In this document: positions 1-64,000 of the stretch, one piece after another
Position numbering within the stretch: the stretch's first letter is position 1
How the letters are laid out: the number at the start of each line of letters is the position of its first letter
From: a virus
Length of the DNA: 64,000 nucleotides
IMG/VR virus record: IMGVR_UViG_3300045988_164075
Strand: one strand, 5' to 3'
Translations under genes and position numbers: made by a program
Notes under the pieces: generated by a model
What the model saw: the letters and a program-made list of their open reading frames with translations, nothing else
The model's database searches: none
What the model was told of the DNA's origin: nothing

Positions 1-714
1 AAAAGCATTACTATTGATATTACAGATTATATTAAATTAACGGATTCATCTCAGAACTATATTACCACACTATTAGATGATCCGATTATATACGCTTATA
101 ATAGTCTAAAAGAAAGTTTAGATAAAGATCTATTTACATTTGCTAATATTAGTATAATTATTGAGAAATTATTTCCTAATAATACTGATATATCGGATCG
201 AGTTTCTAAAGCTTCTAAACAACTACGAGAGATTATTTATAAGCTAAATCATCCAAGTAGTATTGCAACATTATATGATAAAGGAAAACTTGATCGATAT
301 ATTACTACTCAACTAGAATTAGATAAATTAAGTGAAATACATCCGTCTTTACTTTGTTGTAATGCAGGATATTTTGCACCTGATGGAAAATATTATGGTT
401 TAAATGGAACTAAAGCAAATTTTTTACATATAAAGATTGCAGATTTACTTCAACAACAAGAGATTATTCCAAAGGATTGTAATACTCCAGATAGGTGGTT
501 AGAAGAACATGGATGGATTAAACAATCAGGTTCGATGTTGTTATATGGTGGGTATTTTTATAATATATCTATTACTAAAGAACAGATAACTTCTATAGAA
601 CGAATCCTTAGCCAAAGTTATAATTATATTGAACTTCAACATATTGAAAATTCAATTCCTGTAACAAGATTATCCGAGATAGAGGATATTCAATTACGAA
701 AACATTTTAGTTAA
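1..714 (+). CDS. hypothetical protein, 5'-partial (237 codons in window)
   Basis: Frame 1 is open from the window edge to TAA 712-714. It is absent from the ORF track only because no start codon lies in the window. Trp is encoded by TGG (DRWLEEHGWIKQ). The stop overlaps the next start (TAATG). Confidence 0.6.
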   Translation, partial: KSITIDITDYIKLTDSSQNYITTLLDDPIIYAYNSLKESLDKDLFTFANISIIIEKLFPNNTDISDRVSKASKQLREIIYKLNHPSSIATLYDKGKLDRYITTQLELDKLSEIHPSLLCCNAGYFAPDGKYYGLNGTKANFLHIKIADLLQQQEIIPKDCNTPDRWLEEHGWIKQSGSMLLYGGYFYNISITKEQITSIERILSQSYNYIELQHIENSIPVTRLSEIEDIQLRKHFS

Positions 715-1433
715 TGCAAAAAATAATCTCCGTTCAGGGGAACAAGTGAAGTGGTAAGGATACTGTAGCAAAAATGTTACAATATCTTCTTAGTACTCCT
801 AAAATATTACATAAATATGATTTATACTGTAGATTAAAATGATTTAAAAAAGATTATAAAATCGTACGTTATGCTGATAAAATGAAAGAAATGTTAGCAA
901 TATTATTAAATACAAACGTACAAAATTTTGAAGATAGAGAGTTTAAAGAGCAATATTATGTAGATTTTAATACGTTGCAGTTAATTCACGTTGATGAATC
1001 TAATATTAATGCTTTTAAAGATAAAATATTGTCAGATACAAGATTTACAAAAGAAATCAAACGTGTAAATCCAAATTTGACAAAAAACTATTTTCTATCT
1101 ATTAGACAAATATTACAATATTTTGGAACAGAAATTATGCGTTTTTATTTTGGAGATAGGTTATGAATTCTGTCTACTTTAAATAATAGAGGATCGAATA
1201 TTATTATTTCTGACCAAAGATTTATTATTGAAAATATTACTACATATAATTTAGGTGCTGTTATTATTCATATAACTCGACCTGGCTGTGAAAAAAGTTC
1301 TCATTCTTCTGAAACAGAATTAGATAAACTTTATCAAGATAAAGCCTATTCTTATTTAATTGAAAATAACGGAACATTGAGAGATTTATTTAATAATTGT
1401 AAAAAATTAGTTCAAGATGGCTTGTTCGATTAA
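714..1433 (+). CDS. P-loop dNMP-kinase-like protein, 239 aa, with three in-frame TGA (747, 840, 1164) read as Trp
   Basis: ATG 714 to TAA 1431-1433 with no TAA/TAG in frame. The N-terminus MQKIISVQGNK(W)SGKDTVAKML is a GxxxSGKDT-type P-loop. Later QILQYFGTEIMRFYFGDRL(W) and IIISDQRF resemble phage dNMP kinases (family recalled from memory). Track ORF 882..1166 is only the middle fragment. Confidence 0.6.
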
Positions 1434-1575
1434 AAGATGTCCTATTTGTGAATCAAATAAAATTTCTCATGAATATCAAGATGCAGTTTATGGGAAATAT
1501 ATACGTGTATTTAATCAAGGCACTAAAGTTGAGAAATGTACAGTTTGTAATAATGGTACTCCAAAACGAAAATAA
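1417..1575 (+). CDS. small zinc-ribbon protein (52 aa)
   Basis: ATG 1417 to TAA 1573-1575: MACSIKRCPICESNKISHEYQDAVYGKYIRVFNQGTKVEKCTVCNNGTPKRK. It has two CxxC pairs, is below the 60-aa track cut-off, and a terminator follows within ~15 nt. Confidence 0.45.
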   Translation: MACSIKRCPICESNKISHEYQDAVYGKYIRVFNQGTKVEKCTVCNNGTPKRK

Positions 1576-1587
1576 TAACATATAAAA

Positions 1588-1630
1588 TAAAAATACCCTA
1601 CATGCTTCGGCGTGTAGGGTATTTTTTTTA
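1588..1630. terminator. bidirectional intrinsic terminator at the convergence of plus- and minus-strand transcription
   Basis: A 13-bp stem ATACCCTACATGC/GCGTGTAGGGTAT closes a C(UUCG)G tetraloop (1593-1622). It is flanked by an A-run upstream and a T-run downstream, so a U-tract follows the hairpin on either strand. Confidence 0.75.
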
Positions 1631-4600
1631 AAATATAGATATAGATGTACCTAAACCTCGAAGTGCTCCAAAATTTTCAGTTACTCCTACTCATAATTCT
1701 CTATCTCCTGTTAGTACTTCTCCAACATTATTAAACATGTTTTTAAATATACTATATGCGGGAGGATTTAGATCTCCAATCATTCCACTTATAATATTTT
1801 GTACAGGACCATCTTGAAAAGATCCATAAAGAGCACTTGCAGTTCAACGTTTTATTCACGGTTCCTCTTTGATATCATCTCAAGAAAATAGAGCTTTTAC
1901 TAATAAACCTAATAATAACATAAGTAACATATCATGTAAGAAAAGGAATAGATTTGCTCTTTTTATATCGTCTTTTCATAGTTTATTAAACTCAGATGTA
2001 TTAAGAGTAGATAATGCTTTTAAATACGAAAACATAGACCACATTATTCCTTCCTGAGGTCTACCTACTCATTCATAGAAATATTCTCATTTATCTCCTT
2101 CTTTAAGTTCATTCTCAAGTATAATATCTACTATAGGCTGTCCATTTTCATCAAACGTAATTCGTCTTACAAATTTATTTCCATTTTCATCGACTGCTAT
2201 TTTATAACTCCCCTGATCATAGGTACCAGGCTTTAGTACTCATTGTTCTAGTTTTGCAGATATAAAAGTTCGGAATTGTAGAAAAAAAGATCCTAAAAAC
2301 ATGTGCTTTGCTAACATCTGAGTATTTTTATCGTAATGTCCAAAACACATATCTGCAAATGATTTAATACTAGCAGATTCTCTTGCTGTATAAGCTTTAG
2401 GCAAAGCGTCTCCATCTTTTAAGTTATATCCTTCTCTATTAAACTGTTCTAGCATCGTGATATATAAAGCATGTTGTTTACGGTATTCTTCGCTATTTAC
2501 GTTAGGATTAGCAGAATGTAATAAGCTGAAACGTTTATCCTTTTTAAAATCATATACTAATTCTTCATTAACAACACTGTGCGCATCAAAACATCCATCA
2601 TGCATCATCTTTGCAACTAATATTGTCATTCGATGTAACATATCAGGAGCTCTTGAAAACATATATAACTGATTACTATCAAAGTTTAATATTCCCATTT
2701 TACTTAAACTCATCTCTCGATGTAATTGATCAGCATCAGAATTTGCCATACCGTATTGTCAATTCATATACTCTAACAGTGTAATTTTTCCAATAGACTT
2801 TGGAGCTTCCTTTAATACTGTCGTCATTGCTTTAGTAAAATCTTTCATAGTAAATTGATCCTTACCATAAATTCCAGCAGCAGTTCTAGATAATCCAATT
2901 CAAATGCCCTGTAATGTTTCTCTAGTACCTGATTTAAGGTTAAATCCAAGTGTAGTAGCTGTTGCTACTTGTTTTAGCATAGCCATAAACTTATATGCTG
3001 GTTGAAGTCCCTCGTCCATTATAGGTTCGTTATAGATATTTAATTGAGTATACTTTTTTATAAATTCAATCAGATTATCTACCTTTTGACCATAAAAGAA
3101 TTCTTGACACAATAATCCAATTTTAAATCCTTGAATTAAAGGAAGAAATTTAGAACTTACCTCTTCTGTTACGTATACATGTAAATAACTTCTAATAAGA
3201 TCTTCAAGATTAGTTTCCATACTCTCTACACCTTCATCATTAAGTATCTTGTTACGTGTAGATTGATCAATTCTGAATTTATTATATACTTCTAAACTAT
3301 CTCGTTCATAATTAGTTTTTTCCTCCTCTTGAGCATTAAAAAGTTGTCTAAAATTAGTTGCTTCTTGATAACTAAATTTTAAAGCTTTTCATACTCCTCC
3401 TTGTTTAGCTTGAGATTGAAATGAACCAATCATTAATGGAACTTGATAATATTCTCCAGATGCTTTTGCCTCTTCAATCGCAGTCTCATTACCTCTAAAT
3501 TTAATTTCATTAACTATTTCTAGAAATGTTGAAACTAATTCTTTGTCTGCTCCTGTTAATTCTTCAGGATGTTTTAAAGAAAATTCTTTTGCGATTTTTC
3601 CATTAGCATCTTTAACAAATAGATCATCATAAAATCTAATTTCCCCTCCAAATGCTTTTATTTGATGATGTGCCTTATAAAAACGTTGAAATACTCCTTG
3701 AATTTTTTTATTTCATTTTAATTCTTCTTTACGAATCTGTTCCTCATGTAATGCAATCAATCTACCCATTTCTTGGATATTTTTTGAATCAGCATTACTA
3801 ATACTAGTTATATTGATTCCTAAACTTACTCCTCCTTTAAATCCAATTCAATTACTCGGGTCTTTTTCAATATAGTATCTGTATCCATTTAACTGATTTA
3901 ATGCTTTTAATAATAAACTGTACGATACTCATATTGGATCATTAGGATTAGGCTTTTCGTTTACTAATTTGCGATATTTATTACGTAGTGCTTTAATTCT
4001 ACTAAGCACTCATTCTTTTTTACTTTCTAAGGTATTTTCATCAGGACCTATAGTTCAATTCATTAATTTATTTCATTCTTCCTCTTGAATTAAGTCATTA
4101 ACTGTAAATAATACAGATTCTAATGTATTTAGAAAGTTATTTGATGATAAATTGTTTTTAATGTTTGCAATTCTACAAAGTCTACTAAAATTATCTAGTA
4201 AAGTTTCATTATATTCTTCTACTCCTTGTGAAGTTCAAATATTTAAACTTTTAATTCGGCTAATTTTAGTTCCAGAAATTAAATTACTGTACTCATTTAA
4301 GTAAATCATTACTTTCATTAAATCAATATTACCATTAGTAGCAGGTAAAACAGTCTTAGGATCAATACCTTTATCTGTTAGAAAAGTACCTAATATAGAT
4401 GTACCTTTAGCTAATTTAAGGGTTTGATTTAATTCATTATTAGTAATAGAAACAATCTCTGTAACTCCTTCTTTTTCAAAAATAAATATACCTAAATCGT
4501 TTAAAATACTATTTTTTCTAAATAGCCATTTTTGATCAATATACTGTTTAAAATGTTTTTCTAAAAATACATCTTTATTAACACTATCGTCTGGAGAAAG

Positions 4601-6073
4601 TTCGCTTGTTGTTATTTCCCCACGTATCGCAGCTTCAATTCGATCTGCTAATGTTGCTAGTTCTCCTGCTTTACGTTCATTAATTCTATTAATATATGAT
4701 AACAGTTCTTTTTCTAATTCAGATTCATTTTTAGCATAATATACTTTGCGATTATATTTATCTCAAAATTTATATATACCCTTAGCAGATTCTTCTGTAT
4801 TTTTTGGAATACGTTTTACAAAAGTTGGAGAGTTCCTATAATACTCGTATGTTGAATTAGTAGTTTGAACTTTTCTAGATAAGGTTACATCGGGGAATAG
4901 TGTATTAAATGGTTTGGCTATTTTATCAATTAAATCAATATTTGTATCTTCATTTGGACGAATTGGAACAATTTTCTTAACATTTTCGTAAATTTTTCCA
5001 CCAGGCTCCGTGCCTCTAGGATTTCTTACAATTTTTGTAGAATCAAAAATAATTTCATTTAAATTCTCTACTGTTAAACCATTAGTATTGTAAGATAAAT
5101 CTAATTGAATTGGAACTACATTTATATCTGCGGTTTTAATTCCATATTGTTCTAAAATCATCTTGTAGAAGGTCATTTGATATGATGCAGAAAGTTTTTT
5201 AGTACTATGTCAAGTATTATTTAACTTATTAATATCATTTCGCATCATATCTCAGTCTCCAACTCCTTTACGGGATACTTTGAAATCATATATATGCGCT
5301 ATTCCATTCTCATCTATAACTAACATATCGATTCGTCCGTTAATAGAATTAATTGGACTGTTATCTTCAATAACTTTCCCATTATTATCTATTAAATAAC
5401 GATTACCTTTACGATAATTTTCATTAAGTTCCCGAGATTTAACAGCTAATTCTGTAAATATTTTTGCTTCATTGCCGTATCTACGTTTTATATCAGCAAT
5501 AAATTCTTTAAATTCACTAACAAATTCTTCCTGCTGTTCTATACTAAATAAGGAACTTTTAAAATTAGATTCTCTGCCTTCAATAACAGCTTGTGCTAAA
5601 TTATGAATTTCTGTTCCATAATTAGTAAGTTGTTTTCAAGAAGTTTCTTCCTGTAATACTAAATCTTTAGCTGTACTTTCAGATAAACCCGTAGCTAATC
5701 ATTCTTTGATACGCTTTTCTCTTCAAGCTTTAATATTAAATGGAGTAATAATATGTTTACTTAAGTCAGTAGGATCTCCAAATTCAGTAATGGCTCTAGT
5801 AACAGAAATAGAATTAGGAATTTTTAATATAACTTCACTATCTCCATCTTCGTTAATACGGATATTTTCTACAGCACTTTCTTTATATTCTAATTTAGCA
5901 AAATTCAAGTTATTTAAAGTTGCTGCTTGTGGAGTAGTTGAAAATGTTCTATCTAATTTAACAGTAACATTTTTATCCGCATATTGTGATTTAAGAAAGG
6001 AGTCCAACTCAAAATCAGAGTTGAACGTCCTTTCCTTTCCATCTATATTAATTGTAAATATACATTTACTCAT
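1628..6073 (-). CDS. giant virion-operon protein, 1481 aa, with an N-terminal PD-(D/E)XK-nuclease-like motif and a hydrophobic C-terminal segment
   Basis: Same-frame fragments 5723..6073, 4763..5176, 2900..3220 and 2240..2749 are separated only by TGA. I walked every codon 1628-6073 and found no TAA/TAG. It starts ATG 6073 (MSKCIFTINIDGK) and ends TAA 1628-1630. Motif GRIDMLVIDENGIAHIYDFKVS lies at ~5270-5340, and LFLFLHDMLLMLLLGLLV near the C-terminus. Confidence 0.8.
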
Positions 6074-6155
6074 AGCAATCCTCTTTTATTGTTTTATCTG
6101 AAATTAAACTATTTTTAATAGTAGCTAATTTTTGATTCAATTTTATATATTCTAT

Positions 6156-9100
6156 ATTAACTAGATCTGTAAATCCTCCCGATATAATTCCACTACTAAA
6201 AGTTTCTAATAAATTTTCTAATGAAGAATTCATTAAACTTTGTATATTAATATCTCCTGTATTAATATCGAATACCTGATTAATTACAGTTTTAGTAATA
6301 TTGTCTGTATCAGTTAATAAATTATTCTCGGGTCATTCGTAAACCTTATTTTTAAAATATTCTCCTAATATTGTTGCAAATACTTCTTCGTCAAGATCAG
6401 ATCCATGTTTATTTGCATACATCGGATTACTTGCGATCTCGTTGTATTTTGGATGCGTAACAATACTAGATAATATATTATAATAAACCTCTGGACTATT
6501 CTCTTTAATTCCTGCTAATACTAAATGTGTAAACTCGTGTAATGGAGCAGTTATACTAGCTTTATCTATGTTAATAAATACAATTCCATCTTGTATAAAA
6601 GCTTCAGAGTTTCGAATAGATATATCGTCACTAGTATTTATATCATTATCTGTAATAACTTGTATTTGTGATTCAGGATATATATTTCTTAGTCGACTTG
6701 TTATTGCATTTAGAATTTCTGCTGAATTTAACTCTTGATGATAATAAGAAGTTGTCCTAGGTTTAATTTCAACCAGTTTGTTCTTAGCTAAATTTGCATT
6801 GTTACCTTCTAGAAATGGCATATTTAAAGTAAAATATGAAGTATCTATATTATGCAAATTAACTTCTTGTCTATTTACAGATATTATTCCAGCGTCATTA
6901 TCTCGTTCAATATTTAACTTTTTTGGATTATTAGTAACAATACCTAAACGATACTTAGCATCTCTAATATCATAATTAATAGATTTATTCATGGAATAAT
7001 CTAAATTTGATAAATATGAATAAAATTGAGTTGCTAATAAATTACTTGAATTAATTTTTGTAATATCTTCAAATAACCTCGTAAATGATCTTTGTCCAAA
7101 TGCATCTTTGTTCACAACTAAATTATATAAATAGAATAAATCGATAACGTTTCATCCATCAAACGTCTTTCCATTTAACAAGTTAAAATCGTGTAATATT
7201 GCTTCATACAATGTTTGATTTCTTAAAGACTTATCTATTTGCATCATATTTAGAGGTAACTTATAAAATACATTTGGTTTATCGGAGTATGGATTATTTA
7301 TAGTTCCTCATGTTAATAATTTAATAAATAAATTATTTGCAAAATTTGGATCAGATTTTAAAGTTGGAATAATATATTCGTCCATTAAACGTTTAAATGT
7401 TGCTATATTTTCAACATTATTTAGATTAATTTCAAATCCTTCAATAGAGTTTGTTTTAACTATTCCAAATTTATTTGCAAAATATTTTTGTCCAATAGGA
7501 ATGTGTATTGATCTATCTAGAGTTTGAATTCAATTATATATAAATACATCATTTATATATTTAGATAATTCTCTATATTCGATTGCATTTAATTTATTAT
7601 CTGGAGAAACTAGTTCGTTAGCTATTTTAGTTTCAAAATAATTTTTTGCTGCTAAACTATCAATTGCAGTTCTATCTAGATATAATACCTGAAACATTTC
7701 TTTGAAATGTGGAACTGTAGTAATAGCTTCCAATATATTAAATGTTGATTTAACTTTTTCGTATCTATTTATATATTCTTGCTGTTTTATAGGATCATTT
7801 AAGAATAGCATTAAATCAAAGTTAGGATTCTGATCAAATCGCTTATTAACAAAGGCTTCAATTCTTTTAATGTAATTATATTTATCAAAAGAACTAGTTC
7901 TGATACCTTGATTTATTCCTGCCATTGCTCCAAGAATAGATTGTTCCTCAGTTGCAGGTAATACTTTATTTACAATAAATCGCAGATTATCAATTTGTTC
8001 CTGTAAGTTAGGAGTATTATCTAGTTGAAGTTTTCTTGTTATAAAAGATTTAACTACTTTATATGCATTAATATAATCCTCTTTAGTTAATTTAATATTC
8101 AAATTAATATTTACTCCATCTTCAGACTCATCGAAGAATTCATCAAAGAATTCTTCAGAATAATCACTATATTCTGCGAATAGTTCTTCATCAACATCTT
8201 CACTTAGATAAGCAGATTTACGTTTAGGAATATTATTTAAGATATTATTTTCAAGTTCTTCTAACTTATTAGCATCGTTAATAACAGTTTCTCAAAAATA
8301 TTTCCTATCTACAAACGGCTCAATTAGTTTAAAGAAAGACGTTTCACTTAAATAAGGTAATATATGTTCTCCTAAATAAAAATTAATTGCAGATTCGATG
8401 GAAAATTTATACGTACTTTTATCAAATATATCTCCATCCGTAACCTTTACCACATAATTAAATATAGGGGAAGTCATTATATCTGCAATTTGATCGAATG
8501 ACATACCAGTTATCAACAAATGTGTATAAATATCTACGAACTTAGCACTTGCATTAATTTTTGCTAATATAAGCTCTTTAGCATTCAATGATGTTACAAA
8601 TATACCGTTTCCGTATATTTTCTTATAGTTTCCTATAAGTTCAGACTATATCTTCACATAAATGTGTCTCGCACTTCAGATTCACTTGAATCTTACGTTA
8701 AAATAACTAGTCGTTGCTCTTTTTTCCAAGTAATTGGAAACTTAGATCAGGATTGTCCAATCTTTAACCTTGTTACTATACATGAATAATTAATTCATCC
8801 ACAATATTATTACTAACATTGTTTAGTAGTTAAAGCTCTAAGGAGTTTCCCTGAATTCACGAGATTTTACACGGACATTATAAAAAATCTTGTATATATT
8901 TTAATTTATACAAAAATTTTATCTGCAGCGTTAAAAATTTCTATCCGTTGCTGCTGAAAGAAGAGCACTTATAGATAAAGAAGCATCAGATACATTTGCA
9001 GTATCTCTAAGTTGCTCTATTTGTTGTTTAATATTAAATACAGTTCCATTACTTAACGTAATAGTTTCAATTTGATTATCTTTTAAGAATTTTACAATAG

Positions 9101-12100
9101 GGTCTAGATTAATATTTGCTACAATTCCATGATTGTGTATTCGAGTAGTAAACATTAACCGATCAAGTAATTCTACGGCTTCATCATTCCTTCCTGTTTT
9201 TAATAGATCAATAAGTTCACGATATTTCGTATTGTAATAGTTAGAAAGTAAGAAATATACTTTAAGCGATACCGCAGTAATACCAATCACTTCTTTACCT
9301 ACCATATTTTGTTCTTGCATAACAAACTTACTTGCGGGATTATCAGAAGTTCTTAATTTTTCTTCTTTTCCTAATGCTGATTTCTGAGCAGCCTTTTGAG
9401 GATCATCCATATTAATAGGAATGTGTAGATTAATTTGATTCTTTGGATTTAAAACTACATCTAAAATTCCATCAACAACCCTATTTTTTAAACCCTCGTT
9501 TATTTGCTCTGTAGTAAGTTCTGTTTGTGCATGTTTATTTAAGTCTCTCAAAAATATATAGCGACTGTTTGGTTCTACCGATTCGTCAAATGCAATACTA
9601 TTGTAGTCTCCTTCTAAAATCGATTTAAATATTTTTAAATTTCCATTTAACAGTACATCATCTACTTCCTCTTTCGTTACATAATATCCATTTTCATTAT
9701 CAATAGTATAGTGTTTGTGATTTGGTAAAGGAAGTTGTCTAACTTCATTTAAATCATATGTATCTGCTAATCTTGAAGGATAATATAAAGTTCCATCGTT
9801 TTTAACAGAACATCCAAGTATATACTGTTTATCAATCATGGTGTTAGCTGTATATTTCTATACAGATCAGACTATATCTTATCTTAATATATTATTCATT
9901 AAGACCTCTCCATTTCCACTTTTTCAAGTGTACCTTCGACAGTATTTTCATCTGTCTCTTTTAATAACTTCATATATTTTTCACACTCTATTTTATCAGG
10001 AATTACCTTATACATCATATGGGGACACATATAAGGTTTAATTATTTCTATTAGCTTTCGTCCTTCTCTAGCGCAAAAACTAATTATATAAGATTGTTGT
10101 CGTTTATCAAAAACCTTTGTAGGATATAAATCTCACTCAGTATTAAAATATTTAATTATATCCTCAGCTTGTTCTAATTTGCAATAAGTAGATATAGTAA
10201 TATAAAATCCTGCATAAACTCTATCTCCATTTTTATTAATTCTAGAACGTCTTGATAACGAACCGTCGTCCATAATTCAAATTGCTAAACCTTGAGGACC
10301 AAGTCTTTTCAATAATTTACTATTATATTTTGTTCTTCCGTTTTCATACTCAACTCTTCGAAGAACTTTACAAAAATCTGATACAGAAGTTTGAAATCCG
10401 TATCTAGTTACTACTTTACCTTTAGAATAACCATTTACTTGTTCTCATTCTCTAAAAATACCTACTTTAACTCCATTATCCTTAAGTAGTTTTCATTTTC
10501 AGTAACAGTATTCTTTTTGTGCTTTGCAATGATTTATATTTAAATAACCTTTTGTATGTATATGTCCATCCCCAATAGACATAGCAATTATTAAATTTCT
10601 TCCTGTTTTATTTAAGCGTGTTTTTAATTGTTTCATACTATTAAAGTCGAATTATTAAGTTATTAATATTAGTCGTTGAACCTTCCATTTTTATATGGCT
10701 TGGCTGCTGATTGTCTTCGCCATAACGCGGTCAGAGTTTCCAGCAATTAAAAGAGTTTTAATACGACATGATAAGTTTATCGTAATCGGAGCCTTCCATT
10801 CACGTAACTACTTTAGCTACATAAACATCATTTACTTCACTATCTGTAAATATTACAATCTCCATAGGAGCAAATGACTGCATTGATTGTGACGGTATGC
10901 GAGTACCTACATGAAGTAAAGACTTTTCAAATGCTTCATATTGATTAAACGCTAATTGTTTTATTCTTTGATTAAAGTTATATATTTCATTTTGATTTAA
11001 ACTTACGTAACTAATATCTGCTGTTGGATTGATTTTAGCTTCATGTAAGTTTCCTTCACTATCTCTAGTATGTAAAGCAATAGGAATATTATTTTCTATA
11101 TTGTAACGAAATTGATAAGGTAATAATTTTTTAGTATTTTCGCTAGTATAATTAAATTGATATGTATTAATTAATCCTGATTTTCTTAATTCACCTAATC
11201 GATCTATAGAATTTATAATAATTAAATCATGAACATTTCCATTTGTATCCGTATACTTATAAAATTGTTTCTCATCATTTGTTGAAAATTCTTTTTCATT
11301 ATAGTATACAATATTATCAATAATTTTAAAATCAGGATTTGGAGTAATACTACCTGTAAATGCTTTTGGAACTTCTTCTGTTCTTAAAACTTTTACATAG
11401 AATTGTTTTCCTGTTCCATCAAATAATACAATATCATATGTTAATTTATCTGGATTTCCAATGTTATAGTTACTTTGCATTCGATTATAAAAGAAATTTT
11501 CTTTTTCTTGTCTAATCTGAGCAATAGAGTCTCCTTTTTGCAATCCAAATTGTTGAGCTTGCCTTTTCCCCATTACAATTTGAGTTGGAGTAACATTAAC
11601 ATTAGATACTTTAACAACTCTAACATTTGGATTAGTAATACCAAAAGCAGTATTATTAATAATAGATTGATTGTCAGCTAAACTATTTAGTTGTAATTGT
11701 ATCTTTTGTTGTAAATCAGATAATAGACTATCTATGTTTAACGGTATATTATCGATTGGATGTAAACCTAATGCAGATGATAGTAATGTTTTTTCATACT
11801 CTGTTAAATCCTCCCAGTTCTTTAATTGTTTTCTACGAGAACTTAAATAATAAGATGCTCTTACTGCATCTAAGTCATATATACTAAAACGTTTATTTAT
11901 TTCATTTCCAAATCCATCTAAGCCTACAACTACATCAAAAAATGTATTTGACTGTTTTAGATTTTTAGGTTTAATTGTTCAGTTATAGTATTGTTGTCCT
12001 AAAGTTGCTTGGTGCTTATATAAATCATATTTTTCTAAGGAATCGATTTTAATAACAGTAGGATTATCTTCTTCATTAAATATTACAATTGTATCTTCGA

Positions 12101-15100
12101 AATCAATATCATTTGGCTCAATTGGAATTATAAAAGGATTTATTTCTCCATCAATAATAGGTTCTGTTAAAGCACGTTCAACTTTACTTTTTATAATATT
12201 TCCGTTTTCATCGTATAAATGATCAATACCTTTTGTATTTACTAAATTATATAATTCTTCATACTGATAATTAAGTCCATCAATATTATAGTATTGAATC
12301 ATATTATGAGAAGGAACTAGTACAGATGCTATACCAGAATATTTACGTCTAATTCCACTTTTAACTAAGTTAGATGTTGTAGTAGCAATAAAAGCTCCAT
12401 TAATTGTTGCTGCGCTAAATGGTAATTTATAATCTAAATTTGCATTTTTAAAACTTTCATTAGCTAAATAAACAAATGATTGTGCTAACCCTAAAGTATC
12501 TTTGTCATCATTCATAAAAGCTTTAATTAATGATCTACCTAATATAGTATACAGTTGATCTTTATCTTTAGCTTTAATTGTTTCTGACAAATCATTCATG
12601 GATTCTTTAACAATCTGACCAATTTCTTTATAAATCTGAGTTACTAACTCATGTGTAAATCCATTTTGCTCTAAAGCACTAATCATTTGCGTCATTTCAG
12701 TAACCTCTGACATGTCTAAATGGTGGTCAGCGTTCATTTGAACTCCTCCAAACTTAGTAGACATTTCAATAGTAGTAAATGCATCAGAGTTACTTCATTT
12801 ACTTGAATCATTTATATTTCCTGCTCCAACTTTGATTGCAGATTTATTAACTAAATAAGCAATAAACTTATCTTTTAATTGCTCTTTGTTAACAATATTT
12901 TCAAGTATATCAATATTAGATTCAGAATATTCTAAACGATTTATGTCTTCATTAAATTTCATTGCTCAAGATCCACCAAATACTTGATCAATATCGTATA
13001 ATGTATTTATTATATGAGTTGTCTGAATAGTATTGTTTGTTTCTAATCCATTAGATTCAACTTCAGTTAGATCTCTAACAACTTCAATTAATCCATTCGG
13101 ATCTAAAATCGTTTTGATTGAATTTATTTTATAATATTTATTAGTTCGAATATCTTTAAAATATATAGGATCAAATGTATTATAATAATTTTCTAAAATA
13201 ATAGATTTGTTAATTGGAATACTATGCATTTTTTTAAAGATATTTTCTAATGAAATATCTGAACCATAAGAAATACGTCTTCTTTCATTACTTATATCAA
13301 AAACAGCCCATTTTAATAAAGTTGGTCTACCATACCGAGAATCGATATCATGCATAATAGTTTTTTTATCGCGCCCAACTCTTGCATCTAAGAGTGAATT
13401 ATTTTCTGCTCTAGATTCAAGTGGACTTGATAAACCAGATCCATCCATAGTATCTAATCCAGTATTTTCATCTCCTAACATATTTCAGGCTGTTCCCGCT
13501 TCATCGTTAATTACAGCAATTTTAATATTTGAAGCAACTCCATTTTCTAAATTTTGAGCAAATGGATGGTAAGTAGCTCCAAATATTACCATACGTTTAT
13601 ATTGAGCAATTAGTCGATTAGCTTCACTAAATTCAAAATATTCTTTGCTATCTAACTTTCCATCTTTGTTTTTATTCGGATGTGCATAAACACCTCCTAT
13701 CATCATATTATTATACTCATTTGATAATAGAGTATCAGTAATAAAATATGATTCTAAAATGGGATTTAGTTTAACTTTTCATTTTGGATTAAGTAAAGCA
13801 TCAAAATCAACTATTTTATTGAGATTAATTCTTTTACCTTTTTCATCAGTTACTTCAGCTAATGTAATTTCTCCATTTCTTTTATTAACTAATGATTTAA
13901 ATTCAGGTTTATTAAATGTTTGAGAAATAAAACTATCCTGATTAATATTTAAATTAAAGTTATTTACAAGTAAGTCCTTTAGGAATTTTCTTTTTTCTCT
14001 ATCTAAACGTTCTAACGTTTTATTTTGATCATTATAGACTTTAAAAAAGTTTTTAATAGTTTCGTTAGTTCGAGGGTATTTACTTAAGGCAGTTTTATAT
14101 GCATGTATATCTAAAAAGAAATCAACTCCCTTAGCATTAAATGCAGATTGAATACTTTTTAAACTGTGATTATATTTCGCAATGAATTCATCAATCTGTT
14201 CTAATGATGTAAATTCTGTATCAAAAGCAAGACTATAGTCAAACAATATATTCTGAACTAATGCATTTATTTGGTTTTTTCTAGTTTCTCCTAAAAGATG
14301 ATATAAAGGATCTAAAGTTCCATCTCCTTTTAAATAGTTATTTAAAATTTCTTTAATGTTTACTTCTCCTAGAGAAGTATTGATGGTTTTACCTATATTA
14401 TATGTTATTAGAAAATGTTTATTTTTATCAGAAAAAGTAGTCGGTTGTAAATAAATTAATCCCTCTAAATTATCTACTAGATTTTGATAAAAATCGTGCA
14501 TGATAGATAATCTTGCAACTTCACTAACTTTTAAATTAGCAGGTTTTTTAATTTTTCCATTAATGTTTATATCCGATCGAATTCTAGGAGATAATAAAAA
14601 ACCGCTTTCAATATTTTGTACTATTAAATTATGTGCAGCTACATTATTTGGATGTTCAATTGTTTCTGTAGGTGGATTAATTAGTCTATCAAATATTTCG
14701 TTATGATTATATACCAAACTAATAATTTGATATAATGGCAAGTTATTTCCCTCTGCATTTTTAATAATATTAATAGTATCCGAACCATTTGTTACACTTA
14801 ATACATTAGCTACTTTTCATATATCTTCTGTAAATGGAACTAAATTAACAAGATCGTGTTCTTTAGTTAAAATATCACTATTGTTTCCATCTAATAACGT
14901 CGTAGCTAACAATGGAACAAATAGTTCTGTTTTTGTATATTTTTCAACAGGATATACCTGAGGAATAATTTCAGCTATATTTTCTGGAATTATAAAAGAC
15001 ATAAAGTTATATATCAGATCGTTCAAAGATTGATCATTAATTTCTCCAAACGATCTATATATCATTTTGCCATTTTGATTTAATTCATAAGTAATAGTAA

Positions 15101-16463
15101 ATGTAATAGGTATATTATCTATAATAGATTCAATAACAATTCTATCATTACCTATAGTAATTCCGTACTGATTTAATTTTTCTTTAAATAAATCAGGATT
15201 AGATCTTCAATAAAAACCTGATGCCTGAATTAAACTTCTAATATCGTATGCTTGCTGCGATACTGGTCGTTCTTTTAAATCTCTGCTAGCAATTGTCTTT
15301 TTTTGTGGATCAAAGCCATATGCTGTATATTGCGATGGCACTGTTTTAAAAGCCATTTGAGTAAACATAGCTTTTATTTCAGAAGACATTTGAGGCGAGT
15401 ATATAAATTTCTTAATACCTCGTAATTTATCTAATAAATATGTTCTATAATTTTTAGATATAATTCGGTTTGAAAGTATATTATTTATATATGCGTCTAT
15501 TAACACAGACATATCTGCTTTAACTCCTTTGTTTAATTCTGAACGATATTCTATTAAATTTTCATTTTCTTGAATAGTCTTAATAAGTTTTGTCATTACA
15601 GAATTAAATCCTGTTAAAGTAATACTAGTATTATCTATTTCTAAACCAACTGCATTTACTTCAGGAAAGTAGTCTAACAATATTTTTGATAAATCACTAG
15701 CATGGTCTTCCGCGTTTGTATCTTCATTAGTACTAAAGCCAGTATAGTGTATTACATTAGGACCTCTGTATATATAACGATCTACATAAGACGAATTTGT
15801 CTTTGTATATTTTGGATTAATAGTAATAAACGGAATCTCACTCTGCAATAACTTATCAAACTGAGTTAAAATTACATATGCGTCATATGCATTATTAAAA
15901 GCACTATTACGATCAATTAATTCTGAATTAAATACAGTTTCAAAATTAGTTAATATTTCTGAAACTCTATTATCAAAATTTGCAAGATTCTCTAAATTTA
16001 ATGTTATAGATTCAGAATTACCTAAATATTTTGAAATATTAGAAGCTAATGTTTTTTTATAATTTAAAATAGAATCATTTAAAAAAGTGATATCAAATTC
16101 TTGTTTCTTTTCATTAGCATTAATAAACTCTCCAGAATATCTATTAAATATAGAACTTTCGATTAATTTAGCTCGAAATTGTCTTAACATATTTGAATAC
16201 TGTCCATTATTTCCGATGTAAAAATCAGGAGTAGAATCAGTTTCTGTATTTAATTTTAATCCTAGTTTATTATCTACTTGATCTATGTTATTAATAGTTA
16301 ACGGAGAGGTGCTAATAATAGCACCTTCCGTAAACATATTATATAACCTATCTGAGTCATTAAAGAATTCATCTAGAAACTCTTTAAATGATTCAGGTTT
16401 AGTTGTTTGCATCCGTTTTACTAACGGCAAAAATTTTGCAGAGTAATTACATTTAGCACTCAT
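6156..16463 (-). CDS. giant multidomain protein (~3000 aa after splicing), candidate crAss-type virion RNA polymerase/zincin protein, with exons 10785..16463, 8943..9836 and 6156..8585
   Basis: ATG 16463 (MSAKCNYSAKF) to TAA 6156-6158. All same-frame fragments are joined by TGA only (gaps checked codon by codon). Two group I introns interrupt the frame. NADHHLD (~12714-12734) resembles the beta-prime NADFDGD loop. HEFTH (6525-6539) is an HExxH zincin motif. Exon lengths of 5679, 894 and 2430 nt are all multiples of 3. Confidence 0.7.
8586..8942 (-). mobile_element. group I intron, ORF-less (~357 nt)
   Basis: On the coding strand it has P AATTCAGGGAAAC, Q AATCCTGATC, R GAGCAACGACTAG and S GAAGATATAGTCTGAAC. 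A P9 hairpin CTTATAG-GAAA-CTATAAG is followed by the tail ...GTAACATCATTG. The proposed 5' splice site follows ACGGAU (P1 CGGAU/GUCCG) and is less certain than the 3' site. Confidence 0.7.
9837..10784 (-). mobile_element. group I intron carrying a LAGLIDADG homing endonuclease (948 nt)
   Basis: P TAATTGCTGGAAAC, Q AATCAGCAGCC and R GGTTCAACGACTA lie at ~10671-10760, and S AAGATATAGTCTGATC at ~9862-9877. A P9 hairpin CTGTATA-GAAA-TATACAG precedes the tail CTAACACCATG. P1 is CGAU/GUCG with U.G at the junction after ...GGCUCCGAU (10785). The downstream exon starts AUUGAUAAA (9836). Confidence 0.8.
9899..10636 (-). CDS. LAGLIDADG homing endonuclease (245 aa, five in-frame TGA=Trp)
   Basis: ATG 10636 to TAA 9899-9901, translated by hand. 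The two LAGLIDADG-type motifs are NLIIAMSIGDGHI and GLAI(W)IMDDGSL. TGA occurs at CY(W)K(W)KLL, RE(W)EQ, AI(W)IM and TE(W)DLY. The ORF lies between the R and S elements of the intron. Confidence 0.8.
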
Positions 16464-19400
16464 TATTCTTTAATCTTTCTAATAAATAATTTTGAACATA
16501 TTCATCTAATACAAGCAAGTTTTCACCTAATAGTTCAGGTTGTTTAAATATTTGATAATACATATTAGCTGTTTCAGCAGATATTTCTTTATTAGAAAAT
16601 AGATCACTTAAATAGTTTGTTATAGACTTTCTTATATTAGAAGGTATTATATCTTTAATACTAATAAAGTATTCATACATTTGTTTATAACTGTTAAATG
16701 AATCAAATCTAAGTAATTCTCACTTATTATTGATCTTTGTTATTGTATACCCACTAGTTTCATTTTGCAAAGATATATAAAATGGAATAAAATTCAAAGT
16801 ATATGTTGGATTATCCTGAATCCGAACAAAATTATTTGAAGGTAAATTTGCGTTTTCTAATTTATTTTTAATTAGATTATCCATATCCTTTACAGTAATA
16901 AGCCTATATTCACCTGTTATAGAATCTATTTCTATTTGAGAATATGTGATATCGTTAGTTAAACGTTTTAATCTATCATTAATTTTTTCAATATTTTGAT
17001 TAATATCTAAACTAGTCTCAGGAGATAGATTATTTTCTTTTAAAAACGTATTAAATCTATTTAATTGTTCAACTTGTTCTTTTTGTTGATTAATTTCTTC
17101 TTGTTGAATAGATGTTTTAATAATTTGTGTTTTATCAATTGCATATATAGGTCCATGAAATTTAGATATATCTACTTTATAGTCTTTACGAGGATCTGTT
17201 AGGCCAAATATGTATCGAGTAATTGGTTCTTTAGTCTTGTGATCCTGTGCATAAATGCCATTTTTAAATAGACTAGAAGTAGACATAATACTATTCAGAA
17301 TATCTAAATTTTCAACTCCTGTAGATAAAGTATCTAATATTTCATTTGCTGTATGTTGTCATACAGAATTAACAGGAACTCATTTATATGTTCCATTAGA
17401 TTTTATATATTTTTGATAATTGTGTTGAGCTAAATAAGTTTGTAAAGTTTTGGGATCAATATGTTCTTTAAAATCTAATCCGTACATATTTCCTATTTTC
17501 TCAACTAATAAATAAATATTATCAATCGAATTACTTGAAACAGAAGTTATTTTCTCATCAATACTTTTAACTTTTTTATTGTCGAGACTATATAATACAA
17601 ATTGATCATACTCTTGTTTTACTAAGAATGATTTTATTTCATTTTGTCCAGTATCCTTATTTAAATAATTTAATGTAAACATAATTCCAGGAACTCTCCT
17701 ATAACTATTTTCCTTGGGAGTTCTATTAGACGAAGTATCTCGTTCTTTAGTTATGTGTAATCTTAGGTTATTAAATAAGATTTTTCTTATTTCTGAATTA
17801 GATTTTGCTAAGTTTAATATTTCTGTTGTAATTTGCCCTGCTCTAGTAGCGTAGACAACTTGATAATCTTGTCGAGCATGTTCGTTATAAATAGGGTTAG
17901 TTGATATACCCATTTCCTTAGCTTTTTCTATCTCTATACTTCTTTTTGCTATTTTAGCTCTAGACTCGATAATAATTTCAGATAATTGTTTTACTTGTTG
18001 AACTCCAAATAATACAAAACGCGCGTCAGACTGGACTAAATATGTAACATTGTTTTCAGAATCTAAAGTTGGATGCATATCCTTCTTAAATTCCATACTA
18101 TTAAGCATAAGATCACTACTAATTAAACCCATTGCCTTACCAGTAATTGCTTTTGCAACGGTGCGAGTGCGTTCATCTTTAATAGAATCTAACTCTTCAT
18201 CTTTAACTACAAAGGTAATATAATAGGGAAGTATTGTAAAATAATTATTAGCATTTAAATTATAAACGTCTCGATTTACTATACCATCAGAATCGTACGT
18301 TATATCTTGAATCATTTTAATGTCGCCATTATAATCTCCAAAACTATTAATAGTTAAAAGAATTGGAATACGTACATTTCGAACTCCTTTATTATCGTTA
18401 ATTGATATATCAGCTACTAATAAGCCTTGCTTACCTCTATTATATGGAACGATCTTTAACTTAGCGTCTTGTAACGAATTAACAATAGCTTTGTTTTTAT
18501 CTCTATTACTAGGTGCTAATAGATTTAATGAAATTTCTAGACGATTTTTTGTTTGATTATGTGTTTTATGATGCCCATGTAAAAAATAATTTGATAAACG
18601 ATAAACATACTGTATATACTTTGATTTAGGAATAGATTTTCTAAATTCAAATTGTTTATAAATAGAATTATCATTCTCATTTACATCATAGTCTCATAAA
18701 TTATTTGTAAATCAATCTAAGGTTAAATCAGATTCTATTGTTATATCTGTATTACTTGGTCTTAATAATGGAGCACTTTTTACAATAGAAGTAGTCTCAT
18801 CAGTTTTAGAATAAACTTTTGGTTTAGATTCTAAATTTGTTTCAGAAACAGTATCTTCAATTGCATTCTCTAGTGGAACTTCTCCTGACGGAACTGTATT
18901 TTGAGATGATAATTGGGTTTCGTTTAGATTACGTTCACCAATATCACTATTAGCAATAGTTGGTTCTGATTTTTGAGATTTATCAATAGGAGTATTTACT
19001 ACTGTAGGTTGATTCTCCTTTTGATCTTTATCAATTGTTGTTTGAGCAATAGGAGTTTCAGGCGTAGAAAACTCTGGTTCATAAGTTAAGTTAGAATATA
19101 CTGGATTACTTTCAATATTTAAAAGCGATCGTAGTCTTCAATTTTTAAACGCATCAATATCATTTTGTTTAATTTCAATGTTATTATTAACCGTTTCATC
19201 AAACTGTGTAGTTATATTTAAAGTATTTCTAAGATATTTATCGCTATCTAATATAACTGATCCTAGTGTTGAACGTTGTGTTAAAGTATATAGATTACGT
19301 AATGTACCTCACTCTTGAGCTTTATTTCTTCATTCTTTATCAATAACAACATAGTCAAATTCAGATCCTTGAACTGCATCTAAATTAATAACTTTAGCAT

Positions 19401-22400
19401 TTTGTGGCAATCCTGTATATTTTTTAGGATTATCTGTTATGATTGCTATATCATTTGATAAATGTGATAATTTGTTAATATAGTCTAAAAGTTGATCATT
19501 TGTATCTACAATTTTCTCTCCAACAAAAGTATTATTGTTTTCGTAATATTCTAATTTAATTCCGCTATTTCAATAAGATTTTGTATGATTCGACAACTGG
19601 ATTGAATCAATATCGGGATTATCTTCATAGTATTTAATTCCTTTTTCTAATATTGCATTTAATGTTATATAATTATCATTTTTTGCAATATTATTTGGAC
19701 GTAAAGTAGCGGTTAGATTTGGAGATTTAATTAGATATGTATCTTCAATCCCTCCAACTACAGTTTTTGAATTAATTGTAATTATAGAACTATCTTGTTT
19801 TTTATCTCCAAATGCATATACCATTACATTATTTGTAATAGCTCAATTAGATATTAATTCTAATTCAGGGCGAGTAAAATGACTTATCTCATCAATAAAT
19901 AAAATTTTATTTGGAGTATTATCAAATAAACTAGTTACCTTTGGAATTATAAAGTCTTTTAATGTGATATAATCATTATGTAATTCATAATCGTCGGTAG
20001 TTAACTCTCTTCCAAGGATAGCTTTAATAAAATCAGCTTTATTAAATATTTTACTATTATCTGCTTTAATTGAAGTTGCTAACTTACTAGCTTGCTCAGA
20101 AGTTGGGGCTAATGAAATAAAGGAACTTGTTTCATTAAACAGTGTTTTTAATAAATAACCTACAGCAGTAGTTTTACCTGTTCCTGCTCCTCCAAATGTG
20201 CAATAAAAATTATATAGCTTTAATTTATTTTTAATATAGTCGCTTAAATTTGGATCACTTGGAACTAAACCATTAATAATTTTATTAAATAGTTCCTTGT
20301 TGTAATTCATTGCGTATCCGATTCTTACAGCATGTTCCTGTGAAAAAATTGGAATTTTATCAAACTCATCACTAGATATAATTGGTTTTAGAGCTGCATA
20401 AAAATTTTGGCTCGGAGTAATTATAATAGATGCTAAATACATTAATACATCATAATCAGTTATAATATTATCATTATTAGTATTTAGATCAGTAGATTTT
20501 TGTTTATACAACTCTTTATCGTCAAATAATGCAATTAATTTATTCGCTAAATCATCATTAGTAAGTTTCTGTTCATAAATTGTTTCAAATACCTCTGTCT
20601 CAAATTTAATTGCCGAATCCTCAAAAGTATTAAAATTTTCTTCAGTAACTTCTTCTGTGGGTTTATACTTATTTCAAATTTCATTTAAATTAATATGAAA
20701 CATATCAAATACTCTTTGTTTAATAAGACTATTCTCATTTGTTAAAGAATTAACAAATAATTGTTTCATATTAATTGTAATATCTTTTTGAACACGAGCT
20801 TTTTGTTCTTGATTTTTCTGTGATACTTCGAGTAAAATATTTAGTTTATTTTCTAATAATTCAATATCGTTTGATAGATTATAAAATGTTTCAAAATCAA
20901 TTTCAGGTAAAGATAAATTTCCTAGGTATTTATTAATAGAATTATTTATACCTTCTCCATCAAAGTTTACACTAGCATTTAATATAGATTTTATTCCTTT
21001 AAGAAATAATAATAATTGTTCTAATTGAGTTTTAGCGTTTTTATCCTGAATAATATAATCTTTAATGTTTTTACTTGCTATAAATTTGTTATGTTCATTT
21101 GCAATAATGTTTAATAATTGGCTAGGTTGCCCACCTAAACTAATTGCAAATACATTCAATAATTCATATATAGGAGATGCCTTAACTTGGGATCTAATAT
21201 TATAATATTCATTTAAATATTCATCTAAACGATAAGTTCCAATTCTTGGAAATACATAATTAAAGAAATCTTCAATTTGATTTTCATCTAAATCAGTTTG
21301 TTCTAATTGATTCCTTATTTCAGCAAATTTAGATAACACTTGTTCAGGATCCTCATCTAAAGATGCTTGTAATTCATCTAACAAATTATTGAAGTTTTCA
21401 TATCCAGTTATACTATAGTCAAATGAAACTGGATTTCCCATTAACTCTAAGTCGGGATTATTTTTATATAAATTTTGAAGTCAGGTAATATAACGTTGTT
21501 TATAAGACAAACTATTTTCGTCTTGCTGTTTTTTAACAGAGCGTAATAAAGTTAATACGTCTAAATCTCCAAAATCTGCTGATAAATTATTATTTTTTAG
21601 ATAACTATAAAAATTTAATATTGACTGAGCATAATTATCTATATCAGTTGTTGTAGATGATATTGGACGATGTAATATATCTTGTCCTTCAGTAGATATT
21701 GGATTAGTAATAAGTAATGCTGTATTTTCAGTATATTGTTTTTGAATATTCTGGAGTATTTCTTTTTCCGAAATTAGTCTATTTATTTCCTCAGAATTTT
21801 TTTCCTCATTACTTTTAAGTTCCTCTATTTTAGCATTAATAGCATCTAAGTTATTTGCAATTCTACCTAATGTAGAATAACGTAAACCGTATATATTATC
21901 TGCAACTTTTGTTTCGTCATTTATTTTTAGTAGAGAGTCTTTTAACTGTTGACTTAAATTTAAAAATAAATCGTATGCTTTATAAACTTTAGCTTTTTCA
22001 TCTAATTGCGTATACGCACTAAAGTTTTCTTTAGCTGTTTTTTGTAAATCTTCATTTAGTAAATCTAAGTCTTTTCCATACATGGTTTTTACATAATCGT
22101 GCAGACCCATATTTACAAATGCCTGATTTATAGCACTATTAGTTGCAAAAATAGCTTGTCCAAAATAATATCCAGTACGTTCTCCATTTAATATAGCGTC
22201 TCTACGTGCACGTAAATTATTGATTTCTTGATTTAATTTTTGTATTTCTAAATTTTGTGCATTTTGTTCTGCAATTGCTTTTTGCGTTTCATTAGTAATA
22301 GGAGTGTTTGGAGTAGGTTGATTTAATTTAGATAATTCTGCAGATTTACGAACAATTTGTTCTGTAATGTTATTAAAATCACTAAATATTTGTGTAGTAA

Positions 22401-24501
22401 CTCCTGATGCTAGTGCGGCTTCGGCTACTTTATCATAAGGTCTCCCTTCTTGATCATATACTTGAAGTTTTTTTAATGTTTCATCAGATACTTTTAAACC
22501 TTCTGATGACATTAACTTATCTACTCTATCAATGTAATCAAGTAATTGATCATATACAACATCGTTTTGACTTTCTTCCTCCTCTGCATTATGAAACTTA
22601 ATTTGAGTTTCATCTCCAGTGTTTACTAACTCATATGTTTTTCCTGATAAGTTTACATCGCCTAATTTGCCCTTTTTATGTAAACGAGCTAATTCATTTC
22701 TTATATCATCAGTACGTCCTTGACGTATTAAATAAACAATTTCTTGAGCAGTTTGATTATCAGATGTAGTAGCTAAATTACTACTAATTCCGTGTAATCT
22801 ATTTTGTCATTTTCCATGTAATTGAAATACGGGTCCTCCAATTGCACCTCCAAAGAAAGACATAGCATAACGTTGAGCAGCATCGCTAGCTGATCAACCA
22901 AAATCTAAACGTCTTTCACTTTCAGTCATATCAATGCCTAAAGCATCTCCTGCAGCAAACAAAGCTTTGGTTAAATCAGAAGTTACTTCTTCCATTACCT
23001 CTTCTGTTGCTTCATTTAATGCAGAATCAACTAATTCATTACTACTATACTTTGCAAATTGATTTTGAAAAAATTGCTTTCCTCTAACGATAAAATTGGC
23101 AGCTTGTTTAGGAGTTGTAACAGATCATTTTGTTAAGTTTTCTTTTACCTCTTGCGCTAAATCTTTAACTGCTTTTTTAGCTGGATTTTGGTCTAAATAC
23201 GTTCCTTTGAATAAGAAATTTCTAAAGTAATCCATATTCATCAATCCATACATTCCTCCCATAACACTTAACATACCTAAACCTGCAACAGCATCAGTTG
23301 CCCCAGCATTTTTAAATTCTGAATAAGCTTGTTGAGAAGATGTACCTGCCATATAAGCAAGTGCTAGATTTCTACCTAATTTTTGTACTCGAACTGATTC
23401 TGGAGCTCCAGTTAAAATTCTTGGTATTTGTCCAATAACTCTTTGTTGGAAAAGTTGTAAAGATGTATCTTCAATCATCTTTCCAAGATTTTCTCAACTA
23501 AACATATTTTGTTGAGAATAATCAGAAACGTTAGAATCAAACCTAGCTGCATAACCTTCTATTTGATTTAATTTTTTAATAAAATCTGAATCATTATCTC
23601 CTCCAATAATTCCGTTAATACTTTTCATTAAAGTAGGAATTAATTGCGCTAATTCAGTTCCTGCAGATAAAGCTCCATACACTGATCCAACATATGGTAT
23701 TAACATAGGACCTACCTTAAATACTAGTTTTGATATAGTTCCTCCTAAACTTTTATCTAAACCATCAGAATCAAAAAAATCATATTTGTTTCACGCAGAT
23801 CCGTCTACTGTTAAAGTATCTTCAATACCTAAAACTTGCTTACCATATATTTCTCGATTACCTAATGTTTCATAATAAGTATCCCCATCTTCATTAAATT
23901 TGAGATCTCCTTTTTTATGCTGTAACGTTCGTCCATCAACTACATGTGTTCCATCTTCATCTCATGTAGCTAATACTAATGTAGGTCTATTTAAAGCTTT
24001 TCAAATTCCACCTTTTTCATTTGGAGTTCAATCTTCAAACTTCTGAGTTTCTCAATTAAATACTTTATTCTGTTGAGCTATTTCTCTAAAACTCATTGTT
24101 TGATTACCTCTACCAAATACATATTCTAATCCAGCAGAACGTCTTTCAGGATTTGCAACCTTTTGTATTGAAGGCAAATTATCTTTTACTTTACTTCCTG
24201 CAGGAGCAAAATAATCGAATGGATCATATTCATAAGTTTCTAAGAGTTTATTTTCAAACTTATTATTTGCATAATCATTATAGACAGTTAAGGCACTCTG
24301 ATAGAAACGATTAAATTTATTTTCATCAAATTGTCCATTCTCATTTTTAAAAGCATCAATTACTTCAGGAATATTTTTATAATATTCTCTAGTATTTATA
24401 CTTGTATTATCTGGAGTAATATCATTATTAGCAAAATCCTGTAGAGTCATATTAGGTTGGAATAGCAGTGTTGCAAACCAATCATTCTTCTTATTCTCCA
24501 T
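16453..24501 (-). CDS. giant virion-operon protein, 2682 aa, with Gly-zipper/hydrophobic N-terminal region and an embedded SF1 (RecD/Dda-like) helicase domain
   Basis: ATG 24501 (MENKKNDWF) to TAA 16453-16455. All 10 same-frame track fragments are joined by TGA only (every gap walked, no TAA/TAG). Walker A is FGGAGTGKTTAVGYL, Walker B is ILFIDEISHF (19843..20511 fragment), and DAVQGSEFDYVVID lies at ~19340-19380. It overlaps the next start by 11 nt. Confidence 0.8.
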
Positions 24502-24514
24502 ATTATTGCTTAAA

Positions 24515-26335
24515 TTAAAAATTTGTTTTTATTGCATTTTGATTACGTTTAGCAATTGCTTGATTTAATATATCTCTATAGTTAGATGTTGGAACTAATT
24601 CATTATTTGATTGATATGTCGCTATTTTTGTATCTACGATAGGCATAAATATAGAAGATTTATACATACTTCACCTACTAGACTTAGCTTCATTTGCTGG
24701 TTTTTTAGATTTAGTGGAGAAACCCTCTCCATAATTGATTTGCGTATCATAATAATCGGTAATTTCTTTACCTTGTTCTGTAGGTAAATGGCTAATTCAT
24801 TTCGAATCTTCATCTAAAGGCATTACTCTACTATTTGCATACCCAGTCATTATAATAAATGGTTTAACTGCGTTTGTATTAAATACAAAATTTCCTGTTT
24901 GTGAATCATAAGTTACATCTAAACCTAGAGTTTTCGCCTTTTCAAATTTTTCAACATTGGTAATATCAGGGAAATCATTTAAAAATTTTTGAAATTCTTC
25001 AAATCGTTCTTGAGATTCAAAATCAGGTTTATATGATCCATCTTGCTCAATAGTATATGGAAGTAGTACTCTATTAACCTGACTCGTACCGTCTCACAAT
25101 ACTTTATTAATATCTATATCTCTCACTTTTTGATCTCCAAAATATATAGATGATTTATCTACAATTTTCCCGATATCTGCTTTATCAAGTAATTGTTGTA
25201 AATTGGTTTGAGGTACTATATTGCCATTTTTATCTACAGGAGCACCATATGATTGAGCATAAGCACTAATTGCTATTTTTGAATCTGCTGGACTTAGTAA
25301 CATTTGACGACCTTCAATAATTCTTCCATTTGCAAGAGCTTCCAATTGACTAAGCTCTGTTTCATCTGGTTTTTTAGAACTACCACTACCACTACTTAAA
25401 CTATCGGTCATTTCTTTTTGGAATGCTAATTCTCTAGAATGTGTAGTATGTTCAGTTAACGCTAATCCAAGTAAATTTAATACTTCTGTTTTTGAATTTG
25501 GATTTCCGCCTTCTGCCGCAGTTTTAACTCTTAAAGCATGTAACATGTTACTAGGAAGTGTAGTATATAGATACTCTAATGCTCTTTCTGTACCTTGATC
25601 TTTATTTGTTATTTTATAATATCCATCAGGTCCTCCCATTAATAAACTTCTAAAACCATCTTCGATTTGTTCCTTGTTTTTTAAGGTATATCCTTCAATC
25701 GTTTTAGTTCCAAAATCTTTTATAACACCTTTCAGATAATTAACAATACTTTCCATTCCAACTGAATTAGAAAGATTATTTAATATATCTTGTCGATATG
25801 CTAATTCAGGTTGATGTTCTCTTAAACTTAAGAGCTGTGAATTAGTTAAAGCTTGGTATTTATCTTTATTAGAATAATATTCTGAAGGATCTACTGTTGA
25901 AATTCCATCATTTTCAGAATATACATACATTCTACCTTTATCATCAACAGCTGCTTCTGCTCATGATCTTTCTTTGGATAGCTGTTCTGTAGCAGCATCA
26001 TATAATTGTTTATTAAATTTAGTTCTATTTGCTAATGAACGTAGTTTAATAATATCTGAAACATTATAACTTTGATTAGTCGCCCCAAATAAGTTAGCAG
26101 AAAAATTTTTACTTTTATCTAATACAGCATTTGCTTGACGCAAAAATGTATCTACATCTGTTGGAATTCCATTTTCTGATATAATTTCTAATGCCTCTTT
26201 TGTAAATGTATCATCATTTGACAAGGTATTATTTGAAGTAGCAGTAGATATATTTCCTTGAACATTCTCATATGCATTATTAGGAATAAAGGGGGTATAG
26301 TATATACCCCCTGCATTATATTTTCTTATTTTCAT
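24515..26335 (-). CDS. virion/internal protein, 606 aa
   Basis: Fragments 25961..26335 and 25094..25930 plus an unlisted 3' part share one frame and are joined by TGA. It ends TAA 24515-24517. The N-terminus is MKIRKYNAGG. Confidence 0.75.
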
Positions 26336-29300
26336 GAGATGTTGCTTTTATAAATAATCTAACTATATTATTATTAAGTGATTTAACTGCTTCATTAGCA
26401 GCCTTATTCTGTTGTATTCATATTTCTTCGTGTGCAGGTCTGTGATAACGATTATATGAACTTACTTTTCCTCCTTTTCTTTGAGATAAAACGTTAGTAT
26501 ATGTTTCCGCATTAAATTGTGGACGCTTAAACAATGAATTATAGTAAGGAATTAATGATTTAACCTTTAAATTATAAAGTTGATTTTGGATACTATTATA
26601 TTCTTCAGGTTTATATTCACTTAATCAGCTTTCAAAGGAATAATTATCTCGTATGTCTTTGTTAGCATCATCTTTGTATCAGGTATCAAACTGGTCTCTA
26701 TAAGGCTTCATCAAATCTCTCATTTGTCCGCTTAACTCATGTTCTAATTTTCCTTGTAATAAAGTTGAATTAATAGCATTACGTTTTTCTTCATTTAATG
26801 CATTTTTAGCTCTTTTTTCCATTAATCAATTATTAAAGGATGTAAAATCATTAGCTAATTTGGAAGCTTTATTTTGTGCTAACAGCATATTAACATTAGC
26901 AATTATTTGTCTATTTTGATTAGCAACATCTGCTCTTACTTGAGCATAACGTCTTTTTAAATCATTATTTCTGTTTAAATAATCGCTAAATAATTCAGAA
27001 GTTTTTAATCTTCCTTCCAATCGAGTTTGATTTGCTTGAGATTGACCTTGTTGTTCTAAAGCATTTGCTAATACAGCATCAGAAGTGACAGGTTTATAGT
27101 TTTCTTCTCTAACTGCTTTATTTTCATAAGCAATAGGTACTCCATAAGTATTAAAACTATCGTAAATTTCTTGAGGTGCACTTAATGTAGCATTGTATCC
27201 AGATCTAATTCCCTTTTCTATTTCATCATGGAATTTACGATTATAAACTCTTGATCCTATTAATCCTGTTAAACTATATAAACTATCCTGATCAATTTTT
27301 GGAAGTTTTGCATTTATTGTTTGAATTCCTCGTCCTAATTTTGAAACAAAATCAAATAATCCTCCAGGAGCAAATTTCTGGATTTTACCTCCACTTTTAT
27401 GTGAACGTAAATATTGTATTAATTCCTTCATATCATCAGTTTCGTATTCTATACCGCGAGGTGTATTTACAAAATATCTATAAGTTAAATTGCCTTCACT
27501 GTCTAGACCATCCTGTATTTTAGTTGGAACTATTTGATTTTTTATAGCTTTTTCTGTTGCTTTTTTTGATAAACCAATAGGTGTAAAGGATTGTTCTCTT
27601 CCAGCATAAGGTGAATGAAACAATAAAAATCCATTATTTAATGTTGTATTATTTCGCACCTGTCCATATACAGGAACTTGTTCTCCAGTCCATCCACTTT
27701 CTTTAGATCCAATAACAAATCTTGTTCCGAACTTGTCGGGGTTATCTATTTGATAACGAGCAATTGCTCTATTTCGCATAGTTTGCATCATACGTGGTCA
27801 AAAGCCTTTCGCAGTATATTGTGCTTCTCTAATCTCTCTTGGAGCTGCTTTGAAACGGTTAATAAACTTTTTACCTCTTTGTTTAGCAGAATCTGTTATT
27901 TTACTTACATTTAGTTTTGCTAATTCTGATTTACTAATTAATTCTTTACTTGCTTTATCATAATCAACTTTTCCATTCTCTCCAACATATTTTTCAGCTA
28001 ATGCGGCATCATTTTTTAGTTTTTCATCAACTAAAGCTTGTTTTCTTGTTTCTATATTATTAACTGGCGTTACCTTATTTTCTTTTGGAAGTTTTTTAGT
28101 TGCTAAACGTTTATCAAATGCTAAACGTTTTAATCCTATCACAGATTGTAAACCAGTTGCAACATTTCTAAGATCATTTATAGTTCATTCTTTTCCATCT
28201 TCTGTTAAATTAGATAATGATTGTGCAGCATTTACAAGTCCTGCCGCCGCAAAAGTGCTTCCGATTAATTTAGCAGAATTTTTAAGGACTTTAATAGTTT
28301 TAGCTGTTTTGCCAGCAATTCCTACGCCTGGAATTAAAGTAATTGCATCTAATCCTAAGCTACCCAATGCTCTTCCAGCATCACCTCAATCAAGACCATC
28401 ACGCTTTACGTCGCTAACAAACTGTGAAATTGTTGAACCAAATCCTAATCCTGCAGCAACTGGATTTCCTCCTGTTGGAATTGAAGCAATCAAAGCACTT
28501 AAATCTCCAGCAATAGCTCCTAATTGTCATTTATCTGCAGGTGTTAGTTCTCCTTCTTTAAAGATATTTTTAACAGATGCTCCTTGTGTAATATCTGATA
28601 GATTATTAATAACAGTTTGCTTAGGTTCAGAGTTTACGCCTTTAGTTGTAATTTCTTTAAATACATTTCCAAATTGATATTTTGGAATTTTACCTCCAGT
28701 TTTATATTGTTGTTGAACGTAATTTGTATTAGCCTGTTGTAAGGCAGTACGTCCTTTATATTCATTAGAACTCCCTTTTGGACCTTCAAATAACATATTT
28801 ATATTAGCTCTAGTAGCTGGAACTCTTCTATCCTTTATAGCACTAAATAAATCTAAGTTTTTAACTTGTTTATAATCATTCCCAACTTGTATATAAATAG
28901 CTCCGTCATCACCCCTATAAATTCCATAATTAATCTTATCGTTTTGATCTATAAGTTCTCCGTAACGAGCTACTTTTAAATTATTAGAAACTTTTTGTCA
29001 ATCAAAACGATTAAACTTTGCAGGATTTCCTTGATTAATTGCAGAACGCAATTTATACGGAATTTGTGATGCATCAGTATATTCAAAGTAATGTGATCCA
29101 TCGGTATTTTCTCTATTAGGATCATAAGCAATATAATGAATTTTTTGAGGGATACCTGATAAATGTCTAGGATCATTAGGATTTATATATGCCTGTAAAC
29201 TTGCTCCGTTTGGTAAATCATATGCGTTACTTAATGTTGTTGCATATAAAGATTGCCCTGGATTTAGTTTAACATTTCGAGTAGCAGTTCACAGTGTAGG

Positions 29301-30458
29301 ATGATAATGTTGTTCTCTATTAAATTCACTTCATGTAACATTATTTGGTCAGTATTGTACTCCTGCTGAATTAATTGCATCAAAATCAAACTTATTTCAG
29401 GCATTTCTAAATGGCTGAAAAATAGTTCCGATGTTATCTACATTTCGTTCTACTTCTTCTGGAGAATATAAAAATCCATTGTATCCAAATCAATTTTGAT
29501 ATTTAGTTCCAGCTAATGGAGACGATTCTGTAAATACTGCCTTATCATACCCATTAAACAAGTCTTGTCAATTATCTATTCTTATTCTTCCGTTAATATT
29601 TGAAAATTTTGCATCTTTTCAAGTATCCTTCTTTAATCCTAGAGCCTGTCGAATTTTCTGAGACTCAATTTCTTCTTGTTGTGAAGAAGTAAGTATTTGT
29701 TCATTTGATTGATTCTGAAGAATACGAAGATCATTTAATACTTTTCAGTCATTTTCAGTTAATGTTCCAGATTGAATTCTATCTCTAATTGCAGCTAATT
29801 CTCCACTATATTTATTATAATAATCTCTAACCGCATTAGTATTAATTCCAGATACATTATAAGATTCGTCTCCTTTATCTCCTAATTCAAAATAATTAAT
29901 AAGATTATTAATATCACTAATTATAGCTGTATTAGATGGACGATTAGAATATATCTTTTTTCCATTTTTGTCAGTAATATAGTCTATATATCTATCTGTA
30001 AAATTAATATTTGTTTTTTCTAAAGGTTGTGCTTTAGGTGCTTCTGGAGCAATATACCGAAAGTTTCGCAATGAATCTAAAGCTCTAGCAGCGTTATCTA
30101 CTTTTGAACCAAATATAGAATCAAATCACATTCCAGCTTTAGAACGATCGCGATTCATTCGACGTTCCTGTCTGTTATTCAAACCTTGTAATTGAACATT
30201 TGGACTAACCTCATTATTTAATGAACTGAATGTAACGTCTTCACCTCGATTTAAAGCATCAATAACTCCTTTAAAATATGGCTGTTGAGAAGAATTTAAG
30301 TTAGATTTGCCAAAATTTAATAATTGATCTATAAATCCTTCGTTATTTGCATCATACGAAGTTCCATCAATTATCAAGTGACCTCTCTTAGGGGGCATTT
30401 GATTACTTGCTACTGCCATTGGCCCCCCATTATCAAATTTTCTTATTACTTGTGACAT
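26316..30458 (-). CDS. giant internal/ejection-type protein, 1380 aa
   Basis: Fragments 30126..30458, 29745..30071, 28527..28796, 28185..28367, 27798..28142 and 26826..27791 share one frame. The intervening 28797-29744 and 26319-26825 were walked and have no TAA/TAG. It ends TAA 26316-26318. There are Gly/Ala-rich hydrophobic stretches (AIAGDLSALIASIPTGGNPVAAGLGFG, LGLDAITLIPGVGIAGK). The N-terminus is MSQVIRKFDNGG. Confidence 0.8.
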
Positions 30459-30475
30459 AATTATTGTAGCTATAT

Positions 30476-30515
30476 ATTAAAAATGGAAGACTAGAACAGA
30501 TCCAATCTTCCATTT
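30476..30515 (-). terminator. intrinsic terminator after the 92-aa gene
   Basis: A perfect 10-bp stem AAATGGAAGA/TCTTCCATTT (30481-30490 / 30506-30515) with a 15-nt loop. On the minus strand it is followed by TTTTTAATATA. Confidence 0.55.
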
Positions 30516-30526
30516 TATCTGTTGTA

Positions 30527-30805
30527 TTACTTCTTACAACCACCTTTACGTTTCATTTTACCACCTTTTTTAAATACAGGTTCTCCTTGTGGTGCGCCAA
30601 CTTCTCCTGCTCCATTTTGAGCTTGTTGTACAATCATTATAAACCCTTGGCAAACTCCCATTGCAGCTTGGCAATCTTGAGTTTGTAAAGCTTGTACTGC
30701 AAGTTGATATAGTTCCATTAAAGGATCTTGTACAGTTTGTTCTGGTGCTGGTTGTACTTGTCCAGCAGGCATTTGGCCACCTGATTGAAATTTTTTTATA
30801 AGCAT
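30527..30805 (-). CDS. small Gln/Ala/Gly-rich protein with basic C-terminus (92 aa)
   Basis: Intact track ORF ending in TAA. It is visibly GC-richer than its surroundings and has no TGA. The N-terminus is MLIKKFQSGG and the C-terminus is FKKGGKMKRKGGCKK. It is flanked by its own promoter and terminator. Confidence 0.75.
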   Translation of the reverse strand: MLIKKFQSGGQMPAGQVQPAPEQTVQDPLMELYQLAVQALQTQDCQAAMGVCQGFIMIVQQAQNGAGEVGAPQGEPVFKKGGKMKRKGGCKK

Positions 30806-30887
30806 ACTTAAAATTTTTAATTTATATTGTTATTTACTAAATATCTCTAACCATTTGTCAATTGCATCTATTCTGATATTTGATTTT

Positions 30888-30918
30888 CAAAATTAGTAAT
30901 ATTTTCAGTAAATACAAA
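30888..30918 (-). promoter_or_regulatory. Bacteroidetes-type promoter (-33 TTTG / -7 TAATTTTG, 19-nt spacer)
   Basis: The minus strand reads TTTG (rc of 30915-30918), then N19, then TAATTTTG (rc of 30888-30895). It sits ~80 nt upstream of ATG 30805 in a 270-bp intergenic gap. Confidence 0.6.
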
Positions 30919-30943
30919 GTAAAAATAGTTTAATTCTCGATTT

Positions 30944-30974
30944 TTTGAAAGTTAACTATTTTTTATTATATTTG
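30944..30974 (+). promoter_or_regulatory. Bacteroidetes-type promoter on the plus strand (-33 TTTG / -7 TATATTTG, 19-nt spacer)
   Basis: TTTG at 30944-30947, a 19-nt spacer, then TATATTTG at 30967-30974. It is divergent from the minus-strand promoter 26 nt away. Confidence 0.5.
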
Positions 30975-30980
30975 CACTAT

Positions 30981-31090
30981 AACCTAAAAATAATAATCAG
31001 AATGTATTTCATTCTCTACGGAGATGCTACATTAATAATATAAAACAAATAGGTTAGTCGAAAAGCCGAGTATTTTTACTCGGCTTTTTT
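30981..31090 (+). ncRNA. putative ~110-nt plus-strand transcript (sRNA or 13-aa peptide MYFILYGDATLII)
   Basis: It is bounded by the plus-strand promoter and by the hairpin 31062-31087, which has its best U-tract on the plus strand. No long ORF is present. Confidence 0.3.
31062..31090. terminator. intrinsic terminator hairpin (usable on both strands, better T-run on plus)
   Basis: AAAGCCGAGTA-TTTT-TACTCGGCTTT followed by TTT on the plus strand. On the minus strand it overlaps the last codons and stop of the 31076..31663 gene. Confidence 0.6.
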
Positions 31091-31663
31091 CATTTCTACA
31101 TAACTAGGATCGTTATTATCTTGTATTTTTAAATATTTAAAGACTTGTTTCCCAAGACGCTTGTAGTCTGAATCTTTTTTAGATTTATATGCTCGCCGAG
31201 CGCCTTTAACTAATATTCTAGTATTTGGTCTACTAAAAATACGTTCTCCTCCGAGTAATTCAAATTGAGAAGTTCCATCAGATCCAATTACATGCATTGT
31301 AGACAGACTTTCTTCTCAGTCTTCATCATCAAAGTCAACATCATCTCCAGGTTTTATCCCTGAGTTTTGATTTACTTCTAAAACGTATTTAACATTATCT
31401 TCACTTATAAATTCTTCTGAAAACGGAATCCCCTGTTTAACAGATATTACTTCTTCGTCTTCATCGATAAAAACAATATCTAAAGGTATTTCTGTATCTT
31501 TCATCCAAAAATCTACATGCTGCGGATTATCATATACAAATAACATTCCTTCATCATCGTCCATTTCAATAACATCTTGTAAACCTTTTACTTTCTCTTC
31601 TTCGGTTTCAGCTACTAGAACTTCATATTCTTTATCTTCTATTTCGATTGTTATTTGTTTCAT
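31076..31663 (-). CDS. DUF192-like domain protein (195 aa)
   Basis: Fragments 31316..31663 and 31076..31297 are in one frame joined by a single TGA (31316). The N-terminal half (GLQDV...GMLFVYDNPQHVDFWMKDTEIPLDIVFIDEDEEV) matches the DUF192 pattern GMLF...WMKNT.IPLDI.F (recalled from memory). Confidence 0.6.
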
Positions 31664-32864
31664 TTAAAATAGATTTTGTTTTATCTTCAGTATCTTTTAT
31701 CAAAGCTATAGATAATAATTTGCCAGCTTTGATCGTTGCTTCTTCAGTTCCCTCTTTATATAATTGTTCGAGTTGTTCTGTTAGCTCTTTATTTAGTATT
31801 AATTCACCGCCTTCTATTTCTGCGTGTTGTATAATATTACCATCAGAATATGAAATGACAGGAATACCTTTTTTAGTAATACATCCTTTTAAATTTGAGT
31901 TAGTATTTTCTAAATTATTTTTTCGTGCATGTAACGAACCTTCAACAATTATGTTTAGTTTACCTCCAGTTTTATATATTGGTAAATTCGTTGTTAAATT
32001 TAATAGTATTTCTCTAGCTTTTTCTAATACTGGTATCTTCATTCCTGTTTTTCCTACTAGCATCCTATTTGGATTTAAACCTTGAAAACGTATATAGTTT
32101 TGACTAGCTAAATCACTTCCATAAGTGTTTTGTTTTCTTAATTTATTTTCAGTAGATATATCAGTAATTAATTCATTATATCTATTAGCTTGATCAATAA
32201 ACCTGTTTGCTTTCCTTTTTCCAAATAAGAAACGTTTATTTCCTAAATTTTGAGCAGCATCGATATCTCCAGTAGATCCACCATATGCTCCTCGCACATC
32301 ATCTATCTCCCCAGACTTATACGATTTATGTGTTTTACCTGCCATAAATCCACCGAGTGATCCAACAACAGGAATTGACATAATAGTATTGTTTAATCCT
32401 GCACTACTAACTCCTGCTCTAGATGCTGCAACATTATCCATTTTGTCTAATTGTAATCCTGCAATAGAACCTATCATATTTAAACCACTATCTGCGAAAT
32501 TAATAGCAGTTCCAATAGGTCCAGCTAGAGATATTAGTGATTTCATAGATGATTTCATTGCTTTTTGACTAGCATCTAGATTATCAGGAACAACACTATC
32601 TAAAACTGTAGTAGCAGCAGTTAAGCCAGTTTGTAATCCATTAGACATTTTATAATCTTTGCCAGCTTTTCTTGTAATAGATAATCCTCCGATGTTTCCT
32701 AAATTATTCCATTTAGAAGAATTTTCAGGAATAATTAAATTAGAAACTCCTGAAGTAATTGAAGGTAATGATTTTATAGAAGGAGTAACGGAATTAAATT
32801 TTAAACTTGGAAGTTGCCCTCCTATTAAAGAAGCAATTGTATTCAATTGTTGTGCGTCATCCAT
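31632..32864 (-). CDS. virion protein, 410 aa
   Basis: Intact track ORF, ATG 32864 to TAA 31632-31634, with no TGA. It contains YKTGGKLNIIVEG. It overlaps the next gene by 32 nt. Confidence 0.75.
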   Translation of the reverse strand: MDDAQQLNTIASLIGGQLPSLKFNSVTPSIKSLPSITSGVSNLIIPENSSKWNNLGNIGGLSITRKAGKDYKMSNGLQTGLTAATTVLDSVVPDNLDASQKAMKSSMKSLISLAGPIGTAINFADSGLNMIGSIAGLQLDKMDNVAASRAGVSSAGLNNTIMSIPVVGSLGGFMAGKTHKSYKSGEIDDVRGAYGGSTGDIDAAQNLGNKRFLFGKRKANRFIDQANRYNELITDISTENKLRKQNTYGSDLASQNYIRFQGLNPNRMLVGKTGMKIPVLEKAREILLNLTTNLPIYKTGGKLNIIVEGSLHARKNNLENTNSNLKGCITKKGIPVISYSDGNIIQHAEIEGGELILNKELTEQLEQLYKEGTEEATIKAGKLLSIALIKDTEDKTKSILNETNNNRNRR

Positions 32865-32865
32865 T

Positions 32866-35800
32866 TTATGAATAACTTAAAGTCATTAAAGTTTTTAATC
32901 CTGTAATAATAGCTAACTGTTTTCCTGAATATTTAACTCTTACTTTTAAAAACTTATCTCTAATTCTAGTTGATTGTATTGTATTGTTATAAATGATGTT
33001 ATTTTCATCTAACTTTCCGTTAATATATTTTGCAATACTTTCTTTATATAAAATAGGTTTAATTACAAGATGCCAAGAATCCTCTCTATATTGAATGTTA
33101 CCTTTAACTCTTCCGTATTTAATTATATTTTTAGCTTCCTGTGGAATGACTAAACTATATTGATTTAATACTGGATCTCAATCAATTTTAATATCTCATT
33201 TAGAATTTTTATGTAACTTAAAATCTTGAGAACGCTTAAATTTTGATCCTTCTTCTACATATTCTCCAACAGGACGCTGAGGATTATCGTTCCCTCAAAT
33301 ATAGCTTTTCTTTTCAGATTCATTATTTGCAAAGGTCTCAGCTTTATATATACCTGCTTTATTAAAACTATAACTATCTCCAATTATTTCAAATTCAAAG
33401 GATTCAGGCTCTGCGTTATTTGAAATAATCACAAGATTATTAAATATTTTATGTAAACCTGTTAAATTATTTACTACAAATTCAAATTCAAACGGATGCT
33501 GTTTATCATATCATTTTGTAGGTAATATCTGATTAGTGATATCCCTATCAAAATAGTTTATATCGTCAAATATACCTGCTCGACCGTGAACAAAAAATGC
33601 ATTATTTAATAATTCATTATATTTTTCTTTATCTAACGCTTTTAAATTATCGGAATCAATAGCAACTGCAATATTTTGTGTAACCGTACTACCTCAAATA
33701 TCAACTTTATTATCTTGATTTAGAGTTACTCCTGGAAACACTGTAATATTTAACAATAAATCATAATATTTAAATTCATAATCATCAAATTGTGTTCCTT
33801 GTTCTTCTTGCTTAATCTTAGTAGTAATTATTTTAGGATCTATTTCAATATAAGAAGTATTAGTCTCTGATATTAAAGGTAATACATATCCCGAATAATC
33901 TGATACATATTCTAATCCAACTATTCCACTATCTTCAACGGGCAGACTGTCATCTCATAATAATACTGGACAATTTTGAGAATCATTCGTTGAAAATGTA
34001 GAAATTGAGTTGATCCTAAATTTATACGTATTAAATAAGTTAGAATTGTATACTATTGCGGCTTTAAAATTATTAATATTATAATGCTTTGCTATCTCTT
34101 GTTCACCGCTTATAATAGGTTCTAAAGAAACATCTCATAAGTATTTTGGACTACTGAAATCATCGATTTTTAATAAATGTATTCCTATATCAGATTTACT
34201 TGCAAATACAGCACCTAAACGTTTTGCTCTTTCTCGATCTAACGAATAAAAAATATTATTAATATTTGCGGAATATAACGGGGTTCAAGTATATTCAGTT
34301 ATCCATTTATCTAGACGCTCATTATAACACAAATTCCAAGTTAAGTTACCGTTATAGAAAGTAAACATAACATCTCCTTTATACATGTTAAAGTGAGTTT
34401 TAACATTTCTAGATCCTATAACAGGGTATTTTTCTAATTCTTTTAAGTTAATATTATCATTTAAAAAACGTTGGACCTTAAAATCGGAAAGTAACTCAAG
34501 ACCTTTATTTTCACTAAAGCGCCATATTTTCTTAGCGTACGTATCTACTCCATAAATTCCTAATGGAGTTCTAACAATTGATTCTTTTCATATACTTCCA
34601 AAATCAGGAGAAATTAAAGTAATTTGATTTTGTAAGACTCCTGCTCCATACATGTGTATAGACTGTCCAGTATTTGTTGATATTAAAGCCTTTTCATTAA
34701 TTGGAATTATTCCTAATCCATGCTCAAATACACAGAAGAGATTAACACCTCAAGGTAACAATTTTACAATTGCACCATACTGTCTATCCAAATCTTTATA
34801 AGATAAACCCTGAAATATTCTATATGCATTTTGAAAACTATCTTCTACTTGTACATTACTAAACATTACTCTAGTATCAAAAAGTTCTTTAACATAAGGA
34901 ACATCTGGAACAATTTGATAACGTTTAGCACTTAAAGAAGTAGAATAACCTTCATTTAAGATAAAACTTTCAGGTACTTTACTTGTTGAAAAAACATTAT
35001 CTCCTTTTAAAGGATAAAACGATCTATTATTTCCCATTAAGGCTGCTTCTTCAGTATGTGTAGTATCCTCTGATCTTAATCCTAAATTATAATTAGATAA
35101 TACTTTAAACGTAATTCAAGAACCAATTGGAACTGTATTAACATCAGCTCTATTAATATTACTTCAGGAATCCTTATTCATACTAGTTAATCCTGAATAA
35201 TTATCTAATCATGTATTTGGATTTACAATTATTTCTGTTACAGGAGCGTCAGAATCAATAAAATTTCTTTGTAATCGTAACGTTATAGTATTAGTAAAAC
35301 AATCTCCTCTATAACCATCAATAACACTATCTGCTATAAAGGTATTTATATCGTATCTATCTGTAATTGTATAATAAGCAGATTGATCATTTGCTCTAAT
35401 TGTAAAATATTGCTTTAAAAATAATGTTGAATAATTAGAAATTCTAATATTATAAATACAGTTATCATCTAATTGTACATTTGTTGCCACAAATGGAACA
35501 TAATTACCTCTCGCTAATTTATAATTGTTTCAGTTATAACTTTTTTCAGATACAAATACAAATTGAGATACATCTTCTGCAGAACCTGCTCTAGTAGTAA
35601 ATCCCTTCTGATCTATAAATTTCAAGGGAGTATCATCAGGAACAAATAATAGTTTAGATTTAAAAATTCCACTATCTAAAGTAGCTTCTTTAAATGTTCA
35701 TTTATATCTCCTAGTAACTTGATTTACCTCTCCTGAAATAAATTTAGATAAAGTATATTCAGCTCCATTAAAAGTAGATTGTAGTGAAGGATTTACACAA

Positions 35801-37425
35801 GCATCTAAACATAATAATGCAGAAGAACCTTTATTGTTTATGTTTATAATTCTATCATTATATGATGTTGTAAGAACTGCTGAAGTTTGGCTTATGAAAC
35901 TTTCTGTTTCATAACGGCTAGTATTATCATTATATATAATCGGAACATAACTAGTAGTGTCAATTCCAATACTTAAACCTTGTGCTAATATAGTTGGGAT
36001 TCTTTTCTGTCTAACAAAGAAAAATCCTTTAACTTTATTTACTTTTAATTCAGAAACAATATCTTTACTTAATGTAAATTTAAAATATAAAGGTTTGGTT
36101 TCACCTTCAGAAAAAATACTAATATTAGGTAATTTAAAAACTCCTTTTGTATTTGATAGATTTTTTTCTTCAATAAATATATCTGCAGGTAAATAATTTA
36201 ATTTTTCACTATCTTTTATATATAGATTATTATATTTACTGTCTGAAGGTATATTCGTAGCTTCAAGTTTTGTAAATTGGCATCCTCTTAGATTATATAC
36301 AGGAGATAAAGAATCATCCTGCATAATATAAACAATGCCTAATCTGTACATCTCATCAGGTCAATATCCTAAATAGAAGTATGTATTTAAAGGATTATAG
36401 TATTCTGTTTGTTCAACACTATCGTTTTGTTGAATTTTATAATCACTGTCTAAATATCCAATCGTTTCATTTTTTTGTGTACAACGTACATCAATATAAT
36501 ACGATATTGTTTGTAAATCTCTATGATTTAATAAAATTCCTTGAGTATTTCCAAAAAATAACATATTTTGGACTTGAGCTTGAGTCTTAACTGCTGTAAC
36601 TAAATTATATTTAATATTTAATTGCTCCTCATCAATTTCTTTTACTTCCTCAAATCCATTTAAAGAAATTGTTATGGTGTTTTCAAGTATATCATAAGGT
36701 TTTATAACTTCATAACTTTTAGAATATTTAATTCCATTTAAATCACTTGAAGTTCTAGTATAATACAAATATACTCTAGAAAAAGTTGTATCAATATTAC
36801 TTAATTTTAATTCAATTGATTTATCTGTTAACTCTTCTAACAAAGCACCATATATTGTCGTAACATCACTAATTGTACCATGATATATAGATACTGTTCC
36901 AGATTCAGCTACAATATCTGTTTTATTGTAATCATTATCTGCTAATTTAATATAAAAAGTATAATTTCCTCCTTTTAATTGTCCATAATTACTAACCTCT
37001 ACTAACTGAATAACTGGTATACTATTTACATTTCTAAATAAACGTGTATCGCGATCAACGTTATTTTTATCGTATAAATTAGTTTGAGTAACTTGATTAC
37101 GACTTATTATTTTATATTTATTGTCTTCTGTAACACTGAAACGAGAATTAATAATTCTTGGAGGATTCTTATCATCATTTATTATTAAATTTACTGTTCC
37201 GTCATAGGAAGGTTGGCATTCTATATCAACAGGATTATTTAAATCTATACCTAATTCTGTACTTGGTACTTCAAAATCTTTAATCTGATCAGAATAACTT
37301 ATATCACTTTCTTGATATTTTACAGTTTCATCAGTACGATCGATAATATTATGTAATGGTTGATACTCATGTGCTAAATCTCCTTCTTGATTAAATTTAA
37401 TACACTGTATACCTATTTTTGTCAT
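32866..37425 (-). CDS. large tail protein, 1519 aa
   Basis: Fragments 36361..37425, 35698..36351, 35209..35490 and 34750..35037 share a frame. I walked 32866-34750 and all gaps as triplets and found only TGA, no TAA/TAG. TAA 32866-32868 lies 1 nt before the next ATG. Confidence 0.8.
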
Positions 37426-37426
37426 A

Positions 37427-40400
37427 TTATTTTTTAATTAGTTTAGGAATAATTGGACACGTACTAGTATTTGAATATACTCTTCAACAATTTCTGGTTC
37501 CATTATTGTAAAATCAAGTTTCAGCTAATTCTCCATTATAATCACAATATATAACATCATTATTTTTATCTCATTTTAGCATACTGACTAATCTATTTAT
37601 AGAACTATTATTTACATTTACATAATCATCTCCAATTCACTTAATAGTATTTCAATTTTCAGAAGATGCATTTTTTAAAATATCAGAATAGTCATTTTCA
37701 TGATTTTTTATATATTCGCTTATAGTGTTTTCGTTATCCGATATTCACTCGTTATATTTTGTTTGTATTTTTGAATCAATATTCCAATCTAATGTAATAG
37801 TATCTGGAACTTTCACAGTATATAAACTTTCAATGTTAATTATAGATTCATTTAATTTTCTTAAATTATTTGATTCAACTCCAAATTTACTTAATAAATC
37901 GCTTAAATTACTCGTATCGTTAATTAAATCATACGAACTATCTCCAAATTTATATAAGATTTTATTATATTTATGTGATACATTTAGAGACTTTCAAACA
38001 AATTGCCAATCGCCAGGTTCTACTAAATCACTTTTAACATTTACGTTTGCATAAGTTGTAGTCCCACCTTCTTTAATTAAGATTAGATATTTTCCTAATA
38101 ACTGTACTACTTTATTAATTTCAGTTAATTGTTCTTCTACAGTTCCATTAATATTAAAATTTCAATCATATTGCTTATCAGCTATTTCACACGGAATAAA
38201 TACAAAGGTATTTTGATTACCTTGTTTAGTTCTAACAAGAATAGCGTACCCTCCAGTATATGGTATATTATTATATATTGGATTATATCGCATATTAAAC
38301 TTCATAGGATAAACAGCTTCTATATAAACTACAAATATACAATACTTTTTTCCAATTGTATCACTATTTATTAACATATCTCAATCTTCCGATGCTTTAG
38401 TTCACGTCTCAGCTATGTTTTCTACACTTTCTTTAGTTTCACCAGAACTTACATTTCATCCAGGAGGATTGATTCATGTTTTATCACTATTATATTTCTT
38501 TATTCTATTTAATGAACAACCAATTGTGTCTCCTGTTCCATAAAGTTTTATTCCTAAATCAGAACTAGCTAATTTTTGATCACTACTATTTTCAAATACA
38601 TAATTTCCTGACATATAATGTATTAATGGAACTTCTATTTTTTGTATTATTGGTTCTGATTGATTAATAGCTTCAAAGGTGCACGTTTGAATTTGCGTTC
38701 TACTAAATATTGTTTTATAGGTAAGATTTTCATCAATATTAAAAGTTCTTGATGGATCAGGATAATTTGCAGTTTTATTGTTTACAACAAGATCTGTTAT
38801 TGCTCCAGAACTTTCATTATATTTATATGATAATGTTCTAGAAACTTCAATATTCTTAAATAATCTGCCTCTATTATAATTTGGCAAAAACTTTTCAAAA
38901 TTATCAAGAGTAGCAGTATAGTCACAACTTAATGTTATAGAAGCTGTAAAGTTTTTAATATATGAACTAGAGATATAAGTTGAATATTCTGGAGCAAGAG
39001 TATTTGGAAATTTTGTAGAATCTAGCTGTGTTATCGGATCAAGTTGAAGATTGGTAATCTCAGTCTTAGAAACATTATAACCTGATCCATATGTAGCTAA
39101 ATTTGAAATTCATTCATTTAAATAAATTTCATTAAAATCATCTCTTGTTGAGTAGAACGTATTTAATAACCTTGAAGTTATTAATAGTTTTGATTCAGAA
39201 ATAATTTCTTCACTTGTGTCTTTATTATATAAATATATTGTGAAAGTATATATGTCATTTTCAACGAACTTACTATTCCATTCTATACTAAGCGTATTTT
39301 GTCCATATAGATTTATATCAATAATTTCTTGTTTTTCTTGTTTTTCTTGTTTTTCTTCAAAAACTGAAACTAACTCGCCATCATCGCTAAGTTTTTTAAT
39401 ATCATATTTAGCTATAATGTTACTATTAGAATTAAAAGGTCCAGAAATAAAATAATTTAAAGTAATTCCGTTATCATTAATTAAATATTTATATATGCTT
39501 AATAATGATATTGTATCTTTATTAAAGATATCTTCAGAAGATATATCTATCTTAGTTGTAAATTGATCATAAATAATCTCTTTAAGTTCTATTTCTTCGT
39601 TGACATCTTTATATGGTATATTTGTAACTACAGGAGTTACATATAGAGAAGTTTTTATAATCTCCGCATTTTGTTTAGTTTGTACATTTTTTGTAACAGT
39701 TAAATCTAATTTAATAGTTTTAACTTTTGTTTGAATTTCTGGATATTCTAATGTTGAGTGATTAATATCTGTACTTAAAAGTGCACCATATGTTTTTTCA
39801 GGATCTTCTTGAGTATTATCTTTATGTGTAATATTTTCTGAACCGTATGATATAACTTGACCTGTTGTTTTATAGGCAACCTCATCACCATCATAGAGAA
39901 TTCTGAAATTTATATTCTTTAAAAGGTCTGTAGTATATAAATAGTCATCAGTTCAAACTTCTAAAGTTAATGTACATGTTAATGTTTTTCCTCCAAATTG
40001 ATTATATTTTAAATTTGTTATATAAAAGCTCAATTTAGAGATATTTAATACTCTAGATTTGCAACAAATTCATCCAGGAGTAGTTCAATTAACAACGTTT
40101 CATAATTTTGTATCTGTTGTTGAAATTTTACCTGTTGTAATATCGCTTAAGGATATAGTAATTGGTATAAACTTAGATTCTTCAGTAAAAACGTAATGAG
40201 ATAATTCATATCAATTATTATTCCCAATTAATTGTGCAATATTTTCATTATATAAATGAAATAAATCACCTGAGTATAATTTATAATTGTCATCATTACT
40301 ATATATCCAGGTTTTTAAAGATTTTTCAAATTCTGTATATAATTTATAATTGTATTCAAATGTTGGAAGTATCTCAATATTAGTTTCTTTTCCATCAGAA

Positions 40401-40714
40401 TCATTTTCAGATATAAATATACGTTGAGGAGACGGATATGATCCGATTTGACATAAATCTTTGATAGGATTATAGGAAATAATATATATTATATTTCCAT
40501 ATTCTCTTATTCCAACAGGAATAAAATCAGATCCTAAACTAGCTAATGGGAGTTTATAATTACCCATATCGTTTTGAAGAACAAACTCGTTTCCATTATA
40601 TGTGATTAAAGTTCCATTAATACAATCAGTTAATACTGTATTTGGAGTAGTTAATGGATTCATATCTTTAATCATTCCATCATTAAAAGTATTTGTAGCT
40701 TCTTGTCTAGACAT
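37427..40714 (-). CDS. large tail protein, 1095 aa (N-terminus resembles phage tail 'stabilisation/muzzle'-type proteins)
   Basis: Fragments 40211..40714, 38474..38887 and 38162..38377 share a frame. The whole of 37427-40211 was walked and only TGA interrupts. The N-terminus is MSRQEATNTFNDGMIKDMNPLTTPN. It ends TAA 37427-37429, 1 nt before the next ATG. Confidence 0.8.
39326..39352 (-). repeat. 3 x 9-nt perfect tandem repeat (TTCTTGTTT) encoding (KQE)3 inside the 1095-aa tail gene
   Basis: Read directly from the sequence. It is in frame and gives EEKQEKQEKQE. Confidence 0.85.
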
Positions 40715-40728
40715 AATCTATTCTATTA

Positions 40729-41268
40729 TATTTGTTCAAAACCATCTTTTGTTCTTCTATAAATATATTTAATATTTCTAGTTTCATAATTTTTTTGATA
40801 TAAGGTTCATCCTACATCTGTAGGAAAGTATAGCACAAAGAAGTGTTTTCTTCCTCTATCTAACATACACTCTTCTAAGATTTTGTAGGCATATATATAA
40901 TCGAACTTAACTCTTTGTCTTCTTCTTCCGCGAGACTTAAACTGAGCTTTATAATTCTCAAATTCTTTATCAGTTAGTCCGAAATAGTATTCTCCATTAA
41001 ATATTTTTTTAGCTCTTTTATACTTAATACGTAGCTTAATTTTATTCTTAATTCTTCAATAATGATAAAATATTAAATTATCTCTAAAGAATTTACCACA
41101 GTAAAGAGTAAAATAGGGGGATTTGAGTAACACATCTCCCCCATATACGTTATGTGTATAAAAAGATCTTAATCCAAATTTTAAAATATATTCGATTTCC
41201 TTTCTAGTTAATGAAGGGAATTTTTCTCATACTTTATCTACATAATCATCAACATATTTGATTTCCAT
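40729..41268 (-). CDS. hypothetical basic protein (~179 aa, three in-frame TGA)
   Basis: Hand translation from the ATG overlapping the upstream stop (TAATG at ~41266-41270): MEIKYVDDYVDKV(W)EKFPSLTRKEIEYILKFG...DGFEQI, then TAA at ~40729. It is invisible in the track because TGA splits it into pieces shorter than 60 aa. Confidence 0.6.
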
Positions 41269-41708
41269 TAGTAATACTGTTTACCTTTATTAATATTATC
41301 AATAAATATTTTCTTTAAGGCAGAATTTATATAAATTGGTTTTTCTCTATATCCGCCTTTATATTGATATCGATAGTAAATTTGATATCCTTTAAAATTA
41401 GACATCAAATAATCAATATCATTAAATTTCCCCATATTGTACATATGTCTAAACGTTTCTCCCGTAAATTGCTTTACGTGTATCATTGCTTCTTTATGTA
41501 CAGTTGGTAATACAAATGTAATATTATTATTAATAATATCCAAAATAATCAAATAGAAACAGTATGTTAAAACCTTAGCAACTAAGTCTAGTTTGCTATC
41601 ACCTTTACAATCTTTACCTCAAAATTTCTTTTTAGTAGTTAATCTAGAAATATTAAAATTATCAAATAAATCTTTTGAAGTAAAGCAGTATCCTGTTTTG
41701 TAAAACAT
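41268..41708 (-). CDS. hypothetical protein (146 aa, one in-frame TGA)
   Basis: ATG 41706-41708 (MFYKTGYCFTSKDLF...KKKF(W)GKD...) runs into track ORF 41268..41552. The upstream in-frame stop is at 41712. Confidence 0.6.
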
Positions 41709-41711
41709 TGA

Positions 41712-42401
41712 TTATAATATTGGTTTGAAAGACTTCATATAACTTTTTCGATCTCATCTAGTTTTAACATCTAATATAGCATCCATATCGTTTTGCGTAA
41801 ATTTAATAGGGATTCTTGCTGCACTACATGCTCGAAGTCATTCTCTTCTCGTTAATTCAGATAATTCAATTAAATTTTTATCTCTTAATGCAATACCTTG
41901 TTTATATAAATCACAATATCCAATATATGCAGCTAACGCAGTTACTTCTTTATCGTTTAGTAATGGTAGTCCTTCGTCATCCACTATTATACCATGATAT
42001 ATAATTATAACTCCTTTATAATCTCTATCAAATCTTAAAGAATTATCTTCTTGATGGTATTTAACTAATTTTCCAGGATGATAATAAGGATTATTTAAGC
42101 ATTTTCAAGCTTCAACATAATTTTCAATAAATAATGTTGTGATTTGATTAAATACTGTTTGATTAGTTGTCATTTGTGCATCTAACAATGGTAGATGAAC
42201 TGATTCAATTATATCGCAATTACAAGGTAATTCTATTTTTTTATCAATAGCATCTGCTTTATAACGGTATAAACGAGTGTGTTTATTTCCAATTTTTTCT
42301 CAACCATTTAAAGCTATATCTTCAAAAGCAGTTGGAGTTAAATTTGTTCCATATAAAGTTTGAGCTAAAGAATAAACTGAATTAAAATTATGTAGTTTCA
42401 T
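41712..42401 (-). CDS. hypothetical head-tail-region protein (229 aa, four in-frame TGA)
   Basis: ATG 42399-42401 overlaps the upstream TAA (TAATG). Hand translation gives MKLHNFNSVYSLAQTLYGTNLTPTAFEDIALNG(W)EKIGNKH...KSFKPIL, then TAA 41712-41714. Confidence 0.6.
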
Positions 42402-43066
42402 TATTTAGGTTCTTGAGTATTTGGAGTTACAGGAGTTAAGAAAGCTTTATAATATCTTAATTTCTTTTCAGTAAGACGTTTTTTAACTTCATTAGAAATA
42501 GAAGATAGATTTAAATAATGTTCTGAATTACAACAACTGTATTGTTCAAGTTGCCTAGGGTCTTTAAATATACCTATAACAGAAATATATTTAACAAAAG
42601 GTACATTAAAAATAAATCCATCATACATCCCATTTTCATTAGGAGTTGTTTCTATATAAACATAAGGCTCATCTGCTCCACGTTTCTTATATTTATGAAA
42701 CTGATAAGATGTATCGGTATATATTACATATTGCTTTTGTCTATCGATACTTCCTACAAATTCAAGAGCTTTTGTTCCTAAATCATTAACGATTTGAGGA
42801 ATTTCAAAGTGTAATGCTTTTTCTCCTGCTGAAAAATTACAACATCTGGCTAAATCTTTACAGTCTACCTCAATACAGTTAATTGCTAGCATCATATCTT
42901 TTAAAGAAATTAAGTTTCTTAGATATAATTCTTTAATTACAACTAAACGTTCTTCAATTACTTCATCTTCTAATTGTTCGATAGACATTGTTGGGGTTGA
43001 AGTAATTCCTCTTAAACCTGAAACGACATCATTATATATTGCACTAGCAATTTCATTTATTGTCAT
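42401..43066 (-). CDS. hypothetical head-tail-region protein (221 aa)
   Basis: Intact track ORF with no TGA. It lies directly downstream of a terminator. Confidence 0.7.
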   Translation of the reverse strand: MTINEIASAIYNDVVSGLRGITSTPTMSIEQLEDEVIEERLVVIKELYLRNLISLKDMMLAINCIEVDCKDLARCCNFSAGEKALHFEIPQIVNDLGTKALEFVGSIDRQKQYVIYTDTSYQFHKYKKRGADEPYVYIETTPNENGMYDGFIFNVPFVKYISVIGIFKDPRQLEQYSCCNSEHYLNLSSISNEVKKRLTEKKLRYYKAFLTPVTPNTQEPK

Positions 43067-43080
43067 GTTATAATAATATT

Positions 43081-43120
43081 AAAAAATAAAGGCAAGACAG
43101 GAAAGAATCCCGTCCTGCCT
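43081..43120 (-). terminator. strand-specific intrinsic terminator
   Basis: On the minus strand GGCAGGACGGG/CCTGTCTTGCC forms 11 bp including two G.U pairs (these are A-C mismatches on the plus strand). A 7-nt loop is followed by TTTATTTTTT. Confidence 0.7.
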
Positions 43121-43147
43121 TTAAAATAAGTGCATTTATTTTGAAAC

Positions 43148-44287
43148 TTATTCTCCTGTAAGAGTAATAGTTTTGGTTGCTTCTGTAAATCCAGTTGCAG
43201 TAGCTTTAACTTTAACACTGCTTCCTGTAGCTGAAGATTTAACTTCTAACTGATCGCCAGTTAGTACAAGATTTCCACTGTCATTACCGTCAGGTAGAGA
43301 CCATGTAATATCTACGGGAGCAACTTCTCCTCCCTCTACGTTATATGCATTAGCCATCAGAGTAACCGTACTACCTTTAGCAATGCTATCGTTTCCTATG
43401 ATTTCTATAATTTTTTCTTTTGCCATAACATCCTCTCCAAATGCAGTTTTAAGTTTAGCTTCAAATGTTGCTTCTAATGTACTAGGAATATAGAATACAT
43501 GATTAGTAATTGAAACTAATCTTTGTCCTACTGAACCAATACCGCTCAAATTCTTTCTTTCAGCGATATAACGGAAAGAATATTGTGTATAAAGTTGTCC
43601 AGGAACAGGCTTTTCGTCTCCGTTGATAGAATTGTATCGAGTATTTGGATAGCTTGGGAAACGAAGATTTTCAATTAACCAGTCACCAGTTGCAAATGGT
43701 ACTTCATTGTCAGTTTTTGCTATAGTACCAACTACAGTCGATACTACATATTGACCTTCTGATGGAAGTACAGAATTTGGTTCATATTTTTCAATTACAA
43801 CTGATTCAAACATATCAGTAGCATCAGTTGCTGTAATAATTACATCATCGTCATCTACAGTAACTGTAATGTACTTATTATTTTCAGGAAGTGCTAATTT
43901 AATTGCGTTAGCAATTTTTGTAGCCATTAAAGCTGCCGTATTGTCGGTGCTATCTCCAACTACTGTAAATTCAGCATAAATAGGCTTTTGAAACTTCCAA
44001 ACTGCAGTTGCGTAATCGGCATAAAATTTAGAATTATTTTTCATATTAACCGTAACGCGATATTTACCTCCATTTGAACCAGAATTACCAGCTACTGCAG
44101 TAATTGTTGCAGTGGCTTTCGTACCTTCTGTACCTTTAGCTTTATAAACTTTTCCATCAGCAATATTTGTACTCTTGTAGTCTACTTTATATTCACCAAC
44201 ACGGAAAATTCTTAGTAAACCAGTAATTGCTTGTACATTTTTGTCTGTTACGCTATTTAAAATAGTCTCTTTTGTGTAATCAAACAT
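43148..44287 (-). CDS. capsid-associated protein with a C-terminal bacterial Ig-like (Big_2-type) domain, 379 aa (head fibre/decoration candidate)
   Basis: Intact track ORF, GC-richer, with 3 TGG and 0 TGA. The C-terminal ~80 aa (GSTVTLMANAYNV...DITWSLPDGNDSGNLVLTGDQLEVKSSATGSSVKVKATATGFTEATKTITLTGE) has the Big_2 pattern. A strong terminator follows. Confidence 0.7.
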   Translation of the reverse strand: MFDYTKETILNSVTDKNVQAITGLLRIFRVGEYKVDYKSTNIADGKVYKAKGTEGTKATATITAVAGNSGSNGGKYRVTVNMKNNSKFYADYATAVWKFQKPIYAEFTVVGDSTDNTAALMATKIANAIKLALPENNKYITVTVDDDDVIITATDATDMFESVVIEKYEPNSVLPSEGQYVVSTVVGTIAKTDNEVPFATGDWLIENLRFPSYPNTRYNSINGDEKPVPGQLYTQYSFRYIAERKNLSGIGSVGQRLVSITNHVFYIPSTLEATFEAKLKTAFGEDVMAKEKIIEIIGNDSIAKGSTVTLMANAYNVEGGEVAPVDITWSLPDGNDSGNLVLTGDQLEVKSSATGSSVKVKATATGFTEATKTITLTGE

Positions 44288-44311
44288 AGTTTTAAAAATT
44301 TAAAATGTTAT

Positions 44312-45043
44312 TTACTTAGTTATTGGAACTCCCGTTGCTATTGTTTGATTAATTGGTAAATTAGTTTGTAACCTAGGATCACTAGCGTTTTCTAAAACTA
44401 ACTTCACTGTATCATTAATAATTTCATAGCAAACGTATTCTGGGAATTCTAATTCAGCAGATTCGCTTATACCTTCTATTTCAGTATAAGATAAAGTTAT
44501 ATTTTCAGGTTTTTTAATATAATCTATATGTACATTATTTGGTTCATAATAATCAACTTTATCTCCACATAATATTTCAATAGAAGAATTAGAGTTATTA
44601 GAAAAATTATTAATATAATAATATGGACGTTTAATAGTTGGCTTCATATAAGCATTATTAATAATTTGTCCTAACATATCTGCTGTAGCTCTACGCGCAC
44701 CATAATAAATCGATGTACCTTTTGTAGTACATGGTTTTGTACCTTGTGATTCATATTCTACAACACAATTTAATAAATGTAAATAATTATCAGGAAGATT
44801 TCCTACATAACGTTTACTAAAATTACTTACTGTATTTAGTTGTAATTCAATACTAATATGTCTTGTCAAGACTTTTAAATCATCTGTACTTTGTTGATTA
44901 ATATCATAGTGGTTGTAAACTTTATTTATATATTGTTGGACGGCTTTTTTTACAAAGTAATTATAATCCTCCAACAATAAGCTTGGAGCGCCTAATTTGT
45001 TTATCTCTATAAGCACAGATTCATATACTTGTTTAGCCGTCAT
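44312..45043 (-). CDS. hypothetical capsid-module protein (243 aa)
   Basis: Intact track ORF with no TGA, tightly packed between neighbours. Confidence 0.7.
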   Translation of the reverse strand: MTAKQVYESVLIEINKLGAPSLLLEDYNYFVKKAVQQYINKVYNHYDINQQSTDDLKVLTRHISIELQLNTVSNFSKRYVGNLPDNYLHLLNCVVEYESQGTKPCTTKGTSIYYGARRATADMLGQIINNAYMKPTIKRPYYYINNFSNNSNSSIEILCGDKVDYYEPNNVHIDYIKKPENITLSYTEIEGISESAELEFPEYVCYEIINDTVKLVLENASDPRLQTNLPINQTIATGVPITK

Positions 45044-45073
45044 ATAATTTTCTATTTTTTAGAACTACTAGGT

Positions 45074-45889
45074 TTATTTAGCAGTTTCTGAGTTATTAAT
45101 TAGTGGTTTATATTCAGGGAATGTTTGAATCTTAATCTCATCTAGTATTTGCTTATTAGCAGGATCTTTAAAGAAGAAGATAACGGCTTCATCATTTACG
45201 CCTAAGCGAACATCTCCATACATAAATATACCACTTACTTTCTTAATTATGTTTTTATCAGTAGCTTCAATGAATAATAAACGTAATTGCTGATCCTGTC
45301 CTGTATACAAATCGATAATTAAGTTAGGATTAGCTTCTGCTTTCTGATATAAGAAATCCTGAATATCTGAATCAGGAGCGTTATACATACGTTTACCTAA
45401 AAGCTTAACTTTAGTTGCGCGACCTTCCGCAGAGTCTTGCTCGATAAAATTATTAGCTTTTGTAATAAGCTGAATTCTTTTAATGCGTCGTGCAGATTCT
45501 TCTCCAGGTTTTTCTACTCAAAATTCTGCTCGACCATAGCGATTTTTATCTCCATCTATAACTAGATTTCCTTTTTCATCTCTAGCGCCTCTCTCTTCAA
45601 CAATTAACTCACTATTTTTAATAGCTTCCCATTTGTGCCTTTCTAGAATATTATCAAGGTTAAATGTAGTTCCATCTTCAACTAAAATTTCCATATCAGC
45701 GGGTATAAAACCAGCACGTTCTGGATCATTAAGGTCTTTTTCACTAAGAATCATTTCAGATTCTCCGTTAGAATTCATACGAACCTCTTTTACAAATGGA
45801 GGATACATTCCATTCTTATCTTTTACTGGATTGAACCATACAGATTTCACCTTACCAAAAGCACTTCTTAGAGTTATTGTATTTGCCAT
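45074..45889 (-). CDS. hypothetical capsid-module protein (271 aa, one in-frame TGA)
   Basis: Fragments 45518..45889 and 45074..45388 share a frame. The gap was walked and only TGA at 45518 occurs (...RYGRAEF(W)VEKPGEESARR...). Confidence 0.75.
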
Positions 45890-45952
45890 ATTTATTCTTA
45901 TTAAACTTGTTCTTATTTAAAATTTATCTAAAATAGTCTTAATCTATAAATT

Positions 45953-45994
45953 AATTGTAACTTCCCCTACACAATTATAGAGGAAGTTACAATT
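45953..45994 (-). terminator. 13-bp perfect hairpin just after the capsid-gene stop (attenuator/partial terminator candidate)
   Basis: AATTGTAACTTCC (45953-45965) pairs with GGAAGTTACAATT (45982-45994) across a 16-nt loop. The U-tract on the minus strand is weak (TAATTTAT). Confidence 0.35.
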
Positions 45995-46007
45995 TATATT
46001 ATATTAA

Positions 46008-49000
46008 TTAGTCAGAGCTAACTAAAATAAATGAACGATAAGGATTGAATACGCCTACGCCTGCGTCTATGTTATTGTTAATCATTATATTACTATAATG
46101 TACAGACTATATCTTTAACTTATATATTTAAATATGAAACCTTTAGTTTGTTTTCTGAGTCCTTTAGCAACGTCTCTACATTTTGAAAATTCTTTAGCAC
46201 ACGCTCCTACAGTATCTCATACTTTAATTAGATTATTATTTAAATCGTATTGAGCAATTTTACGGCTTTCTCCAATTTTTAATTTTGGAAGTGATTGATA
46301 CACTTCTTTAGATTTTAAAATGTTATAAATTTCAGAAGGGTCCTTTAAAAAATAGTAACCTTTTGCTGAATTTTTTTTATTTAATGCTGAATATAAATTT
46401 GATTTAGTTATATCAAAAGATTTATATATATCTTCAGTATTTTCTCATTCAGCAATTAAATTTCCTTTTAAATCAAATTGATAAATTGTCGAAAACTTGT
46501 TTATCGTATATTCTTCAATATTTAATTTATCATATCTATTATAAGATCAGAATGAATTTTTGTAACTTCTTTTTTGTTTACAAGCATTATTAAAATTTTG
46601 ATAACTACATCCAAACTTTTCAGCTAAGTCTTTTATTCCAAAATATTCTTCTCAGAATTCGCCATTTAATTTATAACGATATACTGTTTTAAAACAAATC
46701 CCAGGATTAATTCCACCTAAACTAGTATTGTAATTATCTTTTCTTTTAATAAATTCTTTTGTTACAATCTCCTCCTCTTTTTTATATGCATCTAACTCTT
46801 CATTATAAACATATAAAATAGTTCTTCTAAAATTAGAGTATCCATATTTTTTTAGAGCGTATTGAAAAGCTGTTTTTGGATTTTTTAATAAATATCCAAT
46901 TTTAATTCCATTACCAATATATCCGTCAAATATATCTGGATTACTTGTTTTGTGTACCCCAATATAGATTTTTCCGTTAATTAAACACGTTGTACAATAA
47001 ACTATATATTTCATATTATTTAAGTTATCCTCTATTTTCCACTATGTTTAAGTGTACGCTCATTCGAGCTAGTCGTTGAACCTTACTTAGGATTACCTTA
47101 CTAGGCTTATCTTATCTAAGTCTTGGCTGCTGATTGTCCCAAGGGAGTTTCCAGCAATTAAAAGGATTTTTATATTATTATCACTAATAATAGGGACCTA
47201 CGCTGCGTAATTTAAGCCCCAGTTAATATATTTAGAAGCTGCTACAGGAGACGAAACTTGACCGCTTGACGTTCCGTTTTGTCCACCAACACCATTAATC
47301 CAGTTATGAACAATATCACAACCTTTAAATGTAAACATTTGAAGTGCTGGTTTGCCAGTTGCTGCATCTGCCGTTAGATCAAGGAATATACCGTATTTCT
47401 TATCAGGATATTCAAAATCAAACGAACGATCAATCTTAAATGTAATTTGATTCATTTATGTTAACTTATATTTTCATATAAGATCAGACTATATCTTAAT
47501 TTAATATACTATTACCATATATTAAATTCTCCCTATTTCGGAATAAATCCTACTCTACTTGGTTATTTTACAATATCTTTCTTATTGTATATCCTTTCGA
47601 TAGTCGTTGAACGTTTTCTAATAATTAGAACTTCGCTGCTGATTAGCATGTGTAATATTTACATTTAGCCTTCCAGCAATTAAAGGAGTTTTCTTTATAA
47701 TTAAAATATAAAGGAGCAATTATTTACCCGCAAATTCATAAGATTGATATGTTGCACCTAAATCAAGATATCCGTTAGAAGCTTTCGAGAACAAGAATGT
47801 TCCAACAGTCTTCCAATCACGAATCCAAGACGAAAGTGCATTTTGAACTTCATGCCACATCAACGTGTTGCAAATAAAGATATATTTGTTACCCGTTGGT
47901 CTTTCCGATTTAGTAGTCATTTGAGCAAGTACCTTATTAAAGATACGAACATTTAGATGTCCACTAAATACATATTTTCCAGCAAAACGTTCAATTTGGC
48001 TGATGATACCATCGCCAGAAATAATCATATTTGTGTTAACTTATATTTTCATATAAGATCAGACTATATCTTAACTTTATATACTGTTACCGCGTATAAA
48101 GTTCTCCCCGTTTCCATTTGATCAAATGTACTCTACTCATTTATTCATTAAGAGATTTCTTCTTAATTATACTTTCGATAGTCGTTGAACTTCCTTAAAT
48201 AAATTATTTAAGTTTAGCTGCTGATTGTCTTCATCTTTCATGTTCAGAGTTTCCAGCAATTAGAGGAGTTGTTTTAATTAGTTTACTAATTTAGCAGCCC
48301 ATTATTTCTTTAGGTTGCTGTGTTTCGGGATCAAAAATCTTAGGTTTGCCAAATTTATCTACATTAGTTTTACCCCAAAGTAATGCGTTATTACGAGCAA
48401 ACATGTAGGTATCTAAGCAATCTTTTTGTGCAGGATTAAGTTTGTAAACAGGATCGTCTTGCTGACCTTTACCGATTTGGATAAATACATCTTCCATTGC
48501 GGCATATTTAGCAGACCAGCTTACATCTGCACGATGGGTCGAGATAAATGTCCGATGCTTTTCGGTATTCATTATGTTATCTTATAGTTTCCTATAAGTT
48601 CAGACTATATCATTAACTTTCCTTTAATTTAAATATGAAATTTTTACAATGTTTACTTTGGCCTTTTATACAGCGTCGAACGCCTTGTCCATATTGTTGT
48701 ATCGCTTCCGTAATTGAGGAAAATTCTTTAATAAAGTTCCCTTTTAAATCAAATTGTTGTACAATCTGTTTCTGGTTATTTAATTTTAACTGTTTTGCGC
48801 AATCGACTTTTTCTAAATATACCTGAAATCCTTTAAATGTTCTACCTAAACGAATTGCTGAAGATATAGATGAAGAACTTTTAAGTCCAAATTCTCTTGC
48901 ACAAGCTATTGGAGAAGAAAATTCTTTATAAAAAGTTCCATCTAAATTATATAGGTATATTTTACAATTTTTAATTGACTTTGTTTGAGTTAAAGGAAAT

Positions 49001-51020
49001 TTTTCAAAAAATTCTCTAGAATAATATTTACCATTCACAGAATATTTACCTTGTATGGCCCTGTTAATAGTAGTTCTACTTACGGAATACTTTTTTATAA
49101 TATCTGTTACAGAATCATAACTTTTAATAAAATCTAAATTTTCATTAAATTCATAAATACTTCCAGGATTGAAAATATTAAAATCTTGAATGTTTAATTT
49201 AGATGTATAATAGGTTGTTCATAAACTTTTTTGTGAAGTAGATTTAAATTTAACCGCATTTTCAATACTAGTTGTAGAGCAACCAAAACATTCCGCAGCT
49301 TTTTTATACGAACTATAAGAATCAATAAAAGCTCCTTCAAGATCATATTGGTAAATAGTAATAGATTGATCTGGACCTTTTTTTCCTCCAACAATAGCAT
49401 TATATACATACGGTTTTTTTATAAACTCTTCATTTACAATTTTTGATTCTAAAGAAAATGCTTCTTCTGCTGTATCAAATACAGCTAATGTATATCTTCT
49501 AAAAGCGTTAACTCCATACTTATTTATAGCATATTGAAAAGGAGTCTTAGAATTCTTATATGTACTTGGTTGATTAAAATAACAACCGCAACCTAAATAT
49601 CCATCAAATATATCAGGATTTTTTGTTGAGTGAACTCCTATATAGATTTTATTATTTATTGTATTTACTGTAATATATAGAATTGTTTTCATATTTATAC
49701 TTTTATAAAGTTATCTCCCATTTCAGACTGTAGTCTTACTCCCTATTGGGATAGTCGTTGAACCTTATTTAGCATTTCGTCAATGACGCTTATGTAATCT
49801 AAATCTTGGCTGCTGATTACCATATTACTTTTAACTTAGGCTTCCAGCAATTAAAGAGATTATTCGATGTTGCTTACGCAACAAAGGAGCAATACATTTT
49901 TGTTTTACTCTGGTATTTTGTGTAACCTTCCTCCAAGTTACAACTAATTTTCTTACTGTTTCCAATAAGTTTAGACTATATCACCCTCTTTACTTCTATT
50001 ACCGTTATAAAGAGGCTCTCCGTTTCGGTGTTACCCTACTCTACTCACTTCTTCACTTATATATTTCTTATAAGCTATGTTTTCGATAGTCGTTAAGCAC
50101 AATCTCTATATAAGAGATCTTCGCTATGGATTGGCATATCTTATTTATTATAAGACTTAGCTTTCCCATAATTAGAAGAGTTTAATCGAGTAGCTTACGC
50201 TACAAGTGCACAAAGAAGTTTATGCATCTCAGGTTGATAGTTCGTTAAGAAACGCGTATTCATACCAGGCTGACAAGCAGAAAGATCAAGTACTTCACTA
50301 TAATCGTCACCTTGTAATTTACCAACTACTTCCCAATCGTTGTCGCGACGTCTAATCGGACGATTTAGAACAATAACCTGTTGACGAGAACCTTCAATAA
50401 TAAAGGTATCGTTTTTCTGATAGTAGTTTTCAGGGAAATGGAAGATAATATCTGATCCATTTGCGCCATTACCTTCAGGTACAGTTAGGAAGTGTACTCT
50501 TTTAATACGGTTTACATTAATATCCCATTCAACCATGAACGAGTTAATACTTTGAAAAGCATTGGGTCTACCTTTGTCTAGAGTATATACGTTCATTAAT
50601 GCTTCAGTAAGATGCGTAGCAGTATACTGATCATACAATGAAGATACGATACCTAAACGAGCAGGATTTGCCATGCTTGTTGTTATCCTATAAGTTTTTT
50701 ATCTTATAGTTCTTACAATTTACCATCTTGTAAGGTCGGCATACGTTTTCATCTAATAGATGTTGCGTACTCTTGGAGATATTATATTCTTTATAAATAA
50801 AGTTTCAATCTCTATGCTCTACGGTGAATATATATATTATTATATATTTTACCTCGGTGTTGCCGCTGAGAATTAGGACGGTTTCGCCGATTTTACGCAA
50901 TTTTTCAATAAGTATTTCTACCTAAAGGGGCGCTCATCCACCCAAGAACTTCATAAAGTCCTCTGCAGTACGAGTCGAAGCCATTTCGGGACGTACTGTT
51001 GTAAAATTAGATATTCTCAT
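46008..51020 (-). CDS. putative major capsid protein, a mosaic gene of 7 exons and 6 group I introns, 476 aa after splicing
   Basis: Exons are 50940..51020, 50222..50671, 49907..49951, 48312..48569, 47726..48025, 47215..47452 and 46008..46066, totalling 1431 nt (477 codons including TAA). The joined frame is open, with 9 TGG and 0 TGA. The capsid assignment rests on position (after an acidic scaffold-like gene), size and expression signals, not on a search. Confidence 0.7.
46067..47214 (-). mobile_element. group I intron E with GIY-YIG endonuclease (1148 nt)
   Basis: P1 is GGGGCU/GGUCCC (U.G at the junction) and P10 is GCGU/ACGC. P TAATTGCTGGAAAC, Q CAATCAGCAGCC and R GGTTCAACGACTAGC lie at ~47071-47160, and S AGATATAGTCTG at ~46100-46113. 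The P9 hairpin CATTATA-GTAA-TATAATG is followed by an end at ...AACATAG. Confidence 0.85.
46115..47014 (-). CDS. GIY-YIG homing endonuclease (299 aa, four in-frame TGA=Trp)
   Basis: MKYIVYCTTCLINGKIYIGVH is the GIY...YIG motif. Track ORF 46652..47014 continues through TGA (hand translated) into repeated DNA-binding modules (YQFDLKGNLIAE(W)ENTEDIYKSF, QYDLNNNLIKV(W)DTVGACAKEF). The TAA at 46115-46117 abuts the S element. Confidence 0.85.
47453..47725 (-). mobile_element. group I intron D, ORF-less (273 nt)
   Basis: The 5' site follows GCGGGU (P1 GGGU/GCUC). P, Q and R are at ~47600-47690, S at ~47482-47494. The P9 hairpin CTTATAT-GAAA-ATATAAG is followed by the tail TTAACATAAATG. Confidence 0.8.
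48026..48311 (-). mobile_element. group I intron C, ORF-less (286 nt)
   Basis: P1 is ACAGCAACCU/GGGCUGCU (8 bp, 1 mismatch). P10 is GAAAUAAU/AUUAUUUC (8 bp). P, Q and R are at ~48180-48270, S at ~48060-48072. Its 3' 39 nt are identical to intron D. Confidence 0.85.
48570..49906 (-). mobile_element. group I intron B with GIY-YIG endonuclease (1337 nt)
   Basis: P1 is GAGU/GCUC and P10 is GUAUU/AAUAC. The P2 hairpin is GTTGC-GTAA-GCAAC. P, Q and R are at ~49750-49860, S at ~48601-48612. The P9 hairpin CTTATAG-GAAA-CTATAAG is followed by the tail ATAACATAATG. Confidence 0.85.
48613..49692 (-). CDS. GIY-YIG homing endonuclease (359 aa, one in-frame TGA=Trp)
   Basis: Track ORFs 49219..49692 (MKTILYITVNTINNKIYIGVH) and 48613..49038 are in the same frame. 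The 180 nt between them were hand translated and contain only TGA at 49219. The TAA at 48613-48615 abuts the S element. Confidence 0.85.
49952..50221 (-). mobile_element. group I intron A, ORF-less (270 nt)
   Basis: P1 is UGCAU/GUGCA. The P2 hairpin is GTAGC-GTAA-GCTAC. It has P AATTATGGGAAAGC, Q AATCCATAGCG (a compensated P4), R GCTTAACGACTATC and S GTGATATAGTCTAAAC. It ends after the P9 hairpin CTTATTG-GAAA-CAGTAAG. Confidence 0.75.
50672..50939 (-). mobile_element. putative divergent group I intron between a 27-codon leader exon and the main capsid ORF (268 nt)
   Basis: This is a GC-rich, hairpin-dense insert. The candidate P1 is GGGU/GCCC after ...UUCUUGGGU, and the candidate P3 is UUGCGU/ACGCAA. 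There is a GAAA-capped hairpin TAGGTA-GAAA-TACTTA. The 3' hairpin CTATAAG...CTTATAG plus tail GATAACAACAAGCATG resembles the other introns. It lacks the canonical R/S sequences. Confidence 0.5.
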
Positions 51021-51064
51021 AATTACTTATTAAAAATTTTGTTTAAAAAATATAACTTTTATTC

Positions 51065-52138
51065 TTATCTATAATATTTATCGTATAGATCAGAAAGTGT
51101 TTTAGGTTTTTCAGATTTATCGTTAGCATTAGTTTTATCTACTACTGTTTGACTAGCAGAAGAATTTTTATTACTTTTTGCTGTACGACGTTCCTGTTTT
51201 AAAATATCTTTCCAATATTCGCTAATATTTGAAATAGCATCTTGTCCAAAAAGTCTATACCATGCTAGTTCAACTAAAACTTTTGGATCATTTAAATCTT
51301 TAAAAAACTGACTATATCCATTAGTATCTTGTTCTAGTAAATAAGATAATATTTTAGATTTTTCATCATCTTCAATAACCAAAACATCACTTTCTGGATC
51401 TTTATAATCAAAAGATATTTCTTTAAAATTAGAAACAGATTCAGTTAAAGCAGAACGAAGTTGATTATATTCCTCTTCTTCTCTTCTTTGTGCTTCTAAG
51501 GCAGCTTCTTTCTCTTTTTCCTTATAGTCATTTCGAATAATCTCAACTTTCTTTTTAAATAAATCTTCATTCTCCTTTGCTTTATCTAATTCATACTTTA
51601 ATTCTTCATCTGACATACTAGTATATCTTGCTTTTAAATCTGCAAAGTATAATTCATCATCAGAATATGAATCTACATCGTAGTGTTGTTCTGGAGCATT
51701 ATTATTTAATGAAGCTTTATATTCTTCAACAGCAGTCTGTTTAAAATAATCTATTGCTTGTTCTAGTGTAACTCCATTATTTCTAAGCCACTGTACAGTG
51801 TTTATTTCTGATTCAGATAAATCAGGAGTAGAAAGTTCTTTGAGAATTGTTAACTGTTCTTTTCCGCTTAAAGAATTAAAATCTACTTCTTGAATTTCTC
51901 CATCTTCTGTTTCATATTTAATCTTTGAAACATCTTCAATACCTTTCTCTTTTAAGAATTCTTCAATAGGATTAATATCTACTTCTTCATTTGAATCACT
52001 ATTACTTTGATTCTCTAATTCAGGTTGACTAATCTCTCCTGTCTCAGTTGTACTAGATCCTTCTACCTCAACTTGCTCAGTTGTAGTAGTTTTATTATCT
52101 TCTAGTAAACTATCAAATAAATTTGGTAATTCTGCCAT
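51065..52138 (-). CDS. acidic coiled-coil protein, scaffold-like (357 aa from ATG 52138)
   Basis: This is track ORF 51065..52168, but its first 10 codons overlap the promoter -7 box, so ATG 52138 (MAELPNLFDSLLEDNK) is preferred. It is Glu/Asp/Lys-rich with 3 TGG and 0 TGA, and lies immediately upstream of the capsid gene. Confidence 0.7.
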   Translation of the reverse strand: MAELPNLFDSLLEDNKTTTTEQVEVEGSSTTETGEISQPELENQSNSDSNEEVDINPIEEFLKEKGIEDVSKIKYETEDGEIQEVDFNSLSGKEQLTILKELSTPDLSESEINTVQWLRNNGVTLEQAIDYFKQTAVEEYKASLNNNAPEQHYDVDSYSDDELYFADLKARYTSMSDEELKYELDKAKENEDLFKKKVEIIRNDYKEKEKEAALEAQRREEEEYNQLRSALTESVSNFKEISFDYKDPESDVLVIEDDEKSKILSYLLEQDTNGYSQFFKDLNDPKVLVELAWYRLFGQDAISNISEYWKDILKQERRTAKSNKNSSASQTVVDKTNANDKSEKPKTLSDLYDKYYR

Positions 52139-52167
52139 TAACTTATTGTTTCTTATTATTAATTTCA

Positions 52168-52198
52168 CAAAATTAGACTTTTAAAAACTAAAATCAAA
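52168..52198 (-). promoter_or_regulatory. Bacteroidetes-type promoter (-33 TTTG / -7 TAATTTTG, 19-nt spacer)
   Basis: The minus strand reads TTTG (rc of 52195-52198), N19, then TAATTTTG (rc of 52168-52175). It is ~30 nt upstream of ATG 52138. Confidence 0.6.
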
Positions 52199-52249
52199 AG
52201 TAAATATTATTGTTTTTTTGACATTAATTTTAAAAAAGATTTTATGAAA

Positions 52250-52858
52250 TTACTTCTTGTTTTTTGTATCTATAATCTCTATAAATTTTGATTCTTTTTG
52301 TGAACTATATATATTGGAATTTACTACTGTAATTTCGCCTACAATATGTTTTCTTTGAAATCACCTTAGCGGTCAACACTTCTTAGGTTTAATTGTTTCT
52401 TTTTTATAATGAGAAATAATATAATTCTCGTTTATAAATTTAGGAGAAACTACTATTTCCGAAGGATACTTTAATTTTAGATTAAGAGAATAATATGGAT
52501 CAATTAAAGTAGTATCAATATTTACTCCTTTTTGAAATACAGTATCAACAAGTCTAATAGTATCAGTTTTTGTTATTTCTACTTTTTGATATGCTAAAAA
52601 TTGAATAGTTTTTGCCTTGATTTTGTTATCTTGAATGACACTATCCATTTTTTTCATAATAGAATCTTGTTGGTATTCAAATTGATCTAAAGTTAATTGT
52701 AAAATTCTATTCTCTCCATTTTTAGCAAGTAACTCAGTTTTATAATTACTTTCAGCAATACTATAAGCTTCTTTATTTTTTTGATTACTATGATATAATC
52801 AAACAATTATAAGAATTAGTATAGTATAAATACCTATATTAATCAGAATTTTTTTCAC
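52250..52858 (-). CDS. membrane-anchored coiled-coil protein (~202 aa, start uncertain)
   Basis: Track ORF 52373..52657 extends 3' through two TGA to TAA 52250-52252. It extends 5' in frame to GTG 52856-52858, giving an N-terminal hydrophobic helix KKILINIGIYTILILIIV(W)LY followed by a coiled-coil-like region. Confidence 0.5.
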
Positions 52859-53177
52859 TCAAATCTTTAATTTTAACAATTAATGAGATCATACTTAGTT
52901 CAATCAATTTATTTTCATCATAATAATTGATTGTTTTATTTAATATATCAATTTGTTCTTTAGTGAACGTTATTTCTTTATCGATAGCGGTTTTAGTATT
53001 TCACGATATGTTTCCGTTATCTAGGGTTTTTAACTCAAATTTACTAATCTCATCTTCATCAAAACTCATTTTCTTAATTATATGCTCAACAGACATCATC
53101 TCAATTAAATTACCTTGTTTAATTGCTGTTTTAATCATTTGAGGTAAAAGAATTCTTTCTACTATATTAAATTTCAT
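52839..53177 (-). CDS. hypothetical protein (112 aa, one in-frame TGA)
   Basis: Hand translation from ATG ~53175-53177 gives MKFNIVERILLPQMIKTAIKQGNLIEMM...NGNIS(W)NTKTAIDKE...SEKNSD, then TAA ~52839. It overlaps the next gene by ~20 nt. Confidence 0.55.
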
Positions 53178-53193
53178 ATTAGTCCTTATTATT

Positions 53194-56100
53194 TTAAATA
53201 GAGCCGTATATTACAAAATCTAACTCTTGATATATTCTAGCTCCATCTGTTTTATTAATTTGAAATATACATGTATTATTATATTTTTTTACTACCCGAC
53301 AAATCACATCATTAATATCCATACCTCTATTTGGATCAGTAACTCAATACTCATAAGGAACAGGAGTTAAACTAATAGCATAATTAGTATGTCCTATATT
53401 GTGGTATATATATCCAAATCAGTTATTAGTTTGATTAACATCAGGATTTGATGCGTATTGATACTGTACACTCTGTACTTCTATATTAGGAGCTGAACTA
53501 TATTTTGTTAGAGTACAACTAAAAGGATCTGATAATATACTTGTAGGTATAGAAATATGTCCTGAATATAATACAGCACTTGTGTTAGTTTCTCCGTTAC
53601 TTAATGATCATGGACGGGTAGTTAAATTTGCTAATGGATTATATGTATATATTAATAATTGCGCTGTGTTTGCGGGAATAGTTAAAGTAGGAGAATCAAC
53701 AGTAAATATCCCTACATAGATAGATACAGAACCTGTGCTAACTGGTTTATATATAGTAATGTTTTTCCCAATATATTTATCGTTAGCAGCAGGTAATACA
53801 ATATTTAACTCAGAACTAGTAGGTTTTGCAATTAAATTTATTTTTTCATCTATATAATATATTTGAGATGTTTCATCTAATATAGTAATATCCTCAAACA
53901 AAGCAGTTCTCGATTTAATACTGCCAGCGCTATTTCAATATAAATTTCCAAATCCAATTGAACCTACTCCTTCATCATCACTTTGAATACCATAGATATA
54001 ATTACTCGTATAAGTTTTTGTATATACAGTAGATTGGGATGCAGCAGGCCCACTTTTTTTAGTTACTTTTATTTGAACTTCTTGAGCAGGCATATAATCT
54101 AGTACATTTGATTTCCAATCTTTAAATGTCAACCCTCCATCAATACTGTATTGACTTTGATATGTAAAACTATAATAAAGTGTAGAAGGAATACCTGAAT
54201 TTCAAGTAGTTTTACTATATATTTCTACTCCATATATTGGAATTACTTCCATTTCGTTCCCAATAGCATAACATAAATCTGAAGCTCCTACTGTAGGAAA
54301 TCGATCAGATCAATTATTTCGATCTTTAGAAAATAGTCATGCTGATCTATTTCCTATATGCATAGATATATCTGAAATAACAGCTCCAGACATTGTTCAT
54401 GTAATATGCCCATTTGCTAATGAACCTCCTCCATCTTCATAAAATTTGGTCGATCCGTTTCCAAATTTAGCAGAACCAATATTATTTAGTTCAATTCTAT
54501 ATGAACCGTCGCTGTTTGGGCCAAGTTTAATATCTCCGTTAAGAATAATTAAACCTTCATTACTTCCTCCATCTAAATAAAGTGTACCTTCTTTATTTCA
54601 ATAAATATGTCCTTGCGCTAAGTATCCAGATCCATCATTATTTAATAATATTCCAACTTTTCTATTAGAATTTGCATATGAACCAAGAGCAATACACCCA
54701 TCCTTAATATATAAACCGCCACTATTATTTTGAGCAAACTCCTCGATTTGACCTAATATTGTTGTAGCTTCTGAAACATAATCTGGATTATAATCTCCTT
54801 TAATAAAAATTCCCATTCCAGACATTCTACCAAATACCTCATCATAAGCTAACCCATCTAATCTACCTAAACGTATTTTTATATTAGAATTATTTACATA
54901 GGGTTCATCAGTAATATCTTCGTTATAATCGTTTTTACTATAAGAATAATTAGTATTATCAATTACATCAATGTAAGGAGCCTTATAATCTGCTGAAGTC
55001 ATATAAACTGCTCCACGCCGATCAGGATGAATAACATTATCAATTCGAACAAAAGTATCTCCTTCTTCAATTACTCCATTACTTTTACTAGATAATTTAA
55101 TAAATACAGTTTTATTCTCTACACGAGTAACGACTCCTTCGATATTATAAATATTATATCCTACAGTTTTTTGTAATCTAATAACATCGTTAACTCAAAA
55201 TACAGTTAAATTTGAAGAAGTCTCATCTTTCATAGTACATCTAACAATGTTATCATCAAAGTTTTCAATTACTCCATCAATATTGTAAAAACTATTATAC
55301 AATGTATCTAAAAAATTAAGTATACTTAATTCTCCATATTGCGTAGGATATAATTCTTTAGTTTTGTTTCATAAAATTTCATTTGTAATAATTCCTTCAG
55401 GAGTTCTTCCTGTTAATAATGTTGTAGCATTATCAACCTGTGTTTTATTGTTAATATCAATTGGTATATATGGCTGATTTGAATAATCAGGTATAAATAT
55501 ATTATATCATTCTTCTAATGTATGTCACTCATTATCTAATGTTCCAAAGTTATAATCATTTTGTATAGAATCAACAATTGTATAGGATCAAGTGTTTGCA
55601 TCATCGCCTGAATTAATTGTAGGAGAAAATTTATATTCTACTATAGCACTGTCTGAGACTCAAAAAGATCCATTAGTACATTTAATTCGATTAATAATAT
55701 ACTCATAAACACGCATTGCTTTACGTACGTTGATATAATCAATATCTAATGTACTATTAGCAAAATCTAATATTGTATCATTTAAAGTATTTTTATTATT
55801 TGTACTCTTTAAAACATTATCAATAAATAAGATATTTTTAATAGTTCAATTTCCAGAGATAGATTCGTTTTCTGCTTTTTTAGCAAATTTATCATCAGTA
55901 TATCCATTTAAATACTGCGCATTTAAATTCTCTACTAATTGTTTAGAGTTAATAATAAATGGAGGTTCAGTAGTAGTTAGAATTTTAATTGAATTTTTTA
56001 CAGTTAAATCTTCAATTTCTCAAGAACTACCAGTTTGTTTTACGGTATAAGGTCTATACTCTCCATTGACTGTAATATAGAATCCCCCATCTAGTGTAAG

Positions 56101-56337
56101 TATCACTTTACTATCTCCAGGATATGTTATAGAAGTAAGATCATCGCTACTTTCTAAAATAATAATATCAGGATCATTTTTTGAATCATTTGATGTATTG
56201 TCTAATCCAGTATTATCGTAGTTTAATTCATAATATTTATCTCTAACTCTTATATAAATTCGGCCAAAAGTATTTAATACTAAATCTTTACTTATTGAAC
56301 CTACTGTTTCTGCATTTTTATGTAAAGCATCTGCCAT
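53194..56337 (-). CDS. tail fibre/spike-like protein, 1047 aa
   Basis: Fragments 56020..56373, 54598..55002, 53935..54132 and 53608..53901 share a frame. All gaps were walked and only TGA interrupts. The end is TAA 53194-53196. The start is taken at ATG 56337 (MADALHKNAETVG) because the first 12 track codons overlap a promoter-like TATTTTTG and follow a terminator. Confidence 0.75.
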
Positions 56338-56384
56338 AGAATTTTTATTTATAAATTTTGTACAAAAATACAAAATATTTAAAT

Positions 56385-56415
56385 AAAAAAAAAGTTAAGA
56401 ACGAATTCTTAACTT
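56385..56415 (-). terminator. intrinsic terminator
   Basis: On the minus strand AAGTTAAGAA-TTCG-TTCTTAACTT (10 bp) is followed by TTTTTTTATTT. It lies directly after the stop of the 99-aa gene. Confidence 0.75.
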
Positions 56416-56424
56416 TTCAAATAA

Positions 56425-56724
56425 TTATTCTTTAGGCTGTTCCTTTTCTTTTAACTGCTCTTCCAGTTCTGCTATTCTAGCTATTAATTCTTTATATTTC
56501 TCTTCTGTAACATTTTCTTGGGAGTTTCCTTTTACAGATTGAAATAAATCGTTGTATTTTTCATACAATTGTTTCTGTTTGTTTACTGATTCAAACATTA
56601 TTCGATAAGAATCTACTTGAGATTTTAATTTAGTTTCTAAATCATCTCGTCTTAAATATATTTCTGTATCTCCGTCTTTTACAGATGTAGGAACATAGTG
56701 TTTTTCAATCACATTTTCCATCAT
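56425..56724 (-). CDS. small coiled-coil protein (99 aa)
   Basis: Intact track ORF ending in TAA, with no TGA. It is heptad-like and Glu/Lys-rich. Confidence 0.7.
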   Translation of the reverse strand: MMENVIEKHYVPTSVKDGDTEIYLRRDDLETKLKSQVDSYRIMFESVNKQKQLYEKYNDLFQSVKGNSQENVTEEKYKELIARIAELEEQLKEKEQPKE

Positions 56725-56845
56725 AATATAAAAAGTTAAAAGGTTAATAAATATTATTACATATATGTAATGTTACAATTGCACTACAAATATAGAAATA
56801 ATTTTATCAACCCTTTTGCTTAAGTCAAAAAATATATTATGTTTT

Positions 56846-57175
56846 TTATAATTTTTTTATATAAAAATCTAATTCAGTCGAAAACACATCATAATCATTT
56901 CGAAAATTAGGATCATTAAAGTATAATTCTTTTGCTTTATTACATCAATATACTACACTCGAATGTCCACAGTTAAACTCTTTAGAAATTAAATTAACTA
57001 AATTATCCTTATCATGTTGTTTTAAACTATAAAATTTATATACTATTAATTTTTTTATATCTACAATATTACGTTTAGAACTCTTACTTAATATTTTATC
57101 TTCCGAAATTTCAAATAATTTACTACAGATACTAACTGCTTTTTTAAAAACTTGAGGAAAATATTTTTGATCCAT
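56846..57175 (-). CDS. small helix-turn-helix protein resembling DnaA domain IV (109 aa, one in-frame TGA)
   Basis: Track ORF 56945..57175 continues through TGA to TAA 56846-56848. SKSSKRNIVDIKKLIVYKFYSLKQHDKDNLVNLISKEFNCGHSSVVY(W) follows the DnaA C-terminal pattern (R..I...R.ia.YL...l...s...Ig..f...dHsTV) as recalled from memory. Confidence 0.5.
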
Positions 57176-57204
57176 TAATACATGCTTATATATTAATAAT
57201 ACTT

Positions 57205-58935
57205 TTAGATTATTCTAGTATATCACATAGTTACTCTACTACCATTTCCTGAAATCATACTTCTAATCTCATAAATATTACCTGTACTTATTTGTCGAAT
57301 CATTAATGTTCCAGATTCATTAGTTTTCATATAAACTTCTGCATCTATCGTAACTCCCGTTGTAGTTAAAGTAGCATTGTCCCCAGATTCATTGGTAGAT
57401 TCTATTCCTGATGTTCCTCAGATAGACCATCGTCTATAATCAACTAATTCTGTTCCCGAAATCGAGTATAGCATTAAAGAAGGATTAGCATTGGCATTTT
57501 TTATCAAAGCAACTTTAATATTAGCCTCAGTAATACTTAACGAAATATTTCCAGCAGCAGAAGTAAAAGTTCCTTTTACACTAGTTGGTTTTATATTTGA
57601 TAAAAGTTTTCACGGAGCTCAAGATTCATCTATTTTTTGTCTATTCCAAATATTATCGTTTGAATCTCAAGCTAATTGATTAACTACATTAGTTTTTGTA
57701 AATACAATTAATGTCCCTGAAAGATTATTAGGAGAATTACTAGTAGATTCCTCATAAGAGAAAGTTCCAGAAGATATTTTTTCATTGAGATCAGTTGTTG
57801 TATTTCCATTTATTGGAAAATATATACTAGAAAGCTCAAGTATATTTCGGATATTTGTTTTTTCATCATCCGTTAAAGTTGAGATAGATGCGTTATATAA
57901 TGATAATTTGTCTATTTCGTAACTTTTTTCAGATTTAAATATTCCTGTTGTATTATCAAAACTATCTATTTTTATAGAATTATTTATAACATAATATACT
58001 AAAATATCATCAGTTTTATATAGATTAGCTAATACTGTTCCATTTAATGTAATATATTTAATAGCTAATGTTTCTTCGGAACTAATACTATCAAATAATG
58101 ATTTATTTGCAGTAGCATTAGTTCCTGTAGTTGTAGTATAAGTAATAACAGATAAGTTATTTTCTTTTAATTCATCTTTTGTAGCAAGATTTGAAATATC
58201 AGGTAATTCAGATTTATCTGCTTTACTTGCTAACGCATTAGTTAATTCAGAATTAGTAACCAAATCTGTTATATTAGGGATATCAGTTGTATCCGCTTTG
58301 TTATCTAATATATTTTGTAAATTTGTTATATCACTAATGACATGACTATGAATCTTATTAGCTTTATTATTTAATTCTTCTTTAGTCGCTAAATTTGTTA
58401 TGTTTGGAATTTCTGACTTATCTGCTTTAACATCTAATGTAGTTTGTAAATCAATTACATCAGAAATAGAATGTGTATGTATTTTAGAAGCTTTGCCATT
58501 CAATCTATCTACTAACTCTGTTTTAGTAGCTAAATTAGTTATATCAGGAATTTCTTCTTTAGTAACAAAATTAGTTTTATCTATAGTATAAGTTGATTTG
58601 TCTAATTTATTATCATTTAATATCTTTCCTTGATTAGCAGATAGTGCTTTACTTGCATTTTCTGTAGTTAAGTTATCTACTACTTCAACAGATTTTATAT
58701 TACTATCTACGTAATTTTTTACTGCTTTAGAACTTGGATAATGTACATCATCTGCACTATTTGTAATTTCTACTTCTTTTCTTAATATTGTTTCAAAATT
58801 AGCTATTTGAGCATTAAATTCTTCTTCAGTTCCTTTATATCCTCCTTCTTGTGCAGCTTCATAAGCAGATATTCCTGCAGTGCCAGGAAATATCTCTCAT
58901 TTTTGAGTTTGTTTATTAAAATACTTTACTGCCAT
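57205..58935 (-). CDS. tail fibre protein with HxH repeats (576 aa)
   Basis: ATG 58933-58935 (MAVKYFNKQTQK(W)EIFPGTAGISAYEAAQEGGYKGTEEEF). It is in frame through track ORF 57667..58503 (KIHTHSISD / KIHSHVISD and repeated IPNITNLATKEEL units). It continues through several TGA to TAA 57205-57207. The region was walked. Confidence 0.75.
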
Positions 58936-58943
58936 TTTGTTAT

Positions 58944-61900
58944 TTAAATTATCCCCCCTCCATTTTGATTTCAGGCGTATCCTTGAGTTTTTTCTACTCC
59001 ACTCATATCGTGTCATACAAAAGAAAAGTTAAGAGTTCTACCTGGACCTAAACTAGCATAATAAACAAATGAATTATTACCAGGTCCAGTTCCCTGAACA
59101 GTAGCTCAAGCAACATTAACAGAAAAGAACAAATAATCCTGTACATAAGTACCTGAGTATATAGTATATCCAGATTTCATTTTAGAAGTTCCTGTAGTCA
59201 TTACTGTCATAGAACAAGTACCTCCATTTCTATCTCCTCTCACAGGATTAAAAAATCCTGAATTAAAGGATGGCATCATAAGATAATTTTCTTCTTGATA
59301 AACTTTTATAGTAGCTACCTGTTGTTTTCCATTCATAATTACAGACACATTACTTGTAGTTAATAATGTATCTCCATTTGTAGCATTAGCTCCTAAACTA
59401 GGAGCAGTAACAGTGCCAGTTCTAGCATCAACATTTGTACCAGAATATGTAATCGATGCTCCTGACGTTATTGTACCACCTCCAGTAGTAGCTCCGTTAT
59501 ATCCATAAGTTTGAGAATATGATAAGTTTGGAGATACTGAACCACCTCCAGCAGGTGCATTTGGATAAGTAAAGTTAGTAATTGTTATAGGACCATAAGT
59601 TTTAGTTCCTGCACTCTGTTGAATTGTTAAATTAACGGTTTTAGTTTTTCCTTGATGATTTGCTGTAAATTTAACAGTACGTGTTTTTACCGTAGACGTA
59701 TTATTAGCAGAAACAGTAAGAATTGAACCGTTTATAGTTCATCCTGAAACATTTGTAGTATAAGTACATATTGCAGAATCAAGTATATTTTCATTTCCAG
59801 CACTATATCCTGAAGTATAAGTTACTTTTTGCGTTATACCAGTTATATAATTTGATAAATATACTTGCCCACCGCCGCCAGCTACAGAAATAGCAGATAT
59901 TTGATATGTTATATCTATATCTCCATAAGACTTACTATTAGCTTGTTGTTGAACTTTACCTGTAGTCGTTGAATTAATAGTTAATGTATTTCCTGAATAT
60001 GGACTCTTAGGAGTTCATGTATATTTAAGAGTTTTCGTAATTACAGGCGATGTTGTTACACCCGAAACTGTAGCACCTTTTGAATTTGCAGTTACTACTC
60101 CAGTAGAAGTATTAAGCGTCGCAAATGTTCCTGAAGATCCAGGTCAAGAATATGTTCTTGCCATACTGCCTGCTCCGTATGTTGCAGCAGGAGTTGTAGT
60201 TGTTGTTCCTCCTGATGTAAATGTAAAAGTTATAACATTATCACTATTCGTAGATGGACTAGAATTTCCTCCACCTGCTCCAATCTGAGTATATGTTAAG
60301 TTTTCTGTTTTATTAAATGCTACTTTTGTTACATAATTCGCTTGTTGATATATATCTACAGATTTAGTATCAGATGATACTCCATTCATTGTTATTACTA
60401 AATTTGCCTTAAGTACTACTCTCCTTGTAGTATACGTTGTACCACAAGAATTTGCTGTAACTACTCCCGTTGAAGCATTAATAGCACCCCCATTAACTGA
60501 ATTTGTACCAGTTCATTTAGCTGTAGCTCCTGATGTTAAATTAGATAGCGCTTCGGTGTAACCAGATGTATAATTTTGTGTTCTACTCTGTGTATAAGAT
60601 AATGTAGGACTTACTCCTGTTCCTGCTGCATTTATATCACTATAAGTTAAAGTATTAATAGTAGGTTTACCATAAGTAATAGATGTTTTAGCATTAGCTG
60701 CAGTATAAAACGTTGCCTGAGCTATAACTGTACCAGTTGCAGAACTCTGTCTTAAATATATTGTATAACTTTTTCGATCTCTAATTACATTATTGTAAGA
60801 AGTTTTATTTAATGTACTAGTAGTTGTACTAGAACTATTTGTATAGTTACTTTTACTTAATGATAAATAATCTGTTCCACTTAAAGTTAAATATGCAGTT
60901 CCAGTTCAATACTCTGTAGTTGCTGTTCCAACATCACCTGTACTATATACAGGAGTTTTTGTTCTTCTAATAGAACCTCAAGTAATTGTTTTAGATCCAG
61001 CTCCAGCGGGTAAATCTCCAGATGGAACAGTTAACGTTCCAGTTCAATTTCCATAATTATAACTTACTATTTCGTTAGCAGCTTGAGTTAAAGTTAGTGT
61101 AGCATTGGCAGAAATACTAGAATTTGAATATCTTAATGTAGCAGTTCTAGCTGCTCCAGCTACTGTAGTTCTATCTGCTGCAGTAACTTTTACTGCATAA
61201 TTATGATAAGAAGACTGAGCTATACTAAATCCAGTTCCAGATATTGTTCATATATTACCTGGTGCAACAGTTGTATCAAAATTAGTACTTTCAGATGTAT
61301 AAGTTAGATGAGCATAATACCCATCAATAGTTTGTCCTCCAACTGCAAACGTTGTTGTTTGATTTGTAGAATTTGCGTTAGTAATACTAGTTGCAGTTAC
61401 GGCATTAGCTTGTTGATAAACTACTATTGTATCTGTGTCTGTACTTGTAAGAGTATCTCCTCCAACTGAACTTGGATTAGTAAATTTTAAAGTTAAACTA
61501 GCGTTTACGCTAATACTTCTACGTGCCCCAATCACTGTAGTTCTGTTATCTCCAGTAACTATACCGCTAGAATTTACAGACATTCCTGTTGCAGAACCAC
61601 TATACGTTCTACTCACTACTGTTTGTGCTCAGAGACTATTAACTTCTGAATCAGCAGAGGTTTTTACAGTTTCCGATGAAAATACATATTTACATGCTCC
61701 TCTACCTTCAGGATTCTTAGTACCACCTTTAGCTGGAATATCACCTGCAGGATATGTTAAATTCGTTGTATAACCTGATTGTGGTTGAGCTGTAATTGAT
61801 TCTACTTTATTTAGTGCTTGAGTTGCTTTAATATCACTTCTACTATATGACCCTGTTTTAGTACCACCTAGCGTATAATTAGCAGAATGTGTTCAAGTAA

Positions 61901-64000
61901 GAGTAAACGTTCGAGTTATAGGATTTGACTGAGTTGCAGCAGATATTGTATAGCCCTTAGATGATACAACTACTTGACTACCAGCCATACCTGTAAAAGT
62001 ACCTGTCGGAGTCATTGAATAAACAGCATTTCCGTTTAATGTACCATATGTAGAAGCTGGAGTTGCAGAAGATGTAGATCCAGATGTAAATGTAAAAGTT
62101 TGAGCATATTGTCCTCCTCCCTGTGCAGCGTACGTGCCACCTTTAGCTGGAATTGTAGGATAGGTAATTGTTTCAGTACCTTGAGCTACTGCTATATTTG
62201 TTACATAATTAGCTGCTTGTGGTGGTTGAGCAAATACTTTAACTGTTTTCCCATTTAAAGTAAGATTTATTTCTGTTACTCTTCCTCTATGATCTGCAGT
62301 ACTAAGAGCACATAAATTATCTATATTAATAGTCATATTAGGAAGTGTTCAAGCCCCCGTAGAAGTATTAAGTCCAGTACTACTAATGCCTGCTTCTAAT
62401 ACTGTCATATAAGCTAAATCAACTGTGAGTGGATTTACTTCTGTTCCTGGGTTTCCATCACGTAAACTAAAAAAGAATACAGAACTTACAGTTCCTGTAC
62501 CATAAGTAACTTTTGCAGTATAATTCTGTCAATCTCCAGTACCCTGTGAGGATGTTAATCATTCAATAGTGCCTCCTGTACCTAAAGAATTATAACCTAA
62601 TTGAAATCTATAACCTTTAGGTACTTTTGCAACAAATGTACAATAATAGGTGTTGCTGGCAAGTCCAGTATAAGACATACCAAATCCTCCTAAATTAGGA
62701 TTTGTTCCAGAACCTTTGTTTTGCCAACGCATTATATATCCTCCGTTTACTGAAACGGGATTTGTTGCAGCAACTCTCGTTAAAGTACACTTGCCAGAAT
62801 TAGCATTATCATATACGAATACATTTTTTACATCTACTGTAAATGCAGGATTAGCTAATCACGGTTGAGATAACCTAGCAACAGGCGAAACAACTAAAGA
62901 CTGTTTATATGTAATAGTTGCTCCAGATGTAATATTATTAGTTGCTCCAGATGTATATGTAGTAGATTGCGAATAACTAACTGTTGGTACTCCAGAATCT
63001 CCACCATTAGCAGGAACAACTTTAGTATATCGAGCAAATACACTAGGTGTAGAATACGTAGCATTATTGGCTTGTTGTTGAATTGAATAAGCTAAACTTG
63101 CATTTCCATAAGAAGCAGTTCCTGTAGCAGTTAAAATGGTTCCTACTGTAGTTCCTCTAGAAGGAGCAGTAATCTTATTACCAGATAATGTTCATCCGTT
63201 TGGAGTAGAAGTAGCAGATAATATAGGAGTAACAGAAATACTACTTGTTGCTGTAGAAGATCCGTTTCAATAGGTATTATAAGTACCGCCTATTGTAACA
63301 CTTCCGCCAGAAGCAGGAATTGTTGTAATTCCACTTAATACTAATTCGTATCGAACTGTTCCAGCAGATTGAGTTATAGTAACTTGAGCTTCTTTTCCAT
63401 CATAACTAACTTTATATATTCCAGATCTAGTTGTTGTAGTTTTATTCTCATCAAAAGTTATAACTCTTTCAGATAATGAACCAGTTCCACTTATTTTACT
63501 AAATGTAGCTAATGAATTAATGTCTATTGTTTGAGTTTCACTAGAAGAATTTGTTTGATATCAATCACTACAAGTTCCATTAGAAAAAATAGCTCTTTTA
63601 TATGTAATACTTCCTTTAGTTTGAGTAGCAGTAGCAGATAAAGCTACAGTACCTCCTGTATTAGCTATATTTGTTGTAGGTGATTTAGTAATATTTATAG
63701 AAGTAGTAACTCAATCTTCACTAGTTTCTGTTTTTTCTTCTTCTGATATTTTATAATAAAATCCGTTTCATGCAGCTAAATCAAATAATGGAGATATATC
63801 TCCTTCACAAATTCCGCAAGAATAAAATTGTACTGTACCTAAAATGCTATTAATTCCAGCTGCATAATTATCTTTGAATACACGATCGTTTCTGACATTA
63901 TAATACAAATATCATCCGTTTCCTAAATCAATTTTCTTATCGTTAATTGTAGGAGATAGTGTAGCATTTGTAGCTGTTCACTGACTAAATATTCAATTAT
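58944..64000 (-). CDS. giant repeat-rich tail fibre, 5'-partial (>=1685 aa in window), with BACON/Ig-like tandem modules
   Basis: One frame is open from the window edge (64000) to TAA 58944-58946. All 84 sequence lines were walked as triplets and only TGA interrupts. Modules recur with ...V.V/I.QQ.AN.V... strands (IKVYQEENY, DIYQQANYVT, VVYQQANAVT, LTIQQSAGT), PA.GG loops and SG(W)T motifs. Confidence 0.8.

What the first reader, a model, noticed from the sequence alone, without database searches (positions are those of the whole stretch)
1..64000. TGA is a sense codon (best fit Trp), so the fragmented ORF track reflects recoding rather than gene decay
Every break between same-frame minus-strand fragments is TGA. 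I walked codon by codon through 1628-6073, 6156-16463 (minus introns), 16453-24501, 24515-26335, 26316-30458, 32866-37425, 37427-40714, 53194-56337, 57205-58935 and 58944-64000 and found no in-frame TAA or TAG. Stop-free runs of 3-8 kb in ~30% GC DNA cannot be chance. TGA sits at hydrophobic or aromatic positions, for example LAGLIDADG motif 2 (LAI-W-IMDDG), BACON-like SG-W-TINGS, and DGLD-W-GDAG. TGA->Trp recoding in gut phages, including crAss-like ones, is established; here it can be read directly.
Basis: partly seen in the sequence, partly recalled or inferred. Interest (0 to 1): 0.8.

Follow-up and report, generated by a model that had tools for sequence, protein, structure and literature searches.

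The report
TGA read as tryptophan, crAss-like phage
This 64 kb piece of a large gut crAss-like phage really does use the stop codon TGA as a tryptophan codon in most of its genes, but this was already published for the same phage subgroup in 2021; the only open point is that no tRNA able to read TGA can be found.

Summary
Treating TGA as sense raises stop-free sequence from 25.6 to 58.4 kb. Freeing TAG or TAA does not, and simulated sequence never gives a run above 184 codons (observed 2,691).

Trp is the best fit. In the muzzle gene, 19 relatives with no in-frame TGA carry TGG in 17-19 of 19 at 7 of the 16 window TGA columns. Over 60 TGA columns in 10 genes, Trp scores +98, Tyr +26, Gly -109 and Cys -118. 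TGA plus TGG make up 1.13% of codons, a normal Trp content. Ten of 17 strain differences at these codons are TGA/TGG swaps.

The window belongs to a ~160-165 kb Zeta-group crAss-like phage. Yutin et al. 2021 list this subgroup (zeta_13, including OLWB01000021) as 'TGA|w', so the finding is already known.

Nuances:
- The first ~16 kb of the early/tRNA block has no TGA.
- A head-gene module is TGA-poor.
- No tRNA(UCA) or tRNA-Trp turned up in ~143 kb of close-relative contigs, and none is listed in the published tables.

The decoder is therefore unidentified.

The parts
1628..6073 (-). ORF of 1481 aa with 24 in-frame TGA and 2 TGG; ends in TAA
6066..16463 (-). Giant RNA-polymerase-like gene in three pieces: 16463->10779, 9836->8943 and 8585->6066. 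IVS1 (9837-10778) splits the DxDxD motif (EGSDYD|IDK). IVS2 is 8586-8942. The exons carry in-frame TGA and almost no TGG.
   Evidence: Intron-less relatives L122 and L123 read straight through both junctions. Neither IVS has an Rfam match at E<=1.
9899..10636 (-). LAGLIDADG homing endonuclease ORF inside IVS1; 5 TGA and 0 TGG, including the W of LAIwIMDDG
   Evidence: PHROG 11023, E=2.4e-18; motif codon checked
16453..24501 (-). ORF of 2682 aa with 21 TGA and 1 TGG
24515..30458 (-). Two ORFs: 606 aa with 4 TGA, and 1380 aa with 18 TGA and 1 TGG
32866..37425 (-). crAss muzzle protein (MUZ), 1519 aa, 16 TGA and 4 TGG. This is the main test gene for the meaning of TGA.
   Evidence: Pfam crAss_MUZ. 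At 7 TGA columns, 17-19 of 19 TGA-free homologues have TGG.
37427..42401 (-). 1095-aa tail protein (18 TGA), two small ORFs, and CrAss_Ring_1 (41712-42401, 4 TGA and 0 TGG)
42401..52138 (-). TGA-poor head-gene module. It holds a weak Ring_2 match, the 379-aa, 243-aa and 271-aa ORFs, exons of an intron-split gene (47720-48028, 50195-50674) and a 357-aa acidic ORF. Together these have 1 TGA and 13 TGG.
   Evidence: Fisher p=1e-10 against the rest of the strand. In 47 recoded relatives the homologues of 43148-44287 have 0 TGA and 101 TGG; those of 45074-45889 have 0 TGA and 72 TGG.
46115..50231 (-). Four group I introns (47465-47735, 48040-48323, 49690-49916, 49952-50231) and two NUMOD-type homing-endonuclease ORFs (46115-47014 with 4 TGA; 48613-49692 with 1 TGA)
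   Evidence: Rfam RF00028, 54-74 bits; NUMOD1; counts
53194..64000 (-). Tail and tail-fibre ORFs: 1047 aa (17 TGA), 603 aa (6 TGA), and more than 1680 aa running off the window (25 TGA and 1 TGG)
714..1433 (+). P-loop kinase-like ORF on the opposite strand, 239 aa, 3 TGA and 0 TGG. The TGA at codon 151 aligns with TGG-Trp in 28 relatives.

Best explanation
The window is part of a ~160-165 kb Zeta-group crAss-like phage (subgroup zeta_13 of Yutin et al. 2021). In its replication, transcription, virion and lysis genes UGA is read as tryptophan (translation table 4), and only TAA, rarely TAG, ends genes.

The first genes expressed sit in a ~16 kb block that also holds about 19 tRNA genes. These genes avoid TGA altogether and spell Trp as TGG, so an unmodified standard-code host can translate them.

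What is shown and what is inferred:
- Shown: TGA is a sense codon.
- Shown: Trp is the best fit.
- Shown: TGA use is graded along the genome.
- Inferred: the code switches during infection.
- Unknown: what decodes UGA. No tRNA(UCA) or tRNA-Trp gene was found.

Genes carry up to 25 TGA codons, so decoding must be efficient. More than about 90% per codon is needed for a 10% yield of full-length protein. That points to a dedicated decoder, or to removal of release factor 2 activity combined with host tRNA-Trp. Plain leaky read-through would not suffice.
For: Coding capacity and chance.

Muzzle gene. Nineteen homologues have no in-frame TGA. At 7 of the 16 window TGA columns they carry TGG in 17-19 of 19. 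Conversely, at columns where at least 90% of those homologues have TGG, the window has TGA 6 times, TGG twice and TTT once.

Ten genes against 73 relatives. At window TGA positions the aligned residues are W 585, the relative's own in-frame stop 624, Y 287, L 226, G 99 and C 12.

BLOSUM62 sum over 60 columns: W +98.4, Y +26.4, G -108.8, C -118.2.

TGA plus TGG make up 1.13% of codons on the window's minus strand; TGG alone is 0.19%.

Among close-relative contigs, 10 of 17 differences at these codons are TGA<->TGG.

Gradient of TGA/(TGA+TGG): early/tRNA block 0.24, with no TGA in ORFs of 100 aa or more over its first ~16 kb; helicase/DnaB/primase block 0.62; late block 0.83.

Identity of the phage: Pfam crAss_MUZ and CrAss_Ring_1, the DxDxD motif split by an intervening sequence, and close-relative contigs of 158-166 kb.

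Literature:
- PMC7886860 text and Supplementary Data 1 list zeta_13 as 'TGA|w'.
- PMC12386605 describes opal-suppressing Zeta phages.
- bioRxiv 10.1101/2021.08.26.457843 proposes early standard-code genes followed by a code switch.
Against: No tRNA with anticodon UCA and no tRNA-Trp was found in the window or in ~143 kb of close-relative contigs (Rfam).

About half of the TGA columns lie in variable or gapped regions and say nothing. Three of the 60 columns have Gly as the majority residue, and one Walker-A position in the kinase-like gene has Gly in 28 relatives.

There is no protein-level evidence. Published proteomic validation covers TAG->Gln in crAss-like phages, not TGA->Trp (abstract of PMC9523058).

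The TGA gradient and the tRNA inventory come from related contigs, 85-99% identical to the window by region, not from the window's own genome.
Confidence: 0.92

Rival explanations
1. The host itself uses table 4 (TGA=Trp), as Mycoplasma-type bacteria do. The phage simply matches its host, and there is no code switch.
For: No phage tRNA(UCA) or tRNA-Trp was found. Replication genes as well as late genes carry TGA. Host predictions for opal-recoded Zeta phages point to Firmicutes: Holdemanella and Faecalibacillus in PMC12386605 Table 1, and Intestinibacter for OLWB01000021 in Yutin's table.
Against: The first ~16 kb of the early block has no in-frame TGA in ORFs of 100 aa or more, and those ORFs carry 37 TGG. 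One 451-aa ORF alone has 12 TGG and 0 TGA. Nothing would select for that in a table-4 host of 28% GC. The named candidate hosts are standard-code genera (my own knowledge). Published surveys conclude that recoded gut phages infect standard-code hosts.
Confidence: 0.05
2. TGA remains mainly a stop codon and is only leakily read through. It would act as a translational attenuator, keeping low-copy proteins scarce, rather than being fully reassigned.
For: TGA is nearly absent from the head-gene module and from two of its genes across 47 relatives. It is frequent in large, probably low-copy proteins such as tail fibres, the RNAP block, the terminase and the portal. No dedicated decoder was found.
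Against: Genes carry up to 25 TGA codons. At 10% read-through per codon the yield of full-length protein would be 1e-21 to 1e-25. Essential proteins such as the terminase, portal, muzzle and the RNAP-like protein could not be made.
Confidence: 0.03
3. TGA encodes another amino acid: Gly (table 25), Cys or selenocysteine.
For: A few TGA columns have Gly as the majority residue in relatives (3 of 60; kinase codon 12). A phage tRNA-Cys(GCA), which is near-cognate to UGA, is conserved in the tRNA block.
Against: At conserved columns the TGA-free homologues have TGG, not GGN or TGY. Summed scores are Gly -108.8 and Cys -118.2 against Trp +98.4. If TGA were not Trp, Trp content would be only 0.19%. 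About 190 TGA codons in 64 kb is incompatible with SECIS-dependent Sec insertion (established knowledge).
Confidence: 0.02
4. The ORFs are fragmented because the genes are decaying, or because of assembly or sequencing errors.
For: Under table 11 the large genes break into 4-25 pieces.
Against: Only TGA interrupts the frames, never TAA or TAG, although these make up about 6.5% of off-frame codons. The same TGA positions recur in dozens of independent assemblies and in relatives of 46-72% identity.
Confidence: 0.01

Closest known systems
Zeta-group crAss-like phages, subgroup zeta_13 (for example cMAG OLWB01000021, 162,190 bp), Yutin et al. 2021, Nat Commun 12:1044 (PMC7886860)
   Same: Shared features:
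- crAss muzzle and ring genes.
- Genome of ~160-165 kb.
- Dense group I introns and homing endonucleases.
- RNAP gene broken inside the DxDxD motif.
- TGA read as Trp; the table lists 'TGA|w'.
- No suppressor tRNA and no tRNA-Trp in the published tRNA list.

Contig L178 (OLWB01000021.1) is 97.8% identical over 9.4 kb to an IMG/VR contig that also carries a 98%-identical copy of the window's kinase-like gene.
   Different: Nothing essential differs. The window differs from the sampled relatives by 1-15% in nucleotide sequence, depending on the region. Intron and homing-endonuclease content varies between strains.
Phage Lera and other 'Echekviridae' Zeta phages (PMC12386605, 2025)
   Same: Opal recoding of TerL, RNAP, helicase, muzzle, ring and lysis genes. 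Trp was inferred from homologue alignments. A tRNA block sits at the start of the forward gene block. Homing endonucleases are present.
   Different: Lera encodes tRNA-Sup(TCA) and tRNA-Sup(CTA). This lineage shows neither. It resembles entries 4-7 of that paper's Table 1, which are opal-recoded with no suppressor tRNA detected. This lineage also has a lower GC content (28.5% against 32%).
TGA-recoded Jade, Sapphire and Agate phages (Borges et al., bioRxiv 10.1101/2021.08.26.457843)
   Same: Early genes are written in the standard code. Structural and lysis genes, and intron-borne homing endonucleases, carry in-frame TGA read as Trp. The proposed model is a code switch during infection.
   Different: These are unrelated phage lineages. 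Jade carries a 'code change module' of suppressor tRNA, TrpRS and RF1. No such genes turned up among the 29 early and replication proteins of this lineage that I scanned against Pfam.
Translation table 4 in Mycoplasma and Spiroplasma
   Same: UGA means Trp. In AT-rich DNA, TGA far outnumbers TGG (177 to 35 on the window's minus strand).
   Different: In those bacteria a genomic tRNA-Trp(UCA) exists and RF2 has been lost (established knowledge). Here the recoding covers only part of one genome, and no cognate tRNA is seen.

Membership tests
Translation table 4 (UGA = Trp) usage | In-frame TGA inside long conserved ORFs, with TAA/TAG as the only terminators | tested here: met
Translation table 4 (UGA = Trp) usage | TGA positions align with Trp (TGG) in homologues that do not use TGA as a sense codon | tested here: met
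   Muzzle gene: 7 of 16 columns have TGG in 17-19 of 19 TGA-free homologues. Over 60 columns the W score is +98.4 and the next best is Y at +26.4.
Translation table 4 (UGA = Trp) usage | A tRNA-Trp with anticodon UCA (or another demonstrated UGA decoder) is available | tested here: not met
   None was found in the window or in ~143 kb of close-relative contigs. About 19.6 kb was not scanned by me. Published tRNA lists for complete zeta_13 genomes show no Sup and no Trp. A more distant relative (L170, positions 19014-19085) does have a tRNA(UCA) with a G73 discriminator.
Translation table 4 (UGA = Trp) usage | Release factor 2 activity at UGA is absent or neutralised | not testable with these tools
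   The host is unknown. No release-factor, aminoacyl-tRNA synthetase or deaminase domain appeared in 29 early and replication proteins scanned against Pfam.
Translation table 4 (UGA = Trp) usage | Peptides with Trp at UGA positions | not testable with these tools
Crassvirales, Zeta group | crAss-type virion module (muzzle and ring proteins) | tested here: met
   PF25731 and PF25729 on 32866-37425; PF24228 on 41712-42401; weak PF25702 on 42401-43066
Crassvirales, Zeta group | Giant RNAP-like gene with a DxDxD motif, fragmented in Zeta phages | tested here: met
   DYD|ID is split by a 942-nt intervening sequence that carries a LAGLIDADG ORF
Crassvirales, Zeta group | Genome of 145-192 kb with a high density of group I introns and homing endonucleases | tested here: met
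   Close-relative contigs of 158-166 kb; four Rfam group I introns and three homing-endonuclease ORFs in the window
Crassvirales, Zeta group | Placement inside the Zeta clade in a TerL phylogeny | not tested
   Only indirect evidence: a sequence chain links the window to OLWB01000021, which Yutin et al. place in zeta_13.

The most novel reading that the evidence does not exclude
This lineage reads about 190 UGA codons per 64 kb as Trp, at high efficiency, without any canonical phage tRNA(UCA) or tRNA-Trp. If so, UGA decoding rests on something not yet described for phages. Candidates are a phage factor that neutralises host RF2 so that host tRNA-Trp(CCA) takes over, anticodon editing or modification of a host tRNA, or a non-canonical decoder RNA that tRNA finders miss. 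The conserved avoidance of TGA in the presumably most abundant capsid genes would then reflect a real cost of this route.
Probability: 0.3. Interest if true: 0.7.

Novelty: already known. Interest (0 to 1): 0.2.

Why it matters
For annotation the point is practical. Under table 11 more than half of this phage's coding sequence is lost or broken up. Under table 4 the giant virion, RNAP and tail genes are restored.

Scientifically the recoding itself is established. The open question is how UGA is decoded in the many opal-recoded Zeta phages that lack a suppressor tRNA. This abundant lineage would be a good test case. It has hundreds of near-identical assemblies, a TGA-free early block that should encode or trigger the switch, and a sharp contrast between TGA-free and TGA-rich genes.

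Tried and rejected
What led nowhere:
- **Family searches.** PHROGs and Pfam on most window proteins gave nothing beyond the LAGLIDADG endonuclease, muzzle and ring matches.
- **GenBank phages.** Megablast against the phage collection found no close relative. tblastn found only relatives of 35-38% identity.
- **Exact-protein look-up.** The look-up of encoding contigs refuses proteins that contain TGA-encoded Trp. I therefore walked the genome with the search for related loci, which used all 8 viral scans and the metagenome scan.
- **Relaxed ARAGORN.** It produced only obvious false positives in this AT-rich DNA, including a 98-nt 'tca' call inside the RNAP gene.
- **Two odd tRNA-like genes in the tRNA block.** I examined both as possible UGA decoders and rejected them. 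One has a 6-nt anticodon loop, AUUUUA, and looks Lys-like. The other lacks a D-arm and has anticodon UAC.
- **The tRNA(UCA) of relative L170.** BLAST found no homologue in the close-relative contigs.
- **Bacterial genomes.** A genome-contig scan with the primase found nothing, so there is no host hint.
- **The TGA-free capsid-region genes.** PDB sequence searches for three of them found nothing. The homologue search for the 379-aa protein listed only 99-100% identical sequences among its best 120. The single-sequence AlphaFold model was therefore unusable, with a mean pLDDT of 32. Their roles remain an inference from gene position.
- **The two intervening sequences in the RNAP gene.** Rfam gave no match.
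Full report
**1. Observation**

The window is 28.5% GC. With three stop codons, stop-free runs of at least 600 nt total 25.6 kb. With TGA treated as sense they total 58.4 kb, nearly all on the minus strand. Freeing TAG gives 25.6 kb and freeing TAA gives 32.1 kb.

Each has 0 internal TAA and 0 internal TAG, 4-25 in-frame TGA and only 0-4 TGG. The longest TAA/TAG-free run is 2,691 codons. Thirty first-order Markov simulations of the window never exceeded 184 codons.

The three motif examples (LAIwIMDDG, SGwTINGS, DGLDwGDAG) do have TGA at the W position.

The only correction concerns '6156-16463 minus introns'. This is three pieces in different frames: 16463->10779, 9836->8943 and 8585->6066. 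Relatives L122 and L123 read straight through both junctions (...EGSDYD|IDKLYIM... and ...SAATD|NAKELILAK...). The window therefore carries two intervening sequences, and the first splits the catalytic DxDxD motif.

**2. What TGA means**

I masked TGA as X so that alignments would not be biased towards Trp.

The muzzle gene (32866-37425; Pfam crAss_MUZ) has relatives in 79 viral contigs. Nineteen of these homologues have no in-frame TGA and 14-20 TGG, so they give an independent reading. At 7 of the 16 window TGA columns they carry TGG in 17-19 of 19. The other nine columns are variable or gapped. Conversely, where at least 90% of them have TGG, the window has TGA six times, TGG twice and TTT once.

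I extended this to ten genes against 73 relatives. Window TGA positions align with W 585 times, with the relative's own in-frame stop 624 times, then Y 287, L 226 and F 136. Gly appears 99 times and Cys 12 times. A BLOSUM62 sum over 60 informative columns gives W +98.4, Y +26.4, Gly -108.8 and Cys -118.2.

TGA plus TGG make up 1.13% of minus-strand codons, a normal Trp content. TGG alone would be 0.19%. Among close-relative contigs, 10 of 17 differences at these codons are TGA<->TGG swaps. On the plus strand, the kinase-like ORF 714-1433 has three TGA. The one at codon 151 aligns with TGG in 28 relatives.

Gene decay, Gly (table 25), Cys and Sec are therefore rejected. Trp is well supported.

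**3. What the sequence is**

Exact copies of the 379-aa protein occur on contigs of up to 165 kb whose gene calls already assume table 4. Pfam finds crAss_MUZ and CrAss_Ring_1, plus a weak CrAss_Ring_2. Rfam finds four group I introns at 47465-50231. There are also two NUMOD-type and one LAGLIDADG homing-endonuclease ORFs.

These features match the Zeta group of crAss-like phages described by Yutin et al. 2021 (PMC7886860):
- genomes of 145-192 kb;
- TGA->Trp or TAG->Gln recoding;
- RNAP genes broken inside DxDxD.

Walking along related contigs reached OLWB01000021.1 (L178), a cMAG that paper discusses by name. It is 97.8% identical over 9.4 kb to an IMG/VR contig that also carries a 98%-identical copy of the window's kinase-like gene. 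Yutin's Supplementary Data 1 lists OLWB01000021 and the other seven zeta_13 cMAGs (157.9-162.2 kb) with translation 'TGA|w'. The recoding is thus already published for this lineage. A 2025 paper on Zeta phages (PMC12386605) repeats the finding for other members.

**4. Distribution of TGA**

I pieced together about 143 kb from related contigs, which are 85-99% identical to the window by region.

| Region | TGA use |
|---|---|
| First ~16 kb of the early block (holds about 19 tRNA genes) | No in-frame TGA in ORFs of 100 aa or more; 37 TGG |
| Early block as a whole | TGA/(TGA+TGG) = 0.24; the TGA codons lie mostly in homing-endonuclease-like and small ORFs |
| Helicase / DnaB / primase block | 0.62 |
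| Window's minus-strand block | 0.83 |

TerL, portal, tail-fibre and lysis genes to the right of the window are also TGA-rich.

Inside the late block, the head-gene module at 42401-52138 has 1 TGA against 13 TGG, compared with 175 against 22 elsewhere (Fisher p = 1e-10). The pattern is conserved. In 47 TGA-recoded relatives the homologues of 43148-44287 have 0 TGA and 101 TGG. Those of 45074-45889 have 0 TGA and 72 TGG. Neighbouring genes run at 0.56-1.0. The three homing-endonuclease ORFs have 10 TGA and 0 TGG.

By position these TGA-free genes lie next to an intron-split gene that I suspect is the major capsid protein. In crAss001 the major and auxiliary capsid proteins are the most abundant virion components, with nine copies each per asymmetric unit (PMC10172136). 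I could not confirm the assignment.

**5. Mechanism**

Three things are shown: TGA is sense, Trp fits best, and early genes are compatible with both codes. The model of Borges et al. is inferred: the unmodified host translates the early genes, and then something makes UGA readable.

The expected agent, a tRNA(UCA), was not found. There are no tRNA genes at all in the window. The tRNA block of the close relatives holds the following, with no UCA and no Trp:
- Leu-UAA, Leu-UAG
- Pro
- Met (two genes)
- Gln
- Glu (two genes)
- Ser-UGA, Ser-GCU
- Ile-GAU, Ile-UAU
- Asn, Gly, Thr, Asp
- Arg-UCU
- Cys-GCA
- two odd tRNA-like genes

Published tRNA lists for complete zeta_13 genomes agree. A more distant relative (L170) does carry a Trp-like tRNA(UCA) with a G73 discriminator, so the canonical route exists in the wider clade. 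Pfam scans of 29 early and replication proteins showed no release factor, tRNA synthetase or deaminase.

Single genes hold up to 25 TGA codons, so decoding must exceed about 90% per codon. Simple leakiness cannot explain it. Both papers acknowledge that some recoded phages lack a detectable suppressor.

**6. Verdict**

The observation and the interpretation are both right, but the phenomenon is already known, down to this subgroup. Interest is low. What remains worth following is the unidentified decoder, and the conserved exclusion of TGA from a few head genes.

Noticed in passing
window 42401-52138 (-): A head-gene module inside the heavily recoded late block almost lacks TGA: 1 TGA against 13 TGG, compared with 175 against 22 elsewhere (p = 1e-10). 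In 47 recoded relatives the homologues of 43148-44287 have 0 TGA and 101 TGG, and those of 45074-45889 have 0 TGA and 72 TGG. These may be the most abundant capsid proteins, but I could not identify them.
   Followed up: partly
window 8586-8942 and 9837-10778 (-): Two intervening sequences interrupt the giant RNAP-like gene. The first carries a LAGLIDADG ORF and splits the DxDxD motif (DYD|ID). Neither matches any Rfam intron model at E<=1, unlike the four group I introns in the head region.
   Followed up: partly
window 47465-50231 (-): Four Rfam group I introns (two of them adjacent, at 49690-49916 and 49952-50231) and two NUMOD-type homing-endonuclease ORFs break up a putative capsid gene. 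Its exons (50195-50674, 47720-48028 and others) use only TGG. Intron content differs between strains: in L004 the downstream exons form one 285-aa ORF.
   Followed up: partly
L165 9914-9984 (also L160, L164, L167, L168): A conserved tRNA gene (Rfam 45 bits) has a 6-nt anticodon loop, AUUUUA. ARAGORN calls it Lys-like with a two-base anticodon.
   Followed up: partly
L165 12254-12311: A 58-nt tRNA-like gene without a D-arm (Rfam tRNA, 40.8 bits; anticodon UAC) lies right after tRNA-Thr. ARAGORN misses it.
   Followed up: partly
L170 19014-19085: A relative encodes a tRNA with anticodon UCA and discriminator G73 (Trp-like). Its protein used for the search is about 51% identical (contig IMGVR_UViG_3300029723_000002). 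The window's own lineage has no homologue of this tRNA.
   Followed up: yes
L165 8236-8814 and L160 1308-2217: An early-block ORF has a C-type-lectin / FGE-sulfatase-like domain (Pfam Lcl_C, FGE-sulfatase). A GC-rich stretch in L160 that codes in several overlapping frames is reminiscent of the target of a diversity-generating retroelement.
   Followed up: no
window 1-11418 compared with L086 and L088: Identity between strains is uneven. It is 97-99% across the head and tail genes but only 85-90% across the RNAP-block end of the window.
   Followed up: no
window 1880 (-), gene 1628-6073: In one related contig a TGA codon about 84 codons from the end of the 1481-aa ORF is replaced by TAA. That would shorten the protein in that strain.
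   Followed up: no
L169 2542-2948: ARAGORN reports a tmRNA gene in the tRNA region of a related recoded phage contig (IMGVR_UViG_3300045988_176639).
   Followed up: no

Follow-up and report, generated by a model that had tools for sequence, protein, structure and literature searches.

Why should a complete SF1 helicase core lie in the middle of a giant protein encoded beside the structural genes of a phage? The gene in question is on the minus strand of a 64,000-nucleotide stretch (the window) of IMG/VR virus record IMGVR_UViG_3300045988_164075. The window is from a Zeta-like crassvirus, which is a crAss-like gut phage with TGA as a tryptophan codon. The initial annotation proposed a RecD/Dda-like helicase fused to a membrane-inserting ejection protein and delivered as an unusual cargo enzyme.

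A single reading frame under a recoded genetic code

When TGA is read as Trp, the minus strand from 24501 to 16453 is one 2,682-aa ORF (predicted mass, 305 kDa) that contains 21 TGA codons, one TGG and no TAG, and is closed by TAA. The recoding spans the whole window, in which TAA terminates all genes, and long ORFs (at least 150 aa, all six frames added together) cover ~100% of its length with table 4 versus ~50% with table 11. A database protein of equal length and 97% identity (P0001) was independently called as a single ORF. The TGA counts, the ORF coverage and P0001 thus sustain the proposed continuous frame under code 4. Distant homologues in which TGA has not been reassigned have W, Y, F, I or L where the target has its TGA codons; 28 of the 215 non-gap cells hold W. 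Stop-codon recoding in crass-like phages is mostly restricted to late genes (PMC7886860). As the window is recoded throughout, "late gene" status has no early-gene contrast here.

Table 1 Features of the target gene and of its neighbours in the window
Feature	Position (nt)	Strand	Residues	Remarks
Whole gene	16453..24501	(-)		2,682-aa protein; stop TAA at 16453-16455; TGA=Trp
N-terminal module	22642..24501	(-)	1-620	Best conserved part of protein
Gly/Ala-rich hydrophobic segment GSVYGALSAGTELAQLI	23638..23688	(-)	272-288	Within predicted helix 271-299
Gly-rich hydrophobic segment AVAGLGMLSVMGGMYGLM	23239..23292	(-)	404-421	Within predicted helix 403-422
Middle region	20512..22641	(-)	621-1330	Helical, partly coiled-coil-like; variable near aa 850-1100
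SF1B helicase module	19102..20511	(-)	1331-1800	Helical N-terminal lead-in, then two RecA-like domains
Motif I / Walker A FGGAGTGKTTAVGYLLK	20146..20196	(-)	1436-1452	G1440, G1442, K1443 invariant
Motif Ia LAPTSEQ		(-)		In helicase core
Motif II / Walker B ILFIDEISHF	19876..19905	(-)	1533-1542	D1537, E1538 invariant
Motif III FGDKKQD	19792..19812	(-)		G1565, D1566, Q1569 invariant
Motif IV		(-)	R1601	Invariant arginine
Motif V DAVQGSEFDYVVID	19339..19380	(-)	1708-1721	G1712, E1714 invariant; Q variable
Motif VI LYTLTQRSTLGS (incl. YTLTQRS)	19258..19293	(-)		Y1738, Q1742, R1743 invariant
Linker	18652..19101	(-)	1801-1950	Low-complexity, T/S/N/E/D/P-rich; gap-rich; conservation poor
C-terminal region	16456..18651	(-)	1951-2682	Lineage-variable; conserved ...NNEC at end
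C-terminal cysteine codon (C2682)	16456..16458	(-)	2682	One of two Cys in protein
Muzzle protein	32866..37425	(-)		crAss_MUZ Pfam 116 bits; start of cargo block
1,380-aa Cys-free protein	26316..30458	(-)		Gly-rich hydrophobic stretch aa 646-715
Upstream neighbour, 606-aa Cys-free protein	24515..26335	(-)		Synteny kept in 31/33 relatives
Downstream neighbour, vRNAP exon 1	10779..16463	(-)		Begins MSAKC; ends within DxDxD motif (..SDYD)
LAGLIDADG homing endonuclease	9899..10636	(-)		Within first vRNAP intervening sequence; phrog_11023, E 2.4e-18
vRNAP exon 2	8943..9836	(-)		Begins ..IDKQY, completes D-Y-D-I-D
vRNAP exon 3	6066..8585	(-)		HEFTH zincin-like motif (HExxH); end ..KEDCYE
1,481-aa giant after vRNAP	1628..6073	(-)		Begins MSKC

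The helicase core

The helicase core (residues 1331-1800) is intact and conserved, and the Walker A, Walker B and QGSEFD-type motifs quoted at the outset all lie in the single frame. Across 28 aligned sequences, whose columns are on average 29% identical, K1443, D1537, E1538, G1565, D1566, Q1569, R1601, G1712, E1714, Q1742 and R1743 are invariant. Motif VI falls slightly beyond the range 19300-20520 first assigned to the core. Pfam profiles detected AAA_30 at 40.8 bits against a cut-off of 27, and AAA_19 at 32.5 bits against 25.1. Of the two domain families suggested earlier, AAA_30 was recovered and UvrD_C_2 stayed under its cut-off (13.5 bits versus 27.4). RecD was the best sequence match in a PDB profile search (E 1.7e-4), and the orthologue models scored far under their cut-offs (TIGR01447 (recD), 30 bits versus 310; TIGR01448, 18 bits versus 500).

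The AlphaFold (AF2) model of the module had a pLDDT of 91.9 and a pTM of 0.91. Foldseek matched it to nsp13, RecD, RecD2, Upf1, Dna2, Dda and Pif1, each at probability 1.0, and the best PDB fold matches were nsp13, nsP2h, RecD, RecD2, Upf1, Dna2 and Dda; TM-scores were 0.32-0.42. Note that the top matches mix RNA helicases (nsp13, nsP2, Upf1) with DNA helicases. The Pfam scores, invariant catalytic residues and fold matches together confirm a complete RecD/Dda-like SF1 core and place it in class SF1B. For this core we infer ATPase activity, polarity and a DNA-versus-RNA preference.

Regions flanking the helicase

The N-terminal module has 63 invariant columns (alignment A4) and is mixed alpha/beta at residues 1-240, with long helices at residues 250-620. 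Its Gly-rich hydrophobic segments had led to the view that it inserts into membranes as an ejection protein. Both segments exist and are conserved (A406, G407 and L420 of AVAGLGMLSVMGGMYGLM are invariant), but the hydropathy of GSVYGALSAGTELAQLI and AVAGLGMLSVMGGMYGLM is weak: the Kyte-Doolittle maxima are ~1.25 (19-residue window), which we take to be under the usual transmembrane-helix level, and no transmembrane helix was predicted in the module by this scale. In the AF2 model (pLDDT 66, pTM 0.52) the long helices look soluble, and the model gave no significant match to PDB folds, known ejectosome proteins included. Membrane insertion is therefore not borne out. A BFVD fold search with the same model gave weak matches, at probabilities of 0.85-0.9, to proteins named "large polyvalent protein associated domain"; these fold hints are weak, and no curated LPD domain was detected in the target.

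For the middle region, the PDB profile search went no further than weak hits on designed coiled coils, and the linker that follows the helicase is disordered. HMM searches with the C-terminal region hit the nearer clade only. More distant clades have unrelated sequence there, the C-terminal 700-1,100 aa being swapped from clade to clade, and searches of Pfam, NCBIfam and PDB gave no match. Profile searches recognised no effector domain in the target, be it a methylase, a nuclease inhibitor or another kind.

Gene neighbourhood and conservation of the fusion

Upstream of the target the window has crAss_MUZ, DUF192 and weak ring-protein matches. The muzzle protein is similar to crAss001 gp44 (BLASTP E 1.5e-7; phmmer E 1.1e-9), and the 1,380-aa protein has no Pfam match. 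Downstream lies a DFDID-type virion RNA polymerase (vRNAP) gene, the start of which overlaps the end of the target gene by 11 nt. It is interrupted by intervening sequences, the exon breaks at 10779/9836 being placed by tblastn with an uninterrupted 3,156-aa homologue (DFDID at aa 1919). In the 1,481-aa giant that comes after it, residues 204-399 resemble residues 1741-1933 of crAss001 gp47 (phmmer E 1.9e-6 and 3.9e-7), a stretch that carries a PD-(D/E)XK-like motif in gp47. With the muzzle upstream and the vRNAP downstream, the assignment of the target to a virion/cargo gene block holds.

A target-family ORF directly precedes the vRNAP gene in 33/33 IMG/VR loci. The gene order of the window recurs in L001 and L002. 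A single ORF holds the N-terminal, middle and helicase modules in all 32 complete IMG/VR loci, in TGA-recoded and TAG-recoded lineages alike. At E<=1e-30 the target is matched by 250 clusters (50% identity); among the matches listed, most, and nearly all non-fragments, are 2,400-3,600 aa long with the helicase beginning at residue ~1,200-2,100. Contigs that carry the family are 146-180 kb long and represent the largest crassvirus genomes. In the unverified relative MT835492.1 the helicase half is a separate ORF, and thus the two halves are able to exist as separate genes. Public records name relatives "RecD-like protein", "Helicase" or "DNA helicase". Since relatives already bear such labels and injected helicase-bearing polyvalent proteins have been proposed before (PMC5512222), the description as an unusual cargo enzyme was overstated.

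A terminal cysteine signature

The target has two Cys residues in 2,682 aa, and C2682 is its last residue. A terminal Cys is present in 211/213 family members overall: all of 120 homologues have it within the last 6 residues, and 91 of 93 diverse representatives have it within the last 10. The vRNAP has an N-terminal Cys at all 33 loci; in the vRNAP of the window it is residue 5. In phi14:2 the single Cys of g067 is the last residue, g066 has only C3 and C2179, and g065 has only C3; crAss001 gp47, gp50 and gp49 also have the Cys-poor, terminal-Cys pattern. Speculatively, C2682 might be disulfide-linked to the vRNAP Cys at position 5, in which case the two proteins could travel as a chain until the reducing cytoplasm freed both. 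The gut is itself a reducing habitat, which counts against such a chain.

A proposed packaged helicase partner of the vRNAP and rival explanations

We put at roughly 0.5 the probability that the target is a giant late-expressed cargo protein that is packaged and ejected as the helicase partner of an ssDNA-preferring vRNAP. Indirect support comes from the muzzle-vRNAP synteny, the Cys signature and a natural fusion in cr118_1 (Suoliviridae). QOR58373.1 of that phage, annotated "DNA helicase", is a 4,946-aa DFDID vRNAP (DFDID at 3209) with a C-terminal Dda-like helicase (Walker A at 4471; AAA_30 94 bits, UvrD_C_2 46 bits), to which hhalign aligned the target helicase profile with a probability of 95.9% (E 5.5e-9). 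As the helicase gene directly precedes the vRNAP gene across the family, the protein is probably co-injected with the polymerase to open incoming DNA. The phi14:2 vRNAP does not transcribe double-stranded M13 DNA and transcribes the native phi14:2 genome weakly, but is efficient on single-stranded and denatured DNA; its structural relative QDE-1 requires the helicase QDE-3 plus RPA (bioRxiv 10.1101/2020.03.07.982082). Mass spectrometry found gp45, gp46, gp47, gp49 and gp50 in crAss001 virions (PMC10172136), and the annotation of phi14:2 g065-g069 is based on MS/MS proteomics.

Like these giants of the block, the target would be packed in the virion and ejected before or alongside the DNA. Inside the cell the helicase would burn ATP and translocate 5' to 3' along one strand of the incoming genome, or might instead strip RNA:DNA hybrids apart, and would thereby supply or recycle single-stranded template for early transcription by the vRNAP. 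Neither sequence nor profile comparisons link the target to a cargo protein of crAss001 or phi14:2, and thus we infer packaging from position and the Cys signature. No helicase domain was found in the crAss001 and phi14:2 block proteins tested; as these phages do without a block helicase, crassvirus vRNAPs have no general helicase requirement. A 305-kDa protein would need partial unfolding to traverse the tail channel, which counts against ejection.

In T7 and N4, RNA polymerase drives DNA entry. The target could be a motor of this kind, with the N-terminal module docked at the envelope ejection channel and the helicase reeling in a 160-180 kb genome by ATP. The large genomes that carry the family, the conserved Gly-rich hydrophobic helices of the N-terminal module and the Gly-rich hydrophobic stretches of the Cys-free neighbours, which recall crAss001 C1, are consistent with such a motor. 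We hold it to be quite improbable, however, as SF1B enzymes track single strands rather than duplex DNA, the module has neither a predicted transmembrane helix nor an ejectosome fold match, and the vRNAP fusion in the 92.6-kb Suoliviridae genome conflicts with a size-driven need. An injected anti-defence effector of the polyvalent-protein type is possible, though we think it unlikely. Its helicase would ride the incoming DNA and shield it from nucleases or displace them, a role like that proposed for DarB, the methylase-helicase of phage P1, and host-specific counter-defence would fall to the variable C-terminal region. The clade-to-clade swaps of that region fit host-driven diversification, and the weak BFVD matches of the N-terminal model and the HExxH motif in neighbouring vRNAP exon 3 point the same way. 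Injected multi-domain phage proteins often have helicases, antirestriction being their archetypal role, but polyvalent proteins have helicases of the SF2/SNF2 or UvrD-like rather than the RecD/Dda-like type (PMC5512222). Moreover, the target is devoid of any recognised effector domain, and the strict vRNAP adjacency and the cr118_1 fusion favour transcription.

An ordinary late helicase that is not packaged, adjacent to structural genes incidentally and acting in replication, recombination or pre-packaging concatemer processing, is distinctly improbable. Phage SF1B enzymes (Dda, RecD-like) do usually serve replication and recombination, the nearest relatives of the cr118_1 helicase are Dda-like enzymes from T4-like and other phages, and an "SF1 helicase" is included among crassvirus replication genes (PMC7886860). 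Zeta phages, however, own separate DnaB- and SNF2-family helicases plus a primase (PMC7886860), and so the replicative role is already filled. In nearly all non-fragment relatives listed the core lies inside proteins of 2,400-3,600 aa, at residue ~1,350, its muzzle-to-vRNAP position is invariant, the gene overlaps the vRNAP start, and the Cys signature is common to the target and verified virion proteins. Retention of the fold purely as a structural or nucleic-acid-binding module with no ATP turnover seems very remote indeed. The sub-cut-off UvrD_C_2 score, the variable Q of motif V and the very low similarity to characterised helicases (the RecD and recD values given above) would agree with it, but the Walker A K, Walker B DE, motif III GD..Q, motif IV R and motif VI QR show no variation across deeply diverged sequences, which is difficult to account for without catalysis.

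Comparison with known systems

The packaged vRNAP partner proposed here has its closest parallels among other crassviruses. Like crAss001 gp45-gp50, phi14:2 g065-g067 and p-crAssphage gp44-gp46, the target is a giant encoded after the muzzle and beside a DFDxD vRNAP gene, and like the cargo giants of these phages it is nearly Cys-free with a conserved terminal Cys that faces the N-terminal Cys of the vRNAP. Position and C-terminal Cys together make phi14:2 g067, crAss001 gp47 and p-crAssphage gp45 its counterparts. Unlike in crAss001, the gp47-like nuclease region sits in another gene of the window (1628-6073). Virion presence is demonstrated for the crAss001 and phi14:2 giants, whereas the target is known here from sequence.

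N4/Schitoviridae also have a giant vRNAP, which belongs to the T7-like polymerase family and differs from the crassvirus vRNAP. The abstracts of the N4/Schitoviridae ejection-protein literature mention no packaged helicase, and the PDB fold search with the N-terminal model of the target gave no match to these ejection proteins. Phage P1 DarB, an antirestriction fusion of a methylase and an SF2 helicase, is the archetype of the polyvalent proteins, which are proposed to be injected with DNA and in which helicase modules recur (Iyer et al. 2017, PMC5512222). The target resembles them as a very large multi-module phage protein of a virion-associated block that includes a zincin-like motif. In contrast to DarB-type proteins, in which an SF2/SNF2 helicase is fused to a methylase, it has one recognisable enzymatic domain.

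With RecD, RecD2, Dda, Pif1 and Upf1/nsp13/Sen1 the target shares the seven SF1 motifs and the two-RecA-domain fold; unlike theirs, its core is buried midway in a 2,682-aa protein. In cr118_1, too, an SF1B helicase domain lies in the crassvirus vRNAP gene block, a near-terminal Cys ends QOR58373.1 and the next protein begins MIC. The cr118_1 protein is without the N-terminal and middle modules of the target, and its helicase, which is far more canonically Dda-like, is inside the polymerase polypeptide, whereas that of the target is in a separate upstream protein.

Genomic context of the helicase giant

The coordinates of the features discussed here are collected in the table. The window carries a muzzle gene recognised both by a Pfam profile and by crAss001 gp44, and weak matches to ring proteins 1 and 2 follow in the expected order further upstream of a DUF192 gene. 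A Mollicute chromosome or conjugative element was considered as the source because of the low GC content and the use of TGA as a Trp codon, and was ruled out by the crAss_MUZ, ring-protein and DFDID virion RNA polymerase (vRNAP) matches. The window and its relatives agree with the Zeta group of crassviruses described by Yutin et al. 2021 (PMC7886860) in their large contigs (146-180 kb), in the recoding of TGA or TAG, and in genes broken up by intervening sequences that carry homing endonucleases, including an interruption inside the DxDxD motif. When positions 32000-52000 of the window (20 kb) were compared with GenBank phages by megablast, no close relative emerged. Elsewhere in the window ORF fragments alternate with two GIY-YIG homing endonuclease genes, a layout suggestive of an interrupted structural gene, perhaps that of the major capsid protein, as in Zeta-group phages.

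Features of the window and of the comparison loci, with cysteine positions of the giant proteins
Feature	Coordinates	Strand	Details
Helicase giant, 2,682 aa	16453-24501	-	2 Cys in 2,682 aa, C2682 being the last residue
Muzzle protein	32866-37425	-	crAss_MUZ 116 bits; crAss001 gp44 BLASTP E 1.5e-7, phmmer E 1.1e-9
DUF192 gene	31076-31663	-	
Overlap of 1,380-aa and 606-aa genes	26316-26335		20 nt
Hairpin AGGGGGTATA-loop-TATACCCCCT	26290-26312		perfect 10-bp G+C-rich stem in sequence of 27% G+C
vRNAP gene, three pieces	16463-10779, 9836-8943, 8585-6066	-	starts MSAKC (only Cys of exon 1), ends ..KEDCYE
LAGLIDADG endonuclease gene	9899-10636		within first vRNAP intervening sequence
Second vRNAP intervening sequence	8586-8942		no endonuclease gene
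Next giant, 1,481 aa	1628-6073	-	starts MSKC
Terminal-Cys codons	16456-16458, 16449-16451, 6072-6074, 6062-6064	-	
Interrupted gene	45074-50674	-	ORF fragments 50195-50674, 47198-48572, 45074-45889
GIY-YIG homing endonuclease genes	48613-49692, 46115-47014	-	
Structural genes lacking TGA	43148-44287, 50195-50674, 51065-52138	-	Trp as TGG alone, 2-3 each
Left-end ORFs (region 1-1433)	1-714, 714-1433	+	strand switch; opposite to late block
phi14:2 giants (L042)	4031-20234		upstream giant g067, 1 Cys, last residue; vRNAP g066, C3 and C2179 only; following giant g065, C3 only
crAss001 giants (L003)	11120-29724		upstream giant gp47, 1 Cys, at -3; vRNAP gp50, MSKRC.. and ..KICGANTLYEL; following giant gp49, 1 Cys, C5
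p-crAssphage giants			upstream giant gp45 ends ..SFSCM; vRNAP gp44 starts MSC
cr118_1 polymerase-helicase protein (MT774379.1, L040)	5661-20501		4,946 aa; ends ..MKHCKGE; next protein starts MIC
Split homologue of MT835492.1 (L004)	11986-21263		two ORFs

The helicase giant is encoded between the muzzle and DFDxD vRNAP genes on the same strand, in the window as in two related loci (L001 and L002), and in all 33 IMG/VR loci the vRNAP gene follows directly, at distances from a 13-nt overlap to an 18-nt gap. The placement in a virion operon proposed by the initial annotation is therefore upheld. A gene of about 600 aa precedes the giant in 31 of the 33 loci. In the window the hairpin lies barely within the 606-aa gene, 4 nt downstream of the stretch where this gene and the 1,380-aa gene overlap.

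The pieces of the window vRNAP gene were delimited by alignment to the uninterrupted L002 homologue (3,156 aa, DFDID at residue 1919). The first break falls within the catalytic DxDxD motif itself (..SDYD / IDKQY..), and Rfam recognised no known intron in either intervening sequence. The giant that follows vRNAP matches crAss001 gp47 over a limited segment (aa 204-399 against gp47 aa 1741-1933, E ~1e-6), which is PD-(D/E)XK-like with the motif IDMLVID..IYDFKVSRK; the domains of the crAss001 giants are therefore apportioned differently among the Zeta giants. Within the block, this protein alone contains a strongly hydrophobic helix, at aa 1374-1392 (Kyte-Doolittle 2.16).

Reading frame and genetic code

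The frame running from 24501 to 16453 contains 21 TGA codons and a single TGG, lacks TAG, and is closed by TAA, which is the stop codon of all 29 window genes checked. Summed over six frames, ORFs of at least 150 aa cover ~100% of the window length with table 4 versus ~50% with table 11. Where relatives use TGA as a stop codon (one standard-code, several TAG-recoded), the residues aligned to the TGA positions are chiefly W, Y, F, I or L, with W in 28 of 215 non-gap cells. Moreover, the database protein P0001, equal in length and 97% identical, was independently called as one ORF by others. Taken together, these data indicate that the 2,682-aa product is real under TGA=Trp, and the single continuous table-4 frame first proposed holds. 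No tRNA or suppressor tRNA was found within the window.

Trp codon choice varies by gene class within this one recoded region: three probably highly expressed structural genes lack TGA altogether, whereas the giant genes use it almost exclusively. At the left end of the window the second plus-strand ORF has three in-frame TGA codons, so recoding reaches beyond the minus-strand block.

An intact but divergent SF1B helicase

The initial annotation had reported a complete SF1 (RecD/Dda-like) core, and this was borne out by the motifs, two Pfam profiles above cut-off and a model with two RecA-like domains. Its three helicase strings are present at aa 1436-1452, 1533-1542 and 1708-1721, within 19300-20520. 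Walker A (GGAGTGKT) occupies aa 1437-1444 and the IDE of Walker B aa 1536-1538; the remaining SF1 motifs are in order, these being LAPTSEQ (Ia), FGDKKQD (III), R1601 (IV), QGSEFD (V) and YTLTQRS (VI). An alignment of 28 homologues, 28-66% identical to P0001 and with a mean column identity of 29%, has invariant residues in motifs I (G1440, G1442 and K1443), II (D1537 and E1538), III (G1565, D1566 and Q1569), IV (R1601), V (G1712 and E1714) and VI (Y1738, Q1742 and R1743). Of the two domain types named in the initial annotation, AAA_30 was found at 40.8 bits (cut-off 27) and UvrD_C_2 reached only 13.5 bits, under its cut-off of 27.4; AAA_19 was found as well, at 32.5 bits (cut-off 25.1). The second RecA-like domain is nonetheless present in the fold model.

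That AlphaFold2 model, built from 29 aligned sequences on P0001 aa 1331-1800 (two substitutions relative to the window protein), has a pLDDT of 91.9 and a pTM of 0.91. Foldseek gave 94 matches in the PDB at E<=1e-3. Nearly all of the 50 listed are SF1 helicases, each with probability 1.0 and TM-scores of 0.32-0.42, and they include coronavirus nsp13, the alphavirus nsP2 helicase, RecD, RecD2, Dna2, Upf1, Dda and Pif1. Among proteins of solved structure RecD is the closest in sequence (E 1.7e-4); only the family-profile search of the PDB with the helicase region reached it, the single-sequence search giving no match. The NCBIfam equivalogs scored far under their cut-offs (recD TIGR01447, 30.1 bits versus 310; RecD2 TIGR01448, 17.6 versus 500). 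Judged by its motifs and modelled fold, the domain is thus an SF1B helicase, intact yet highly divergent, and on these scores it is an orthologue of neither RecD nor RecD2. We infer its substrate and its polarity (5'->3'). A conjugative relaxase-helicase of the TraI/TrwC type, which also has AAA_30, was ruled out by the absence of a relaxase domain and by the phage context.

The regions around the helicase

The helicase is the sole recognisable domain. Pfam, PHROGs, PDB profile and NCBIfam searches assigned no family or fold to the middle and C-terminal regions, and PHROGs gave no match for the whole protein or for most of its neighbours. Conservation is highest at aa 1-450, moderate to aa 850, low at about aa 850-1100 and moderate in the helicase. 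The linker (aa 1801-1950) is rich in T, S, N, E, D and P, gap-rich and very poorly conserved, and conservation is low over the C-terminal 730 aa.

The N-terminus had been described as that of a membrane-inserting ejection protein, on the strength of two hydrophobic strings. Both strings exist (aa 272-288 and 404-421), but the tests applied here did not support the assignment. Their Kyte-Doolittle 19-residue maxima are ~1.25 versus 1.73 for the crAss001 gp45 transmembrane helix in the same scan, which predicted no transmembrane helix in the N-terminus. A model of aa 1-620, made on a database segment identical to that of the window protein (pLDDT 66, pTM 0.52), is mixed alpha/beta to about aa 240 with long helices beyond, and places both strings inside helices. 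A PDB fold search with this model (pLDDT 66) gave no significant match, the best being ABC-exporter membrane domains at probability <=0.41, and no fold or sequence similarity to known ejectosome components was found. In BFVD the matches were family members labelled 'RecD-like protein [Siphoviridae sp. gcode 4]' and 'Helicase [Podoviridae sp.]', together with 'CrAss-like virus' fragments.

A large family with a constant architecture

More than 935 homologues are present in the protein database; the best 120 of these range from 2,442 to 3,257 aa, and AAA_30 or AAA_19 occurs in 119 of the 120. When a helicase-module profile was run against 1.84 billion representatives, at least 250 clusters (50% identity) were matched at E<=1e-30. 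Most of the matches listed, and almost every one longer than a short fragment, are proteins of 2,400-3,600 aa in which the helicase starts at about residue 1,200-2,100. Our IMG/VR set comprised 34 loci from TGA- and TAG-recoded lineages (helicase identity 24-99%), and in all 32 complete genes the N-terminal, middle and helicase modules lie within one ORF (2,563-3,254 aa). The C-terminal region of the more distant IMG/VR clades is unrelated to that of the window protein. A scan for promoters and terminators within the gene, with models that exclude Bacteroidota-type promoters, gave nothing above shuffled sequences.

The TAG-recoded, unverified record MT835492.1 has the homologue split into a 1,540-aa ORF (N-terminal and middle) and a 1,555-aa ORF (helicase and C-terminal) that overlap by 22 nt in different frames. 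The closest relatives of this homologue are just 25-35% identical, and the split reflects either genuine fission of the gene or a frameshift or sequencing error.

A terminal-cysteine signature

The giants of the block are almost free of cysteine, and their few cysteines sit at chain ends facing one another across gene junctions. The facing pattern is exact in phi14:2 g067/g066/g065. A Cys is found within the last six residues in 120 of 120 homologues of the helicase giant and within the last ten in 91 of 93 diverse representatives (211 of 213 in total), the median cysteine content of the family being 0.13-0.15%. Likewise, vRNAP has a Cys among its first seven residues in 33 of 33 loci irrespective of overlap geometry, and the pattern is therefore no by-product of overlapping coding. 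Locus L041 and that of cr118_1 are also listed among the loci with the signature. In cr118_1 the product of the preceding gene (13827) has no Cys, and hence there is no upstream terminal Cys.

Note that Cys poverty combined with junction-facing terminal Cys is a signature noticed in this analysis rather than an established criterion. The crAss001 tail is stabilised by disulfides (PMC10172136); terminal Cys of cargo proteins are mentioned neither in that paper nor in the phi14:2 preprint, nor were they met in a full-text literature search. We read the signature as evidence that the helicase giant and the verified cargo giants probably form one functional class. A more speculative reading is that the giants are chained head to tail by disulfides.

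Interpretation

The phi14:2 vRNAP, the one crassvirus system tested, was inactive in vitro on double-stranded M13 DNA and only weakly active on the native phi14:2 genome; single-stranded or denatured DNA was transcribed efficiently, and QDE-1, a structural relative, requires a helicase plus RPA (bioRxiv 10.1101/2020.03.07.982082). This single-strand preference and the QDE-1 requirement give the helicase giant a plausible job. The likeliest reading, at a probability of about 0.5, is that it is a packaged and ejected helicase partner of vRNAP. A more elaborate version, which we put forward tentatively and hold to be doubtful, is an injected unwinding-transcription machine. The giants would be linked by cysteines in a head-to-tail chain, in the window phage helicase giant -S-S- vRNAP -S-S- nuclease-like giant, would exit the virion in a fixed order as a single chain and would be freed by reduction in the cytoplasm. 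The leader of the Zeta-group chain would be the SF1B helicase, passing single-stranded template to a polymerase incapable of using duplex DNA.

Among the other explanations, an injected polyvalent protein with a DarB-like antirestriction role (PMC5512222) is unlikely. BFVD weakly relates the N-terminal model to proteins with 'large polyvalent protein associated' (LPD) domains (E 0.04-0.06), and Pfam gave no LPD match; polyvalent proteins combine domains of disparate activity (Iyer et al. 2017), and the one recognisable domain here is the helicase. A role as a DNA-internalisation motor we consider distinctly improbable. The odds are poorer for an ordinary intracellular late helicase, a reading to be set beside the constant vRNAP neighbour and the cysteine pattern of verified cargo, and very poor for a catalytically dead module, given the invariant motif residues.

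The idea of injected multi-domain phage proteins with helicases has been described before, P1 DarB being the archetype (Iyer et al. 2017, PMC5512222), so the phrase 'unusual cargo enzyme' in the initial annotation overstates the case. Crassvirus cargo proteins are already established, and databases already label relatives of the giant as helicases. The literature searched does not describe a conserved helicase giant encoded immediately ahead of the vRNAP gene in Zeta-like crassviruses, the parallel with the vRNAP-helicase fusion of cr118_1, a link of a helicase to the single-strand preference of vRNAP, or the terminal-cysteine signature of cargo giants. The text of Yutin et al. 2021 (PMC7886860) does not mention a helicase in the transcription block. 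Covalent chaining, if true, would explain ordered ejection of several 150-300 kDa proteins via a narrow tail, and the signature offers a simple sequence rule for spotting cargo proteins in uncultured crassviruses without detectable homology to cultured ones.

No viruses are more abundant in the human gut than crassviruses, whose infection begins with an RNA polymerase delivered by the virion. An intact helicase encoded just before the vRNAP gene, together with one fusion, provides a concrete candidate for the missing unwinding factor.

Comparison with known cargo proteins and with cr118_1

Five crAss001 proteins (gp45, gp46, gp47, gp49 and gp50) were detected in virions, where cargo occupies capsid and tail zones and partly unfolded ejection was proposed (Bayfield et al. 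2023, PMC10172136); the record annotation of phi14:2 g065-g069 is based on MS/MS proteomics. Neither set has significant similarity to the helicase giant by hhalign, hmmsearch, phmmer or BLASTP, and the Pfam families crAss_CARG1 and crAss_CARGO2 are absent from it. Homology to the positional equivalent gp47 was rejected, as hhalign (whole alignment and per module), hmmsearch, phmmer and BLASTP each gave a negative result; when gp47 itself was searched against the protein database, every sequence found was >90% identical, which allowed no diverse profile. The helicase profile matched none of the crAss001 and phi14:2 block proteins (the crAss001 comparison rests on hmmsearch), and Pfam found no helicase domain in gp45-gp47. 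The giant, whose positional counterparts are phi14:2 g067, crAss001 gp47 and p-crAssphage gp45, matches the crassvirus cargo giants in position and cysteine signature; from those of crAss001 and phi14:2 it differs in sequence, with no detectable homology, and in having a helicase.

The phage cr118_1 (Suoliviridae) encodes a giant that GenBank labels 'DNA helicase'. This protein has a DFDID RNA polymerase (at aa 3209) and a C-terminal helicase with Walker A at aa 4471, a clear Dda-like SF1B enzyme (AAA_30 94 bits, AAA_19 87 bits, UvrD_C_2 46 bits) whose nearest relatives are found among the Dda-like helicases that T4-like and other phages encode. In hhalign the profile of the window helicase matches it at a probability of 95.9%. 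Among the matches listed, only that of cr118_1 falls in a crassvirus vRNAP gene; one further record outside that listing matched at >=99% identity. In cr118_1 the helicase is fused to vRNAP, whereas in the window it is part of a separate protein beside vRNAP. Two crassvirus lineages have thus brought a helicase into the polymerase block, one beside the polymerase and the other fused to it.

What the first reader, a model, noticed from the sequence alone, without database searches (positions are those of the whole stretch)
46008..51020. Putative major capsid gene split into seven exons by six group I introns (71% of the locus is intron)
Seven coding segments join into one open 1431-nt frame (476 aa plus TAA). 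They are separated by inserts of 268, 270, 1337, 286, 273 and 1148 nt (3582 of 5013 nt). Five inserts show the textbook core on the coding strand: P AATTGCTGGAAA, Q AATCAGCAGC, R GTTCAACGACTA and S AGATATAGTCTGA. They also have a GNRA-capped P9 hairpin and a terminal G. Introns in crAss-like structural genes have been described, but this density in a single ~1.4-kb CDS is extreme. Virion assembly would depend on six sequential ribozyme reactions.
Basis: partly seen in the sequence, partly recalled or inferred. Interest (0 to 1): 0.9.

Follow-up and report, generated by a model that had tools for sequence, protein, structure and literature searches.

The report
Phage capsid gene with six introns
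The major capsid gene of this gut crAss-like phage really is cut into seven pieces by six self-splicing group I introns, but this kind of intron-riddled capsid gene has already been described for the same phage group, and close relatives carry seven.

Summary
Four inserts pass Rfam's group I intron threshold. A fifth scores 45.6 bits. The sixth (intron 1) scores only 20 bits, but covariation with canonical introns at the same site supports it. Hundreds of uninterrupted homologs align colinearly. Near-identical relatives with empty sites confirm junctions 2, 3, 4 and 6 to the nucleotide.

One correction: intron 2 ends 18 nt further downstream. It is 288 nt, exon 3 is 27 nt, and the product is 470 aa, not 476.

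The protein is a crAss-type major capsid protein. Introns 3 and 6 carry homing-endonuclease ORFs that read TGA as a sense codon, presumably Trp.

The phenomenon is known. Yutin et al. 2021 described a Zeta-group crAss-like capsid gene split into five fragments. Six introns is more than published, but relatives in IMG/VR have seven, with 9-nt exons. This is a new member of a known kind. Splicing itself is inferred, not shown.

The parts
50940..51020 (-). Exon 1 (81 nt, aa 1-27, MRISNF...KFLG)
   Evidence: It starts at the ATG at 51020. Residues R17, E20, D21, K24 and G27 are invariant in 23 homologs. It ends in U, paired with G in P1.
50672..50939 (-). Intron 1 (268 nt, no ORF): divergent group I intron
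   Evidence: RF00028 gives only 20.1 bits, E 0.005 in a local search. A homolog sits at the same site in L058 (nhmmer E 3e-27). Canonical introns (76-84 bits) occupy the same site in L079 and L082. Covariation test: 96.6% of cells paired, 22 of 42 pairs with compensatory changes, 0 of 500 shuffles as high.
50222..50671 (-). Exon 2 (450 nt, aa 28-177, ANPARLG...QPEMH)
   Evidence: Colinear with homologs. P174, E175 and H177 are invariant.
49934..50221 (-).
Evidence: RF00028 74.2 bits. The empty site in L072-L076 reads ATGCAT|GAAGAGGGT.
49907..49933 (-). Exon 3, a micro-exon (27 nt, EEGYTKYQS)
   Evidence: All 23 homologs have PE[ML]H directly followed by xxGYxKYQSN.
48570..49906 (-). Intron 3 (1337 nt) with a homing-endonuclease ORF in the P8 loop
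   Evidence: RF00028 gives 54.0 bits for the 5' part and 27.1 bits for the 3' part. The empty site in L072-L076 reads CAGAGT|AATACCGAA. P10 is 5 bp.
48613..49692 (-). HEG ORF of intron 3 (359 aa, one in-frame TGA)
   Evidence: PHROG 314 homing endonuclease E 1e-22. NUMOD1 E 7e-20 and I-HmuI NUMOD-like. The N-terminus ILYITVNTINNKIYIG looks like a GIY-X10-YIG motif by eye.
48312..48569 (-). Exon 4 (258 nt, aa 187-272)
   Evidence: Colinear with homologs; N187 and P272 are invariant (A3 numbering).
48026..48311 (-). Intron 4 (286 nt, no ORF)
   Evidence: RF00028 71.8 bits. The empty site in L069 and L071 reads CAACCT|ATTATTTCT. P10 is 9 bp.
47726..48025 (-). Exon 5 (300 nt, aa 273-372)
   Evidence: Colinear with homologs; G372 and N373 flank the next junction.
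47453..47725 (-). Intron 5 (273 nt, no ORF), 72% identical to intron 4
   Evidence: RF00028 70.6 bits. Pairwise identity. The junction is gap-free in all homologs. No empty-site allele was found among the close relatives.
47215..47452 (-). Exon 6 (238 nt; ends inside the codon for Y452)
   Evidence: The junction splits a codon (T|AC), which rules out independent translation of the pieces.
46067..47214 (-). Intron 6 (1148 nt) with a homing-endonuclease ORF in the P8 loop
   Evidence: RF00028 45.6 bits, E 2e-9 in the local search, below the gathering score of 50. L074 and L075 (98-100% identical exons) join exon 6 nt 238 directly to exon 7 nt 1. L071, L072, L073 and L076 have a 281-nt ORF-less intron at this site.
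46115..47014 (-). HEG ORF of intron 6 (299 aa, four in-frame TGA, no TGG)
   Evidence: PHROG 314 E 1e-23. NUMOD1 E 7e-10. Translation.
46008..46066 (-). Exon 7 (59 nt including TAA; ...YAGVGVFNPYRSFILVSSD*)
   Evidence: Y452, N459, P460 and Y461 are invariant in homologs.

Best explanation
This is the major capsid protein gene of a TGA-recoded, Zeta-type crAss-like gut phage. Six mobile group I introns have colonised it. The gene is transcribed as one ~5-kb pre-mRNA. Each intron folds into the group I core, with P1 carrying a U-G pair at the 5' splice site, P3-P9, the P7.1/P7.2-type insert typical of phage IA introns, and a terminal G. Each intron excises itself by two guanosine-initiated transesterifications. 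The exons are aligned on the internal guide sequence by P1 and P10. The result is a 1413-nt mRNA for a 470-aa HK97-fold capsid protein. Introns 3 and 6 each carry, in the P8 loop, a GIY-YIG/NUMOD-type homing endonuclease. That enzyme would cut intron-less alleles in co-infecting relatives and spread the intron by recombinational repair. The other four introns are ORF-less. What is shown: the RNA family matches, the junctions, the colinearity, the empty-site alleles and the covariation. What is inferred: splicing in vivo, homing activity, and translation of TGA as Trp.
For: RF00028 hits at or above the gathering score for introns 2-5, and 45.6 bits for intron 6. Intron 1 is supported by covariation with canonical group I introns at the same site. 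P1 has a U-G pair and the intron ends in G for all six. P10 is 5-9 bp for introns 2, 3 and 4. There are 552 homologs, mostly uninterrupted, and the window's spliced product aligns gap-free at all junctions once intron 2 is corrected. Empty sites at J2, J3, J4 and J6 occur in alleles with 98-100% identical exons. All junctions lie at invariant residues. The same introns recur at 99-100% identity in contigs from several samples, so this is not an assembly artefact. Capsid identity: PF23898 Crass_capsid is matched by 15 of 24 family members (three of them checked against Pfam's own threshold and passing it); Foldseek top hits are the phicrAss001 capsid protein, E 3e-13; PHROG major head protein E 1e-3. 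HEGs. The published precedent in the same phage group is PMC7886860. Splicing of predicted group I introns in gut phages has been seen in metatranscriptomes for another phage group, PMC12880540.
Against: There are no RNA or protein data for this phage, so splicing is inferred. Introns 1 and 6 are below Rfam's gathering score. P10 is weak for introns 1, 5 and 6 (0-3 bp contiguous; 4 bp with a one-base bulge for intron 6). The window's own protein does not reach a Pfam hit: capsid identity rests on its homologs and on a low-confidence AF2 model of a 78% identical proxy (pLDDT 52.5, TM about 0.3). No empty-site allele was found for J1 or J5 among the close relatives. Pfam's GIY-YIG model did not hit the HEGs.
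Confidence: 0.9

Rival explanations
1. The capsid protein is made as several separate polypeptides, each translated from its own start codon, and the inserts are spacers that are never removed.
For: Four of the six inserts end in ATG and one ends in TTG. As a result, the ORF finder lists exons 2, 4, 5 and 6 as ATG-started ORFs.
Against: Exon 3 is 27 nt, and exon 7 is 59 nt with no start codon. Junction 6 splits a codon. The ATG-containing tails of introns 3, 4 and 5 are homologous intron sequence. Five inserts match a ribozyme family at E down to 5e-17. Near-identical alleles lack individual inserts precisely. Relatives have 9-nt and 18-nt exons.
Confidence: 0.02
2. Intron 1 is a decayed relic that no longer splices. 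The protein starts at the ATG at 50674 (MANPARLG...), and exon 1 is dead.
For: RF00028 scores only 20.1 bits. The P, Q, R and S core strings are not conserved. P10 is 2 bp. An ATG lies exactly at the intron-exon boundary.
Against: Exon 1 keeps all five family-invariant residues. A homologous divergent intron is kept at the same site in L058, whose capsid is only about 75% identical, with compensatory changes in P3, P5 and P9.1. P7 is kept as GCAUA/UAUGC against the canonical GACUA/UAGUC (read).
Confidence: 0.06
3. The reader's original junction 2 is right (intron 2 = 270 nt, 476-aa product), or both 3' sites are used.
For: The G at 49952 directly follows the P9 hairpin, where the Rfam model ends. 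The frame stays open. A 3-bp P10 is possible.
Against: No homolog has the six extra residues. The empty-site allele joins H directly to EEG. The 18 nt are part of a 3' tail of the kind introns 3-5 also have after P9 (11-14 nt there). P10 at the downstream site is 7 bp and contiguous with P1.
Confidence: 0.05

Closest known systems
Intron-split MCP gene of Zeta-group crAss-like phage cMAG OLRF01000054 (Yutin et al. 2021, Nat Commun, PMC7886860, Fig. 7a)
   Same: It is the same gene family (crAss-type MCP) and the same kind of phage: relatives on 150-178 kb contigs, TGA or TAG recoding that switches between relatives, and heavy intron load. The MCP coding sequence itself is free of recoded stops, while intron ORFs elsewhere in the group carry TGA.
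   Different: The published example has five fragments (four inserts, three of them recognised through endonuclease domains). Here there are six introns, four of them ORF-less and found only at the RNA level. Splice sites are mapped to the nucleotide. I did not test whether the window is the same species as that cMAG.
Phage IA-type group I introns with GIY-YIG endonucleases, for example T4 td with I-TevI (textbook knowledge, not tested here)
   Same: There is a group I core with an insert between P7 and P3'. A GIY-YIG plus NUMOD endonuclease ORF is looped out of the ribozyme. The insertion sites are highly conserved sites of an essential gene.
   Different: T4 has one intron per gene, in nucleotide-metabolism genes. 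Here six sit in one structural gene, and the HEG ORFs need stop-codon suppression.
Cluster J mycobacteriophage capsid-gene intron (Pope et al. 2013, PMC3706429)
   Same: An intron interrupts a major capsid gene, and the paper reports splicing.
   Different: It is a single intron in an unrelated phage and capsid family.
Jug jumbo gut phages (PMC12880540)
   Same: These are gut Bacteroidales phages with many small ORF-less group I introns in essential genes. Splicing was supported by metatranscriptomes for 37 of 76 predicted introns.
   Different: They have about 18 introns spread over 360-400 kb, with two or three fragments per gene and no recoding.

Membership tests
Group I intron (Rfam RF00028) | Covariance-model score at or above the curated gathering score (50 bits) | tested here: met
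   Introns 2, 3, 4 and 5 score 74.2, 54.0, 71.8 and 70.6 bits. Introns 6 (45.6 bits, E 2e-9) and 1 (20.1 bits, E 0.005 local) do not reach it.
Group I intron (Rfam RF00028) | Conserved helices P1, P3-P9 supported by covariation (tested for intron 1, the insert without a good model score) | tested here: met
   Intron 1 was aligned with its L058 homolog and three canonical introns. 96.6% of cells are paired against 30-45% when partners are slid. 22 of 42 pairs have compensatory changes. 0 of 500 shuffles reach the score. There are only 5 sequences, and the structure was derived from the same alignment.
Group I intron (Rfam RF00028) | 5' splice site after a U that forms a U-G pair in P1; intron ends in G; P10 with the 3' exon | tested here: met
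   The U-G pair and terminal G are present for all six. P1 is 3-6 bp on the exon side. P10 is 7, 5 and 9 bp for introns 2, 3 and 4, but only 2, 3 and 0 (4 with a bulge) for introns 1, 5 and 6.
Group I intron (Rfam RF00028) | Precise absence from otherwise near-identical alleles (mobile insertion with exact boundaries) | tested here: met
   J2 and J3 are empty in L072-L076, J4 in L069 and L071, and J6 in L074 and L075. This was not found for J1 or J5 among the close relatives; more distant homologs are uninterrupted there.
Group I intron (Rfam RF00028) | Guanosine-dependent self-splicing | not testable with these tools
   This needs in vitro transcription with GTP, or RNA-seq.
crAss-type major capsid protein (Pfam PF23898 Crass_capsid) | Profile match above Pfam's gathering score | tested here: inconclusive
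   The window's spliced protein gives no Pfam hit at E <= 0.01. 15 of 24 family members match at E <= 0.001, best E 3.7e-14. Homologs P0001, P0003 and P0035 score 34-50 bits against a cut-off of 27. The window protein is 61-78% identical to these proteins.
crAss-type major capsid protein (Pfam PF23898 Crass_capsid) | HK97-type fold resembling a solved crAss capsid protein | tested here: met
   The AF2 model of P0001 (78% identical proxy) gives as its top seven Foldseek hits the phicrAss001 capsid chains (7QOF, 7QOH, 7QOI), E 3e-13 to 5e-12, followed by other phage capsids. Caveat: the model is poor (pLDDT 52.5, TM about 0.3).
GIY-YIG homing endonuclease | GIY-YIG catalytic domain plus DNA-binding NUMOD or IENR modules | tested here: inconclusive
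   NUMOD1 is matched (E 7e-20 and 7e-10), as is PHROG 314 'homing endonuclease' (E 1e-22 and 1e-23). Pfam's GIY-YIG model did not hit. The motif ILY-X10-YIG is seen only by eye.
Zeta group of crAss-like phages (Yutin 2021) | Placement in the Zeta clade in trees of conserved proteins | not tested
   Only circumstantial evidence is available. Relatives lie on 150-178 kb contigs. Recoding switches between TGA and TAG among relatives. Intron density is high. Neighbouring genes have no PHROG hits.

The most novel reading that the evidence does not exclude
The capsid gene of this lineage is an active battleground rather than a passive dumping ground. The 83 sequences examined (the window plus 82 loci) show roughly a dozen or more distinct insertion sites. 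Alleles with 98-100% identical exons differ in which sites are filled, in which intron fills a site, and in whether it carries an endonuclease. Intron-encoded endonucleases would cut the capsid gene of co-infecting relatives that lack the matching intron. That is interference competition, as shown for a PhiPA3 intron endonuclease (PMC11620839). Stacking introns would then be selected as immunity plus weaponry. The endonuclease ORFs use only TGA for Trp, while the capsid exons use only TGG. Endonuclease production would therefore be gated by the phage's suppressor tRNA, independently of capsid translation.
Probability: 0.2. Interest if true: 0.6.

Novelty: new member of a known kind. Interest (0 to 1): 0.35.

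Why it matters
The locus gives a nucleotide-resolution example of how far group I introns can load a single essential phage gene: six here, seven in relatives, with exons down to 9 nt. It also shows that protein-domain-based intron detection misses most of them, because four of the six have no ORF. In practice, gene callers will break this capsid gene into fragments, and TGA recoding compounds the problem. The presence/absence polymorphism among near-identical phages is good material for studying intron homing and phage-phage competition in the gut. The phenomenon itself (intron-riddled MCP genes in Zeta-group crAss-like phages) was published in 2021.

Tried and rejected
- Megablast of window 30000-54000 against GenBank phages found no match.
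- A profile of the capsid family against PDB sequences found no hit at E <= 0.01.
- Pfam on the window's own spliced protein gave nothing.
- PHROGs on the four flanking genes and a 1095-aa ORF gave nothing, so synteny could not be used.
The proxy model is of low confidence, so TM-scores are not meaningful.
- No tRNA was found in the window, so the suppressor tRNA could not be identified.
- MFE folding of intron 1 alone was not significant (z = -1.85). Comparative analysis was needed.
- The RNAalifold helix at columns 117-124/182-189 of A2 was dropped as poorly supported.
- P7 of intron 1 could not be scored formally, because MAFFT places its 5' strand one column off relative to the canonical introns. 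It was read by eye only.
- Inteins, group II introns and translational bypassing were considered and rejected. The inserts have stops in all frames, are too short for group II, and match RF00028.
Full report

Yes. The seven segments give 1431 nt with no internal stop. The six inserts are 268, 270, 1337, 286, 273 and 1148 nt, which is 3582 of 5013 nt. Every upstream exon ends in U and every insert ends in G.

Rfam's group I intron model (RF00028) hits four inserts at or above its curated threshold when the whole 64-kb window is searched: 74.2, 71.8, 70.6 and 54.0 bits, with E from 5e-17 to 6e-11. A more sensitive scan adds intron 6 at 45.6 bits and the 3' end of intron 3 at 27.1 bits. These are the only RF00028 matches anywhere in the window.

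Intron 2 carries variants of them. The S string occurs in introns 2-6.

**2. Are the junctions right?**

tblastn against GenBank phages found two gut phage records (MT835470, MT835492) with an uninterrupted homolog covering residues 1-472 in one piece. A search of the large protein collection gave 552 homologs. The great majority are uninterrupted proteins of 450-480 aa, up to 78% identical, on contigs up to 177 kb.

In an alignment with 23 of them, five junctions are gap-free and fall at invariant residues: G27; S186|N187; P272; G372|N373; G451|Y452 (numbering of the 470-aa product). Junction 2 is different. The window has six residues, KISCNL, immediately after it that no homolog has.

IMG/VR holds seven contigs whose exons are 98-100% identical to the window but whose intron content differs. 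They supply empty-site alleles:
- L072-L076 read ...GAGATGCAT|GAAGAGGGT..., so J2 is empty and H is followed directly by EEG.
- L072-L076 also read ...CAGAGT|AATACCGAAAAG..., so J3 is empty.
- L069 and L071 read ...CAACCT|ATTATTTCT..., so J4 is empty.
- L074 and L075 join exon 6 nt 238 directly to exon 7 nt 1, so J6 is empty.

So intron 2 runs from 50221 to 49934 and is 288 nt. Exon 3 is a 27-nt micro-exon (EEGYTKYQS). The CDS is 1413 nt and the product is 470 aa. Introns make up 3600 of 5013 nt, or 71.8%.

RNA-level logic agrees. On the internal guide sequence of intron 2, the 5' exon (UGCAU/GUGCA) and the corrected 3' exon (GAGGAAG/CUUCUUU, 7 bp) pair contiguously. Introns 3 and 4 have P10 of 5 and 9 bp with the proposed 3' exons.

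**3. Intron 1**

This is the one insert without the textbook core. Searched alone, it gives a full-length but weak RF00028 match (20.1 bits, E 0.005). Its single-sequence fold is not significant (z = -1.85).

Comparative data settle the question. L058, whose capsid protein is only about 75% identical, has a homologous intron at the same site (nhmmer E 3e-27). L079 and L082 have canonical group I introns (84 and 76 bits) at that site, with homologous P1, P2 and P9-P9.1 regions.

RNAalifold on five of these sequences recovers P1 (with the U-G pair kept in all five), P3, P4, P5, P8, P9 and P9.1. Counting pairs on that structure gives:
- 96.6% of cells paired, against 30-45% when partners are slid;
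- 22 of 42 pairs with compensatory changes;
- 0 of 500 shuffles reaching the observed score.

This rests on five sequences, and the structure was derived from the same alignment. P7 reads GCAUA/UAUGC against the canonical GACUA/UAGUC (by eye). I conclude that intron 1 is a divergent but structurally intact group I intron.

**4. What the gene is**

The window's own product gets only a weak PHROG 'major head protein' match (E 1e-3) and no Pfam hit. However, 15 of 24 family members match Pfam PF23898, 'Crassvirus major capsid protein', with best E 3.7e-14 (the three tested also pass Pfam's threshold).

An AlphaFold model of the closest uninterrupted homolog (P0001, 78% identical) is poor overall (pLDDT 52.5). 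Even so, its top seven Foldseek matches in the PDB are the phicrAss001 capsid protein chains (E 3e-13 to 5e-12, probability 1.00), followed by other HK97-fold capsids. The capsid assignment is well supported, through homologs.

**5. What the introns carry**

Introns 3 and 6 have ORFs of 359 and 299 aa looped out of P8. The ORF ends overlap the 3' strand of P8 (read). Both match PHROG 314 'homing endonuclease' (E about 1e-23) and NUMOD1. Their N-termini look like GIY-X10-YIG, but Pfam's GIY-YIG model did not hit.

Both ORFs are open only if TGA is read as a sense codon. That fits the whole window: the longest ORF grows from 441 aa to 2,691 aa when TGA is read through. Long minus-strand ORFs contain 168 TGA against 29 TGG.

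The capsid exons have 0 TGA and 9 TGG. The two endonuclease ORFs have 5 TGA and 0 TGG.

The introns are not one recent family:
- Introns 4 and 5 are 72% identical to each other.
- Intron 2 is 60-62% identical to those two.
- Introns 3 and 6 are 65% identical to each other.
- Intron 1 is 42-51% identical to the others.

**6. Wider picture**

Of the 83 sequences examined (the window plus 82 loci), 31 have at least one intron in this gene and 52 have none. Insertion sites seen include aa 14/15, 21/22, 27/28, 177/178, 180/181 (the commonest), 186/187, about 194, about 262, about 268, 272/273, 278/279, 372/373, 427/428 and 451/452.

Among the near-identical contigs, the same site can hold an ORF-less intron or an endonuclease-carrying one:
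- J6 holds a 281-nt intron in L071, L072, L073 and L076, against 1148 nt here.
- J4 holds about 1.3 kb in L075.
- J5 holds about 1.2 kb in L072 and L073.

L069, L071, L072, L073 and L076 carry seven introns. I assembled L069 explicitly. Its seven introns are 267-1148 nt, each preceded by U and ending in G. Its exons include pieces of 9 and 18 nt. The product is full-length and almost identical to the window's. So six introns is not the maximum even within this species-level group.

**7. Comparison with what is known**

Yutin et al. 2021 (PMC7886860) defined the Zeta group of crAss-like phages. [quoted passage not shown] Fig. 7a of that paper shows an MCP gene split into five fragments with no recoded stops in the MCP itself. 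Those are the same features seen here. A 2023 review repeats this (PMC10136315).

Introns there were detected through endonuclease domains, so ORF-less introns like four of the six here would be under-counted. Splicing of predicted group I introns in gut phages has been supported by metatranscriptomes in Jug phages (PMC12880540). An intron in a capsid gene was shown to splice in Cluster J mycobacteriophages (PMC3706429).

I did not run a phylogeny, so Zeta membership is circumstantial.

**8. Verdict**

The mechanism (self-splicing, homing) is inferred from strong sequence and comparative evidence, but no RNA or protein data were available.

This is a new member of a known kind. Six introns is more than the published example, the map has nucleotide resolution, and the site polymorphism is striking. 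It is not a new phenomenon.

Noticed in passing
whole window; e.g. ORFs 16453-24501, 10758-16463, 32866-37425 (minus strand): The phage reads TGA as a sense codon, presumably Trp. The longest ORF is 441 aa under code 11 but 2,691 aa when TGA is read through. Long minus-strand ORFs hold 168 TGA against 29 TGG. No tRNA gene lies in the 64 kb, so the suppressor must be elsewhere or host-encoded.
   Followed up: partly
46008-52138 and 43148-44287 (minus strand): The capsid exons (0 TGA, 9 TGG), the acidic scaffold-like gene at 51065-52138 (0 TGA, 3 TGG) and ORF 43148-44287 (0 TGA, 3 TGG) avoid TGA. The endonuclease ORFs inside the capsid introns use only TGA (5 TGA, 0 TGG). So the host gene and its parasites differ in their dependence on suppression.
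   Followed up: partly
9899-10636 (minus strand): A 245-aa LAGLIDADG_2 homing endonuclease ORF (Pfam E 2e-18, five in-frame TGA) lies between ORFs 8931-9839 and 10758-16463. It may mark another intron, or a free-standing endonuclease splitting a large gene. There is no RF00028 hit there.
   Followed up: no
L069 8087-8095 and 8365-8382; L072 10643-10658: Close relatives have exons of 9, 18 and 16 nt flanked by group I introns on both sides. The 9-nt and 18-nt exons are from the L069 assembly. The 16-nt exon in L072 is read. Five contigs have seven introns in this gene.
   Followed up: yes
48570-48580, 48026-48039, 47453-47464, 46067-46083 (minus strand): The 3' tails after P9 in introns 3, 4 and 5 (and, more loosely, intron 6) are homologous: (A/T)TAACA(C/T)AA(AT)ATG. 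This is why several exons appear to start right after an ATG and are listed as separate ORFs.
   Followed up: partly
47196-47208 versus 46053-46066 (minus strand): Intron 6 nt 7-19 (ACGCAGCGTAGGT) nearly repeats exon 7 nt 1-14 (ACGCAGGCGTAGGC). This may be a by-product of the guide sequence pairing with both exons, or a trace of the insertion event.
   Followed up: no
L002 (MT835492.1) 6001-7425: This relative's uninterrupted capsid gene has four in-frame stop codons; the first was read and is TAG, the other three were not checked. Relatives therefore appear to switch between TAG and TGA recoding, and here the capsid gene itself is recoded.
   Followed up: partly
L078 445-710, L081 5248-5514, L077: A canonical group I intron related to intron 1 in its peripheral helices sits at a different site (after aa 14). 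L077 shows the empty site.
   Followed up: partly

What the first reader, a model, noticed from the sequence alone, without database searches (positions are those of the whole stretch)
49907..49951. A 45-nt micro-exon sits between two back-to-back introns
Intron A ends at G 49952 and intron B begins at 49906. This leaves 45 nt (AAAATTAGTTGTAACTTGGAGGAAGGTTACACAAAATACCAGAGT, KISCNLEEGYTKYQS) that is open in exactly the frame required by both flanking exons. Its last 4 nt (GAGU) pair with the intron-B guide GCUC. Its first 3 nt can pair with the UUU preceding the intron-A guide. Fifteen codons must be recognised as 3' exon by one ribozyme and as 5' exon by the next, which is an unusual constraint on folding order.
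Basis: inference. Interest (0 to 1): 0.7.

Follow-up and report, generated by a model that had tools for sequence, protein, structure and literature searches.

The report
27-nt exon between two group I introns
A phage capsid gene is interrupted by six self-splicing introns, and two of them sit only 27 bases apart (not 45 as first read), leaving a nine-codon exon that encodes exactly the conserved peptide found in uninterrupted relatives.

Summary
The core observation holds, but one boundary is wrong. Two complete group I ribozymes (Rfam RF00028, 74 and 54 bits) lie back to back on the minus strand inside a major capsid protein gene.

Intron B starts at 49906 as stated. Intron A does not end at G49952. 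It ends 18 nt further on, at G49934. The exon is therefore 27 nt (49933..49907, EEGYTKYQS), not 45 nt.

Evidence for the corrected boundary:
- 119 of 120 intron-less homologues have exactly 9 residues between PE[LM]H and N.E, and none has KISCNL.
- Strains with 97-100% identical exons that lack intron A read ATGCAT|GAAGAGGGT without interruption.
- Only G49934 gives a 7/7-bp P10 (GAGGAAG/CUUCUUU) next to P1. G49952 gives 3 bp.
- All sister introns carry an 11-28-nt tail after the P9 hairpin.

It is not a twintron. In the window, P10 of A (exon nt 1-7) and P1 of B (nt 24-27) do not overlap, so no splicing order is forced.

The gene has six introns. Related strains show nine insertion sites, 6-7 introns per gene, and exons as short as 9, 15 and 18 nt. 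Small exons between phage or organellar group I introns are already documented, so this is a new member of a known kind in an unusually intron-dense gene. Splicing itself is inferred, not shown.

The parts
50940..51020 (-). MCP exon 1 (27 codons, MRISNF...KFLG)
   Evidence: Aligns to the N-termini of homologues. Placed by the spliced map.
50672..50939 (-). Intron 0 (268 nt), a divergent group I intron
   Evidence: Must be removed to join exon 1 to ANPARLG. Only a weak RF00028 match, 20 bits, E=0.0046 in a 331-nt search. P1 is GGGU/GCCC. Present in all close relatives whose sequence covers this site.
50222..50671 (-). MCP exon 2, ending ...NYQPEMH. Its last 5 nt UGCAU (50226..50222) form P1 of intron A.
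49934..50221 (-). Intron A, a 288-nt group I intron without an ORF. P10 guide CUUCUUU at 50218..50212, P1 guide GUGCA at 50211..50207, terminal G at 49934.
   Evidence: RF00028 74.2 bits over 50231-49952. 3' end fixed by homologues, by intron-A-less strains and by the P10 scan.
49934..49951 (-).
   Evidence: Absent from all homologues. Identical tail in L056. Sister introns have tails of 11-28 nt after P9.
49907..49933 (-). The micro-exon: 27 nt GAGGAAGGUUACACAAAAUACCAGAGU = EEGYTKYQS. Nt 1-7 pair in P10 of intron A and nt 24-27 pair in P1 of intron B.
   Evidence: Same arrangement in an independent contig, L067.
48570..49906 (-). Intron B, a 1337-nt group I intron with an endonuclease ORF in the P8 loop. 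P10 guide GUAUU at 49895..49891, P1 guide GCUC at 49890..49887, terminal G at 48570.
   Evidence: RF00028 54.0 bits (5' part, 49916-49690) and 27.1 bits (3' part, 48739-48581). Junction AGAGT|AATACC is uninterrupted in strains lacking B.
48613..49692 (-). Homing-endonuclease ORF inside intron B (359 aa, one in-frame TGA at 49221..49219 read as Trp)
   Evidence: Pfam NUMOD1 E=6.9e-20 and I-HmuI NUMOD-like E=4.6e-8, the latter downstream of the TGA. PHROG 314 homing endonuclease E=1.1e-22 spans the TGA. GIY-YIG only below threshold, E=0.013.
48312..48569 (-). MCP exon 4 (NTEKHRTF...ETQQP). Its first 5 nt AAUAC form P10 of intron B.
48026..48311 (-). Intron C (286 nt, group I)
   Evidence: RF00028 71.8 bits. 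P10 of 9 bp.
47726..48025 (-). MCP exon 5
47453..47725 (-). Intron D (273 nt, group I)
   Evidence: RF00028 70.6 bits
47215..47452 (-). MCP exon 6
46067..47214 (-). Intron E (1148 nt, group I), with a second endonuclease ORF at 47014..46115 that has four in-frame TGA codons
   Evidence: RF00028 45.6 and 24.8 bits, both below the gathering score. An ORF-less 279-nt version sits at the same site in L067, L053, L055 and L057, and the site is empty in L052.
46008..46066 (-). MCP exon 7, including the stop codon

Best explanation
Two separate group I self-splicing introns have inserted 27 nt apart in the most conserved block of a phage major capsid protein gene (minus strand). Intron A (50221..49934, 288 nt, no ORF) recognises its 5' splice site through P1 (exon UGCAU with guide GUGCA, U.G wobble). 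It recognises its 3' splice site through a 7-bp P10 between the adjoining guide CUUCUUU and the first 7 nt of the micro-exon, GAGGAAG, with G49934 as terminal G. Intron B (49906..48570, 1337 nt, endonuclease ORF in the P8 loop) uses the last 4 nt of the same exon, GAGU, for its P1 with guide GCUC. It uses AAUAC of the next exon for P10. Removing both introns joins ...NYQPEMH | EEGYTKYQS | NTEKHRT..., which is the uninterrupted sequence of intron-less relatives. The tandem arrangement comes from independent homing events at neighbouring sites of a hot spot. It is not a nested twintron. Shown here: the ribozyme cores, the pairings, the exact junctions by comparison with empty-site alleles, and conservation of the peptide. 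Inferred: that both introns actually splice in vivo, and that the endonuclease drives their mobility.
For: 1. Two full RF00028 matches above the gathering score lie side by side. Seven paralogous introns of this gene family give a consensus fold with 54 pairs, 39 of which show compensatory changes.
2. All 20 aligned intron-less homologues have 9 residues, not 15, at this position. Across 120 homologues, 119 have exactly 9. The 27 nt encode the consensus EEGYTKYQS, including invariant G, Q and S.
3. There are natural empty-site alleles. Strains L051-L055 have exons 97-100% identical in nucleotides. They lack A and B and read ATGCAT|GAAGAGGGT and CAGAGT|AATACC without interruption.
4. In a scan of every G from 49963 to 49908, only G49934 gives 7/7 contiguous P10 pairs. 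G49952 gives 3.
5. P10 is a general rule in this family. It averages 5.1 bp with an intron's own 3' exon and 1.3 bp with mismatched exons.
6. An independent metagenome contig (OLWB01000021.1, L067, 99.3% identical) has the same A + 27 nt + B arrangement.
7. A more distant relative (L058, 52-57% aa identity) has an analogous 36-nt exon between two RF00028 introns.
8. Sites a, x and b fall in the 90th-100th percentile of protein conservation. That fits homing-endonuclease target choice.
Against: - There is no RNA evidence. Splicing, its efficiency and its order are inferred.
- P1 of intron B is only 4 bp.
- G49952 is in frame, directly follows a P9 hairpin and could serve as a minor alternative 3' splice site, adding KISCNL.
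- Skipping the exon would keep the reading frame, so frame alone does not prove inclusion.
- The capsid identity rests on weak profile matches: PHROG 11589 at E=3e-5 for this protein and Pfam Crass_capsid only in homologues. The structure model was too poor to use.
Confidence: 0.9

Rival explanations
1. Intron A ends at G49952 and the exon is 45 nt, so the capsid protein carries an extra KISCNL.
For: - The Rfam model ends at G49952.
- The 45 nt are open and in frame.
- AAA can pair with UUU of the guide, 3 bp.
- Use of alternative 3' splice sites by group I introns in vivo is documented (Sellem and Belcour 1994, as cited in PMC3073962).
Against: - No homologue has the six residues.
- Empty-site alleles join CAT directly to GAA/GAG.
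- P10 is 3 bp here against 7 bp at G49934.
- In all sister introns the Rfam model end also lies 11-28 nt before the junction defined by homology.
Confidence: 0.04
2. There is no exon at all. A and B act as one composite or nested intron (twintron), or the exon is normally skipped, joining PEMH directly to NTEKH.
For: - Skipping keeps the reading frame, since 27 nt is 9 codons.
- Exon skipping between tandem phage group I introns has been seen experimentally in Twort and in SIOphi (PMC11878797; PMC3073962).
Against: - Each intron has its own complete core, P1 and guide sequence, laid end to end and not nested.
- The nine residues include invariant positions in all homologues.
- The P10 guide of A pairs with only 2 nt of the exon after B (by eye, from the sequences).
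Confidence: 0.02
3. The gene is a decaying or non-functional copy, or the arrangement is an assembly artefact, and the introns no longer splice.
For: - Six interruptions in one essential gene is extreme.
- Intron 0 and intron E score below the Rfam gathering threshold.
- The sequence is from a metagenome.
Against: - All seven exons are intact and in frame, and they are 97-100% identical to those of several independently assembled strains.
- No second capsid gene was seen.
- The intron cores keep their pairings through compensatory changes.
- The same arrangement occurs in a second contig.
Confidence: 0.03

Closest known systems
[quoted passage not shown]
   Same: A phage protein-coding gene with two self-splicing group I introns separated by a small internal exon. 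That exon was found only after close inspection.
   Different: The phiNIT1 case is backed by cDNA and lies in a nucleotide-metabolism gene with two or three introns. Here the gene is a capsid gene with six introns and there is no RNA evidence. I could not retrieve the size of the phiNIT1 exon.
Staphylococcus phage Twort orf142: three similar group I introns in one gene, with exon skipping (Landthaler and Shub 1999, as cited in PMC3073962 and PMC11878797)
   Same: Several related group I introns in one structural phage gene, with short internal exons. Upstream and downstream ribozymes may interfere with each other.
   Different: Twort has three introns. This gene has six, and relatives have seven. 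Exon skipping is demonstrated in Twort and untested here. I could not read the original paper.
Placozoan mitochondrial cox1 single-nucleotide exon flanked by two group IB introns (Osigus et al. 2017, PMC5436844)
   Same: A micro-exon created when a second group I intron inserted next to an existing one. It was first misread as a single intron.
   Different: That case is organellar and the exon is 1 nt. Here the genome is a phage and the exon is 27 nt (9-18 nt in relatives).
TGA-recoded 'Agate' gut phages whose group I intron endonuclease prefers TGA for Trp (Borges et al., bioRxiv 10.1101/2021.08.26.457843)
   Same: A gut-phage-like genome of low G+C in which TGA is a sense codon, with intron-encoded endonuclease ORFs containing in-frame TGA.
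   Different: That intron is described in an early gene. A multi-intron capsid gene is not mentioned. Membership of this window in the Agate clade was not tested.
Twintron (one intron nested inside another)
   Same: Two ribozymes in close proximity that must both be removed.
   Different: Not nested. The two introns lie side by side with a coding exon between them, and each has its own P1 and P10.

Membership tests
Group I intron (Rfam RF00028): intron A | Conserved catalytic core (P3-P9) scoring at or above the family's gathering threshold | tested here: met
   74.2 bits against a threshold of 50, full model 1-253. Helices are supported by compensatory changes among 7 paralogues.
Group I intron (Rfam RF00028): intron A | 5' splice site after a U that forms a U.G wobble with the internal guide sequence (P1) | tested here: met
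   UGCAU/GUGCA, 5 bp, ending in U.G.
Group I intron (Rfam RF00028): intron A | Terminal G at the 3' splice site, with P10 pairing between the guide and the 3' exon | tested here: met
   G49934, followed by GAGGAAG pairing with CUUCUUU, 7/7. The junction is confirmed by empty-site alleles.
Group I intron (Rfam RF00028): intron B | Conserved catalytic core scoring at or above the gathering threshold | tested here: met
   54.0 bits for the 5' part. The 3' part (P7', P9) is matched separately at 27.1 bits because the 1080-nt ORF splits P8.
Group I intron (Rfam RF00028): intron B | U.G at the 5' splice site, terminal G and P10 | tested here: met
   GAGU/GCUC (4 bp), G48570, and P10 AAUAC/GUAUU (5 bp). 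The junction is uninterrupted in L051-L055.
Group I intron (both introns) | Guanosine-dependent self-splicing of the transcript | not testable with these tools
   Needs in vitro transcription and splicing, or RNA from infected cells.
GIY-YIG homing endonuclease (ORF in intron B) | GIY-YIG catalytic domain (Pfam PF01541) at or above the curated cut-off | tested here: not met
   16.2 bits against a cut-off of 22.6, E=0.013. The NUMOD1 and I-HmuI NUMOD-like DNA-binding modules and PHROG 'homing endonuclease' are significant. So it is a homing-endonuclease-like protein whose catalytic class is not established.
Twintron | One intron inserted inside another, so that the inner one must be removed before the outer core can fold | tested here: not met
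   The two cores are complete and sequential, with a conserved coding exon between them.
Major capsid protein, crAss-type (Pfam PF23898) | Match to the family profile | tested here: inconclusive
   The spliced protein itself has no Pfam hit at E<=0.001 and only a weak PHROG 11589 'major head protein' match, E=3e-5. Homologues at 62-72% identity match PF23898 above its cut-off, E=1e-8 to 3e-11. No PDB sequence match. The structure model was poor.

The most novel reading that the evidence does not exclude
The capsid gene of this TGA-recoded gut-phage lineage may be the most intron-dense bacterial or phage protein gene yet described. It has at least nine group I insertion sites among strains with near-identical exons and 6-7 introns per gene. 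Four or more sites fall within about 50 nt of the most conserved block. Internal exons go down to 9 nt, and in that case the whole exon is claimed both by P10 of the upstream ribozyme and by P1 of the downstream one. Splicing there would have to be ordered or cooperative. The pile-up could act as a late-expression gate or as an anti-competitor weapon, rather than being neutral parasitism.
Probability: 0.4. Interest if true: 0.7.

Novelty: new member of a known kind. Interest (0 to 1): 0.5.

Why it matters
For annotation: gene callers break this capsid gene into fragments, and a covariance-model hit alone places the 3' splice site 18 nt too early. The micro-exon is recovered correctly only by combining homologue alignment, empty-site alleles and P10 pairing.

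For biology: the locus and its relatives form a natural series of the same gene with different combinations of 6-7 group I introns and exons of 9-40 nt. That series could be used to test three things:
- how neighbouring ribozymes that share a few exon nucleotides fold and splice without skipping;
- how homing sites cluster in conserved sequence;
- whether intron load controls the timing of capsid expression in a recoded phage.

The micro-exon itself is not a new principle. Small exons between group I introns are known in phage phiNIT1 and in organelles.

Tried and rejected
- **Megablast of the 5.1-kb gene against GenBank phages.** Only a 36-nt hit, so no annotated close relative.
- **tblastn against the same collection.** Two unannotated gut phages with uninterrupted homologues at 48-54% identity. 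Useful only as further intron-less examples.
- **Exact-pattern scans of viral contigs for the A/exon/B junction.** No hits. The metagenome scan found one contig.
- **AlphaFold2 model of homologue P0001 with a 22-sequence alignment.** Mean pLDDT 47.9, and the segment holding the micro-exon peptide was below 50. Not used, and no fold search was run.
- **Profile search of PDB sequences.** No match.
- **Reading the Twort paper (PMC22036).** Not held, so the sizes of the Twort exons could not be checked.
- **First conservation-percentile calculation.** Distorted by my own placeholder columns and redone.
- **An I-TevI-like cleavage about 25 nt upstream of site b explaining why site a is 27 nt away.** I found no CNNNG motif at that distance by eye and did not pursue it. 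It remains speculation.
- **Synonymous differences in the micro-exon (GAGGAAGGT versus GAAGAGGGT) covarying with intron A's P10 guide.** Rejected, because both versions pair 7/7 with CUUCUUU.
Full report
**What is at the coordinates**

On the minus strand, Rfam's group I intron model (RF00028) matches 50231-49952 (74.2 bits) and 49916-49690 (54.0 bits). Two further matches lie downstream at 48323-48040 and 47735-47465. These are the only matches above the gathering score in the 64-kb window.

A more permissive search adds 47224-46974 (45.6 bits). It also adds the 3' portions of two ORF-bearing introns, at 48739-48581 and 46205-46083.

Intron B starts at 49906. GAGU at the end of the exon pairs with GCUC in the intron. 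The 45 nt 49951..49907 are open in frame.

**The boundary test**

I assembled the putative spliced protein and searched for homologues. This gave 506 hits, most of them full-length uninterrupted proteins of 447-480 aa at 60-78% identity.

- In an alignment with 20 of them, every homologue has ...PE[LM]H-xEGYxKYQS-NxEKHRT.... KISCNL aligns to a gap in all of them.
- Over all 120 retrieved proteins, 119 have exactly nine residues and one did not match the search pattern. None has fifteen.
- The nine residues encoded by 49933..49907 (EEGYTKYQS) equal the consensus. They include the invariant G, Q and S.

**Empty-site alleles**

A scan of viral contigs returned strains whose capsid exons are 97-100% identical in nucleotides to the window but which carry different introns.

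L051-L055 lack introns A and B. They read ATGCAT|GAAGAGGGT and CAGAGT|AATACC without interruption. This fixes both junctions of the micro-exon to the nucleotide.

Intron A is therefore 50221..49934 and intron B is 49906..48570. The exon is 49933..49907, 27 nt. A spliced-alignment map reproduces these coordinates in the related loci.

**RNA-level support**

Intron A begins AAA-CUUCUUU-GUGCA. GUGCA pairs with the exon end UGCAU (P1, ending in U.G).

The adjoining CUUCUUU pairs with GAGGAAG, the first seven bases of the 27-nt exon. That is the canonical P10 geometry. Among all G residues from 49963 to 49908, only G49934 gives 7/7 contiguous pairs. G49952 gives 3.

Across eleven introns of this gene family with homology-defined junctions, P10 averages 5.1 bp with the intron's own 3' exon. 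With mismatched exons it averages 1.3 bp.

In every sister intron the Rfam model also ends at the P9 hairpin, 11-28 nt before the real junction.

Seven paralogous introns give a consensus fold of 54 pairs. Of these, 39 have compensatory changes.

**Why it is not a twintron, and what about folding order**

The two cores are complete and lie end to end. Each has its own P1 and P10.

In the window, the P10 segment of A (exon nt 1-7) and the P1 segment of B (nt 24-27) are 16 nt apart. Neither intron has to wait for the other.

The guide of A pairs with only 2 nt of the exon downstream of B. P10 therefore does not favour skipping. Skipping as a minor product cannot be excluded, because it has been observed in Twort and SIOphi (PMC11878797).

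**Independent occurrence**

A metagenome contig (OLWB01000021.1, L067) is 99.3% identical to the window. It has the same A + 27 nt + B arrangement, while its intron E lacks the endonuclease ORF. This argues against a window-specific assembly artefact.

**The wider picture**

The gene runs from 51020 to 46008 and has six introns: 0, A, B, C, D and E. Intron 0 is divergent, at 20 bits.

Among close strains there are nine insertion sites, after CDS positions 81, 531, 540, 558, 580, 800/801, 816, 1116 and 1354. Each genome has six or seven introns.

| Loci | Arrangement |
|---|---|
| L056, L057, L064 | Three RF00028 introns back to back, separated by exons of 9 nt (GAGGAAGGT) and 18 nt |
| L051-L055 | A 40-nt exon between introns x and y |
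| L052-L055 | A 15-16-nt exon (GAAACACAGCAACCT) between introns c1 and c2 |
| L058 (52-57% aa identity) | A 36-nt exon between two RF00028 introns, one of which again sits at site b |

In L056 the 9-nt exon is fully paired in P1 of the downstream intron (9 bp, or 12 bp counting the last three bases of intron A).

Sites a, x and b lie in the most conserved stretch of the protein, the 90th-100th percentile. That is typical of homing targets.

**Context**

The window has 28.5% G+C and is TGA-recoded. Stop-to-stop ORFs cover about 50% under code 11 and nearly all of the sequence under code 4.

Neighbouring long ORFs use TGA for most Trp codons. The spliced capsid CDS uses none (0 TGA, 9 TGG), and the same holds for the scaffold-like ORF upstream.

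The intron ORFs do use TGA. The domain matches continue past it. This resembles the TGA-rich intron endonuclease reported for 'Agate' gut phages (bioRxiv 10.1101/2021.08.26.457843).

The catalytic class of the endonuclease is not established. GIY-YIG scores below threshold.

**Comparison with what is known**

Small exons between group I introns are documented in phage phiNIT1 with cDNA evidence (PMC11878797). They are also documented in organelles, down to 1 nt in placozoan cox1 (PMC5436844).

The literature I could search reports at most three group I introns in one phage gene. Six or seven in a capsid gene may therefore be unreported, though my search covers only open-access text.

**Verdict**

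The feature is real, with one corrected boundary: a 27-nt, nine-codon exon between two independent group I introns. It is a new member of a known kind, set in an unusually intron-dense gene. Splicing, its order and endonuclease activity remain inferred.

Noticed in passing
window 50672-50939 (-) and 50940-51020 (-): A sixth intron ('intron 0') separates a 27-codon first exon (MRISNF...KFLG) from the rest of the capsid gene. It misses the Rfam gathering score (20 bits, E=0.0046 in a small search), but homologue alignment requires its removal. Every close strain whose sequence covers this site has it. In L058 the same site holds an intron that scores 66 bits.
   Followed up: partly
whole window; for example ORFs 1631-6085, 16456-24528 and 58947-63998 (-): The genome is TGA-recoded. 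Under code 4 the minus strand becomes a run of very long ORFs (up to 2691 aa) that use TGA for most Trp codons (for example 24 TGA against 2 TGG). G+C is 28.5% and no tRNA gene is in the window.
   Followed up: partly
window 46008-51020 (spliced capsid CDS) and 51065-52168 (-): The capsid CDS (0 TGA, 9 TGG) and the scaffold-like ORF upstream (0 TGA, 3 TGG) avoid TGA entirely, although they sit among heavily recoded genes. All group I introns of the window are in this one standard-code gene. No explanation was tested. Candidates are high expression, timing, or gene conversion with standard-code relatives.
   Followed up: no
window 48613-49692 (-) and 46115-47014 (-): Two paralogous endonuclease ORFs sit in the P8 loops of introns B and E, with one and four in-frame TGA codons. 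They have NUMOD1/NUMOD-like modules and only a sub-threshold GIY-YIG match. The ORF in intron E is missing from the otherwise 99.3% identical contig L067, which has a 279-nt ORF-less intron at the same site.
   Followed up: partly
L056 6454-7345 (also L057 and L064): Three group I introns lie back to back (RF00028 73, 53 and 60 bits), separated by exons of 9 nt and 18 nt. The 9-nt exon is completely paired in P1 of the downstream intron and mostly needed for P10 of the upstream one, so the two pairings exclude each other.
   Followed up: partly
L052-L055 (for example L053 6463-8801 and 9023-9599); L058 1929-3578; L043 about 4967-5995: Further tandem-intron arrangements occur in the same gene. 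L051-L055 have a 40-nt exon between introns at EEG|YTK and after NTEKHRT. L052-L055 have a 15-16-nt exon ETQQP between two introns. L058 has a 36-nt exon. L043 has an intron one nucleotide away from site x. Together these give at least nine or ten distinct insertion sites.
   Followed up: partly
L053 6463-6490 versus L056 6751-6775: The guide sequences of the two versions of the intron at site x differ (GCUCUCUUC versus GCUUUCCUU) in step with synonymous differences in the exon (GAAGAGGGU versus GAGGAAGGU). This includes one A-U to G-C compensatory change in P1.
   Followed up: no
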